A stretch of DNA of 63,171 nucleotides, filler included, from Reclinomonas americana ATCC 50394 (GCA_048213135.1; 6 parts of 4 records of this genome joined end to end with filler, not necessarily neighbours in it); one strand, 5' to 3'. Counted from the first letter of the whole stretch, positions 1 through 63,171 are shown. Program-made: numbers and translations. Notes: generated by a model from the letters alone, not told the origin.

Positions 1-1080
1 AGCGAAGAGCGCTGGTGACAGCACTGGGAACGCACAATGCAGGGTTACGTCGGCGTGCGCGCACACGTGTGTGTGTGTGCATTTTGCGCCGTGCTGTTGT
101 TGATTGATGATTGTGTGTCGTCCTCAGGGCTCCGTTTACCATTCAGCGATTGTGTGAGTTGCTGGTGGACCCGCATCGCCACTATCGCAGTCTGCGCAAG
201 TTTGTGTGCGCTGTGGACAAGGTGTTGAATGTGGTGTCACCGTCTACCGTGGCCACGGCGACCGACGACGAAATGGTGGCTGTCGACGATTCGGAGGAGC
301 CCCCCGTGCCCATGGAGGAGGAGCCACCGGTGCGTCGGCCCCTCCCCCTCTGCTTCGCCGCATGCACTCATATTGTGCACAGGTCACTCCCTCGGTGCCA
401 TCGCCGTTGCCGTCACCCGGTCGCACATCGTCGCTCTTCTTCGGAAGCCACAGTCCGAATCGCGTGCCGCTGATTCCACAGCACGCCATCAGCGAGCCTC
501 ATCCGTTGCATCACCAGCCACCACCTGAACCGTTCGAGGCGAATCCGTTGCCGTTCGAGGCTCACATGCCGCTGGATCCGCACCACGCTTCCGGCTCCGG
601 CAGCTCCAGTGGCAGCACCTCCCCACTTCTTCATCGACCGCAGTCGACGGCTTCCATGCGACCGCTGTCACCGCCACCGTCGCCACCGCGAGGCCTGCTC
701 GGCGCCAGCCACGTGGTACACCCACCAATGTCACCACCGCGGCTCCTATCACAGCAGCAGCCGCCAATGTCGCCACCATCTCCCAATGGTTTGTTGCTTT
801 CCCCCCGTGTGTGTTGACCAGTGATGGAATGGGGCCTGACGGCAACAACAACGCAGCACCAAGCTCGCTCTTCCACACACAACACCCGCCATCGGCGGTG
901 GGTGCTCTCTGGCGGGCTCATGTGGCCACGGTGGAGGAGCCCGACGAACTGGCTCCAGTTGAAATACGTCCTCGACCGCCACCACCGCCGCCGGCAGCAC
1001 AGCAGCAGCAGCAGCAGCAGAGTAGCAGCATGTCGGCGAGTGGGGACGCGGAAATGCGCGATGTCCAAGCGCCGGAATAA
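1..1080 (+). CDS. PPP4R2: PP4 regulatory subunit 2-like (PPP4R2/Psy4), 5'-truncated, spliced
   Basis: Motif APFTIQRLCELLVDPHRHYRSLRKFVCAVDKVLNVVS matches the conserved PPP4R2 core. A Pro/Ser-rich tail follows. Introns at 44-127, ~330-382 and 789-856; stop TAA at 1078-1080. Confidence 0.8.
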
Positions 1081-1170
1081 AGAGAATGCAAAGTTGGTAC
1101 GCTCTCGACGGTCGCAGCAGCAGGACACGTGATCCACGCACACACACATGCACCGCGGGGTGAGCAACGA

Positions 1171-3703
1171 ATGAGCGTAGCCTTTGTCGACAATCCAGTG
1201 TTTGCCGAGTACCTCGATGGTACACGCAGCAGCGCATACGCTCGTGTGTGAGCGGAGTGGACAACTGAGTGTGCCCTCTCTCTCTCTCTCTTTCTCCCTC
1301 ATCGCAGAGTTGCAGCAGTCTGGCATTGAGCTGCCCGCCGTCGACATTGTACCAGCACATGCCTTGCAGCACGAGTCCGATGAGAAGGAGCTGGAGCAGC
1401 ACGCACGAGACGAGGTCAGATGCTTCGCGTGCGTGTTGGAGAGTGCGCACAAACTCAATCAACGTGCGCCTGTGCAGAGCTTGTCTCGCACGCCACCGTC
1501 GATAGCACATGTTGCACCCGCGGTGCCTCGTTCTGATGGACTGACTCGTCTCTGGCGGAGGCGCCGAGCGCATGGTGAGGACTGATGAATGCAGGATGCA
1601 GTTTCTTCACCTTGACTCCTCTGTGACCATTGGCTGCGGACCAGATTCTGTGTGGCAGTGGAGTGCGGTGGCCCCCGGCGGCGAGCAGCAGGCCGTGGCC
1701 AGCGATTCCACCGACGAGGGCCAGCTGCAGCTCGTGGTCACGTGGCCGGTGACTGTCGCAGTGATCGCTGTGGTGCTTGCTCTACAGTCACAGTGCTGGA
1801 TCTGTGCCTGCGTCGTCATGGCGTTGTTTGCGATGCTGCTGGCGGTGGATTGGGTGCGTTGATTCGGGTAGGATGCAGCGTTTGTTCATGTTGTGTTGAT
1901 TGAGTTTGTGCAGTACCGGTGGGTGTTGCGGTCGTGTCGACTGGCGAATGTCGCGGCACTTGATCGGCATTTGAGTGCGTGGCAGGAGGCAGAGCGGGCA
2001 CTGGATGCGTGTGCTCGAGCCATTCGAGATGTGGAGGCTGTGCGTCGTGGATACTCGCTGTTGCGTGCTGCACTGCCCTTCTCATATCCATCAAGTGCGC
2101 TCACGAGCCGGTTGCAGTCGCTTCTCGGCCCCCATGTTTGTGCCCGATGGCAGTGAGCCGTCGTCGCAGCCGCTTCGTCGTGAAGTGCTGGGTATTGTGT
2201 GTGATCTGCGCTACAGTGTCTACCAGCGCCTCGGCGCGCTGCTGCCCGAGCGGTCACTGCCCGCATCCTCGCCTGTCGGTGCTTCGGAAAATCTGGAGGA
2301 CATTGGCAACGTGTTTACTGAGGCCGTCAGCACAGTGGCCGCCGTCTTTGATAGTGACCGCCTGTGCGTGGCGATCTCTCTCTTGCCTGGCCTGCACGCA
2401 TCTCTGCTGGCCGTAGTCTCTCGATTGTGGCAAGCATCGCGATTGGCGTGCACAGCGACTGCGGACGAACTCGCAGGCGACGATGCGAGCGCACTCAATG
2501 TGCTGCGAGTGCACGCCAGCCAGTTTGGGCGCGAGCTGGCAGCCGATGTGCGCGAGATGCAAGTGCATTTGTGGAGCATCGAGAGTCTCCTCGGACAGAC
2601 AGCAAGCGCGGACTCGTCCGCGACGCCGGTCCAGGTCATGTGCGAGCTGCTCGATCGCTGCCTCCGCATGTCGCAGGCGTTTGCGATGTGGCAGGATCGC
2701 CTGTGGCCGCAAGGCCGTGTCGGAAGTGCTGCTGGCACATCGAGTACCTCGTCGTTGCGTGGCACTGCTGTGGCGACGCGCGTGTTCCTGTTTGTTGAAT
2801 GCACGCTCACCGCTAGTGCCGCTCACGTAGCACCTCGGCTGCACTGGCGCGTCTGAACCCGTGGACGCAATACGTGCAAGCGGTGCTGGGAGACCGACTC
2901 GCAGATAGAGTATCGCTGTTGGCGGCAGATTGTTGCGCTGCATCACGCACCATCGTGTGCATGGTGACCTTGCTGCTGATGACATATCTGGCGATAGATT
3001 TTGCGAGGACGGGAACGGCGGTCGGTCGCCCAAAGCCGATACCAGCCGAGGGAGACGAGCAAGAGGAACACGCAGCAGGCGGTGACTGGAGAGCACCGCT
3101 GGCGAGTGTGCGTCTCGCAGACCTGCTGCAAATGGAGACGACAACGTTGGAGGTCGAGGCACTTGAAGTGGTGAGACACTGATACGTGCAGTTGATAAAT
3201 CTCTGGTGGTGCATGACCGTGGGGGGCGCGTGCTTTTACAGGCGACGGAGAGTGCACGGCGTGAGGCGGCTACCGGTTTGTGTTTCTCGTGTTACCGACG
3301 AAAGTTCGCATTGTGCTCTCACGTCTTCTGTCCCCTCGGCAGGCAGGTTTGCATTGCCGCCTTTGCCGATGCAGTTCGCCATGCGAGCGCAGCGGCGAGA
3401 AGAGGCCAGCATTGATGTCGACGATGTTGCGGCCGCCATGACTGCAAGCATGCCCAGCAGGGGTGCACCTACCACCCTCGGCGACAGTGACACCGATGAT
3501 GATGATGACGGCGCCGCGAGGTTCGATGTTTGTGCACACACTGTGCCGTCTCAGTTTTTCGACTCACTGCATTTCCATTCAGCGGCAGTCCGCTGCTGAT
3601 GCGCGAACTGAGTGCCGTGCTGCGCAATCGTCGGGAGATTCGTGAGTCACGAATCGAAGCAGGACGTCAGCCAGCAGCACCACCGGCGCCACCTGCGTCG
3701 TGA
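1171..3703 (+). CDS. Vezatin-like membrane protein, multi-exon
   Basis: Spliced N-terminus MSVAFVDNPVFAEYLDELQQSG resembles the vezatin 'ENSPLxxYL' motif. Two hydrophobic segments lie at ~1730-1850. ARAIRDVEAVRRGYSL resembles vezatin 'LIQEVELVSRGY', and C-terminal LLMRELSAVLRNR is also vezatin-like. Stop TGA at 3701-3703. Confidence 0.6.
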
Positions 3704-3846
3704 GCAAGCGACGACAAACCCCCGCATGCACGGACTGCACTTGTCATATTGTGCAAGTGTTCACTCAAGAGACCTGGTCACACCGAAAGAGTGCGCCAAG
3801 TCATCCCCAGCAGCTCCATCTAAACGCATCACGTGCGGCAGAAGGC

Positions 3847-6276
3847 TTAGATGGACAGCGGTTCATCCTGCGAGAATCGAACACACGAAAAAAGTGAACA
3901 ATCGCATCGCGTACTTGGAAACAACTCCGACAGTGAATGTACTCACTGCGCGTCCCAAAGCGCCAATGCCAGACGCCGACGACGACGACGAACCACCAAC
4001 TCGCACCGATGCACGTGAGTCGCCGCCAGACACTGTCGACGGTCTCTGCTGCACGCCACAAGATAACCATTGAAGTGAGTGACCTCTTCTTCTGAGTGCG
4101 TAGCAGCACAGCGATGGAGTCGGCACACACCTCCGCAGTGGGCGAGCCGCGAATCATCTCCAGCAGTCGGTTGCACTGCTCAATCATCTGCACAAGCAAA
4201 AAAAAGTCAGCATATACCCCAGACAGTCTCCAAACACACACACACACACCTGGTCGGCTGAATCGCTCTCGTCGCGTCCCGACAGGCTGAGAGCATTGGC
4301 CGTGGCCCACACCTTCTCGCGAATGAATCTCCGGTACTCGGCCGTGAGGTTCTCCAACACGCCCTCGAAACGAGCCTTCTGGAACTCGAGGCACGTCTCG
4401 TGCTGTACTAACGGCAGTCAGGGAAGGGGAGAGGACAACATAGCGAGGAAATAAATGAAGCACAGACCTTCTTGATCTCCTCGTCAAGCGCATTGATCTT
4501 CTTGGCCGAGTCGGTCTTTTGGCGCTTGGTGATTGCATCGGCAAGGTCGCCAGAGGAGAAATCGTACAGCTGCTGTGCCTCGGGGCGGCTCTTGATCCAA
4601 TCCTGCATACACACACACCCTTGTCAACCACACAAACAACTGCGAGGGAGATTGCTGCATGGTGAAGACGACGAACCACAAAGGAGCCAGATGAGCGGTC
4701 GAAGAAATCGGCCACATCACCCACATTTCGGTCCAGCGAGAATGCCTGGTGCCGGCAGGGGTGCAAGAGTCAGACACGCACGTACTCTGCAGAGCGAGAT
4801 GAAACCCGAGTGCCACCACACACCGTGGCCTCCATGTCCTTGCCCATGGCACCAGTGATGCGATCCAGCTCGAGCCACAGCCGCTTCGTCGTGTCGTCAC
4901 TCTCGTGAATGCCGAATGACTTGAAGCCGTCTGCCACGCTCGTCATCGACTCGGCCATGGCTGCTCTCCGTGTGAGAACGATATAACGAATGGGCGTCAC
5001 ATGCTGCCCGCTCACCGTGCTTGCCCTTGGCCAGCTTCGAGCACACCTGGGAGAGGTGGTGCAGATCCTTGCCCACGGCCTCCATGTACTCGATGGTGGA
5101 CTGCTCCTTGCCTGACAGACGCAGTGGATCGCCCTCGCCGGGCTTCGAGAACACGCCCTTGATCTTCTTGAGGCCCATCAAGAAGGACGACTTGGTGCTG
5201 CGCTTGCGCGACTCGGTGAGCGCCTTGGCACGAAGCACGGTCTCGGAGAACAACTGTGTTGGATGCACGCGTGTCAGCTCGCTGCACGACTCACGCGCAT
5301 GCAGCATGCCCACGCAACATCGGCCGAGTCCGAGATGAAGTGACGCAGATTCTGCGACGAGCGCAGCTGGTGGTGATCCGCAATCTTTTCCAAGAAAAGC
5401 TGCAGGCCAGCGACGCGCTGATCCTCAAACGTTGACGACAGCCGGTCTGTCACCGACACACAAGGGTGAGCGAGAGCAAGAGAGGGAGATCGCGTCATGA
5501 CACACACACACACACACCGACAAGAGACGAGTCGGGGGTCGGCGGAATCACAACGCCTGTGAACTCCTCCGCCAGCACCGAGCGCAGCCACTCAAAGTCA
5601 GCATACCGGCGGTACACAGACAGCTGTTGGCCGGCGCCCTCGCCTTGCACAATCTATGCACACGCACACACACCATGAGACGAGCGAGGACAGATGGAGA
5701 GAGACACGGCCGCGCCAACCTGCGTGTCAATCTGATAGAACGTGGTCTTGTCGATCTTGGTCAGCGACACCGCAAAGCGCATGAACGGGTCGCCAAACGT
5801 CACCAAGCAACTGCGTCGCCCGAGGAGCACAAGTGAATGCGAGGTCACGCGGGCGGGCATGTTGTTGCAGAAATAGGTGGACATCTCTCTCTCGCTCTCT
5901 CGCCCTCTCGCCCTCACTCATTCAGCAGACAGCGTGGTGATGAATGCCACTGTGCATGTGTGCAAAGAGACACGCAACGGCCGCTGCTGCAACACCGGAG
6001 AGGCGAGCCCCGACGCCGAGGCATACACCGAGGCGCGCGAGCCAGCTGCCGAGCCACTCACATCACTCCATCCAGGTGCCGACGACGATGACGCCTGCAG
6101 GCATGCACAAGAGACACACAGAGAGAGAGAGAGAGACAAAGAGAGAGAAGAGCGCGCGAGACAGTGAGCCATTTCGCCCCCACGCCAACTCTCACACACA
6201 CACGCACGCGCGCACAACAAAGAGCAGGTGAAAGAGGGAGAGCGCAGAGGCAGACAGGCGCTGCACACGCACCATG
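3847..6276 (-). CDS. PX-BAR sorting nexin (SNX1/2/Vps5-like)
   Basis: Spliced PX domain (SVYRRYADFEWLRSVLAEEFTGVVIPPTP...QRVAGLQLFLEKIADHHQLRSSQNLRHFI) followed by long helical BAR-like exons. The first exon is ATG only. Probable end DEPLSI-TAA. Confidence 0.8.
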
Positions 6277-6351
6277 ATTTGCTGCAAGAGTGGAAGCGAT
6301 CGCGAGCAAATTGTACATATCGCACACACACACTCTGAGAGCACACAAAAA

Positions 6352-7926
6352 ATGCAGTCGCCGCCTGACTCCAGCGATGATCGTTCCGGAGAGTTCTTCC
6401 GAGTTGCGTCTCTCACACTCTCTCACACACACACGCACACGCACTGTTCATTGACACGCTCGTCATCATCGCAGTTGGGCTCGCGCATTGGCGAGTATGG
6501 CATCCTCGCAGGCTCTGCGTCCACGGAGCTGGCTGAGCGCACCGCCACCGCCCTCGGCATTCACCTCATTCCCGCCAAAGTCTCCCGCTTTGCCGACGGA
6601 GAGGTGCATATGTGTGTGTGTGTTGGGAGTTGTTCCGCGACAACATCTACAGCACAAACTCATCTCCGATCGTCCGCCTTTTTTTTTATCTTGTGTATTG
6701 TGTATATAACACAGATTGGCGTCAAGGTGCTGGAGAATGTCCGTGAGAAGAACGGTACCGTTGTGTGTGTCTTGTGAGGCTTTGCTTTTCTCCGCTTTGC
6801 ATCTGATGCACCTGTATCTGTAACAGTGTTTGTGGTGCAGTCGACGGCACCGCCGGTCAACGACAACCTCATGGAGCTGCTGCTGCTGATTGATGCGCTG
6901 CGTCGTGCCTCGTGCAAGGTCTATACGTTTGATGTGGTTTGTCTTTTTTTTTGCTGTTTGTCATGGTGATCTCACGTGGGCCGCCATGTAGAACATTTAT
7001 GCGGTCATTCCGTATTACGGGTACGCGCGACAGGATCGCAAGACGCAGCCGCGTGTGCCCATCTCGGCGGCCTTGGTGGCCAAGCTCATTGAGGGCGTCG
7101 GCGTGCATGCTGTCATTGCCGTCGACTTGCACTGGTGCGCTATCACGCTGACTGACGTTGATGATAATGATGTGTGTTTTTGTGTCGCTGAGCCTCCGAG
7201 CCCACAGTGGCCAGATTCAGGGCTTCTTCGAGCGACCAGTCGACAACCTCTACGGCAGTGTGGTGATCAAGGACTACTTCCTGCAGCCCGAGTTCCGCGT
7301 GCCCAACCTGGTGGTGGTGTCGCCCGACGCCGGTGGTGCCGAGCGCGCCGACAAGTTCCGCTCGTACCTCGTGCAGGAGGGATTGGATGTGGGTTTTGCC
7401 ATCATGAACAAGACTCGCCCGCGTGCCAACGAGGTGCGCTGTGTGGTGTTTCTCGCTGCTGCAATAAGAAGAAAGGCGATGCGAGTCAACTGAACTTCGT
7501 GCGCGTGGCAGATCTCGCACATGGAGCTGATTGGCGACGTCAGTGGCGCGACCGTCATTATTGTCGACGACATGATCGACACTGCCGGCACTCTCTGCAA
7601 GGCTGCGCAGGTGCTGCGTGATGCCGGTGCAGGCGACATTTACGCGTGCGCCTCGCACGGTCTCTTCAGCGGCGAGGCTGTGGAGCGCATTGAGGCCAGC
7701 GTGCTTTCCAAGGTGTGCTTTCGTTCACCAATCATTTCAATAGAATGCGTTTTGCTCATCGCCCCCGACCCAGGTGGTGGTGCTCGACACCGTTCACACG
7801 GAAAAGACCAGCGAGAAGATTGTCACGCTGTCGGTGGCACCCTTGGTCGCCTCCGCCATTCGCCACGCCGGCGAGGGCCGCTCTGTCAACCAGCTTTTCG
7901 CCATGGCTGGTGTCTCCGGCCACTAA
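6352..7926 (+). CDS. PRPS: Ribose-phosphate pyrophosphokinase (class I PRPP synthetase)
   Basis: Motifs [68 protein letters not shown] and SHGLFS, joined through 7 GT-AG introns. Confidence 0.97.
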
Positions 7927-7993
7927 AATCCTGTGGCCGCGTGGTCACACTGTGGACGTAGGAGCAGCGCACCGTGTGTGCCCCCTCCTCACA

Positions 7994-8299
7994 ATGAACT
8001 CCGTCGTCAATCCCCCGCGTTGTCCTTGGAAGTCCTCGGTTGTCCTTTTGTGTTTGTGATTGCGGAGTGGGCAGGGACCATGTGCAGCCGCGCTCCTCGT
8101 GTTTTCTTCTTCTCATTCCTCGGCCTCGTGGTCTTCATCGTCGCCATTCAAGCATGGATGATGGCCGTGCCGCACTGGGTGGTCAGTATTTCTCCGCATC
8201 TCCACTCGCACTCGCGCACACGCGTGGTTGACACACACACGCACACACGTGCCTCATGTGCACGAGCTCTCTCTTACGCACAGCACACGTATATGCACG

Positions 8300-8333
<34 letters not shown>

Positions 8334-9047
8334 GTGTGTGTCGGAAGTTGTCTTCTCACGCTTCCGCATCACGACACGCAGAAGGGCAACTTTGATTCGT
8401 CGGCCACAGTCACCGCCGGCCTTCTCAAGGAGGTCCTCTGCATCGACGGTGCATGCATCACGGCCGACCTCGATGGCGACCTGCAGTCACAAGGCAAACA
8501 GGTTCGGAAATGACTTGTCGGTGTTGCTGCCTGCGCTCGTGCAAGTGTGCACTGCTGACGATGTGTGTGCGTCTGTTGCGCGCAGACTCTCATCTTCCTG
8601 ATCTTTGGCGAGATTGCGGTTGGTATCGCTCTGGCATTCTACATTGTGTTCTGGCTGAAGGGATACCGCTTCCTGTGGAAACTGCTGGCCATTCTGTTCC
8701 ATGGTGCCGGCGTCGCTCTCTGCTTCATTGGAGTCATCAAGTACACCACGGGTGTGAATCGCCAGGGTGGCAGCTGGGACTACTCGTATATTGTCACGTG
8801 GCTGATTACCCTCGTCGGCGCCCTGATCGTGTTCTTCCCGCTGTTCTTGAGACCGACGCCCGAGGACAAGATGAAGCGGCCGCTGTCGGAGCACATGGGT
8901 GGACCCGAGCGGAGTGACACGCTGTTGCGTCTCTCTCTCTCTCTTGCGTTCTCTCGTCGCGTCTCCTGCTTTGTCACTCGCCCTCACTTTCCGTCGCGTG
9001 ACTGCAGCATGGTGCCTGCAAAGCATCCACACAGCGATTCCGTGTAA
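7994..9047 (+). CDS. Four-transmembrane claudin/PMP22-like protein
   Basis: Four hydrophobic segments. The first loop has a W...GL...C...C pattern (PHWV...TAGLLKEVLCIDGAC), and WDYSY precedes the last TM segment. The last exon is uncertain. Confidence 0.55.
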
Positions 9048-9166
9048 TAAGGACCTCTTCTCCGCCAGCTGCATTCAGCAGCAGCTCGTAGGGCCATGAA
9101 ATGAAACTCATCGGCGTACAAGACATTTTTCTGCTTCGTGTACTACACTCTGCGTGCCCCATTTTT

Positions 9167-12100
9167 TCATGGTGGTGGCGCGGCAGCTGACGCCGACGAC
9201 GGCTTGGCAGTGGCGTCCTGGTAATGGTGATTGTAGTCGAGCCGCACGAGCAAGTCTCGCAGGTGTGGCTGACTGCGGTAGCGCCGCTCGTCGAGACGCG
9301 AGAGCACCGTGACCAGAAAATTGGTGCACTCGCGGAACACATGCTGACTCTGCGCCAGTGGCTGATGCAGCGGGTGCTGTGTGGCACACACACAGATGTA
9401 TGAACACGAAAATGTACAGGTGGGCTTGACGGCACAAGAATTGGCACGCACAATGGTCAACAGCTCCGGATAGTCGAGACAGTCACGCAAGTCCTCGCAC
9501 TGAGAGTCGAATAACCGCTCAAACTTGACGGCCTCCCGGTGCAGCTCGCGGAACACTTGCTGGAGCGAGCTGGCCTTCTCGTTCAGCAGACATCTGCGCG
9601 CACAAATACACGAGCATCGTACCGTCAGTGACACACACACAGACCAACAACCAGTGGCAACGACAAGAGGCGTCACCTTTGGAGGGCTCGATTCAGGTAG
9701 GCCTCGTGCAGGTTGCGCAGCGCCTCCACCGACTGCACCTGGTCGAGTCGCTCCACAAAGTCCGACCAGTTGACATCCAGCACTTGCGTCATGAGATATT
9801 GCTGCATGATGCTGATAAAGTGTTGCATCTCGTGGCGGAACAGCGACAGCTGTGTGGTGAGGCCCGAATGGTTCATCTTGAAACCGGCCTCTCGCAGCTT
9901 CACCCACATGCGCTTGATTGCCGCAGACAGTGCCATGTAGCGCATGAAGAAACGGAAGAGCACATTGTACGCTTGCAACGTGCGCTGCGTGATCACCACA
10001 TTCAGAGGCCAACCGACACAGTAGTCAACTTCGAGGCAGTCCATCAGACTGAGATCTGCATTGGGTGGACAGGAATGAGCAAACGAGACGCACGATGCAG
10101 CCTCGCTGTCGAACGACTCACCGTCGACTGATTCGAGTTCGCTGAACAGCGGACGCAGGCGGAACCGCAATCGATGATGATGTGGCAACGACGACTCGTA
10201 GTTCATGCTCTTCAGGCAGCGAGTGAACACGGCCTGCACGTCGAGGTGCCATGGACTCGCCGAGGTTCGTATCTGCCCCCAACAACAGGTCAACAGCCCT
10301 GTTCAGCTCCCGTCCAACTAGAAACCCTTGAGACGAGCAAAAACACACCGCAGTGACAAACTCGCTGGCAAACATGTCAAACAGATCACCCTGTTGCGTG
10401 AGCAGGTACCGACGGAGAGACTCGAGGTGCCCAGCCAAGTCGACATCGTTGATGAGGAAATGAAGCGCGGCCTCCTCCACGGCTTGTCGCCTGTACGCAC
10501 GCATACACAGCCGAGTTAGCTCCATGGTCGTATTACATCGGAACACCGAGACACATAACTGCGCCATCAGTGGACGAATCACGTTTTCGTGAATCACCAC
10601 GTCCAGCGGCACCTCCAGATCCACACCAAAGTCATCGTGCTCCAGCTCATCATCATCACCACGGCCATCGTCGTCGTCGTCCTCATCGTCGCCATCGTCG
10701 TCATTGTCGGCAATGTCACTATCGTCGCCACCGGCATCGTTGGCGATTGCTGCCAGAGCGTCAGTTGATGGTGCAGCCGGTGACTCCGATGGAACTGACT
10801 GCGCAGCAACAACAAGTGGGGCCGGTTCAGCGGCGGACAGCGACTGCAACTCGCCGCGCTGCACGACCTCGTCCACAATCGATCGCAGAGCAGAAACCGG
10901 CGTGGACGCAGCCACCATGACTGCCACCGCACTCGGCAGCTCGCCGTCATCATCATCCGCCAGCTCAATGTGCACAGAGCCAGCGACTGTTGCGTCTCTG
11001 GAAGCCGTAACCACCTCCGCTGCACTGCTGTCGCCACCACCAGCGACGGTAGCGACGGCGATCACAGTGCCCGCCGCCTGTTCGGTAGATTCCGCGGCCG
11101 ACACCTCGGGCATATCGAAGCTTAGCCGACGGAACGGACGCGCCAACGGGCTCCCACTGTCGCTGTGGACAACATCGCCTCTGGCGACGGCAGCCAGCTC
11201 CGCCTGCAGTCGCGATTCTTCCTCGCGCAGCATCCGTCGACGCTTCTCGGAGCTCTCCAATCTTCTCCGTCGCCACTGACTTCGAGCTAGTTTGCGTGCA
11301 CTCTGTGTACGAGAAATACATGAGCACCAGGAGGCAGACAGATCATTACCACGGCGATCGATCACACACCCTTTCAGTCATCTCCTTGTACTCGCGTTCA
11401 ATCTGCTTCCGTGCTGCGTCGAGCAATAGGCGATCGCTCTCCAGCTGTCTTTGCTCTCGATCGAGCTCCTGCAAGCGCACCCCGAGTCAGGCGAGACAAG
11501 CTCTCCCGAATACACAACACAACAACACTCAACTTCACGCTGACGCTGCGCGGCCTCCTCGCGTGCGTGCTGCAGTTGCGCTTGATGCGCGCTCTGCATC
11601 TCCGTCATGAGCCGTCGCCGCCGTGAGACCTCCTGCATCGCCAGCTCTCGCCGTTGCTGTCGCCATCGTTTGAACAAGTACGTTTCCTGCGATAGGGAAG
11701 TACTTGCACGATGAACAGCAACAACACACACACACACACACACACGGAAGGCACATCTGCTACACAGATCGCAACTCGCTCCGCCAGTGTGAGAAGTCGT
11801 GGCACACCGGTCAGTGATGCCGGCTCTTCGCCAGTGATAGCTGTTCGGATGGTCACCATTCGGTCGCGAAGTTCGCTGGCGTACTGCTCCTCCCGCCTTG
11901 TCAGCACCAGTTGCCGCAGCACTCGCTGCTGTTGTGTCAGATGGACGATTTTCTGTGGACTGACTGTGAGAGACACCACCGCACATTGTCGCGCGAGAAA
12001 AAAAACGACGCACATCATGTGTCAGGCCGACTCGACGTTGTTTGCTCCGCACGTCGAAGCGAGGCCGCAGAGTCTCCCACTCCAGCACACATTCATCAAC

Positions 12101-15100
12101 ATGCGCGAATCCAAGTCCCGTCAGCGAGCGCAACAGCAGCAAAGTGCGACCGGTGCGAGCAATGTCACGGGCAACTGATTGCAGAAACTGCACGGAACCG
12201 AGTTGAGAACTCTCGCAGCAGACAAGAAAGGCGCAATACGTGATGAACGAGCGGCACCTCTGGCACGCGCGATACGGCCCCCTGCGCAAACGACTCGTGG
12301 AATGCATCGATCCAGAATGCTTCTCCGGCGGCAATGTTAAAGCGTTTGTCATGCGCCTCTTGGCCATCTTGCTGTGCCGACAGGATGTCTGCGAGTGCGC
12401 ATGTGAGACTCGCAGCGACCGTGCGCACTCCGCACAACACCGCACTGACAAACCGGCGCAATCACTGTCTTCGAACAGATGCAGATCTGCGTCGGGAGCT
12501 GCACGCTGCACTGTTCCTCGGTGACTGGCTTTCTCCACGGGTTTCATGGCCGGTGCGGCCAGTGACGGGCTGTACGCCACGAGGAACTCGCCATGTTCAT
12601 CCTGTCACGAAAGGAAAAAAAGCAATGAGGAATGCAGGCAGGTCACATGTCTCCGGCAGGTGATCTCACCTGCAAACGGCCCTCGAAACACCAGGCGGCC
12701 ACCATGCGCAGGTACGGGCGCGCAAGTGCTACTAACAGCTCTTGCAGGAAGCCGCGAACGTGCGCCTGCGCACGGACACACTCGGCGTACACGAGCGACA
12801 GCAATTCGGGTCCTTCACGTAGCGACCGCACGGATTCCAGCGGCAGAAACTCCACCAATGGCACCACTGCATTGTGCTTGCAAGGGTCAGGAAAAAGTGA
12901 ATGGCCTGTGGGTAGCCCCACGAAAAGGAAGGTACGCACCGCCGGTATGCCCATTGATGCGGATCGCTGGTTCGTCGGCACAATCACCAGCGCAGTGGCA
13001 CAGGCTGGCGACGTACTCGACTTGGAGACGAAGTCGATTCGACAGCAGATGCACCTGTGGAGTATGAAGGGGTGAGGGGCGCATATGAGGCTGGAGAGGA
13101 ACGAAGCACAAGAACAACAACATCGCAACCTGCAGCATGGTGATGCGACTCGCCCCACCCTGGCGGTTGGCCAGCGCGGCTGACAGCTGCAGAATGGACT
13201 TGCGATACGAGAAGACGAAGCGCTCAATGACCGTCAAGAATGCTTGCACAATCAGGCCTCGCCTACAGTGCACAGTCAGCGGCAGCATTCGACGTTCGCC
13301 GACAGCGAATGACATCACCGATGGGCATGCGGCGATCGGTAGAAATTCACAAACGCCTCCAGACGTCGAGCAAAGGTTCCGGCGTCAGCAAATGGTTGCA
13401 GGAGCGACAATGTACTGCCAAAGGGAGCGCATACAGTTAGCAGTATGCTGATTGTGTCATCAGTTTCAACGCGCTTACCTCGACACGCTGGTGGACGGCG
13501 TCCGCACACGCAATGCGACGAGCGATTTTGTGTTGCGACACAGTGCAAATGCAGACGAGGGCACACCAAGCAGTGCATGGAAGCAGTTCGCCACCAGTTC
13601 AGCCTCCGACAGCGATGGTCCGCGTGTCCACGGGCGATGGACGAATTGCCTGCGCGGTGCTCCCTATTCAGCTCACATGCATACACGCACACACATACGC
13701 GACGTGCAAATCGATTGCGCACCGCTTGTGCAACGCATTCAGCAACGCGGGGGCGTCAATCTCCGAGAGGTACGCCGATCCTTGGCGCACCTTCGACACC
13801 CAGTCGGTGTGTGCATCAATGTCGGCAGTCTCGGTGAAGATCATCACCGAGCGGTCAACACTGGCGGGTGACGACGCCGACGACGACACGGCGGCCGACG
13901 ATGGTGAAGAGTAAACGCCGCCATGACTGTCTTCTTCACCGTCGTGGTGGTGGTGGTCGCCGTCCGCGGACTCCCGTACTCGTGGTGTTGGCGGCTCCGC
14001 CACTGTGTACAAGTGCTGTTGCGACACGAAACTCGCCCCGCCGCTTTCGTCGTCGCTCTGCGAGTCGGTATTCCACCGCAATGAGTCGTGGGGGGAAGGT
14101 AGAGTTGGGAGAAAGATATGCTGACGCACCAACGAGGCGCGTTGAGTGCCAAAGAAGCGCGACAGGAGACGAGCTTGCCTGCGGACAGACGTGTGTTGAG
14201 TTAGCAGGCACGCACGAATGCCCCAGACAAGCACAATGGCACAACTCTGTATGCTGTGGCGGTCGCAACACGCCAGCCTCCCTCTCGTCCAGCGCGGGCT
14301 GGCGGAAAAGCTCGCTTATCTGCACACGTGGTGAGCATGCGAACGGCTACACGGGAATGAGTGCGTGACTGACGCACCGTCTGTCGCTGCAGTGCATCCA
14401 CAGGCGCCATCTCCGACGAGTAGCCCGTACAAAACGAAGTAAAGAACCCGCCAGTTCGCCCACTGCCACCAACAACCGCAACCTGCTGCTGCTGCTGCAC
14501 CTCCTCCTTGCCGACGAGTTGCAACTGCTGCTGCTGCTGCTGCTGCTGCGACTCTCTTTCTGCTGGCAACAGAATGGAATCGCTGGAGAGGTCGCCCGCC
14601 AGCGCAATCACAGCTCGCAACGCCAACAGCAGCGTGTGCGCACTCGACGATCCAGACTCGCAGAGCCTGCAACGGGGTGAGCGACTGACCCGCAGACAAC
14701 TGCGACAAGCCCCTCCTCTCTTGCTCGCAACTGCACGGCGCGACGAGCGAGGCGTTCAACAGCCTCCGCATGCTGCGCTCTGCCGAGTCGGCGGAAGCGG
14801 TACGCGGCACTTGCCAGTTGGATCACCACCAACGAATGATCCTCGGCCTGTGACGATGTGCGCCATCGTGATGGTGCCGGTCGAAACTGCACAGACGCGT
14901 GTGAGTCACCGCAGTCGTCATCACATCAACGTTCATCCACACAACTCGTGGATGCATGTCGAGCAGCACGGCAAAGGCAGCGTGACGCGTTGCCGAGGAT
15001 AATGATGATGATGATGATGTTGAGGAAGACGAGGAGGCACGCACTCGCGACACCAGCGATCGCATCTGCTCGATGATGCTCACCGAGCACACCGCACCCT

Positions 15101-15131
15101 CATCGGCGGTGGGCTTGCGCTCCCCACTCAT
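9167..15131 (-). CDS. TUBGCP6: Gamma-tubulin complex component, GCP6-like
   Basis: Spc97/98 GRIP motifs: HLESLRRYLLTQQGDLFDMF, LEVDYCVGWPLNVVIT, RHEMQHFISIMQQYL, LHEAYLNRALQRCLL and LLVRLDYNHHY. A long central coiled-coil/acidic insertion is typical of GCP6. Confidence 0.85.
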
Positions 15132-15145
15132 CGGTGTGCGTGTCA

Positions 15146-15164
15146 GTGTGATTTTTGGCGCGAA
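15146..15164. promoter_or_regulatory. E2F-like site (TTTGGCGCG) next to an initiator-like AATCAC in a 77-nt bidirectional intergenic region
   Basis: TGTGATTTTTGGCGCGAA lies between the divergent ATGs at 15131 and 15209. A near-identical TGTGATTTGGCGCC lies at 22091-22104. Confidence 0.35.
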
Positions 15165-15208
15165 CGCGGGTCGACCGACAACTCACAGAAAGAGGAGAGA
15201 GGAGAGAG

Positions 15209-15608
15209 ATGGAGTCGGCGACGACGCAGCAGCGGCAGCTGTTGGAGTCTCTTTGTTGCGTGCTCGTGTGCGTGTGTGTGTGCGCACGTGTGTGCGAGCG
15301 TGTGTGCGTGTGTGTGTGATCCATGACATCAACTCACGTGTGTGGCAGTGGAACGCGTGGAGACCGTTGACACGGCGATGCGGCGATTGGAGAGCGCGAT
15401 GGAACACATGAAGGATCACACTGCGCCAGGTGCCATGTCATCTCATCGGGTGGTGATCGGTCAATCAATTTCTCATGCCGCGTTCCGCTGCACAGTGTTC
15501 TCGCAAGCCTGGGGCGCCATGTCGAATGAGCTGCGCGTTCGCGGCTTTGCCTCTAAATCTCCCACCGCCGCAGCCGACGCCGAGTTGATCGACTTTGGAA
15601 CTCAATGA
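15209..15608 (+). CDS. Small (~79 aa) coiled-coil protein, possibly DASH/Dam1 subunit-like (Dad1/Dad4)
   Basis: Three exons give MESATTQQRQLLESLLERVETVDTAMRRLESAMEHMKDHTAPVFSQAWGAMSNELRVRGFASKSPTAAADAELIDFGTQ-TGA. The family call is only a recalled resemblance. Confidence 0.5.
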
Positions 15609-15725
15609 GTAGAGTGTGTAAAGCGAACTGTAAATGACACAGCATCGCCGCCGAAAACGCCTCGCGCAAAACGCACTCCATTTTGCTGCAATCACACTTG
15701 GTCACGGGCTGTTGCCGCGTGCACC

Positions 15726-17930
15726 ATGTCAGACGCCTCAGTTGCCGAAGTGCTGCCGGTGACGATGATGCACAAGGCACCTGTGAGCGACGACAGTGAA
15801 GTCGGTAGGCCCACGACGCCGGCGGTGGCGGCTCGCAGTGTTCGGTGGCGGAGTACGCAGTCGAGCCCGACGGTGAGTATGCGTGTGTGTGTGCATGCGT
15901 GTTGCAAAAAGGCGAATGGAGGGGAGAAGCAGCTGGCTCACACACGTAAGACGCAGAGGACAAGTTCTCCGCTGCGCTCCACGCTCCTCCCCAAATCAGC
16001 ACTGGCCTCCCTGCTTCCTCCGCGTCTCGGTGTGCGTTCGGCGCCGCTGAGCGAAATGACAGAGGCCGTCAACCGCCGAGCCAACACAACTCTGGCAATC
16101 CTGGAGAGCACAGCGTCGGCGGTGGATGCACCAGTTCCCAACACCGACAAGCCGCCTTCCCGGTTCGAGGCTCTCTCTCTCTCTTCCTTTTTCGCCACTG
16201 TCAAAACTCACCCACTGGTGCAGCAATGCAAGGCAGCAGCACCACGGTGGGTTCCGAATACAGCCTGTGGGTGGAGGTGGAGGATCACGCGGTGCATCCA
16301 CGGCGGCGTCGTCCGTCAAGAGCACCGCGCGCCGAGTTGCGGTGCGTGTGCACATGCCGCGGAGAGAATGCTGTTTAGATGGTCGTTCCCTGAACGATCC
16401 TGATGTGCATGCACAGCATGGTACCACTGCCGACGGCACGGCCTTTATGCTTTCGTTGATTGGCAAGGCGGATCTGCATCAGTTCACTGAGCTGGAGAGA
16501 AATATGGGTGAGGGGGAGGAGAGAGAGAGAGAGAATGGATAGGAGATCTGCGACGGTTGCGCTTACTGTGCGTCGGGGACCGTAATGCAGAGTGGCTCAC
16601 CAGCGTGATCCAAGAGCCGCAAAGGCGCGTTCCTCGTTCACGTGGAGGGGCGAGACCGTCGGGCCTTACCCTGCCACCTCTTCAAACAGGTGCGTGTTGT
16701 GTGTCGATCCTTTCCATTCCGCGGAGTAGTCAGCGAACTGATTGTGCGCGCAGAGGGCAAACCTCGGAGACCTGTGGATGCGGACAGCGGTAGGCAGCCG
16801 GTGGCCAGCGGCAACGATGTGGCGCGTGGAGCCGGTCTCAGTGCTGCCAAACCGAGACCAGCGCGTATGAGCAACATGCAAGCCATTGTGCGCGCCACAT
16901 GTGACAAGTACGTTGCCGATCCGAAGCTGCTGCAAGAGCTGTTTTCACGTGCAGGTGTGTGCTGGCGCTCGTTAAGCAGGAGTGCTGCGTCCTCAATTGA
17001 CTCGTCATGTTGCAGAGGCGGCTGAGGCCGAGATTCGACGGGAGGCCAAGGAACAGCAGCTGCGGTGGAGTGCGTGCGATCACTTGCAAACCAACAAGGC
17101 GCAGCTACAGTCGTTCTCGCCGGAAATCCATCGCGAGCTGCAAGACGCCAAGATCCAACAGCGCCGCATGCACTTTGAACTCGTGACGCATCGACACGAC
17201 GAAGTCGTGCAAACCACCGCCGCTGACTTGGAGGAATCGTACAATTCGTTTGAGGAGCGACTTGCACGCGCAGAGAGCATCAAGCAGGAGGCGCTGCTGC
17301 TGCCGAAATTCCGACGTCTGCAATGCACGTGGATGACGGCGGTGATGGCTGCCTGTCGCGTTGTGTTCTTTGCCGAGACTCTGTTGGTGAGTGCGATGGC
17401 CTGTTTGTAGCGGCGGCACCTCCTGCATGCTCACATTTTTTCTCTCTTCGACAGACGAGTCAGGTGTTGTGGAAGCAACAGCGCGCAGTGCGTGTGCTTG
17501 AAGTGCTGTTCATGCCAAGGGTGTGCACACAGTCCACGTGCCCTNNNNNNNNNNNNNNNNNNNNNNNNNNNNNNNNNNNNNNNNNNNNTTAATTAATTAA
17601 NNNNNNNNNNNNNNNNNNNNNNNNNNNNNNNNNNNNNNNNNNNNTTGGACCGCGGCCAGTGTGGCGGGTGCGTTGGAGAAGACCCTTTACTTTCCATCGT
17701 TTTTCTCTTTCTCTCTGTGTCGTACTCACTGCCGCTTGCGTCTGCAGACACTGCTCACCGATTGCGAGTTGCTGGAGATGCTGGTGGAATGCATTGCCGA
17801 CGTGCGACTGAAGCCTCGGCCCTCTGCGGTCGCGGCGTCGGAAGCCACGAGCTCTCACATCTTGAAAAATCGCAGTCTGGCTGCGCGGCGTACGTTTGGA
17901 GGCTCCGGGACCTTCTTCATGCCGTCATAA
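15726..17930 (+). CDS. Hypothetical protein with coiled-coil region; spans an assembly gap
   Basis: A consistent GT-AG exon chain runs from MSDASVAEVLP, including a helical exon at 17017-17385 (AEAEIRREAKEQQLRW...). The terminal exon after the gap ends TFFMPS-TAA; linkage across the gap is assumed. Confidence 0.55.
17589..17600. other. Artificial six-frame-stop scaffolding linker TTAATTAATTAA (also at 26145, 53901, 57570, 59495)
   Basis: An identical 12-mer is centred in ~100-nt N runs five times. Confidence 0.95.
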
Positions 17931-17992
17931 AAAACCAGCAGCTTTTGTTCGCACTTTGAAGCAATTTGTTCGCATTTTGTGATTTTTCTGAG

Positions 17993-20123
17993 ATGGGAGA
18001 GCAGGCACGACAAACGTTTCGACAGCCGCCGCCCAAGGCGTGGACGCTGGACGCACACATCGACCCAGCTTTCCGTGGTCTCACCGATCACGACGGCGGA
18101 TTCAGGTGTGTGTGAGGCGCCCTGAGAGTGAATGAATGGCATTGGGCGTTGTGCGTGCCGTTGAGTGTTGGTGCGACTGGTTTCTCACAATGTTGTGTGT
18201 CTGTGTGTAGCTGGCTTCCTGGTCCTGGATGGCGCCCAGAAGCACGTGCTCTGACCAAGCATGAGAGTTGCGCACGCGCAGCGTGAGTGTTTGTAAGAGA
18301 GCGAGTGACTATCTCACACAAATCAACAACACAGCAAGCCGACAGGGCAACACCTACTTCCACCACGGAGCATCGCGTCGCGACCCTCACGCCTCACTGG
18401 TGAGTGATCGCGTGGTACCGCACACGTACACACACAAGGCCCTGCTCGTCCTCCTTTTTCTCCGTCTACCACTGACCGTTCCTCGTTGTAGCATGTCGGT
18501 GATCCGTTTGTCGACGCCACGAAGCGACCGCCTTATCGCGAGGATGATCAGCGACGCTGGCTGGCGGCCAACCGCATCCCAACGCGGACCGACGCACGAC
18601 TGCAGTGGCAGCCGAGTGGCGACAACCGCCCGACAGAAGCGCCAAAATCCGAGTCGGCTCTCCAGTCCATGCGTGTCGGTGGCAAGCCGCCGACCAGTCA
18701 CTACGAGTACAGGGTGCGTGTTTGTGTAGGCAGCGTAGAGGATCACACTCAGCTCTCATCTCGTCTCTGTGCAGTCGGACCCGTTCCGCGATCCGCCGCG
18801 TGTGCACTACTCGGGTCCTGGTATCGGTGGCTCTCGTGTTGGGGGAGCGTTCGACAAGAACCCCTATCGCTACGTGGAGATGCCAGAAGCCGACGAGGAC
18901 GCACCAAAGCCGCGCAAGCCGGAACGAGTGGTGCAGCCGTATCAGCCGCGAACACACAGTACATTTAGTGCGGCGCCGGCGTACGCCTCGGACGCACCGC
19001 AGTCGTCGGCTGGAGTCGACGACATTGAGCAGATGGAGGGAGTCGCCGGCCAAGAGAAGACGCCACCGATGCGCTTCGGTGGTGCCGGTAAGAATGCCGA
19101 CAATAGGTATCCGACGCTGGCAGTCGGCGACGAGTACGTGGATCGGTCGCGAATCAGTTGCGTCGAAAAAAAGTAGCGGGCTGTCACCACCGCGACATCT
19201 CTCGCTGAAGCCTCTGCCTCTGCAAACAGGACCGACACCCAGACTCGGTTTCTCCACGAAGCGCGCCAATGCCGATTTCTCACGTCCAGGCTCGCTGGCG
19301 GTTGGCGACCCCTTCCGTGACAAGTCGACGTCTTTCCGTGATAACAAACGGCCAGGCAGTGCACCGGCGTGGAAGTCGGGCAGGTTGGTGGTGTTGGAGA
19401 ATGTTGGTGGATGCGCTTTTGTTCATCCGCCGACCACCCATCCGTTACTGCTCTCTCTCGTGCAGCAAGAAAACGGCGCTCAAGTCGCACTACGAGTGGA
19501 TCCCGTCTCCGGAAGTTGCACAGAATGCACCACGAGCCTCTGTCAGTGCGCGTCCATCGGGGTCGAGTGCGGCGGCTGCACGCTCCAACATTGCCGGCGT
19601 CTTCAGCTCTGCGAGTCAATGGATGCCCGATCCGTACCAGGAGCCGAAGCATGTTGCGTCGAGGCGTCGTCAGTGCGTACTCGGTGAAACTGCTCGAGTA
19701 ACTGTGCAAACGTGGTGCAGGAGCCACGCGGACGCATGCGTGTGGATCGACCGAAAGGGACGTTTGACTCGAACCCGTACCGCCATGTGGAGGTGCCGGA
19801 GAGCGGCAGCGGCGCAGATAATATCGACATGCAGCCGGCCAAGGTGCGTGTGTGTGTATGTATCCGCTCCAGATCCATCAATGCTGCTGTGTGAGCTGAA
19901 CTTGTATTGTTCGCAGACGAAGCGCGTGGTTACCGCGTTCCAGGTGCGCAAACACGACACGATCGGTGCGCCGCCGCCAGTGATGAGTGAGCCGTACGAG
20001 GACAAGCCAGCGCGCGACAGTGCACCGCGCAAGGGACTCGTTCTGAAGGGTATCACATCGCACACTCGTCCCACTGCTGCGTACCACGACGGATGGCTTG
20101 GCGATCGGCCGCAGCGATTCTGA
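17993..20123 (+). CDS. CFAP96/C4orf47 (DUF4586)-like cilia/microtubule-associated protein
   Basis: Repeated motifs LAVGDEYVD / LAVGDPFRD and FDKNPYRYVE / FDSNPYRHVE, plus GFSTKR and MSEPYED, recall C4orf47 (ITVGDKY, YFDANPY, HSADPY). Confidence 0.5.
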
Positions 20124-20192
20124 ATGTGGTTTTTTCGGTCTACAGTCAGTGTACGATTCTGTTTTATGCAAACAGAAAGAATATGTGTTTTT

Positions 20193-22053
20193 TTATTCTA
20201 GCCCAGCAGGTAGGGGTCTCCGCTGCATTACTACAACAAGCTTCCAGATGGACAGTGCCGTGCACCCAATCGCCAGCAATGTGCCAAATATTATTAGCAA
20301 CCAGTCGCCGACCTTGGCCCAGAAACTCGTGCCCTCCTTGCTGACCAGTTTCCAGTGCAGCAAACCAGGGAACAACAGCCCCAGTGTCGCGCCGCCAAAG
20401 CTTCCCACAATGCTGCGTCCCGCATCAACAACAGTCAGCCACACTGACAACACCAACGAGTGCACAGCTCAAAGTGTAACGAACCCTACAAACTCTCCAA
20501 AGTGCGGAATGATGACGGCCACCACAGTGATAAAGGCCACCACCAGGGTGCGAATAATCACTCGTTTTAGCAGAGCGCTGCACAGTTGAGGTGAGTGTCG
20601 GCGGTGACGATCACTTCTGGAGCGAACACACACACGCACGCACCAGAAGCTGGACTGAGCGCGAGACTGGCGCCGACCACTACTTCTGTCGTCCTCCTCC
20701 TCGTCGGCAGCGCCGCTGCCGCAGCCGTCGAGCATGCGGTCGACAATCTCCAACACCGGAAACAGTTGAATGGGAAAGGTGCCGAGGAGCGAAAACACCA
20801 CCAGCGCCTTGATGGCCACTGCGAGTGGCGTGATGAGAGGCAAGTGAGTGACACGAGCGCACGCACGCGCACGTACCGGAGAGGGGATCCTTTGGGAGGA
20901 GTGGCAAGATCAACGCATTGTGCATGCGGTCCGCAAACGCCATGTATCCCAGCAGGCCGAAAGACAGCACCAGAATAAACACCAAGGTGTAGCCGGTGAT
21001 GAGAATGAGATTAAAACGCGATGGCGTCTTCATCGACTGGTGGATCGGCAGAATGGTGCCGACGCCCTCCACGGCAAACAAAAAGGTGCCGATGCTGATC
21101 GGGAACATCCAGTTCACCAGCGTGGTGGCCGCCACGCTCTCGCGGCTCATCAGCGTGACATCCCAGTACAGCACGCACACAATGGCCGCAAACAAGGTGC
21201 CGTTGGCCAGCATACTGAGAGCGAGCGAAGAGCACATGAGCGATCGGTGTGCGAGTACCACATGCGTGGCACGAGAGCGCACCTGACAGGCGCCACATAG
21301 TCGAGCGAGTTTAGCCACGAAATGGGCGTCAGCGCACCGGCACACACAAACACCCACGCCCACTGCGGCATGATCGGCACCAGATGAACCAGCGTCGCCG
21401 ACGTGAAAATCAGGTACGCCACACAGCAGCCGGCTTGCGAAAAGATGAGCAGGATGTCGATCTGTCGCCAACGTTTGTGAGACGCGCGAAAGCAAGAAAA
21501 ACAAGACCACAAGAGAGTCGCACTCACCGCCACGTGACACACTCGCCCGTACGCCGCATTGCCAATCTCCCCATATTGCGTCTTGCCGCAGCGCAACTTG
21601 GCCGCCACCAGCAGATGCGAGCACCAACCAGAGACCAGCACCACCGACAGCAGAAGCAGAGAGCCAAGCTGCCAAAGGCGTCATGATCAGCGACAAACGC
21701 ACACACAAGAACGTGAGAGGTGTAAACTCACCACTGTGCCAGCGTGTTTGAAGGCGAACGGAATGGCGAGAATGCCACTGCCGACCGAACCCTTGAGCAG
21801 ATTCAACCACGCAAAACACGTTCTGTGCGCCTTGTGTCAGTCTCTGTGGCCCTCTACACAAACTAACACACACAAAGAAAGAGAAACACACACAGACGCG
21901 CACGCACCCGCTCTTGGCCTTGTCATCGCGCACCGCCACTGGCGACGACGAGTACTTTCCACCCTCCTCGTCGCCTTTGCGCGTGCTGTTGTTGTGTGAA
22001 GAGGCCGGCAACAGTGGCTCATTCTCAGGCGACGAAGGCGACGATCGCTTCAT
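20193..22053 (-). CDS. AAAP-family amino acid transporter (SLC36/Avt3-like)
   Basis: Motifs NLLKGSVGSGILAIPFAFKHAG, SQAGCCVAYLIF, IGTFLFAVEGVGTILPIHQSMKTP and TFPIQLFPVLEIV. The N-terminus has a dileucine-like ENEPLL. Confidence 0.93.
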
Positions 22054-22196
22054 CGGCAACGAGAGAAAACGACGACGAGGATCGTAACGTTGTGATTTGG
22101 CGCCCACACACACACAATGATATCCCCGTGAACAATACCGCTCGCGCCACCGCAACTGTCCTTGCTATTCACGCACGCACGCACGCACGCGCATCG

Positions 22197-25100
22197 ATGT
22201 CAGGGCGCCGCGGTGGAAGTGGAAACGGCAGTGGAGGCAGTGCAAACTCGCCTCCATCGTCTCCAAAAAATGGCGGCAAACACGTGTCATCTCCTCCACT
22301 CCTGCGAACTCCGCCGCCGTTGCCGCCTCCATCAGTGCTCCAACAGCACATGTCACTTGTGCAACAACAGCAACAACAGCAACAGCAGCAGCAACCACAG
22401 CCACGCTCATCTCCGCCTCTGCCGCCGCCACCACCGCCGCCTGCTGTGCCTGTGCGCTCGTCGTATGTGTCGCCCTCGGCGATGAGTGGCAGCAGCTATG
22501 TGGTGGCGGGAGTGCCAGCTGCTACCAGTACTACTGCTACTGCCACTACAGCGGTGCCAGTGGATGTGTCGCGGCGTAATCATCATCATCACCCGCAACA
22601 GCAGCCGCACAATCATCATCACCAGCTCCAACCGCATTCACCGCACCTTCCGCAGCATCACTCACCACAGCAGCAGCCGCGGTCACAGCAGCAGCAACCG
22701 GTGTCACCGCCGGTGCCGGGAGTGGCTTTTCATGAGAGACATCCGTTGCAACCGCAATCTAGGTCGTCGCCACCACAACAGCAGCAGCAGCAGCAGCAGC
22801 ATGGTCGGCGACGACGCTCGCCAATGTCGCAGTCGCGTCCGCATGTGGTGTTTCAGCAGCCGGTGGATGACGTGGCGGGCGACGGCGATGATGATGCAGG
22901 AGGAGACGATGAAGAGGCGTCTGAGGATGCGGTCGGCTCGCCAGACGGTGGTGACTGTGCGCGAGTTGCGTGGGGAGGCAGCGTGCCTTTGCGTGTGTGT
23001 GTGATGGGAACGCGAATCGTGACTCTTGTTGTTGCGTAGATGGGCGGTGCTTCGTCCTCGCTGGCCTCCACAGCGGTGCTGTCGCTTACCATGCCGTCTG
23101 CGCTCTTGCCCGGCGTCGCGAGTACCACACCGAGCGATGCGGCGACCCCCGCCACGGTCACGCTGACGACCAACACGTTCTTGCGAGGATTCCACTCGTT
23201 CCTGCGCAGCGGCGAGTTTGCCGATTTCACTCTTGTTCTGCCGTCGGCGACCATGAAGCGCGCTCCGCTGTCGCTGGCGAGCCACATAAGGCAGCACAGC
23301 TCGTCGTCGGAGCGAGACGCTGATGTGGATAGCGAAGTTCTTGGCTCACCCGACGTCGATGCGGAGGCTGCCGAGACAGGCAAGCGCCTCCCCGCCGTCG
23401 TCGGATCGTCGAGTACGGTCGCCGCGTCGCAACCGAAGAGACCACCACCGGCTGTCAGCGCGCTGCGAGGCGACGACGAGCGCCGGGTCCACCGCATCCT
23501 CCTCTCACATCAGTCGGGATACTTTCGCGCCCTGCTCTCGGGCGACTTTCGAGAAAAGGACGAGGTGAGTCTGAGCACAGCGTCGCCAGAAGGAAGAGCA
23601 AGAAAAAACTCACTTGAAATGTTTGCAGGGCCGTGTGGACCTCAGTGAGCTGGCCGACCCCTACCGCGTGTTCCCGACCCTGCTGGAATACTTTTACACG
23701 GGCTCGGTGGAAGTGACAGACGACACCATTATTCCACTCATCTCCATGGCGCAGGTGTGTGTTGCTGTGCGGCGAGTGTCGAGGGGAAATAAGTTGTGAC
23801 GCTAATGTGCGTGTTTGTGACTGCAGTTCTTTGAGGTGCCGGAGTTGTCCAAGTCGCTGGTAGATCACGTGCACGCTCGCTGCCGTGATTCCACGGCGCC
23901 CCTGGTGCAATTCCTGCGCCTGGCCATTGATCAGTCGCTGGCTGACCTGGAGTCGTTGTTGCGTCTCGAACCAATCTCTTTTCTTCTCTGTGTATGTGGG
24001 TTTGATTCATTGTCGTGTGCGCAGCTTCCTGAGTTGGGTGGCGCGACGCTTCTCGCTGTACTGCTCAGACGAGCAGCTGGCGAGCCTCCCCACCGACAAG
24101 CTTATCGAGCTGCTGAGATTGGACGAGTTCTTTGCTGAGGGCGTTACCGACGTTGCGCACCGCATGCCTCGTCGAGTTCACGTGTGCTCCGCTCACACTT
24201 CCTCCAGGTGGCGACCTTTGCGTGCCTGCACATTCGGCTGGCCAGAGAGGTGTCGGCCAACGAGTTCTGCGCCTTGTACGAACACGTGGACAAGGTGTGT
24301 TGTTGTTTATGATGTTGAGCCGGCACCTCTTTGTTGGAGAACTGACCATGTGGTGCCATTAGATGTTGCCGGCCGACGCAGCATTCCTCTTGCGCCGTGC
24401 GATTTGCCTCGGCTGCGACATGCCAACGTCGGTGTTTATCGAGGCCATGGCTCGCGACATGTCGCAGCTCAGACCAGAGGCTCTTGTCGACCTGCCACTG
24501 GAAGGTTTGTCTTGTCTGGGTACCAGCCAATGGTTGCAGTTCCCTTGCTGACGAGATGTGGGGTACAGTCGTGGTCGCGCTGCTGTCCAGTGACATGTTG
24601 CACGTCGAGTCGGAGATGACAGTGTACCGTTGTGTGCACACGGTCGCCTCGGCTCGGCGTGAGACCCTGGCACAGCAGGATCTGTGCAAGCTGTACGGCA
24701 CAATTCGCTTCTCTTTCCTCACCGAAGAAGAGCTGCTGCTGGTGCGCTGCCTGCTCGGAGTTGAGAGTCTTCTTGCCCCGTTTTTTTGCCTCACCCTCGG
24801 CCGTACATGCGCAGGTTCGCAACGACCCGCTCATCCCACGTGAACTGCTGCTGGACGAGCTGATGACGCTTGTCACCTCGAAGCACCGCATCATTCCCCA
24901 AAAGTTTGTGTGTTTGTGTTGGTGAAGTGCTCTGTGGTCTTGCGCAGTTTTGCTGACTTGTTGCATTGTTGCCAGGTGCCGCTTTTACGTGCAAAAAGTG
25001 CGCTTCAGTGCCACTCTGCACGGGTCTCGCATCCATGTTGCGCGTTTCTTGATTGTCCTGCCGTGGGAAAATAAGGTCGTGTTACTGAGTGAGGCACTGC

Positions 25101-26100
25101 AGTTGTCGGACGATCGCTTGATGGCCGAGTGCGTCAACAAGGGCAATGCCGTCGTGCTCAGCGATGAGCAGTTCAGTGCCGGCCGTCATTACGTCGAAGT
25201 GGAGATCACGGGCGACAACGGCGAGGTAAGTATTTGATGAAATCGCTTCTTGGAAGGTGTTTCGAGTTCTCATTCGCTCGCGCTTGCACAGTACTATGTG
25301 GCCGTCGGAGTGGCGCGCAGCGACATCAACGTTGACAGCGACCTCGGCTGCCACGATACCAAGAGCTTTGGCTATTGGTCATTAGGTACGGAACGAGGGG
25401 GGGTCCTCGGCTTTCTCTTTCCTATTTTCTGCCTGTCACGCAAGCCCCCAAAGCCGAATTGGTGTCGCGCGAGTTCCACGCGGCACTAATGGTCATGGCA
25501 TTGCAAGATTGAGAAGAAGGGAGTGGTGTAGTGGTTGCAGCAGAGTGGGCTCCGTGTGCCACACATCGTGTGGATCACGTGTGCCTCGGTAGAAGAGCAC
25601 TTTTGAGGCGTGCTCGGGTTTTAGCGCCTCTTTACATGCGGCTGCACCAGCACGTCGCAGGGGTTGTGACTTTGCTGACACTCGTGATATCATCGTGTGC
25701 GTGGTACACTTGTCTATCGGTTGCACACTGTTCCACCTCCTTCCGAGCGAACCCCAGGCCGCTCGTGCCCAGCGATGAGCTTGTGACTCGCGCATGAGCG
25801 AAGTGGGTACTTTCGCACATTTTTTCTCCTATTCCTCCTCCTCTTCCTCTTCCTCCTCCGCCGTCGCCTGTCTCTTCTGTTGCCGTTCTCTTGGTGCGCA
25901 ACTAATGTCGTTGGTGCAGGCAAGCTGTACCCGAACAATGTGCAGTACGGCGAACGCTTCACCAAGGGTGACCGCGTGGGCGTCTTTTTGGATTTCTCCG
26001 CTGGCACTCTCCACTTTTACAAGGTGCGTTCACGCAGCTGTGCCTCGTTTCTTTCCCCGTGTGCGCACATCTCTCATCCTCCACCTCGTACAGAACGACC
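22197..26100 (+). CDS. BTB-BACK-SPRY(B30.2) protein with low-complexity Q/P/H N-terminus; final exon lies on an inverted contig
   Basis: BTB (SGEFADFTLVL...RVHRILLSHQSGYFRALLSGDFRE, LLEYFYTGSVEV), BACK-like (LLSSDMLHVESEMTVY, IRFSFL) and SPRY (FSAGRHYVEVEI, VAVGVA, YGERFTKGDRVGVFLDFSAGTLHFYKN) motifs. Confidence 0.85.
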
Positions 26101-26200
26101 NNNNNNNNNNNNNNNNNNNNNNNNNNNNNNNNNNNNNNNNNNNNTTAATTAATTAANNNNNNNNNNNNNNNNNNNNNNNNNNNNNNNNNNNNNNNNNNNN

Positions 26201-26493
26201 GACACGGCGGCGGCAGCCAGTTGCGGAGCGCGAAGGAGACTGTTTGCACCTCCGCCGCCGCGAGATGCACTGCCACTGCCTGCAGCACTGGATGTGGGGA
26301 GAGCAGAGCGAGTGGCGGCGGCGGCAGCGGCGGCCGAGGCCGCAGCCTGTGCATTCAGTGGCACATCCACGGAACCGCGGCGCACAAGAACCCCGCCACC
26401 AAACGGCGTGGGAGTGACGCCGCCCAAGGCGCCGGTTCCACGGGGCGCAAGACCGCTACCACCGCCTTGAGTGGCGCCAAAGTGGACGCTCAT
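26201..26493 (-). CDS. N-terminal exon, probably of the large gene at 27547-36701 (contig apparently inverted)
   Basis: Open frame MSVHFGATQGGGSGLAPRG... runs into the gap. Flipping the contig places it upstream of, and co-directional with, the large gene. Confidence 0.5.
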
Positions 26494-26579
26494 CCTCGGA
26501 GCACAAAGTCGGCTGGCGGGAATGAATGAAGAATGTGTGGGACTGACTGAATGCACTTCAAGTTCGTTTTTCTTGTTTT

Positions 26580-26719
26580 TCACTCGGCTGTGCCGGCGGT
26601 GCGCTGGAATAATGGATCGCGTACGTACTTCTTGATGGTTACACAGTGCGACGAGTCGTACAGGTAGCAGGCAAAGTGGTAGCTGCCGGAGAGTGCGGAC
26701 GTCGCGAGGCCCATGTTAC
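26580..26719 (-). CDS. Terminal exon of the SPRY-domain gene (contig apparently inverted)
   Basis: NMGLATSALSGSYHFACYLYDSSHCVTIKKYVRDPLFQRTAGTAE-TGA is the expected SPRY continuation after FYKND. Confidence 0.7.
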
Positions 26720-27546
26720 NNNNNNNNNNNNNNNNNNNNNNNNNNNNNNNNNNNNNNNNNNNNNNNNNNNNNNNNNNNNNNNNNNNNNNNNNNNNNNNNN
26801 NNNNNNNNNNNNNNNNNNNNNNNNNNNNNNNNNNNNNNNNNNNNNNNNNNNNNNNNNNNNNNNNNNNNNNNNNNNNNNNNNNNNNNNNNNNNNNNNNNNN
26901 NNNNNNNNNNNNNNNNNNNNNNNNNNNNNNNNNNNNNNNNNNNNNNNNNNNNNNNNNNNNNNNNNNNNNNNNNNNNNNNNNNNNNNNNNNNNNNNNNNNN
27001 NNNNNNNNNNNNNNNNNNNNNNNNNNNNNNNNNNNNNNNNNNNNNNNNNNNNNNNNNNNNNNNNNNNNNNNNNNNNNNNNNNNNNNNNNNNNNNNNNNNN
27101 NNNNNNNNNNNNNNNNNNNNNNNNNNNNNNNNNNNNNNNNNNNNNNNNNNNNNNNNNNNNNNNNNNNNNNNNNNNNNNNNNNNNNNNNNNNNNNNNNNNN
27201 NNNNNNNNNNNNNNNNNNNNNNNNNNNNNNNNNNNNNNNNNNNNNNNNNNNNNNNNNNNNNNNNNNNNNNNNNNNNNNNNNNNNNNNNNNNNNNNNNNNN
27301 NNNNNNNNNNNNNNNNNNNNNNNNNNNNNNNNNNNNNNNNNNNNNNNNNNNNNNNNNNNNNNNNNNNNNNNNNNNNNNNNNNNNNNNNNNNNNNNNNNNN
27401 NNNNNNNNNNNNNNNNNNNNNNNNNNNNNNNNNNNNNNNNNNNNNNNNNNNNNNNNNNNNNNNNNNNNNNNNNNNNNNNNNNNNNNNNNNNNNNNNNNNN
27501 NNNNNNNNNNNNNNNNNNNNNNNNNNNNNNNNNNNNNNNNNNNNNA

Positions 27547-30500
27547 CTGTCATCGACCCCCGCCGGCGCTGGCGCCACTGGACCTCTCTCGCTCACGCTT
27601 TCCTACGATGATGGGAGGCGGCGACTTGGGCCGGATGGCGATGAAGACGACGAGGAGGACGACGATGATGATGATGATGACGACGATGAGGATGACTTGG
27701 ATGAGGATGATGATGGAGATGAGGAGGACACGGCGCAGATGGAGAGTGCGCGAGGTGTGGATGACGACGGTGGAGGCATTGGTGTTTCTCGGTACGTGCG
27801 TGTGTGTGTGCTTGTGCATGCCGTGCAAGGGAATGACAACTGAGATGCAATGCAGGCGGCGGTCGCGGTTGCGGCGCGCGGCGCGTCAGCCGTCGCTGCA
27901 GGAGTTGCCAGGGTTTGTGTTCGTAAAGTGCCGCGCAGGGTGCGTTCGACCTGACGCGGTCTCTTTCTGTGTCTGTGTGTGTGTTCCCCCGCGCGCAGTG
28001 TGCTGCCAATTCCGATGGAGTGGGAGATCGCATTCTACGCGCTGGCGCACTTGGTCTTCAAGCAGGGGGCGCTGGACGATGCGAATCGTGATCCAGTGAC
28101 CTTTATTCCGGAGAGTGCGGCCGCGGCAGTTCGCCTGGTTTCGTATGCCGCGATGGCTGAGAGCGTGTGTGAGTTGAGGTGACTGAAGAACTCGCGTCCA
28201 TTAGGGTCTGGCGCCCGGTACCTCCGACCCCAAGGCCAATCGACGACTTGAAGCCATTGCACGCGTGCTGGTGGAGGCGTTTGACGAGCAGGACGTGAGC
28301 AGCGACATGATCAAGGCGTTTGTGGACTCGTCAGCAGATCGCTCTGACGCGTTTGCCGAACTGCCGTTGCGTGTTGTGCTGCGACTCCACGTCTGCCTAC
28401 TCACTCACCCATTCACTTTCCACTGCCGCGCCTGCCTATTTTTGCAGTCGGATGGGAGATGAGGTCCGTGACCGCACTGGCAAGCTGGTGCAGCGCTACA
28501 AGTTCTTCCAGCCCCAGTGGCAGAGTGTGTTTGGTGCTGGCCATCGCGCACGCAACCTGGACGCTCTCAAGCAAGCCATTGTTCGCATGCGCACTGCATA
28601 CAACCGCTCTGGTGTGCACGATGTGTGCGATCCAGTTGTCTCGCCTGCTGTCGGTTCTCACTGATCGCTCGCCCTGCAGATCTGGCAGAGGAAATGGTGC
28701 GACGCCGATCCGACGATGCACGCATGCTGGAGCGCATTGACAAGGGACTCCGGCTGCGCTTGAGTCATCTGCTGAAGAAGGAGGTGTTCTTCTATCGGTG
28801 AGACATGCCCTTCTATCTATGTGCATGTTGCACTCGCACGTGGACTCATCAAGTCTGCAGCTACGTGTGGGTCAACGGAGCGCACTATTATTTGTGCTTG
28901 TGCGCCAAGAGCTTCTGCCTTGTGCGTGGCAAGCCGCTGCGCGACGTCGACAGCGTACTGTACGCACACATTACGCGTATCACGGAGGACGAAGAAGACA
29001 TGGGACTTGTGCAGCTGACCATCCAGAACCACGTTGCGCTGGCACTCGGTGTGCTCACAAGACCGTTGAGTGCATGCAATTCACACTCTGTGCGTGCACA
29101 GGACGACCTCTTTATCCAGGCGGACTGTCTTCGCGAGATCGTCACCGAGCTGTGTGTGCAGTGGAAGACCGACTACATGATGCGCAAGCGCGAGGTGAAG
29201 AACATTGCCGTGGAACGCGGCATCTGCCGCTTCCCACGTGGCCTCAAGCGCCCGTACGAGCAGTACGCATCGTTCATTACGCCGCCGTTTGGGTGCGTTG
29301 TGTGGGTGCGCTTGCAATGTTGGTGCACATGCGTGCTCACTCTGCGCGTGAGCAGCATGAGCCTCGTGCGCTTCGGTGTGGGTGAGCACACAAACCATTA
29401 CTTCTTTTTCAAGCCCGACAACTTCGTCTTCAATCAGCAACGCACGGATGCGATTCTTCGCCGACACCGCGATGAGGATCAGCAGCGGTTCGCCGAGAGG
29501 AAGCCACCGAAACATCGTGATCGTCAGTACCTGGCATTCCACAATGGTTTGCATTGTTGATGCACACAGGCGTGATTGTGTTGCTGACAAATCTGTGGCA
29601 GAGACGGAGACTCCACCAGTGGCGTTCCTCACGGTCGAAGTGAAGCCGCCCAAGGTCGTTCACTTTGTCAATCGCAGTGACAAGATTGTGTGTCGCCTGA
29701 AGGCCGAGACGCGAGCCAAGCGCGTGTTTGTTGCGTCCCAGTGCGCCGTCATGGCTGCACCCCCCTCCTGTGTCTCACTTCGAGGTGCAGAATGTGTTCG
29801 AGGACTTTGAGTCCATGCGGTCGCACTCGTACCGCAAGCGCGCAAATCTTTCGTGTGATCCCTCCACGTGGTACTGCCATGAGGTTCGTAAGAGAGGGAG
29901 AGAGCGGTTGTGCTTTGTATGTGCAGTGCTGTTGCTCAACGACGTCGGTGGTTTGTAGGTGCATCTCAAGTCGGGGAAGCGCTCAGTTGGCGTCATTTAC
30001 GCTCGTCGCAAGTGTTCGTCACCGTTATTTGTTTGTACCCCGTCTCCAATTGTTGCGTCGGCTAATGTCGCTATGTGTGTGTGCGCGCACAGTCATTCCG
30101 CCGGATGCCGACACATATCAGGACTTTGTGCTTGTGCTGGAGCAGAACCGCACCAGCGTGGACGGTAAGATGATGCGCGTGCGTGTGCCGCAGATCTATT
30201 CGTGATTGACCATGTTGGACACACTTTGGCAGCCTCCGTGAAGCAAACTCGAAAGGATTTGACTGGTTTGTTTTTGAATGTGCACACATGCACGTTGCCA
30301 CCGTGCACTGAGTGTTGGCGTTGTGTGCAGCTGAGCTGTGGGAGAAGATTCATCTGTATGACAAGCTCCACTATGACAGCAAACGCAGCTTCCAACAGCG
30401 TGTCCTCGATCCCATTGGTGAGCACATGAGCGCTATCAATTACCTCACAATCGTGTTTCACACTGTCTTCTGGGTGCAGACGGCAGTCAAAAAGTGCTCT

Positions 30501-33500
30501 TCAGTGATGAGATTGTTCGACCGCGGCGGCAGGACGACGGCGCGAACGGTTTGCACACAATTAGCATGACGCGTTACATGTGGACTCACGTCGAATGTTC
30601 CCCCTGGACAGCGGAGGAGGTGAATCAAGCGATTGTCATCACCAACTGGGGTGTGTATTTTGTGGAGCCAGCGTTTCAGGATTCACTGCGAGAGTCCTTC
30701 TCCTGGCATCATGTGCATCGTTGCGTCACTTCTTTCTCTCTAACTACGAAGTCGCGTTCTCACGGCAGTGCAGGCGTCGAGATTCACGACTTCACCACGG
30801 CGCCGTCGTCGGACGGCTTTATCCACGTGCCGGATCCCGACGTCATTGGCAATTCATCGCGCAGCAGTGTGACCAATGTCAACACGACGCCTTCAGAGCT
30901 CTTGCTCCGACCAGGACTGCTATACATGCGCCTTGTTCGCCTGGAGGTGCGTGCTGAGTCGTTTGCTCGTCATGGCCGCAGTCGTGTGTCACAGTGCTGG
31001 GCTGTTTGTGCTGCAGCGCGCGGCTGGCCATTCGAGTACATACATTGGTCCGCTGTTTGCCTGCGCCAACCGGAACACCCTTGTGCCGCTGGTGTGCCGC
31101 ATCATGAAGCTGCTCGTCAGTCGTCCGATCATGCCGTGGGTTGCGTTCGACCATCCTTTTGTTTGAGTTGTGGTAACGATGCCCGCTCGGAACTGACAGA
31201 CATTGGTGTGCAGACCTTCCAAGACGGCGTCCCTGTTGGCGATGTTGGTGGCCCCATGCAGCCCGGCGACACACATGGCACTCAACTGCGAGGCTCCGAG
31301 AGTCGAGTCGATCTCGACGTGGACCCCGTGGTGAATGCCATCGGCACCGAGTTGTCTACGGGTTCGTGAGTTTTTCGCGATATGTTTCCTCCTCTCCGCA
31401 CCAGCTAATGATGATAATGATGATGCACGCAGATGTATTCATGGCACCACTGCAAGAAATGTGTGACACCCTATCGCACTTCCCCATCGAGTTCCAGTAC
31501 GACTTGCTGCGCATGCGAGCCAAACTGGAGACCTTGGCATATCCTTTGTTCTTGAGCTTTTTTTGCTCGTTCCCCGCTCAGTGTGTATTGTCCTGTGACA
31601 CTTGACTCCACCTCTGGTTGTTTGCGTGCGCCACTGTTGACGTCCCGACGTTGGAGTGGGCAGACGTGCATTTGCAGATGCGACCGGTGCTGGAGACAAT
31701 TCGAGATCATCCCGACCCGCAAGCTCGCAGATTCCCAGGTGCAGTCGGTTGACTCAACTGCGCTGTCGTGCCTTGGCTCACCCCCTTGTGTGTGTGCGCC
31801 GCAGGACTGGAGTACGACGCCGAGCCAGAAACGCCAGCGCAGCGGTTGACCAGTCGTGATCGTGCCATGACTTTTTATCGCGCTGTGACGCAGCTCCTGG
31901 AGGAGACCAATCCCAACCTGGCCCGAGATTTCGAAAAGTTGAGCGCCCATGATGAGCAACATATCCTCCTCCTCTGCACGCCGATACTCACCTGTTATCT
32001 ACGCGCAGTGATGATCCTTCGCGACCCGTGGACGAGCGCAAGGCGCTGTGCTGGGTGCGCCGTGGCGCGACAGTGGCCGATGTGATTGAGCATCTGGAGA
32101 ACAATGTTGACTCGCCTGGTGAGAGCGGGGTGCTGCCACTGTGCGGAATGCCATTGATGAATTCGTTCACACGCCTTTGTTGCGCAAATGCAGAGGTGGC
32201 CACACCGAATCTGGTGATGCCTGAGAATGCTGGTACGTACCAGCTGGAGAGGGGGGGGGGGGGGCGGCTGCATCGTTCCACGCGTGCACTCATTGCTTGT
32301 GTGTGTTGCACAGACATCAATGAGGAAGAAGTTCGCTTGATGTACCCACCGAAGCGGGCTGTAGTCATCAACGACACTGTGGTGTACTTCAAGTTCTACT
32401 TCCGCCCGCGCAATTCTGCGCAACTGGCGCAAGGAGTTGCGTCGCTGATTGCGTTGACGGCCACCCTGTCGGTAACTACGCACGCTCATCCGTGCGTGTG
32501 TAACAGGACGATGTGCCGTACGACAGCCAGTACATCATTGTGCGAGTCGTCAACAAGTTGAACGTCGTTCTCAACGGCCCCATCCAGAGCGATGGGTTGC
32601 GTATCGGCGACGCACTGCCGTACGAACCCTCGTATCGCTATGTCTTCCGCTGGAAGGTCTGTTGTTTGTCGCCAGCTGGCGCGACTGTAGATCCGTGCTC
32701 AACTGTAGGTAGGTGCCACCGACGGCGCTTGCCCTGCCGTCCAAGTCGTACCGACTGGAGGTGCATCATCGTAACTTGACGCAGCACGCATACTCCGAGT
32801 ACTTCCCCATCGAGGTCTCCGAGGACTGGGAACGGTGGCGAGCAAGGCTCAGTGCCTACCTAGCCTCGTTCATCGATGGCGTTCTGGGCTGTCCGTGCTC
32901 CCTTGCCGACGTGGTGGGCGCGGTCATTCAGTACGAAGAGGAACTGGCCGGCCGCATGTCGCGCCTGGTGAACACGCTGCTGTTGGTTGGTGGAACTCAA
33001 AGTGGCTTCAGGAGAGAAGGAGGTACTCATTGCTTTGCTGCCACAGAAACCGTCGATTGCAGGTCTCGTGCACGGCGGCATGGCTGGTAGCCGTGGTGCG
33101 CTCATCGGTTCCACCGACTCCATACAGCGGCAGGGCACAGATTCGCGCTTCGCGGGTCGTGTTTCCACTGGTTCCATTCCAACGTGCGTGTTATGTGCTG
33201 TGTGGTTTCTATTGAATTGCGAGACTCATCATCATCATCATGTCGTTTTGTCGCAGGACCGTGACGGCAACTTCGTCGGGATCGCTACCAGTGGTGCAAG
33301 TTGTGGGCGAGGACGAGATTCACCAGGAATCGCAGCGCACAAAGGCATTGCTGAAGCAGGTATCATAATGCGCACGCACGCGGAATGTGCACGCTGCCGT
33401 CTTTGACACAGATGTGATACAGTTGCACGAGCTGCTGGATTACTTTATGCATCTGCGGCCAGTGGTTGGATCACTCGACATTATCACAGAGCACCCAAAG

Positions 33501-36500
33501 CTCGCCGATCGGGAGGGTTTGTGTTTGGCAGTCAGTGAGAACGCAAGGGCTGTCGTGATCATCGATTGACCTTTGAGATGTGTTGCCAGTGGCCACCATT
33601 CGCACGGCTGGTCCTGCGCAGCAGGCACTGCCACCACTCGAGGTCGCTGCCGGCGACTGGCTTCCAGGCATGGCGCCATCGTCTGTCGGCTCGCCAATGT
33701 CTGTCGATGTGCGTTGTCGATTGCTTGATGACTTGAAACATGGTCGAATGCTCACTGTTTTATTCGTGTAGGGTGCCGGTATCGGCGTTGGCTTTGGTGG
33801 TGGAGGGGGCGGTTTCGGTCACTCACAGCCGCCGCGTGGAGGAGTGCAGGAACCGAGTTCGTTTTTGGCCAATGTCACATCAGCAGCGGCGGCTCCTGTG
33901 AGTTTTCTTCCAGTTGTTGTTGTGATGGTAGCATATCGCACAGTGCTTATGGTGGATGGATATATCGTGCAGGGCTTTGGTGACGAAAGCGGCTCCGCAG
34001 CTGGCCGTGTGATGCGTGATGTGGCGCTGTCGCACGCTTCTGGCGCCGCGCCAAGCCTGGAAGTGGCGGATCCGTATCGTGTGGGTCGCGAGGCTGGTGC
34101 AGTGGCGTTTGCAGAGACCAGCGAAGCGCTGTGGCTGCTGGAGAAACGTTGAGCGTCGCCGAGTGCACACACACACAGACACAAATGACTGCATGATGCT
34201 GACTCTGATCACAGGTCTTCCGGTTCCGTCTGGCGGCCTTGCTGGTGATCGCAGCGGTACGCATCGCGAGGCTCGACCACGCGTCACCACGGCCTTTGTC
34301 GGAGAGGCGTTCAGTTATCAGATGATGCCCTTGCGACAGCGGGTGAGATGCATGTTGCGACTCTCACGCACGTGCATGCCGAGTGCTCACTGCTGAACAT
34401 CCTAAGTTCCGTCGCGTCACTGAGCGACGCACCGAGCTGTTAGACGCCGACGAGGTTCGGTTCAAGGAGGAGCGCGGCCAGGTGGACTACCCGATCCTCG
34501 AGTACCGACCAGATCACTATCCACTTCGCGTGGAGAAGCTCGTCCGTTTCGCCTTCAACGAGCACGTATTCCTTGCGCTGTTGGACGCCAAGTATTTCGA
34601 GTACGTGTTCCGCGTACGACCCGGTGAGAATGAGCAGGGTGAAGGGGAAAGTGAATCGGTGTGGTTACTGACGTGTGTGTTGTCGCAGACTCCGACCCGG
34701 ATCTCATGCGCTTGGCGCAGCTGGAGGACGTGCTCAAGGCCGCTCGACCGCAACCTGATCTGGCCACAGTTGTTCGCTTGCGCCGACGCAGTGAGCGACA
34801 GTGTCGCATGTTACGGAGACACCGAATGCTGATGATAGATAACAGAGCACTGAATCATTAGCTCTTCTGTGCAGGTTTGTCGGCTTCTTCATGCAGATTC
34901 TGCAGCAGCCGCTGCTGTCGGATCAGTTGGTGGCTGTTGTGTGCCAGTACCTTGCTGCATGGGTCACCAAGCGCTACTACATTCACCAGATCATGGCCTA
35001 CTCGCACGAATGCATCACAACACTCCTTCGATTGTTCCCGGTACGCATGTGCGTACTCCTCTGATGTTTGTCCGTGTTTCGCCAACGGCGATTGTTGCAT
35101 GCGGCAGGGTTCCGACTTGTCAGTCGGACATGCGCACAAGGACGAGACAGCATTGATCACAGTAACCACCATGCTGATCAATCTCACGGCCACACCCGCT
35201 GCCGGCAACCGTGGTACGTACACACTGTCGCGGAGACTTGAGTGCCACTGTTGTTGTTCTTCTTGTTTGTCATCGTTATCACACCATGCAGACATCTTGG
35301 CTCGCTCGCGAGGAACAACGGTCTGTGTGTCGGTCACTTTATCGATGGCCTTCTTTTTAGTAGTCTGTGCTCACTCTTGGCAACACAGGACGCACACAGC
35401 AGCCACACCGGCGATCATCTGGAGAGCGTACAAGAGGTTGCTCGTCGAAATATCTTCTTCCACGTTGCGTCTCTTCGGTAATCCGTCGTCGTTGTCATCC
35501 ATTTGTTAACAATTCGTCTCTGTCTGCAGTTGCGGCTCCTGCGACCGTTGATCAACCGGCTGTCGAAGCGAGATGTCCGGCTGTCGGCATACCTTACCAA
35601 GCTCTTTGGCAACATTGTCAGCAACCCCGAGTCTCCCACGCGACCACTGCTGCTGCATCACGCTCGTGCGTCCACTGTGTCTGATCACCCACGGTGCACT
35701 GATGATTACCGTCAAGTTTTTCTCACCGTATTGTGTGTCAGGTCTCACGGAGAAACTGATTGCGTTGCTGGAGCCATCGCAATTCCCAACAAAGTCCAAG
35801 GAAGACATGTGGGACGCGGCGGCAAACTGTTTGTGGTGCGTACTGCACTCTTTTCGTTTGTTTGCATGTTCCACTAAAAACTGCGTAGGAAAATGTGCCG
35901 TGCCGTCGACGACGTGCGCATGGCCGTGGTCAAGGACACCAGTGCTGTGCCGTACCTCACTCGGCTCCTGGCGCAGCGCTGCCCCAGTGACACCATGCGC
36001 TTGCAGAAGACCGTGCGTCAATGGAACAGTGCTTTGCATGGTGGTGCATTCCGTCCCTCATGCGCAGCTCTTTGCCAGGTGGCGGGCACGTTGATGCATC
36101 TGTGCAAGAAGCCGGTGGTCACCGAAGACGGTCCAAACAAACAGGCCGAGGACGTGTGTCTGATGGCGCAAAACAAGGCACGCAAAGCCAACGCAGTGGC
36201 CTACCTGCTGGAGAACTTGAGGGTTTGTCTGGTGATCATCACAGTTGTTTGTTTCAGTGGACTGATTCACGATTGACAGGCGGCAAACACATCGCTCACG
36301 GACGCGGCCAACCCGCGAGAAGAGGCCGTGCAGCAGATGCTGAGTAGCATGACCAGTTTTGTCGGTAAGTCTCACTTTTGCAGCATTGGTTCTTCATTGC
36401 AAGTCTCACCCCTTTTTTGCGTACAGCGTGTCTTCTGGCCTTGAGCGACAACCGTGAGTGTGTGGCACACATGTGCTCGTCGGCCTCGCCGACACGCGAG

Positions 36501-36701
36501 CTGCTGTCACAAATAAGAACGAAGCAACAACGCATGCGGGACAGCTACGACACCGAAGAGCCCGTTATCCAGTTTTGGAGGTACCTCACGGCACTGGATG
36601 TGAAGCTGCAGCGGGAGGATGATCGACAGCGACGAGAGGCGACTGGTGTATCATCGCATGCGTCAGTGGCCAGTGCAGCGGTCGCATCTGCGCCTGTCTG
36701 A
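27547..36701 (+). CDS. Very large hypothetical protein with acidic N-terminus, PH-like segments and C-terminal ARM-like helical repeats
   Basis: Dozens of GT-AG exons; those traced join in frame (the 33-34 kb part was not fully traced). PH-like segments are YYLCLCAKSFCLV and LFSDEIV...AIVITNWGVYFVEP. ARM-like segments are RLTEKLIALL...WDAAANCLWKMC, AVPYLTRLL and VAGTLMHLC. Stop TGA at 36699-36701. Confidence 0.7.
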
Positions 36702-36745
36702 CGGGATGTAGTACAACGAAAAGGTGCTTCTTTTTTATCACAAGT

Positions 36746-38074
36746 TCATCGTCTGCCTCGAAAAGGTGCACGACGCTTCTGTCGCTGCAGCTCGCGATCT
36801 TCGGCGACAGCCTTTTGGAGGTCGAACTCAAAGGCATCGCACTCGACGACGGGAGGCACCTGATCACTGCTGATCGGGGTCAGCACGCAGCAGCCTCAGT
36901 GACAGCGAAAACACACGAGCATGCAACTGATGCAGTTGAGGATCGTGACGGGTCGCCTTGTCCGGCGTCGGGAGCTGCACAATGGCGGAGAGTGCATCGC
37001 CAACAGTCGACGAATGCGACTGACAGTCGGACTCAAACACGAGATCGTTGTGCCAGCTGGGGGTGCCTTCACCTTCGGATCCACACAGCGTCACCCCTTC
37101 CGGCCCGAAATCATCCAACGAAAGAGCTCCTTCGTAGACATCCGAAGCCTCCTCACACGCCAAGTCCACGTCGCTTGAGATGTCGTCAACAGTATCGTCG
37201 TCCAACACGTGGGTGGGACCGCGACCGGCCAGCTGGTACAAAGCTTGCGAGGCCTCCTGCTCCACAAGTGTCAGCATTTTTCGTTNNNNNNNNNNNNNNN
37301 NNNNNNNNNNNNNNNNNNNNNNNNNNNNNNNNNNNNNNNNNNNNNNNNNNNNNNNNNNNNNNNNNNNNNNNNNNNNNNNNNNNNNNNNNNNNNNNNNNNN
37401 NNNNNNNNNNNNNNNNNNNNNNNNNNNNNNNNNNNNNNNNNNNNNNNNNNNNNNNNNNNNNNNNNNNNNNNNNNNNNNNNNNNNNNNNNNNNNNNNNNNN
37501 NNNNNNNNNNNNNNNNNNNNNNNNNNNNNNNNNNNNNNNNNNNNNNNNNNNNNNNNNNNNNNNNNNNNNNNNNNNNNNNNNNNNNNNNNNNNNNNNNNNN
37601 NNNNNNNNNNNNNNNNNNNNNNNNNNNNNNNNNNNNNNNNNNNNNTGTCCACCAGCGGGTAATCCATGGTGTCACACAGGGGCTCCACAATGCTGCACAA
37701 GAGACGGACTTCTCGGCTGGTCAACTGCCAGGCGCCGCCAAGATCACCACAAAGCCGGACAACTTGACCTAATTGAAGTGATGGACCAATTCGTTCAATC
37801 GACCAATTTTCCCGAGCATGCACACTGCGATCAATTCACCTGGCATCAGTCGAGTGCCCAGCGCACGATGGACCACGCAGCAGGCGTTGACGTGGTGTCC
37901 GGTGCGGCGGAATAAAATGGAGACGTCGAATGAGTCGGCAAATATCGATGTTGAGTTTCGACGAATGTGTGCTTCTGCTTGTCGGTGGTAATCGGTGGAG
38001 GACACTGAAACATGTGCCATGACAGCGCACAGTTCGCCTGCGGCAGCCTCCTCACTTTCGACTTCTCTCCACAT
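36746..38074 (-). CDS. Hypothetical protein; N-terminal part possibly OB-fold (Ten1-like), acidic C-terminal half; spans a gap
   Basis: MWREVESEE... splices to GQVVRLCGDL...CDTMDYPLVD. After the gap comes an acidic exon and a last exon VPPVVECDAFEFDLQKAVAEDRELQRQKRRAPFRGRR-TGA. Confidence 0.5.
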
Positions 38075-38099
38075 CTGGCGTGGTGTTCGTTTCGTTTTA

Positions 38100-39666
38100 T
38101 CAACTCAAAGTCCCTTGGGACGACAATGGAACAGGGAAGCCACGGCGAAGGCGTGACAAGGGGTGCCGGACCGTGTGCTCACTGATTGCCAGCGTGCCCG
38201 TGCAGCTGCCGCTGTGGCGCGACTGGTCCTCGTCCTCGATCGGAGCGGGCCACACAATGCCGTCTTTCAGCGGCAATTCGTGCCCCGCAGCCTCCTGCAA
38301 CACGCGGATCACGTGCTCGCCAATGCCCAGCGACGCAGTGACACCCGTGGAGCGAATTCCCGCGCAGGTGATCCACTGTCGCCCATCGACGGCCTCGATG
38401 ATGTAATCCGACGTCTCACGAGTAGCCGGACGGAGGCCCACGTAGCCGACCACCGGCACTCCGTCATTGGCGCGCGCCAACTGCGGTACGTGATGCGTCG
38501 CTAGATCGGCCAGACGTGCAGCCACGGTGTCTTCCAGTGTTGCATACCGGGCGGCCGCAGCGTCGCGCTGTTCGTCGGGTCCGTCGTCGGCCGTCGGACC
38601 CACTAGCAGACCACCGTACAACGTTGGTGTCAGCAGAGCGCCCTTGGTACGCGCGTTGGGCACCGGCAGAATGATGGACGATAGCAGCTGGCGACCGAGT
38701 GCACCGTCGTACAGGAGAAACTGTCCACGTCGTGGCACAATGTGGAACTGACTGCATCGCGCGCGCGCCGGGGAGCAGAGTGAGATACTGGATCCAGAGG
38801 CGACTGTGATATCGATGGGGAACTGATGACGCAACGGAGTGCGACAGAGCGCTTCGACATGGTCTCCGTGCAAACCAGCGCAGTTGATCACCCATTGTGC
38901 CCTGACAAGTCGACCGTCTGCCGCGCGGATGCGCCACTCATGCTCGATCCTGCAAAACTCTGCCAATGCAACAAGCGATAGTTAGTTTGTTTGCTTGCTT
39001 TGTTGGGATGCCGCGCACCGCACCTGCCGAGGCCACTGCAAAGTTGAGCAGCACGCTCGCTCCATTGGCCACCGCCTGCCGCGCATACGACAGCGGCACC
39101 TGCACCGGATCCACCGTGTACTCGCGCGGGATCCACAACGCACCGAGTGCCTCGTGCGAGAGAGCCGGCTCGCGCTGCCGCAACTCATCACGACTCACCA
39201 GCACCACATCAGCACAGCCGCGCTCCTCACGCGCCACGCGCATGATCTCCGGCAGAGCCTCCTCCAGCTCCTCCTTGGTCCACGCAACCAGCAGCGCACC
39301 GGCTGCGTGGCGGCGAATGCCGAGGCGCGACAGACACGAGTCGGCGAGTGTGTTGGATTCGTCGAGACAGGCGGCCTCCAGTGTGCCTGGCTTCGCATCG
39401 AAGCCGCAGTGCCAGATGCCGGTGTTGCCTGCGGAGGCGCCGTTGGCCAGTGCGTCTGTGGCCTCGACGAGCACGCACGAGGCCGGCAGGCGACGCACGG
39501 AAAGCGCGCGCAGCACTGCACAGCCGACCACGCCGCCGCCAATCACACACACGTGGTGGCGATGGTCGTGCTCACCACTGCATGGTTCTGCGGTAGTGCT
39601 CTCTGTTGCTACGGAGGGCGATGCAGAGTGGAGGTGGCGTAGGAGTACGCGAATGCGTGTCTCCAT
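38100..39666 (-). CDS. FAD-dependent oxidoreductase (DAO family, GlpA/LhgO-like) with N-terminal PTS2 signal
   Basis: Rossmann motif VCVIGGGVVGCA plus GASAGNTGIWHCGFD, VINCAGLHGD, PRRGQF, PTLYGGLLVGPTA, GLRPA and GIRSTGVTASLGIG. The N-terminus contains RIRVLLRHL. Confidence 0.9.
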
Positions 39667-39709
39667 GTGTTCAGAATGCAACTAATTTTCCGATGATTTT
39701 CACTTTCGT

Positions 39710-42700
39710 TCATGATGAGGGACTGGGCGCGAGTGGCGAGTGGTTGCCAGACACTGTGGAGAGGAGATTGTGGTGAGTCAGTGGGCGAGACGACGTGCAG
39801 CGTCACAAATGTGCATGTCACGCAACTTGAACGGCGAATCAGCGAAGATGGCAGCGCATCGCGCGATGTCTGGCGATGCGATCGTTCGCGTCGGTGGGCG
39901 CGCTCCGAGGCCAGGATGGACACGTCGCGCAGATGCTTGGTGTGCTGGTTGAGGAAACCGTGTTGCATCTGCGCATCGTCGTCTGCAGCTGCAGCGGCAG
40001 CAGTGGCGGCGGCGCGAGGGGGAAGAGGCGGCAGCGGCCGGTGCGCTACTGGCACTCCGGTCACGATCGCGTCGTCCACTCCCGCCCCGGCGTGTGCACC
40101 CGCCACGGCGACCACGGCGGCACCGACGCTTGGTTTCTTCGGGCGTGGCGGATTGGACGAACCGGTGCCGGCTGTCGGCGAGGTGCCGGGGGGTCGGCTG
40201 CCGACCGTCAACTCGACCGCGGCACTGGTGCCTTCGTTTGGCAGCTTTGCCGGTGGTGGTGGTGGCGGTGGAGCCTGTACGTGGCTGGTTAGTGACCATA
40301 CGAGACCGTCGCACGCGCTGTGTTGCACTCTTACCTCGCACTCGACGCACTGCACAAAGACGTCGATGGTCTCGAAAAACGATGGCATCGAGAACGTCTT
40401 GGGGTCTTCTGCAAAGTAGGCGCGCACTTGGTCCCGCAGTGCAGGCACACGCGCTGCATCTGCCAGCAGACTCTTGTATTGAGCCTCGTGCCGCTGTGTG
40501 AGGCAATACAGTGAGCATAAAAAAGTGAATCGAAGCCACAAGTGTGGTCCTGTGCGTTGCACACCTGCAGTTCCGAGAGTACTGCCGGACCGAGTGGGTC
40601 TTGCGGATGCGACAACGAGGCAGCAGCCACCTTTTGTGCCAGTTCCCATGCCGCGCGCAATTGGTTGACAGATTGCAAGGTGACTGTGTGTGTGTGCGTG
40701 TGTGAGTTAATGTCATCGTTATTGGAGAACGAGTAAAAGAAGAGACCAACCATCAACATTAACTGCGACATCGAAACAAGAAATAGTGAGCGACGAGACG
40801 GTGATGGAGGGCGATACAGTGTGTGGGACTCACCGGCGCGGGCGTCGACAATGTGTGGAAGCTGTGACGAGGGATCATGAGGCGTTTCACGATTGCGAGA
40901 CGTGTGTGCTGATGAAGATTTCAAATGCACGTACCTCAGAGCGCACGTCGAGCAAATCGTGTTCCGAGTGCGCAATGTGCTCCGCGATGCACTTGAGGAG
41001 TGTGGTGCCCCGGTTGCTTCTCGTTTCTCGCAGCTACCGCGATGGTAGGTGAGGAAGAGCTGTGGTATGTGCGAGGACGAGTGTCGATACTTTGCTCACC
41101 TTGGTCAGTGACTCCAGCTTGAAGCCAAAGGTGTTACCGCGGTGCGTGTTGCCGTTGACGTAGTTGCCGATGGCGAGAACGACAGTGAGAAGCCGCACAA
41201 GCCGCCTACTTTGCAGCACCTACAGGAGGAGGTACACACACAATGTCACCGTCGTGTACCCGCACATACAGCGGACTAGAGAGCAAGCAAACCTCGGTGC
41301 ATGCAAACACCACATCTTCCACTTTCTGCGACACCACACACGCACTGGTTAGATCGCCACGAGGGAATGCCGCAGTTCCAACACCTCCGCTCCACTCACT
41401 CTGTGCAGCTCGTCCAGTGCCGCCGCACACCGAAGGGAGAACAACCAAGTGTTGAGTCGATCCAACAGGCGTGGCACAGCAGTCACCTGATGAGAGTACC
41501 GATCATCAGTGACAGGAACCTCGTCGGGGCAGCACCGGCCTGCAGCACTCACCGCTCGAATGAATCGCTCCGGAGCATCCAGCGCGTCCTCTGGTCCCTC
41601 AAAGGATTGCACGAGAGTCACCTACAAGGCATGGACCAACATCCAATGAGCACGTGCTTGCCATCTGCGCTGCAGTTCTTTCAAAGTAGACCTCATCCTC
41701 GGTGGGAATTTGCATCGCAGCGATCAGTGATTCCACCTGTCGTGCCAGCAGCGATGGTTAGCAGCAGGGAGAGTGGACGGACTGCTCTCGACTGCCACGT
41801 GCCTTTTCTTCGGTGAGGAAGTTGCGGTCCATCATTGCGATTGCGTGCTGCACACGGTCGAATGGAGGTTGCTCAAAGACACGCCGGACAATGATGCCTG
41901 CAGCAAAAGTGCACACAGAGTCAGAGAGGTATCAACGGACACATACACGTGTGAGACCGGACAGTTGCTTGCGAAACTCATGTTGAGGTGTCGTCGTCCC
42001 TCCAGCAGCTGCAGTTTGCGGACAGCTACGAAAAAATCATGGGAGGTGACATCACTGCCGAACGCGCTCTCCAAGCAGTCACAACATCCACGCAACTTGG
42101 CTTCGGCTCCGGCGCGGGTGGCCCATCGTGCTCATCGTGCCGCACTGGTGCTGGCGCCGGTGCATCGAGAACACCGAACAGCGTACACAGTCGTGTCTCA
42201 TCCAAGTGCACCGTCGACACGAGTTGGTCCGTCTGCAGTGATCGATGCGGTCAGGAGCAACAGAGGGTGTTGAGTGAGGAGGACGGCTCACCTTTCCCAG
42301 CTCCCACACAGTTCCCTTGAGTTTCTCGCTGCACACCGATGAGAAATCGACGACGGATGAGACACCACTGACGAGACAGCTTCGGAAAAACACACGACTC
42401 ACAAAGGCAGCTGGCTCCACTGAAAACCTCGCATCTTCATCGGCGGAGTCGGAACATTGATCTTGCGCTGTGTAAACAGGTTTGGAGCAGGAGGGGCAGG
42501 TGGTGCCAGAGGACCCGGTGGAGCAGGTGGTGCGGGTGGTGCGGGTGGTGCGGGCGGTCCAGGTGGGCCGGGTGGGCCGGGTGGGGCTGGCGGAGCGGGT
42601 GGCGCAGGTGGGGCCGGTCGTGCATGCTGCTCTTGAGGCCTGGGTGGAGCCGGTGGAGCAGGAGGAGCAGGTGGTGCTGGCGGAGCCGGCGGGGCCGGTG

Positions 42701-45261
42701 GTGCTGGTGGTGCTGGCGGGGCGGGTGGCGCTGGTGGTGCTGGCGCATGCTCATCTTGAGCAGGCGCTGCGCTGTGTGTTCCGTTTGCCTGTCGCTGGCT
42801 GAGGGCATCGTGGAGTAGTTCTTGCACCGCGAGGCCGAGCTGCATGGGCGCACTCCTTGATACACACATTCACACCTTGTGCTCCATCAAGATTCACACA
42901 CACCTTGGACTTGAACGTGGCAGCGCGCAAACGCTCAGCAACCGATGCCGGATCCGCATGAAGCACATCACGAAGCATGTCCACGTCTTCTTGCTGGCTC
43001 AGTTCGCGCTATGCAAACGATAAAGCAACACACCGTCGTCAGCAATCACAGCTACTGTCGATCGAGCGCGCACGCTTCTCACCGCCATGTGCTCCTTGTG
43101 CAGCGACTGCAGCTTTGCGCGATCGCTCTGCTCGACAGAACGGTCAGTGATGCCGTGACCTGGTGGAGAACACAACATGTGAGCACCACATCACTTTGTT
43201 ACAGAGTGCAGTGGACACACCAGTCTCAAACTCGCGTCCAGTACTCTGCACAAAGCGTGCCAGCGCTCGCCAAAACACGGTCACCGACTCCGGTTGCCTG
43301 CCGTGTGCATGTTAACGAGATGGGAGAAATTGATGTGCAGTGAGCGCACGGCGACGCAACTCGTCAACATGCTGCGAGACTCGCAACAACTCCTGCAGTG
43401 CACGGATAAAGTGACCCAGCGATTCGCTACTGTTGCTGAGTTCCACTGCGGTGGCATCGGCAAGAGCTGCTGGATCCGTGACAATCACACAGCGAGTTAA
43501 GGAACATATCAAAGCAGCGCATCAAACGGAAGGCAAGGCACACAATTGACAAGAGCAAAGGATATTCAACATCGAGAAAGAGCAGGTCGTCTGACGGATC
43601 TCGGACCTCCTCCAGCAGTTCGTTGAGATGCTCAGCGACTTCACGCGAAATCGCTGACTGTGTGTCGAGCTCCTCGGCGACCCTCTGTCAGTATGCATGA
43701 TGATGAGCGTGTGCAAGACCGGTGTTACACGGTCTAGAGATTCCAGCAGTGTTACCATGCAGACGTCGACCAGGTGGGCGGCACGCAGCTCGCGCTTCAG
43801 CTTCCCGCGCATGTGCTCGGCCACATCCAGCATCACGTTAAAGTATGTGATGCAAGCAAGCTGCCACGTACGCGAGACACGTTTGAGGATCACCATGCAC
43901 AAGCTCGCTCCGCACGAGGAGGACGCAACTCGAAAGTTTCCATCGGCAATCTCCGCCAGATCGCGGATCAGCGTTTCGAAGCGATGCTTCTCGCACATGA
44001 TGGTGGCTGCGCAGACGTGAGTCAATCGACGAAACGCTGCACTCAATGCATAGACTCTCACCAAAATGATCGGCGGCGAGCAGCGCTGGCCAGAATACGG
44101 CCTGCGGGGCGTCTTCCTGGCGCTTCCAAGGCACGCACACCAGGCTGTAGATGAGGCGCAGAACTTCCGTCTTCACCGCCGTGTTATCAAACGAGTACAC
44201 CAGGAAAATGTCTTGAATCGCGTGTGGATGCTCCACCAGGTAGCTGAAGCCAGTCTGCACGGACGGTACGCTGCAATCAGCTCACCACAATGGGAAAACA
44301 AGAATGAAGTGGTGTGTGCCACACCTGCGAGTCGGCGATGCGTTGCAGACAGTTGAGGGTCAGCAGCACAACCTGTGCGGCTTCCTTGCTGCACGGCCAA
44401 GGAAGAGTGAGTTGCTGCACACACACAGAGGGGAGATACACGGTACACGCACCTTGGCTGACGGTAGTCTTCGCCAAGAAGCGACAGCAGCACGGCAACG
44501 CCGTCCAGGTTGAGGAACTTGCGCAGCCACGACATGACCGCTCCACTGCAGCGCACCAGGCAAATCAGCGCGACAGGCCCACGACACAACAACAACAACA
44601 CCAACAAAGAATACACACCGTAGCTCCTGATGGAGGCTCTCAAAGTCGGCCATATTCAGCGGCCGCTCACGCAACATTGCCAAAAAGTACTCGGGTTGTC
44701 TGGTGACCAACATCTACCCATCATGACAAGAAGCGATGAGTGGTGACACAAAAGACGCAATGAAAGGGGCGTTGAGAACGCACTCTCTCGCCCAGAGACT
44801 GGATGAACTGCGTCTTTTGCTCCGTCGATCGCTGCCGCAACGTGGCCTTGGCCTCGTCCTTCAAGTTCATCTCCATCTTCACATGCATGCATAAGGATGT
44901 GATTGAGAGACAGCAATGCTCACACACCCTCTCCCTCTCTCTCACACACACACTCACTCACCATGGCCTTCTCAAACGCGCTGTCGACCTCCTCCTTGGA
45001 GAGATGTACTGTGGGGGGTGGAGTGGTGGTGTCTCGGCGAGGGGGCGGCGACTGAATGTGTGCATCGACAGTGTCTGTGTCGCCAAAGATGTTGCTGCTG
45101 CTGCTGCTGCTGAGGACGCCGGCTGAGGCCAGGTTGCAGCTGCGCAGCACGGAGGCTGCGGAGGCTGCGCGCAGAGGACGCACAGTGTGCGCGGAGGCGG
45201 GTTGAGGCGGAGCTAGGTGCGAGGCATCGCTGGTATCGTGTGGTGGTTGATGCTCGGCCAT
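39710..45261 (-). CDS. Diaphanous-related formin (GBD/FH3-FH1-FH2)
   Basis: GBD/FH3 (SWLRKFLNLDGVAVLLSLL, EKHRFETLI), polyproline FH1 at ~42490-42745, and FH2 (KMRGFQWSQL, VLAIGNYVNGNTHRGNTFGFKLESLTKL, YFAEDPK...FFETIDVF). Confidence 0.93.
42490..42745 (-). repeat. Coding 9-nt-period repeat encoding (PPA/PPG)n, the formin FH1 domain
   Basis: Two blocks of tandem PPA/PPG triplets separated by RPQEQHAR. Confidence 0.9.
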
Positions 45262-45506
45262 CCTGGTCAGTGAGTGCCACTGTCTGTGTGTGTGTGTGTG
45301 TTCTCTTTGCTCTTGCGCTCTCCTCAAGAATCAATGTCAGTCCGCCGTGTCCGCTGTGAGTGTGGTCCCACCGTCAGTTGCTTTGATCACTTAACGACGA
45401 CTCTCTCTGTCTGTTGCCTGCGCCTTGGTACGTTTATTGGTCAGAGTTCGTCACTCTACACGAACCCAGACAGCTAGCTACCACCACCACCAGCCCCACA
45501 TCGGTC

Positions 45507-47716
45507 TTACAGTCTATTAAAAAAGGTGGCGTGGCGTCAGACACACGATAGCGGCGGACAGAGAGGGACTGACGACAACGACAACGCAACTTCTTCACAA
45601 TCTGCACGACATCTTCGTCCTCCAGAATGTGATCGCGGCCGACCTTTTGCGGATTGTGCCGTGCTGACCGTCCCCATACCCATGCACTGCATGCATCGCA
45701 CAGTGAGCAAGACGACGGCAACATCAGCTGCTTCCGTAAAAAGCAACGCAACTACTTGAAGTCCTTGAGAATGGCGCGATGGATCTTGTTGCAAAAGTGT
45801 TCCATCGAGCACATGTGGGACTTGAGAATGACGGGGGCCGAGTAGTCAGGGAACTGCCCTCTGGGCTTGGTGTAACTGCAGGCAGGGTGCGAGACAGTGA
45901 GCACGGCGCTCGAAATCTCAGAACACGTACGAACACCACAAACAACAAGAGCAATCTCGGAAGGTTGTATCGGGCGGAAAGACAGCAGACTGTCGCCAGT
46001 CACCCTTCTATCCTTCCTGGAAAGAATGGAAGAGAGAGAGAGAGACAAGAGAAGAGAATTGCGCCGAATGACTCACATGCGGACCAAGCTCAAGTACTCC
46101 CAGATGCGTTCCAGCAGCTCATCCAGATTCCAGCTGTGTTCGGCCGAGATCGGCACCACGTGCGGCAGCTTGAACAGAATGTCGAGCTCCTCGATCGTGA
46201 TTGCGTCGATCTTGTTCAACACATAGATGCACGGAATGTAGATGCTGTGTGTGCGTGGCGCTGCCGTGAGCGACCACCACGTAAGAATATAGACCACCCA
46301 AGGAAATAATCAACTCACCGGTTATTCTCCAGCACATCAATGAGATCGTCGGCGGTGGCATCGCATCGGAAGCACACGTCGGCATTCGGAATGCGATACT
46401 CGTTGAGGATGTTTGACACGGTCTCCTTGTCGAGGTACGACAGATTCGTCTACGCACCAATCTCATCAGCATGGGAGCAGGAGGCGGCGAAGCATCCATC
46501 CACAGCGACTCACCGTCGACGTAATCATGTGTCCACCACGCTCCTTCTTGCGGAACTGGATGTCTGGCGGCCGCTTGTTGAGACGAATACCAAAGCCCTC
46601 GAGTTNNNNNNNNNNNNNNNNNNNNNNNNNNNNNNNNNNNNNNNNNNNNNNNNNNNNNNNNNNNNNNNNNNNNNNNNNNNNNNNNNNNNNNNNNNNNNNN
46701 NNNNNNNNNNNNNNNNNNNNNNNNNNNNNNNNNNNNNNNNNNNNNNNNNNNNNNNNNNNNNNNNNNNNNNNNNNNNNNNNNNNNNNNNNNNNNNNNNNNN
46801 NNNNNNNNNCCGACTCAATGATACGCTTGTGAATGGCAGGACGCGTGGCATCCAGCACAATCAGAATGAGCGAGCACGTGCGCGCCACGGCAATGACCTG
46901 CCGACCACGACCCTTGCCGTCCTTCGCACCCTCAATGATACCCGGCAAGTCCAACATCTGAATCTTGGCGCCACGGTACTCGACCAAGCCCGGCACGCAT
47001 GTGAGCGTGGTGAACTCGTAGGCGCCGACCTCGGAGAACGAGTTGGTCATCTTGTTGAGCAGCGTCGACTTGCCCACCGAGGGAAAGCCTACAAATAGCA
47101 AATGAAATGAGAATGGATGGATGCCCTTCTTGAGTCCCTCTGTGTGACTCTCTCTCTGACCTACGAATCCCACACGTGCATCTCCGGTCTTTGCGACATC
47201 AAAGCCCTCGCCAGCGCCCTTGGAGCCTCCCGTGGGCGCAATGAGCTCGCGCTTCAACTTGGCCAACTTGGCCTTGAGCAGACCCAAGTGACGCGCAGTC
47301 GCCTTGTTCTTTTGCGTGCGGGCCATCTGCATTCAATCACACACACGCACACACGCACANNNNNNNNNNNNNNNNNNNNNNNNNNNNNNNNNNNNNNNNN
47401 NNNNNNNNNNNNNNNNNNNNNNNNNNNNNNNNNNNNNNNNNNNNNNNNNNNNNNNNNNNNNNNNNNNNNNNNNNNNNNNNNNNNNNNNNNNNNNNNNNNN
47501 NNNNNNNNNNNNNNNNNNNNNNNNNNNNNNNNNNNNNNNNNNNNNNNNNNNNNNNNNNNNNNNNNNNNNNCACAAAAGAGGGTGAGTTTGTGAGGGGCAT
47601 GTCAATGACGCAACACTCTTTCTCGCTTTCGCTTTCACTCTCTGTCTCTCTCGTCTCTCTCGCTCACACGCGCTCACCTCGGCCTCAATGTCCTCGATTT
47701 GTTGCGCGACAGACAT
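45507..47716 (-). CDS. DRG1: Developmentally regulated GTP-binding protein 1 (DRG1/Rbg1)
   Basis: Motifs [10 protein letters not shown]...[56 protein letters not shown] and NKID; the TGS domain ends [15 protein letters not shown]. Confidence 0.97.
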
Positions 47717-47803
47717 GGTTGCTTCCACGCGCTGCTTGCGCAATCACTTGTATTCCACCGTCCACGCCAATCGACCAAGCTGTGACGTTGCAATCAAGAT
47801 AAG

Positions 47804-48348
47804 ATGGATCGTTGCGCGCTCTTTGTGTGCTTCTCTCTTTGTCTCTCTCTTTGCGACTCATCCTTGTGTGAGCAGCTCGAGGACAAGACGCGCCGTCAGG
47901 CATTCCCGATGAGCTGTTGGACGTTGCGCGCGCTCTTTGTCTCTCTCTCTGTGACTCTCTCTCTCTGTCTCTCACACATGTGCACATGTACAGGAGAAGG
48001 CAGCAGAGAAGGCCGCTGTTGCAGTGCAGAGCAAGATCAACTTGCAGGTACAAGTGATTCGCACGCATGCATTGTGATCATCTCCTCTCACACACTCTTT
48101 TCTCTCTCTCTGTGTGCAGAGCCTGCCCATTCGTGCGTACCTCGACCAGACAGTGGTGCCTGTGTTGTTGCAAGGACTGGCGGCTGTGGTGCGCGATCGG
48201 TGAGCATGTCTTGCCTTGTGTATGTGTTGTTTTTCCAAGTTGTTCAACTCCCCCTCCTTCCTTCCATTCTTGCAGACCTGCCAAGCCCATTGAGTACCTG
48301 GCGGCGTACTTGCACAAGCGCAGCGAGTCGAATGTGGAGAAGGAATGA
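47804..48348 (+). CDS. DPY30: DPY30-like protein
   Basis: Five exons give ...[44 protein letters not shown], the Dpy-30 motif. Confidence 0.92.
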
Positions 48349-48590
48349 TGTGTAGCATGGTGGTGGAAGCAAAAGGAAAACAACAACAATGCCACATGCT
48401 CTTGTGTGTTGTATAGGGAGGGGAAGTGAATGCGCAAGAGTCTTGTTCTAACACCACGTTTCTTATCGATTGTTTACGTGTAATACCCTCTTTTCTGTGG
48501 CTGGTACCTGTCGAAGAACAGGACCACAGCAAGATGGGAAAGAGGAGAAGCATGGAAGAAGACAGAAAATCGAGAATGTGCGCGGAGCGC

Positions 48591-50510
48591 TTACACCGAC
48601 GACTTGGCCGTGCGGAAGCCGACATCGGATTGCGTCTGTGTATGCAGTCGTGTCAGCGTGCTTCGTGATCGCCGTGGAACAACAAGGGGCAGTCGACGCA
48701 ACTCCCTCCTCGTCGTTCGAGGCGTGTGGTTGCGGCTCATCGTCGGTCGCGGCCTTGTTCTGCATTCGTGAACACGGGTGAGCATCTCCCATCGCTGCAG
48801 CTGCATACAAGTGTACAACGAGAGACCTTGCAGCCGACAACCAACTGGAAGACACCGTTGACAACAAGCAGAATGCCGGCAATGAACTGCAGCAAGTGCG
48901 AAGGTCCTGGACGAGCGGGGCAGCGAGGCGTGAACATCAGACGCGTGGGAGGGGAGAGAAGAGCGACGATGGTGACTCACCCCACGACGCGGCCAGTGTG
49001 CCGATGAAGATGTAGAAGTAGCCACGACCTGGATAATCATGTCAGAAGTGAGGAAGGGAGAGGCGAGGGAGTGAGGGAGAAGGGAAGGCAAGGAGAACAC
49101 GAAGTGCAAGGACGAGGTGTACGAGAAATAAGCTCCACATAAAGAGACGGAAGAGGCAGGGACTTACAGGAAGAGATGCGAGGGCGGAAGACGAGGGAGA
49201 ACGAGAACAAGAAATGCAAGTCAACAGGAGCGATAGATCCCACGGAAAGAGAAGCATGGCGAGGTGTATGAGAGTCAAGCTGTGTAGACAGAGAGTCAGA
49301 GGTACCCACAGATAGAGAGAACGGCAAGGAGTGAGCAACGAGAACGAGAGACGGAAAGACAGAAATGCAAGGACGAGATGCCGTGGAAAGAGAATGCTGG
49401 AAGTGATAAATGAGAGACAACCTGCGTAGAAAGTGAGAGTGGGAGAGACGGAAACGAAAGAAGAGAAAGGGCTGGAGTGAACGGGAACGAGAGACGGAAA
49501 GATAGAAATGCAAGGACGAGATGCCGCGGAAAGAGAATGCTGGAAGTGATAAACGAGAGACAACCTGTCGTAGAAAGTGAGTGGGAGCGATGGAACGCAA
49601 ATGGGGAACGAGAAGAAGAGAGAACGAGAGATGGAGTACGGGAAGGAGAGAACGAGAGCAAGAATGACAAGGCTCCATCGAAAGCAAATACAGACAGAGA
49701 GAAGACAAGACCGTAGGCAGAGAAAGAGAGAGAGAGAGTGAGGGAAGGAGACAGAGCGAAGAGGGCGAAGACAAGTCCCGCTCATTTCATGCATGCTCCT
49801 CCTTTCTCACCCGTGTTGGTCTCCATGAAAGCAAATCGCCTGAAGATGAAGCGGCACTTCAACTCGGACACTACACACACGCACACACACACATGAGCAC
49901 ACACGCAGAGGAACACACACACAAAGACGAAAAACACACGCAACCAAATCCAATAAACGCGAACGCACTGCGCAGCAAACAAACTCAGTCAGCCAGTCAC
50001 GAGAGTGAACGCAGACACAGCGTGTGCAAAGAGCGAGACGCAACATGAGGTAGATGGAGAGCACCTGCAAGAAGTGCATCAGTGAGCAAGACAAAGACAA
50101 CACGCGCGCACACACACACTCACCAGCTCAAACAAGTTGAAGGAGACAATGACACCGAGCAACGAGAAGACGCCGACCACGGCCAGACCAAGGCAGCATG
50201 CGAGGCCGACAATCTGCACACACACACACACACACACAGAGTGTCAGTGTGCGCGCATTTGAGTGAATCTCTTGTGTGTGTGTAACGCGTGGAACAGCAA
50301 TGAACACAGCACGACACTGCGCTGTGTGTTTGCTCTCATTGTGCGCTCGTGCGTGTCCGTGTGCGTGTGCTCAACACAAAGTCATCGACATGGCGGCAGA
50401 CACACACACACTCTCTCTCTCTGTCTGTGTCTGCGTGTGCGACTTACCCGTGAGATGCGCTCCAGCTTGGTCATGCCCTGTGTGGGCGCGGCTTGCAACT
50501 GCGACTGCAT
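48591..50510 (-). CDS. COPI-associated / Tvp15-like Golgi membrane protein
   Basis: Spliced product has about four TM segments and the family-like motif SELK...FAFMETNTGRGYFYIFIGTL. It includes a 782-nt intron (49029-49810). The start is at 50510 or 50474. Confidence 0.75.
49090..49600. repeat. Degenerate intronic direct repeats (~100-nt unit)
   Basis: 49342-49445 closely matches 49485-49586 (GAACGAGAGACGGAAAGAYAGAAATGCAAGGACGAGATGCCG...). Weaker copies lie near 49095 and 49200. Confidence 0.85.
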
Positions 50511-50763
50511 TTTGCTCTTCTCTTGTGACGACGACGAATGGATTGAGAGTGAGAGGACAACGGTACAATCCTCGCATTGTGAGCGCAACTTCGTTGTTTT
50601 TCACTGGTGCTCCCTGGTGCGCTCGCTATTCTTGCCTCTGCATCAGTGTGCACGGGGAAAGCGATCCTCGAATTGAATTGCAGAAGCGTGTTTTGGTTCA
50701 TTTTGTTCCGCTCAAAGCCCAGCCTGGCGTGCATGCACTGTTGTTGTTGTTTTTTGTTGTTGC

Positions 50764-53700
50764 TTACGGGCTGAGGCGCAGTGGGGTGCGCGGGAACATG
50801 GACGTCTTCTTCACGTTCATCACACCCACAATGAAGCCGGTCAGGCGCTCGAGTCCGAGGCCGAGACCAGCGTGCGGCCAGCCACCTGTGGACAAGTGAT
50901 TAGTGACAAATGTGACAAGCAGATGGGCGGGGCATCATATTGCGACACGCACCGTAGCGCGTTGAGTCAATGTACGCACGCAAGGGGTCCGGGTTCACGC
51001 CGCGAGCACGCAGCCGCTCAATGAGCAGCTCTGGCTCGTGGACGCGCTGTGCGCCAGAGGCGATCTCTTGGCCACGCAACATGAAATCGTACGAGTTGGA
51101 GTAGTTCTGTGAAGCACGGGCCATTAGCATCTTCTTCTCCTTTTCCTCCTCCTCCGCAAGCGAAGGGGTAAACTCACCGGGTCCTCGGGGCACGGCATGG
51201 TGTAGAACGGACGTGCCGCGAGCGGGTACTTGTGCAGAATGTAAAAATCGGTGTCGTACTTTTCGCGCACCAACTCGCCCAGCTTCTTCTCCTGCGGCGT
51301 ACTGCACGTAAAAAAAAGTATTCAGCAGTGAGCACCCACTACCAACAACATCCACTTTCCAATCAACGTGCAAAATACGCAACGACAAATCGCCATTCGG
51401 GTCGGCATCGGCGACACCGGCCTCCTGCAGCATGCGAATGCCCTCGCGGAAGTCCAGTCGCAGGTTCGGTCCGTCGCGGTTGTACTTCAGTGGCTCACCA
51501 CCGTACTGCGCACGGATCGAGGCCAACTCTGCCGGGAAGCGCTCCTCCACCTACGCCCAACCAACAAAATGTGGTGAGTGCAAGAGAGTGAGTGACACAT
51601 AAACACTGGTCCACTACACAGTACCTTGTTGAAAATGTACACGAGGAGAGCGTCGAGCACGTCGAGTGCCTCAAAGTAGTGCTCGTTAATGGTCATTTCC
51701 ACGTCGAGACCAATGAACTCGGTCAAGTGTCGTGGCGTGTTGCTGTTCTCGGCACGGAACACTGGCGCCACCTCGAACACACGCATCAAGTCACCCTCTA
51801 CGGCCATTTCCTTGTACAGCTGCGGTGACTGTGCCAAGAATGCCTCGCCTGCACATCAACGCCACTGGCGTCAGATACGTCCATTATACATGCAGCAGCA
51901 GCAGNNNNNNNNNNNNNNNNNNNNNNNNNNNNNNNNNNNNNNNNNNNNNNNNNNNNNNNNNNNNNNNNNNNNNNNNNNNNNNNNCAGCACACGCACCTTC
52001 AAAGTACTTGACGCGGAACACCTCAGCACCGCCCTCACTGGCACCGCCAATGATCTTCGGGGTGTGAATCTCCACAAAGTCCTGTGCGCACAGGAACTCG
52101 CGGAAAGCCTGGCCAACACCGCTCTGGATGCGGAACATGGCCACGTGTGCGGGCACACGGAGATCGAGCACACGCTGGTCAAGGCGCGTGTCCGGGTCCA
52201 CACGGGGTGCATCCTGTTCCACCAGACATGAGCAACAGTGTGCGCGTACACACACACGCTCCAAGGCAAGTTAGGAGCGCACGAACCGCGAGTGCGGCAG
52301 CACTGCCGGAACCAGAGCCATCCTCCGGCGCCTCCGGCCTTGAGGCATCCTCGATGCCGAGTGGCAGCACTGGCTCCGAGGCACTCACCAAGTACAGATT
52401 CAACACCGCCAGCTCCACGTCGCCCTGTGTGGCCGACTCCACCTTGGCCTTGGCCAACACACCCACCACATCGACAATTGATTCGCGGGCGAGACTGCAA
52501 GCGAGCGCGGAGTGAGTCATCGTCATGTCGCCACCACGAGGTGAATGTCGCACGAACCCAGCAGCAAACTTGATCATCTCCTTGGTCGTGTTGTTCTCAC
52601 CGATAAACATGCACGCCTGCAACGAGTACATGCCGTGGCGGAGCACAAGGAAGCAGCCCTTGGCTGGTGGAGAGAGAGAGAATGTTCTCAAAAACCATAA
52701 TCCACAATCATCGTTGTGACATACGAGGCGTGCGTACCTTGTGCACGCGAGTTGTGAATGCGAGCGCGCACCGTCACTTGCATGCCGGCCTTGTCGCCAT
52801 TCAAATCCTTGATGGGAGTCCACACACGGTTTGTGCGTATCTGCGACTGCAGACGCGGATATATGCCGTACGGTGCCGAACCCGACACAATCTCGGCAAA
52901 CTCGAGCACGCGACCCTAGAAGCACCTGGATCAGTCAACCCGTCGTCGAGCGAGTCACAAATGCACATCACCGCTTGTGTACCTTGGTCGCTGCTGCTGC
53001 CGCCGCAGCAGCGGCATCAGCCTGACGCTTGCGCTCCTCCTTGCTCAGCTGTAATCATTATCGGAAAAAAAGTGTCGGTCATTGCACCTCCCACACCAGT
53101 CACATATCGCCACACCAGCATACCTTAGGAGCCTTCTCCTGACAATCGCACACACACACACACGCACCAGTGAGCACCATCGCAAGAAGGGGAGCAGTCT
53201 CACATGACCACACACCTTGCCACCCTTCTTGCCCTTGCCCTCACCACCCTCGCTCGATGCCACCGCTCCTCCTGCAGCAGCAGCAGCAGCCGGCGGTGCC
53301 TTGTTGCCCTTCTTGCCCTGGCCAGCCTGTACGAGCACAGACACAGTCGGCCAACAATAGATCTTCCGTCGACCCACGCAGCGTGTGACTCACCTCCTGC
53401 GACGATGCAGCAGACGCACCCGAGTCACCCCCAATCAGACCACGCGGCATGGTAAACCGCAGAGCAATGCTGGCGTACTCCTCGGCAAGTGCCGCAGCCA
53501 CCGATGCCGGACCACTCTGCACTTGCAAAGACAAGTCGTGAGCATTTGATCGATTGCTGATGGCGATGCGCGCACACACATGTGAAGCTTACTGTACGTG
53601 TGTATGTGTGTGGGAGTGAAGAGAAGGTGGGGGCGGGGGGTGCACAAAAGGTCATGTTTGACAACATGCATGACGCGCAAAAACAAACACAAAGGGGACA

Positions 53701-53799
53701 CAAGACTTTGAAAGCTCGAAATCGGTGCCCCGCGCAAACAGTGACAACGCACACATCGATGCAGAGACACACAAACAAACGAACCGGCTTTCCGCTCAT
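50764..53799 (-). CDS. DARS1: Cytosolic aspartyl-tRNA synthetase
   Basis: OB-fold ([22 protein letters not shown]) plus [64 protein letters not shown] and GLGLERL...[15 protein letters not shown]. Confidence 0.96.
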
Positions 53800-53956
53800 T
53801 TCACAGTGTTGATATTTAGGATTCGATGATGACAAAGAGAGACATTTGTGCTCGCANNNNNNNNNNNNNNNNNNNNNNNNNNNNNNNNNNNNNNNNNNNN
53901 TTAATTAATTAANNNNNNNNNNNNNNNNNNNNNNNNNNNNNNNNNNNNNNNNNNNN

Positions 53957-55797
53957 AAAAAGAGAGAGAGAAAGAGGGCCTCGTCAGCATGTGCGCCCAC
54001 ACGAGACAAAAGACAAATGGTGGAGTACGCAACGCAATGGCACTCTCTTGGTCACTCTTGCGCTCAATACGCGCAAAGTACTTGTCGTCGGCACTCCACT
54101 TGAAAATGGGCCATCCATCGCGTTCGAGAATGCCCTGGAACTCGCGCAGCTTGCGGCCCGTGCGAATGTCCCAAATCAGAGTGTTCTGCCCCAGGCACAC
54201 GCACAGCAGTGAGTCACACGAGCTGCAAACGTCATGCCACACAGTGCCACAAGAAAGAACAACATGGTGTGCGCTCAGGGAAGTCAAGTGTCTGTCACAG
54301 TCAAGCGACTAAGAGTTAATTCCGTTTTTCCTACATCACAGCGCGATTCTCCACTACCGTGTGCCACCCCCAAACCAACCAACACACACACACAACACGC
54401 ACCTTGCCGTCGGGATTCATCTGCGGACCCCACGTCACGAGGAACTTGTCGTCGGGTGAGAAGTCGATGCGCTGGATACCATTGTGCACAAAGCGGCGAA
54501 TGAGGTGGAAATCGTGACCGCCCCACAATTGCACGCCCTTGGGGTGGAGTGTGGCCAGGTATTGGCCCGAGTGCGACCATTGTGCCACCGACTCGGTCCA
54601 TCGCTGTTGATAAGAGCACAGTGAGCACAGGAAGGGCGAGAAGGTGCACATAAGATTCGCGGCAAAAACACACACACACACCTCACGCGAGTGCTCCAGA
54701 CGCGACTGCTGTGTGGGATCGTGCCAGTACACCTCGTTGCGACTGCCGTAGCGGATCAGGTACTGATCACGACCGCGCTCGTCCAGCAACCAGTCCATCA
54801 GGTTTTCCTGCAATCGCAAGCAATCGTCAGCACAAACACAATCTCTCTCTTTTTGCTGTTGAGGAGGGTGTGCCGCAACTGGCTCCTTGAAAGGCTCCGG
54901 CTTGAACTCTCCATACTCGGGATTCATGCTCATGACGCGCTCGTAGTCGGAGAGCAGGATTGCCGAGAGTGTGTGCGACTTGTCAAAGAGCAGGTTATTC
55001 AACGCCTTGACGCCCTCCTCCGCCGCCTCCTCCGACGAGAACTCGATGAAAGCTAGGCCCTTGGTGCGCTCGCTGTCGGGCGTGAACGGCATGCGGATTC
55101 TGTCAATCGGCACCTCCTCCACTCGCGATGCGTGCTTTGCCACGACCTTTCGCAGTCTGTCGTACTTGCTGCGATCGACCTCGGGCAGGTGATCGACGAG
55201 CACCACATTGCCAAGTGACTGTGTCCACGTGAAGGGCAATGAGCCAAAAACAATGACCATGAATGCGGGCAAAGGGAGTGCATAAGTACCTCGTCCAACA
55301 CCACGTCCTCCTCATCCTCCGGGTACTCCTGTTATGCGTCGCACGCAGACAAGTGAGTGAGTGTGTGTGTGTGCACATTGCCGGACATGTCTTCTCACAA
55401 GACTCTGGCGCACAAGCGCAAGTAGAGAGGGTAGGGCAAGCGCATGTGTACAGGAGGCGCATGCAACACGACAGATGATGCACAGGTGCGGGCAGGGTGC
55501 ATGGACAACGTGGACGATGTGCACATGGTGGTCACCATGCCACTGTCACACATAGACACACACACGCACACAACCACGCGCATAGCAACACATGCATCAA
55601 CACGCATGCAGCAGCAGCAGCAGCAGCGCCGACAACAAGGCGCGAGAGGGAAACAGGGGAGAGGAGAGGGGATGCGCGGCATGCACGCTCCCAAAAAAGG
55701 GCGCATTCTTCTTTTCTTCTTCTCTCGCTCACTTCACCCTCTCTAAGGCGCGCAGACTGACCTCTTCTGGGGCTGGTGGGGCCGATGAAGACGCCAT
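53957..55797 (-). CDS. EIF3B: Translation initiation factor 3 subunit B (Prt1); 3' part lost in gap
   Basis: RRM (VVLVDHLPEV, TKGLAFIEF, FDKSHT) followed by ENLMDWLLDERGRDQY, RWTESVAQWSHSGQYLATLHPKGVQLWGG and WPIFKWSADDKYFAR. Confidence 0.96.
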
Positions 55798-55880
55798 TGT
55801 TTGTGCAAATTTAAACAAGCGGACAAACGAGACAAATGGCAATGNNNNNNNNNNNNNNNNNNNNNNNNNNNNNNNNNNNN

Positions 55881-56780
55881 GCTGAATCAGTTCGAGGACG
55901 TCGCCATTGACTTCAAGTACTACGAGAACGAGGCCGACGACATTCACCTCGACGAGGGCAGTTTGCTGCCGCTGTGGGAGTTCTCATGTGATCGCATGCG
56001 CAAGAAGCACGTGACGTGCTTGTCGTGGAACCCGACGTATCCAGGTACGCACCGCGTGTGTTCACCACAAGAGTCGCGCGGCACACACTCTCACGCCACT
56101 TTGCGTAGATCTCTTTGCCGTCTCGTACGGATCCTACAACTTCTCATCACAATCGTCGGGCGGCATTGCGTGCTTCTCACTCAAGAACCCATCGTATCCC
56201 GAGTACTTGTTCACCACCGAGTCCGGTGCCATGTGCCTCCACTTCCACCCGCAGCACTCATCGCTGATCGCCGTCGGCCTCTACGACGGCACGGTGATGG
56301 TGTTTGATGTGCGACAAAAGTCACATCGCCCAATCTTCCAGTCGACCATCAAGTCGGGCAAGCACACCGATCCTGTGTGGGAGGTGCGGTGGCAGACCGA
56401 CGACATGGGCAAGAACTTGTCGTTCTTCTCCGTGGCCTCTGACGGCCGCGTCACCTGCTGGACGCTGTCCAAGAACGAGCTGCAGTACTCGGTGAGGATG
56501 TGAAAAGGGCGAAAAGAGAGAGAGAGAGAGCAGAATGACAGGCGTGCTGGTTACTGATCTGTGTGTGGCATGCGATGTGCAGAACATTCTGGAGCTCAAG
56601 CTGGTCAGCACGGCAGAGGGTGGCGAGCCCGATGCCGAGCAAGCACTGGCTGGCCTCGCCGGCGGCTCCTGCTTCGACTTCCATCCCTTCAGCGACCATT
56701 TGTTCCTTGTCGGCACGGAAGAGGGCAACATTCACAAGTGCAGCAAGGCCTACAACTCGCAGTACTCGGCGACCTACCTG
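55881..56780 (+). CDS. DNAI1: Axonemal outer-arm dynein intermediate chain 1 (IC78/DNAI1), central part
   Basis: Motifs [10 protein letters not shown]...[50 protein letters not shown] and [16 protein letters not shown]. Confidence 0.93.
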
Positions 56781-57027
56781 GTGCGTTGTGGGTGCCACTG
56801 CATTGTCGGTTGCTGGATCGCACATGCACTTGACTCATTTCCTCGCATCAGGGTNNNNNNNNNNNNNNNNNNNNNNNNNNNNNNNNNNNNNNNNNNNNNN
56901 NNNNNNNNNNNNNNNNNNNNNNNNNNNNNNNNNNNNNNNNNNNNNNNNNNNNNNNNNNNNNNNNNNNNNNNNNNNNNNNNNNNCACCCGCACCTCCCTCT
57001 CCCTCTCTCTTTCCTTCCACACACACA

Positions 57028-57525
57028 TTACTCGGCCTTGACCGTGGCCGCAATGGCGTCGCCCTTCTCTGCCACCGACAGCAGGCGCTCCACTTGCTCA
57101 ATCTGCAGCTCTTCGTTGCTCTTGCTCTCACCCTCCGGGTTGACGGGGATTCTTCGCAGGTTGGGCGACAGCTTCAGCGACAGCGTGCGTCCCTTGTCGT
57201 CGCCGACCAGGATGATGGGGTCGGACTTGCTGAACACGACGTGGGTCAGCTTGGCCTTCTTCACGACCTGCTGCGAGCACATCGGCTCGTTCTTGTTCTG
57301 GTTGAGGTCGAACACGTGCACCTTGCCGTCGGCGGTGACCGCCGCAAACACAGTGGACGAGTACGGAGCCCATGCCACATCGTTGACGGCGTTGCCGAGA
57401 TCGAACGACATGACCGGTCGCGTCTGCTCGTGGTCCCAGATCTTGACGGTCCAGTCGGCACTCGCCGAGATGAATATCCGTCGGTGGAACAGGTTCCACG
57501 CCACCTTGTACACGGCCATGTAGTG
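57028..57525 (-). CDS. DNAI1: C-terminal exon of DNAI1 (contig apparently inverted)
   Basis: HYMAVYKVAWN...ISASADWTVKIWD...DVAWAPYSSTVFAAVTADGKVHVFDL...SLKLSPNLR is the direct continuation of the + strand part. Confidence 0.92.
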   Translation of the reverse strand, partial: HYMAVYKVAWNLFHRRIFISASADWTVKIWDHEQTRPVMSFDLGNAVNDVAWAPYSSTVFAAVTADGKVHVFDLNQNKNEPMCSQQVVKKAKLTHVVFSKSDPIILVGDDKGRTLSLKLSPNLRRIPVNPEGESKSNEELQIEQVERLLSVAEKGDAIAATVKAE

Positions 57526-57728
57526 NNNNNNNNNNNNNNNNNNNNNNNNNNNNNNNNNNNNNNNNNNNNTTAATTAATTAANNNNNNNNNNNNNNNNNNN
57601 NNNNNNNNNNNNNNNNNNNNNNNNNCCACGCTGCGATTGTCTCTCTGGAAGGAGCTGGAGTGAATCGGGAAGGGAGAGCATCGCTGTCGTCTGTTTCTCA
57701 TTCGCACTCGCTCCCTTGCTTTTGCAGG

Positions 57729-58352
57729 AGTCTCGTCGCCACCTGGTCAACCAGCACTTCCGCAAGATCTCGATGGTGATGGATTGCGTCGGGTGCGAAA
57801 AGTGCCGCATGTGGTCCAAGCTGCAGACTCTCGGCATCGCCACCGCCCTCAAGATCATGATGTCCGACACGCCGCTGGCGTTGGTCAACATGGAGCGCAA
57901 CGAGATCATTGTTGCGTGCCTCCCCTCCGTCACCTCCGTTGACCCATTTGCTGACACGCACGTGCGTGCGCACAGGCGCTGGTGAACACGGCGCAACACT
58001 GGGGCGAGTCCATCGAGGCAATTCGTGAGATGCGCGAAATGCAATGGATGGTATCGTCGTTCGGTCGCTTGTGTGGGCATCACAACAACACTCCTGATTC
58101 ACTCTCTTCCTCCTGCAGGCCACCGTGTCGTCCACCGTCTCGGTGGCTGCCGTCGGTCTCCTCGCGCTCACGGCGTTGTACATGACGGTGCTGTGCCTGC
58201 GGACGCTACGGAAGAGTCGCCCCGCCGCCGCCGCCGCCGCCTCGTCGGCGACTGCCTCGAGGTCGTCACCCTCCATCAATGGCAGTGGCAGCGGCGCCTC
58301 TGCCACTGTCAACGGAACGATTGCCGAGTCAGAAGACGCCAAGACCAAATAA
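57729..58352 (+). CDS. ERO1: ER oxidoreductin ERO1, C-terminal part
   Basis: [34 protein letters not shown] (CxxCxxC active site) and spliced ERNEIIALVNT, followed by a hydrophobic segment. Confidence 0.93.
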
Positions 58353-58577
58353 ACACGAATTCTTTAGCCCTAGCTTTCATTCATCGTGCCGCGCACACAC
58401 ACACCCGGGGCGAGTTGAGAGAGATGCTGACGTGTCCCCCCTTCTTGATGAAGAGAAGGACCGTCGCTCGCCAGGCGGTGCGTGGACAGATTCGCAAAAG
58501 CAACAAGCATTCACGCAAACAAACAAACAAACAAACACAAGAGGAGTGGAGAAAAAACAACATGATACAACGAGAGC

Positions 58578-58950
58578 TCACGGCACACGGACATTGGCCT
58601 TGGGCAATCTAGGTGAGGCAGCCGACGGCGCCGGTACTGTGCCTTCCCTCTCGCCCTTGCGCCTCTGCTGTCGTGCACGATGCGCGGGCACTGGTCGTGA
58701 GGGTAATGATTCGTCGCCCACGTCGTCCTTGACCTTGGCCGCCTCCACCCGCAAAATCTCCAGCTGTCTCCTCTGCTCCTCGTTCAGATCGGCCAACTCT
58801 TGTTGATGTTGCTGTTGCTGTTGCTCCGCAGCCGCCGCCGCCGCCTGTGCTGCGGCCGGTCGACTGTTTAGTGCCGCGCCACTCTCCACGGTTTTCAGGT
58901 ACTGGTGCCAGTGTCGCACGAATGGGATGGCGTGCATGCTGGCGGCGTCC
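58578..58950 (-). CDS. Terminal exon of a hypothetical protein; possible first exon MPECVK at ~59782-59800
   Basis: Open frame after a CT-rich tract and CAG acceptor: DAASMHAIPFVRHWHQYLKTVE...ELADLNEEQRRQLEILRVEAAK...NVRVP-TGA. Confidence 0.5.
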
Positions 58951-59381
58951 CTGGGTAGGAAGGGAAGGGGAAGGGGTGAGGGAAAGGGGAGAAGAGGGAA
59001 AGGGGAGAAGAGGGAAGGGGGAGTGGGAGAGGGAAAGGGGAAGACATGGGGCAACCGACGCAATAGGATACGAGAGAGCAAGCAATCGCTGTCTCCGAGA
59101 CTTCCGCTCTCTACCCATCCTCTCTTCACACACCGATGCGCTCACCAGTACTCCACAACACATCACTCACTCAGCATCTCTCCTGCAACACATCATATGA
59201 ACGGAGAAAGGGTAGAGCGAGTGCTCGTGTGAGAGAGACAAGGGAGAGAGCAGGAGCCTCGGAGACAGTAATGCTCAACAGTGTGTGTCAACAGCGTCGT
59301 TCTCTCTCTCGCACGCTGACTTGCTTTTCTTATTCATTCACCACTCGCTCCGCAACACACCACCCACTCACTCCATCTCTC

Positions 59382-59386
<5 letters not shown>

Positions 59387-59450
<64 letters not shown>
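59387..59450. repeat. (CT)n microsatellite at contig end
   Basis: Pure CT dinucleotide run abutting a gap. Confidence 0.98.
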
Positions 59451-59555
59451 NNNNNNNNNNNNNNNNNNNNNNNNNNNNNNNNNNNNNNNNNNNNTTAATT
59501 AATTAANNNNNNNNNNNNNNNNNNNNNNNNNNNNNNNNNNNNNNNNNNNNACACA

Positions 59556-59716
<161 letters not shown>

Positions 59717-59935
59717 GAGACAACTGCGAAACAGGCGAGTTGTGTGCGTGCGTGCGTCGACGAACCATGTGAGCAGCACACCCTTGACGCACTCGGGCAT
59801 GTGACGCTGTCTCCCTTGCACGAGAGTGATTGCTAGAGTGGGACTTCACAAGGACACTCGACGCCCTTCTCTCTTTCCACAGTCACACACGCACGCGAGC
59901 GAGGGAGAAGCTGGTGTTCTACCACTGTGCGTCTC

Positions 59936-62047
59936 ATGTTAAAGGACGGCTGGTTCCATGAGGTCAGCGACATGTGGCCAGGTGTGAGCTCTTCTTTTCC
60001 TCCTCTTCGTCTTTGCCATTCGATGCTGATTGCTTGTGTGTGTTCTCAGGGCAAGCACTGGCGCTTCAAGTCGACGAGGTGCTGCACGATGAGCGATCGG
60101 CGTTCCAGGTGAGCGATCGGCGGCGATCACTGATTGCTCCAGTCGCTGTGCTCGACGTCATTGCGGAAGAACCTACTTCTGGGCTTCCCTCTTTCCCTGT
60201 GGTCTCTCGCTCACTGGCTGATGGGGAGCTGGATGGTGGGAGTCAATGGTCCGCACTGTCTCTGGCGATCACGATCTGTGTTGCATCATCTGGCCCCTCT
60301 TTCCCTGACTCACTGCTTCACTCGATCGCTGACGATCGCTCGCTGTGTCGCATGATGTGGGCCTCCTCTGCACTCTCGCTCTCTGGCGATCCCGTGCTAC
60401 GTCATCAGCTCGGCTTTCCTCACTGGCTGATCGTGGGTCGTCCATTCCGTCTCTGCTGATCCCGTGCTGTACGCCTGCTCGACTCCCTCTTCTTTGCTCT
60501 CTCGCTCTCTGGAGTCACTGATCCGCACTGTCTCTGCTGATCACATTATTTGTCGCATCATCTGGGCTTTCCTCACTGACTGATCGTGGGTCTCTTGTCC
60601 ATTCGATCTCTGCTGATCTTGTGCTGTACGCCTGCTCTGGACTCCCTCGTCTTTGCTCTCTGGTCTCTTGTCCACTCTGTCTCTGGCGATCTCGTGCTGC
60701 GTCGCCTCACCTGAGCTTTCCTTTCCTCCTCGCTCGTTGGCTTCACTTCGTCTCAGGCGATCACGTGCTGTGGGGTTTCCTCAAGTCCACTCTGTCTCTG
60801 GCGATCTTGTTGTGTGTCGCACCATCTGAGCTCTCTTTTCCTCCCTCTTGCTCGCTCACTGATCCAGGCTGTCTCTGGCGATCTCGTGCTGCGTCGCCTC
60901 ATCTGAGCTTCCACTTCTCCTCTCTCTTGCTCGTTCCCTGCTCTCCCTTGTCTCCGGCGATCACGTTCTTTGTCGCACCGTGTGAGCTTTCCTTTCTTTC
61001 CCCTCTCCCAGGCTGGTTACTGGTCCGCTCTGTCTCTGTACATCATCATCTGACCTTTCGTCTCTCCTGTCTGGCTGATCGCGGGAGTCAATGTTCCACG
61101 CTTCCTTTGTCTGGGCTGTCCTCTTCTTCCTTCCCCTTCTCTCCTCCCTCACACCCCACCGCTCATCCACAGCACATCATGGTCCTCAAATCCCGCTCCC
61201 ACGGCAACGTACTCGTGCTGGACGGCGTCATCCAGGCCACGGAGCGCGACGAATTCTCCTACCAGGAGATGATGGCGCACGTGCCGCTGTGTGCGCACCC
61301 GCAACCACGTCGCGTGCTCGTGGTCGGCGGTGGTGATGGCGGCGTGCTGCGCGAGATTGCACGCCACGAGGCCGACAGCGGGGTGGAGGAGATTCACATT
61401 TGCGAGCTGGACGAGGCGGTGATTGCGGCGTCGAAAAAGTACATGCCGTTCATGGCGTGCGGCTTTGACGATCCGCGGGTGTCGTTGCACATTGAGGATG
61501 GTGAAATGAGGGAGAGTGTGTGAGATAGAGAGTGACTTGTCTGCCCTTCCAGCTCACCTTGCGGTCGCTCGCAGGCGCCACCTTCATGCAACGGCACGTG
61601 GACTACTTTGACGTGATCATTGTTGATTCGTCGGACCCGGTGGGACCGGCCAGCGCGCTCTTTGAGCGGCCATTCTACGAGGCGGCTCGTGGTGCGCTGC
61701 GTGCTGGCGGTGTGCTGTGCGCGCAGGCCGAGTGCGCCTGGCTGCACACCGATCTCATTGTGTTCATGCTCGGCTTTTGCCGGGAGCTGTTTGCCACGGC
61801 ACAGTACGCGTACACCAGCATACCGACGTACCCGGCCGGCCAGATCGGTTTCATCGTGTGCACCAAGGACGACACGGTGTGCGCCGCGCAGCCGGCGCGC
61901 GAGCTGAGCGACAAGGCCGCCGAACGGTTGCGGTACTACACTGCGGACATGCACCGCGCCGCCTTTGTGCTGCCGCGATTTCTGCAGACGGCGATGGATG
62001 GTGCCGAGCGTCTCAAGCGAGAATCACGCAACGAGGTGCTCTCGTGA
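59936..62047 (+). CDS. SRM: Spermidine synthase
   Basis: Motifs [80 protein letters not shown] and LRYY...HRAAFVLP. Intron 2 spans 60109-61172. Confidence 0.97.
60210..61100. repeat. Degenerate ~75-nt-period minisatellite inside spermidine synthase intron 2
   Basis: Core TCTCTG(GC/CT)GATC recurs near 60259, 60380, 60450, 60531, 60607, 60680, 60751, 60795, 60872 and 60951, with a weak copy at 61033. Confidence 0.85.
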
Positions 62048-62147
62048 ACTAGATCTAGAGAGAGAGGGAGAGGAAGAATGTAGTTGTCAATCGAATGGTG
62101 TTTTGCAAGCGGCACAGCTCTGTCTGTATTCGAGGTGGTTTTCTGAT

Positions 62148-62713
62148 TTACATGTCTTGCCACTTGAAGCGAATGCGGTGATTGCAGTAGCCCTGCGGGT
62201 TCTTCTCCAGATACTGCTGGTGCTCCTCCTCCGCCGGGTAAAACTCATTGGCCTCCACAATGTCGGTGGTGACGCGTGCCGTCTCAAAGCGCGCGCCCGA
62301 CAACCTGCCCGCATCAATCAGTGCCTGCACCTGCTCCTTGGCGCGCTGCGCGGCGGCCAGCTGCTCGGGCGAGTGCGCGAAAATCACCGACGCGTACTGC
62401 GTGCCCGTGTCGTTGCCTTGGCGATTGAGCGTGGTCGGATCGTGGAAGGTGAAGAAGAACTTGGCCAGCTCCTCGTAGTCGACCTTCGTCGGGTCGTACT
62501 CCACGTGCGCCACCTCCACGTGGCCGGTCTCACCGGAGCACACCTCGCGGTATGACGGATTCTGCGAGAGGAGTCAGTGAGGGGGGAAGAGGGGGGAGAA
62601 AAAGGAAGTGGCCACACACAGACCTTCTTCGCCCTCTTGTCGGGCGACATGAAGCCGACGGCGGTCGACAAGATCGCACCCGGGTGCGCCTTGGCAAAGT
62701 TCGAGGCAAAGTA
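62148..62713 (-). CDS. msrA: Peptide methionine sulfoxide reductase A; 5' exon(s) outside the window
   Basis: Motifs NPSYREVCSGETGHVEV, HDPTTLNRQGNDTGTQYASVIF and FYPAEEEHQQYLEKNPQGYC. Confidence 0.95.
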
Positions 62714-63096
62714 CTGCGCAGATGGAGGGGAAGAAGGGGTGAATTCAGGGGCAGAGAGGAGATGAAGGGAAGACCTCAACAGAGCGAGCTCTCTCTTGTG
62801 GATTCTTCTCCAGTTAACCTCGCACTCCCTTGAGAGGCTGAGGGTGGCAGTTTCTCATCATCCATGCCTCTCTTTCTCTCTCTGACGGCTGTTTCTCATG
62901 CATTCGCACGCGCTCTCACTCATGGCAACTGGCGGTTCTCCCCGTCACTGCGTCAGCGTCACTCTCTTTCTCTCCTCTCTGATCGTGTCTGTCTCTCGTG
63001 CATTCGCCCGCGGTCTCACTCTCTCCCAGTGGACGTCACACCCTCTGACTGGCATCAGTTCCACTTGTCACTGCTTCCACGCTGCAATCTTTTTTC

Positions 63097-63106
63097 CCTC
63101 TCTCTC

Positions 63107-63171
<65 letters not shown>
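63097..63171. repeat. (CT)n microsatellite
   Basis: Near-pure CT run to the window end. Confidence 0.97.

Follow-up and report, generated by a model that had tools for sequence, protein, structure and literature searches.

Introns with GTTGCG donors

The window, which is the whole 63-kb stretch of DNA analysed here, is gene-dense and comes from a protist. A sequence-only reading had listed 30 introns in it that start with GTTGCG, and all 30 sites carry this hexamer. Most of the introns analysed are predictions of a self-trained ab initio gene finder that learns hexamer log-odds. In a flat version, every GT was given an equal donor score. The base at -1 was excluded from the scoring, and the gene finder fuses adjacent genes. 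The self-trained version recovered six of nine homology-checked donors, and the flat version recovered four. Listed donors were also imposed on the gene finder (forced), and the result was expressed in log units below its optimum. In the following list, claimed sites are those of the sequence-only reading, a slash marks the cut, and minus-strand site coordinates refer to the first G of the donor.

45687..45752, minus, GTTGCG intron, DRG1 (FKY/AWVWG), phase 2, 66 nt; homologs
51302..51383, minus, GTTGCG intron, AspRS (GDLS/TPQEK), 82 nt; homologs, predicted
54808..54879, minus, GTTGCG intron, eIF3b (KEP/ENL), 72 nt; homologs, predicted
57911..57975, plus, GTTGCG intron, ERO1 (RNEII/ALVN), 65 nt; Pfam ERO1 boundary; gene finder agrees on donor, with later acceptor 58118
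2060..2117, plus, claimed GTTGCG intron; predicted
2754..2830, plus, claimed GTTGCG intron; absent from optimum model; forced, 3.0 below optimum
2932..3120, plus, claimed GTTGCG intron, weak support; forced, 5.6 below optimum
5254..5318, minus, claimed GTTGCG intron, PX-domain end of sorting-nexin-like gene; predicted; PX profile 47-83 of 84 ends in preceding exon
5811..5978, minus, claimed GTTGCG intron; predicted
6403..6474, plus, claimed GTTGCG intron, near PRPP synthetase N terminus; predicted
15255..15348, plus, claimed GTTGCG intron; predicted
19157..19229, plus, claimed GTTGCG intron; predicted
19653..19720, plus, claimed GTTGCG intron; predicted
24152..24207, plus, claimed GTTGCG intron, BTB/BACK/SPRY gene; predicted, also under flat scoring
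25037..25102, plus, claimed GTTGCG intron, weak support; forced, 7.0 below optimum
28366..28447, plus, claimed GTTGCG intron; predicted
29033..29101, plus, claimed GTTGCG intron; predicted
29730..29790, plus, claimed GTTGCG intron; predicted
30720..30773, plus, claimed GTTGCG intron; predicted
31140..31213, plus, claimed GTTGCG intron, -1 G (one of two such claimed sites); predicted
32436..32506, plus, claimed GTTGCG intron, weak support; forced, 7.1 below optimum
35464..35529, plus, claimed GTTGCG intron; forced, 1.7 below optimum
39588..39826, minus, claimed GTTGCG intron; forced, 0.9 below optimum
42091..42096, minus, claimed GTTGCG donor, acceptor uncertain; predicted with acceptor 41898, in conflict with the claimed extra exon ending at the 41977 donor
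45284..45590, minus, claimed GTTGCG donor directly after DRG1 C-terminal VKK, acceptor uncertain; beyond end of homology; forced, 1.2 below optimum
47811..47875, plus, claimed GTTGCG intron, Dpy-30-like gene; predicted
47923..48119, plus, claimed GTTGCG intron, Dpy-30-like gene; predicted
48636..48702, minus, claimed GTTGCG intron, low-complexity gene; predicted
49871..49944, minus, claimed GTTGCG intron, -1 G; predicted; tiny exons, low confidence
49968..50044, minus, claimed GTTGCG intron; predicted; tiny exons, low confidence
8924..9007, plus, extra (unlisted) GTTGCG intron, low confidence; predicted; adjoining exon dropped
22965..23039, plus, extra GTTGCG intron; predicted, also under flat scoring
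23958..24024, plus, extra GTTGCG intron; predicted, also under flat scoring
32179..32313, plus, extra GTTGCG intron; predicted
43298..43360, minus, extra GTTGCG intron; predicted
14667..14731, minus, extra GTTGCG intron; predicted
14179..14269, minus, extra GTTGCG intron; predicted
13055..13129, minus, extra GTTGCG intron, -1 G; predicted; donor also under flat scoring; adjoining exon dropped
11687..11775, minus, extra GTTGCG intron, gamma-tubulin-complex gene; predicted
24760..24814, plus, class II donor GTTGAG; predicted
31938..32008, plus, class II donor GTTGAG; predicted
34148..34214, plus, class II donor GTTGAG; predicted
11469..11533, minus, class II donor GTTGAG; predicted
33190..33256, plus, class II donor GTTATG; predicted
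10491..10559, minus, class II donor GTTATG; predicted
34810..34874, plus, claimed class II donor GTTACG; predicted
44..127, plus, claimed parallel donor GTTACG, -1 G; window edge, poorly scoring gene model; forced, 0.0 from optimum
41898..41977, minus, claimed parallel donor GTTTCG; forced, 1.4 below optimum

Conserved protein sequence was said to fix the donors in AspRS, ERO1, eIF3b and DRG1. In spliced alignments against fetched homologs, GTTGCG was the top junction in DRG1 (45752; 12 homologs; 279.6 versus 258.8 for the next), in AspRS (51383; 15 homologs; 174.0 versus 163.0 and 161.9, the last being GTCGTT at 51386), and in eIF3b (54879; 14 homologs; 179.4, with GC donors at 175.6 and 172.7, the runner-up GT at 167.5, and the unspliced alignment at 157.6). 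In ERO1, the Pfam ERO1 profile is matched over its positions 280-338 of 354. The match stops at 57910, directly in front of the donor, and ALVN resumes after the 65-nt intron that starts at 57911. Shifting the DRG1 cut at 45752 by one base creates TAG, and the homologs agree with the unshifted cut. Therefore, cleavage is placed in front of the GT, as had been proposed. DRG1 carries both motifs: GTTGCG at one donor and GTGAGT at three. Judged by protein homology, these comparisons show GTTGCG donors to be real in three to four conserved genes.

The hexamer is also overrepresented. Under a second-order Markov model of the two strands, 58.9 copies of GTTGCG and 12.8 of GTTGCGT were expected, and we found 91 (47 + 44 on the two strands) and 41, respectively. 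The 91 copies comprise 39 sense donors, either predicted or claimed (the union set), 18 in sense exons, 8 in sense introns, 21 antisense, and 5 intergenic, i.e., 65 sense versus 21 antisense. Donors account for 27 of 41 GTTGCGT copies, compared with 18 of 134 for GTGCGT and 14 of 66 for GTGAGT. The self-trained gene finder used GTTGCG for 31 of 176 donors, of which 22 belong to the 30 claimed and 9 are additional. Flat scoring still gave 6 of 70, whereas GTTGCG makes up a fraction of 0.011 of the GT hexamers in the background (binomial p = 1.3e-4). With the GTTGCG log-odds held at 0 and other hexamers learned, 14 of 156 donors were GTTGCG; at -1.5, 8 of 155 were. A penalty of -3 moved the gene finder to GTCGTT-type donors three bases upstream. 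The eight claimed sites outside the optimum model fell 0.9 to 7.1 log units below it when forced. They include the homology-proven 45752 (-1.2), and the weakest are 25037 (-7.0), 32436 (-7.1), and 2932 (-5.6).

Two classes of donor

For class statistics, based on this one window, we used 147 well-supported predicted introns and defined class I by G at +5 (n = 87) and class II as GTT[G/A]NG (n = 34). The main-class consensus is G/GT[G/T]NGT, and GTTGCGT is G/GTGCGT moved by one base. T at +7 in class II (22/34) parallels T at +6 in class I (64/87), in line with the proposal that GTTGCG is a displaced GTGCG. Class II thus makes up 34 of 147 introns, 27 of them GTTGCG, and the description of GTTGCG as a mainstream class holds in the window. 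Independent positional frequencies would predict 0.86 such donors. The other class II donors are GTTGAG (four), GTTATG (two), and GTTACG (one), all without -1 G. Among the parallel forms that had been put forward, 34810 was predicted, and 44 and 41977 were near-optimal when forced (0.0 and -1.4); however, 44 has a -1 G.

The classes differ at -1. The low frequency of -1 G noted at the claimed sites (2 of 30; 31140 and 49944) extends to class II as a whole (2/34, versus 66/87 in class I), and the anticorrelation was borne out in the union set, with 3 of 39 GTTGCG donors against 40 of 49 G+5 donors (Fisher p = 7.8e-13). It also separates GTGCG donors from GTTGCG donors (10/15 versus 2/27; p = 9.9e-5). 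In the homology-only set, -1 G is present at 9 of 10 non-class-II donors and at 0 of 3 class II donors. The class II core is rigid: C occupies +5 in 28 of 34 donors, versus C at +4 in 25 of 87 class I donors (p = 1.1e-7), and GCG outnumbers GAG by 27 to 4. Class I has a mild pyrimidine preference at +4 (T 36, C 25, A 24, G 2). The exon that follows starts with G after 18 of 34 class II introns, compared with 18 of 87 class I introns.

In other respects, class II introns match class I introns in type. Median lengths are 68 and 70 nt between the two classes, and GTTGCG introns span 54-208 nt. In the last 50 nt of the intron, a branch-like CT[ACG]A[CT] motif is present in 61 of 87 class I and 27 of 34 class II introns, and the acceptor has C at -3 in 73 of 87 and 32 of 34, respectively. 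These data support a split of donors into two discrete classes, with class II abundant in the window, GT-AG spliceosomal, and accounting for roughly one intron in five. The observation in the sequence-only reading is confirmed, and its interpretation is partly supported. Our literature search on the motif found no description of a GTTGCG donor class.

Reading of the GTTGCG donors

We suggest, at a probability of roughly 45%, that GTTGCG(T) is a second donor class read by U1 in a shifted register, with an altered U1 5' end. The register is deduced from donor statistics in the window. In this scenario, G+6 and T+7 would take the positions of the usual G+5 and T+6, and the +1 G of the intron would fill the U1 pairing slot normally held by the exonic -1 G, so that the exonic G becomes dispensable. 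The cut would still fall before the GT, presumably set later by U6, U5 and Prp8. An internal mismatch would lower duplex stability and thus demand a perfect match elsewhere, which may account for the rigid GCG core.

With a textbook U1, the interpretation is unsupported as it stands. When the textbook U1 5' end (given in PMC4856993) was folded with GUUGCGU, the shifted register was chosen, but at -2.5 kcal/mol, versus -6.9 kcal/mol for GUUGAGU, the core that is rare in class II. Because this duplex is weak and GUUGAGU is preferred, the shifted model requires a hypothetical U1 change. The host U1 5' end is predicted to be complementary to GUGCGU, not GUAAGU, with G and C replacing two textbook pseudouridines. 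Placing G at position 5 and C at position 6 of U1 gives a modelled energy of -10.4 kcal/mol with GUUGCGU, while the remaining class II donors come out near -5; this agrees with their observed frequencies of 27 versus 4, 2, and 1. All that we say of the host U1 we infer; a search for snRNA genes within the window found none. A G at U1 position 5 might be expected to select strongly for C at +4 in class I; this is not seen, which counts against an altered U1. The -1 G is depleted in class II beyond neutrality, and this, like the excess of G at the start of the following exon, lies outside what the shifted model accounts for.

A bulge was the other half of the original proposal. Ordinary U1 might loop out one U (+2 or +3) and pair otherwise as in G/GTGCGT; the pairs G+1:C8 and U+2:A7 would then be retained, and on paper the helix is stabler than the shifted one. 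Folding with a -1 G and the hypothetical U1 selects the bulged form (-10.2 kcal/mol), and the register is documented in humans, with 68 predicted sites (Table 3, PMC4856993). However, with a bulge U1 C9 stays available for pairing, and a preference for -1 G would be expected to persist; yet -1 G is much rarer at GTTGCG donors than at GTGCG donors, and it is also scarce in the union set. We therefore favor the shifted register and consider the bulge unlikely. A doubtful alternative is a dedicated second U1-type snRNA or variant U1 copy, fully complementary to GUUGCGU at its 5' end and working in the normal register beside an ordinary U1 that reads class I. It would suit the strict bimodality, the rigid core, the lack of a -1 G preference, the poor pairing of textbook U1, and the class II bias at the next exon; U11, which reads minor introns, sets a precedent for such a specialised snRNA. 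Under this model, however, it is a coincidence that the motif is the main consensus moved by exactly one base; moreover, GTTGAG, GTTATG, and GTTACG parallel main-class variants, and branch motif, length, and acceptor equal those of class I.

Two further explanations question the introns themselves. Splicing might really use neighboring GT or GC donors, or these stretches might not be introns. The majority of sites come from ab initio models; when forced, three of the claimed ones fall 5.6 to 7.1 short of the optimum; low-complexity genes with tiny exons (48.6-50.5 kb) hold several sites; and the -3 penalty diverts the gene finder to GTCGTT-type donors. Nonetheless, such an artefact is very improbable: homologs in three genes favor GTTGCG over all alternatives, including the GTCGTT at 51386; copies are biased to the sense strand; enrichment is significant under flat scoring; and the -1 base differs although it was unscored. 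The common 6-7 nt start and uniformly short introns might instead mark the conserved end of a mobile, introner-like family. This is hardly credible, because all-against-all blastn among the interiors of the 147 introns returned 10 short hits, with zero class II-class II pairs, the interiors are dissimilar by eye, and lengths are distributed as in other introns.

Relation to known splice-site systems

In mammals, 5' splice sites read in a shifted register were reportedly described by Roca and Krainer in 2009. Like the sites proposed here, they are GT-AG introns in which all U1 pairs lie one position over, the +1 G takes the pairing place of -1 G, G and U stand at +6 and +7, and cleavage occurs at the GU. 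However, their core is AAG, whereas here it is GCG, which textbook U1 disfavors. The register is proven for a few human sites; here it is proposed from sequence statistics. There are a handful in humans, compared with 34 of 147 modelled introns here. In the summary by Tan et al. 2016, the validated noncanonical registers of humans together make up 1.5% of 201,541 sites (PMC4856993).

The human bulge +2/+3 register, said to have been described by Roca et al. in 2012, likewise has an extra U following GU and a G moved to +6, and uses ordinary U1. There, the -1 G:C9 pair stays useful, whereas GTTGCG donors are depleted in -1 G. The minor (U12-type) introns, which U11 recognises, have their own 5' motif and a rigid branch motif. 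They too present a second rigid 5' motif beside the main class, with no requirement for an exonic -1 G. However, the minor-class 5' and branch motifs are absent here, and class II shares with class I the CT[ACG]A[CT] branch-like motif and the CAG end. Diplonemids have a strict donor consensus, (G)/GTATG (PMC12621601), also an extended, lineage-typical motif. Such small-genome protists use a single motif with -1 G; in contrast, two mutually exclusive motifs occur here within the same genes. If the shifted-register reading is true, a very rare oddity of human splicing would be a routine mode in this organism.

Genes and homology-checked junctions

The window spans 63,171 bases, 2,286 of them N in 17 runs, and its GC content with the N left out is 0.578. 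It is gene-dense and intron-dense eukaryotic DNA, and both strands are coding. Packing is tight, with genes on alternating strands and gaps of about 80 to 150 bases between some predicted genes. Pairs of N runs, 44 bases each with 12 real bases between them, lie at 17545-17644, 26101-26200, 53857-53956, 57526-57625 and 59451-59550. There are also longer N runs of 80 to 826 bases; one run cuts DRG1 (46606-46809) and another cuts AspRS (51905-51984). These runs look like masking or scaffolding, not biology. Pfam scans of open frames and predicted exons recognized most of the genes.

Genes of the window and the source of each assignment
PRPP synthetase: Pfam scan
gamma-tubulin complex protein: Pfam scan
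amino-acid transporter: Pfam scan
BTB/BACK/SPRY protein: Pfam scan
formin: Pfam scan
DAO-family oxidoreductase: Pfam scan
AspRS: Pfam scan
eIF3b: Pfam scan (RRM/WD40 protein), then identified as eIF3b
WD40 proteins: Pfam scan
ERO1: Pfam scan
spermidine synthase: Pfam scan
MsrA: Pfam scan
PX-domain protein: Pfam scan
DRG1: by eye and homologs

A set of 5.8 billion proteins held none identical to a protein of the window and none above 89%. The top match, at 89%, was to one DRG1 exon, and the top named match was a jakobid (82%). Among 80 metagenome loci, the best identity to a DRG1 exon was 75%, and no close relative was found. In a quick, unfinished AspRS tree, the window sequence adjoins an unnamed protein on long branches, separate from kinetoplastids and Heterolobosea. 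The closest DRG1 relatives in the protein set (P0001, P0002 and P0004) are gene calls that run through introns at the window's positions, after ...LVRM and after ...NR. Related unsequenced organisms thus have the same intron positions.

The sequence-only reading had listed 30 GTTGCG donors and regarded several as fixed by conserved protein sequence. We fetched homologs and scored all frame-preserving GT/GC-AG combinations near each junction. Frame restoration judged against homologs covers 3 of 39 GTTGCG sites (the 30 listed plus 9 further predicted ones), in DRG1, AspRS and eIF3b, as well as a domain boundary in ERO1; all four junctions stood. At the DRG1 FKY/AWVWG junction, GTTGCG at 45752 scored 279.6 versus 258.8 for GTAGTT 3 bases upstream (12 homologs). 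A one-base slip there does create a TAG, and the DNA permits no other canonical boundary. At the AspRS GDLS/TPQEK junction, GTTGCG at 51383 scored 174.0, and the alternatives 163.0 and 161.9 (15 homologs). For eIF3b KEP/ENL, GTTGCG at 54879 scored 179.4, the next GT 167.5 and the unspliced sequence 157.6 (14 homologs). The homologs here came from a representative search, used instead of a query of the eIF3b exon at 54880-55260 against longer proteins, which gave 231 candidates and none significant. In ERO1, the Pfam match stops at the last residue upstream of 57911, and ALVN follows after a 65-nt intron.

Other donors were checked against homologs in the same way, and three other junctions of DRG1 use GTGAGT. 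G precedes the intron (position -1) at 9 of the 10 other donors and at none of the three GTTGCG donors.

Other homology-checked donors
46513: GTGAGT
46318: GTGAGT
46076: GTGAGT
51177: GTGAGT
50952: GTGCGT
52737: GTACGC
51624: GTACTG
52557: GTTCGT
54681: GTGTGT
47160: GTCAGA

DRG1 homology ends at ...QIVKK, right at a phase-2 GTTGCG at 45590 (minus strand). This would put the stop codon in one more exon and an intron among the final codons of a conserved gene; the acceptor of that intron is uncertain.

GTTGCG donors in a gene-finder test

All 30 listed positions carry GTTGCG, and 2 of them have G at -1, as the sequence-only reading had claimed. The window holds 91 copies of GTTGCG (58.9 expected) and 41 of GTTGCGT (12.8 expected). 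Sense copies number 65 of the 91, including 39 donors, and antisense copies 21.

A search for sequencing runs matching 37646-46605 listed none. For a test across the window we wrote a Viterbi gene finder with a 3-periodic coding model, first trained on homology-supported exons, in which any GT or GC could serve as donor. A first version with flat signals and without an intron length cost merged genes and found 5 of 33 claimed sites (the 30 plus three GTTACG/GTTTCG parallels) and 4 of 9 homology-checked donors; it was superseded. With a length cost and donor scores still flat, GTTGCG supplied 6 of 70 donors, against a background share of 0.011 of GT hexamers (binomial p 1.3e-4). Only GTGTGT (7) ranked above it, while being four times commoner in the window. 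Iterative learning of the donor hexamer scores put GTTGCG in first place, with 25 of 156 donors and, in the final run, 31 of 176. Each of these 31 predicted introns has AG at its 3' end.

We clamped the GTTGCG score, since a signal may grow through self-training. At a clamp of 0 the finder kept 14 of 156 donors as GTTGCG, at -1.5 it kept 8 of 155, and at -3 it kept 3 of 145. At -3 it switched to GTCGTT donors 3 bases upstream, and homology rejects such a donor at 51386. The final model recovered 22 of the 30 listed sites and added 9 new ones. The 8 missed sites, when forced, fell 0.9 to 7.1 log units under the optimum, the homology-proven 45752 among them at -1.2; the finder stopped DRG1 at the TAG that arises from reading through this donor. 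The final finder has flaws: of 9 homology-checked donors it recovered 6, and it merged adjacent genes. One such model joined a plus-strand WD40 gene to ERO1. WD40 exons are predicted here on opposite strands, at 57028-57519 (minus) and 55501-56780 (plus), within 1.5 kb of one another and beside ERO1, and the gene boundaries in this stretch are provisional.

Two classes of donors

We compared donors across 147 predicted introns with flanking exons kept and lengths up to 300 nt. Class I donors, with G at +5, account for 87 and have -1 G in 66. Class II donors, with T at +3, G at +6 and no G at +5, account for 34 and have -1 G in 2; they comprise GTTGCG (27), GTTGAG (4), GTTATG (2) and GTTACG (1). 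The other 26 introns belong to neither class. Independent positions would yield 0.86 GTTGCG donors versus the 27 observed, which rules out chance assembly from positional frequencies. The anticorrelation with -1 G also proved real: comparing the 39 GTTGCG sites with G+5 donors gave a Fisher p of 7.8e-13, and the -1 base lies outside the finder's scoring.

The two classes were alike in GC content, intron length, acceptor and branch-like motif. A branch-like CT[ACG]A[CT] occurs at -50 to -5 in 27/34 class II and 61/87 class I introns, at a median distance of 22 and 19 nt. GT start, AG end, branch-like motif and frame restoration are all features that the GTTGCG introns share with U2-type GT-AG introns.

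The next exon opens with G after 18 of the 34 class II introns versus 18 of the 87 in class I (class II examples are 24152-24207, plus strand, and 54808-54879 and 14667-14731, minus strand). The mRNA junction of class II introns thus tends to have its one G on the 3' rather than the 5' side. Class I introns without -1 G show no such tendency, with a downstream G in just 5 of 21.

Microsatellites of (TG)n and (CT)n are abundant in introns, as at 15255-15348 (plus), 49871-49944 (minus) and 54604-54681 (minus), and TGTGTG/CACACA is the commonest hexamer pair in the window (396 copies). Among predicted donors GTGTGT ranks second (18/147); the one at 54681 is homology-checked, and others may be misplaced inside a repeat.

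Recognition of class II donors

U12-type minor introns carry a rigid minor-class 5' motif. The donors here, GTTGCG, GTTGAG, GTTATG and GTTACG, do not match it, and we rejected this identity on the 5' motif comparison. Introner-like mobile introns were also rejected: blastn among the 147 intron interiors gave 10 matches, none of which paired two class II introns. Since class II interiors lack similarity, they are not mobile-element copies. The nearest known systems are the shifted and bulged registers of human 5' splice sites. GTTGCGT can be written as G/GTGCGT with the boundary (slash) one base earlier and one mismatch. If U1 pairing were shifted by one base, the +1 G would take the pairing slot of the usual -1 G, and a -1 G would be of no added use. 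Shifted-register sites have G and U at +6 and +7 without G at +5; class II has G at +6 by definition and T at +7 in 22/34. Such sites also do without -1 G, as the class II counts indicate statistically. In the +2/+3 bulge register, one donor U is bulged out, the pairing of -1 G with C9 is kept, and -1 G would be useful, yet it occurs in 2/27 GTTGCG versus 10/15 GTGCG donors (p 9.9e-5). Donor base composition therefore favors a shift over a bulge, and on these counts we rejected the bulge. Class II donors are depleted in -1 G, not just indifferent to it, and the shifted-register model leaves this depletion and the downstream G unaccounted for.

The textbook U1 5' end does not explain the dominance of GCG. 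Duplex folding with it gave -2.5 kcal/mol for GUUGCGU (the best duplex being the shifted one) and -6.9 for GUUGAGU. C stands at +5 in 28/34 class II donors versus 25/87 at the equivalent +4 of class I. When G and C were placed at positions 5 and 6 of a hypothetical U1, the duplex with GUUGCGU reached -10.4, and those with the other class II forms about -5. These modeled energies match the frequencies of the class II forms, and we predict on this basis that the U1 5' end of this organism is GC-adapted. The main rival to a GC-adapted U1 is a dedicated second U1. An Rfam search of the window gave no matches at gathering scores; at E <= 5 it gave 8 weak, irrelevant matches and no snRNA. In the broadest reading, to which we give roughly one chance in four, the major spliceosome would house two parallel 5' splice-site recognition systems, G/GTGNGT and H/GTTGCGT...CAG/G. 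The latter would act through a second U1-type snRNA or a U1 5' end rewritten to ACGCA-type complementarity, would be coupled to the base that opens the next exon, and would serve about a fifth of introns.

Published systems differ in scale or motif. In humans, 1.5% of 201,541 sites use validated noncanonical registers, and the +2/+3 bulge register is predicted for 68 sites (PMC4856993). Andalucia godoyi is intron-poor (PMC7050145), and Diplonema papillatum carries 1.6 introns per gene, its genes lying in long unidirectional arrays (PMC10161547); both are unlike the window. The one relevant paper found on unusual protist splice sites (PMC12621601) describes (G)/GTATG donors or noncanonical introns in six diplonemids, motifs that differ from those here.

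A full-text motif search, which could miss a lineage-specific report, found no description of a GTTGCG/GUUGCG donor class among the matches listed. To our knowledge, 5' splice sites are read out of register solely as a rare exception in mammals. A free-living eukaryote with a rigid, displaced motif at about 20% of its introns would show that this mode can be stable and mainstream. The organism would then offer hundreds to thousands of natural substrates in which U1 docking is uncoupled from the cleavage defined by U6 and U5. The shifted-register reading yields a sharp, checkable prediction for the U1 5' end of the organism, and gene finders trained on a single donor matrix would get about one in five of this genome's introns wrong.
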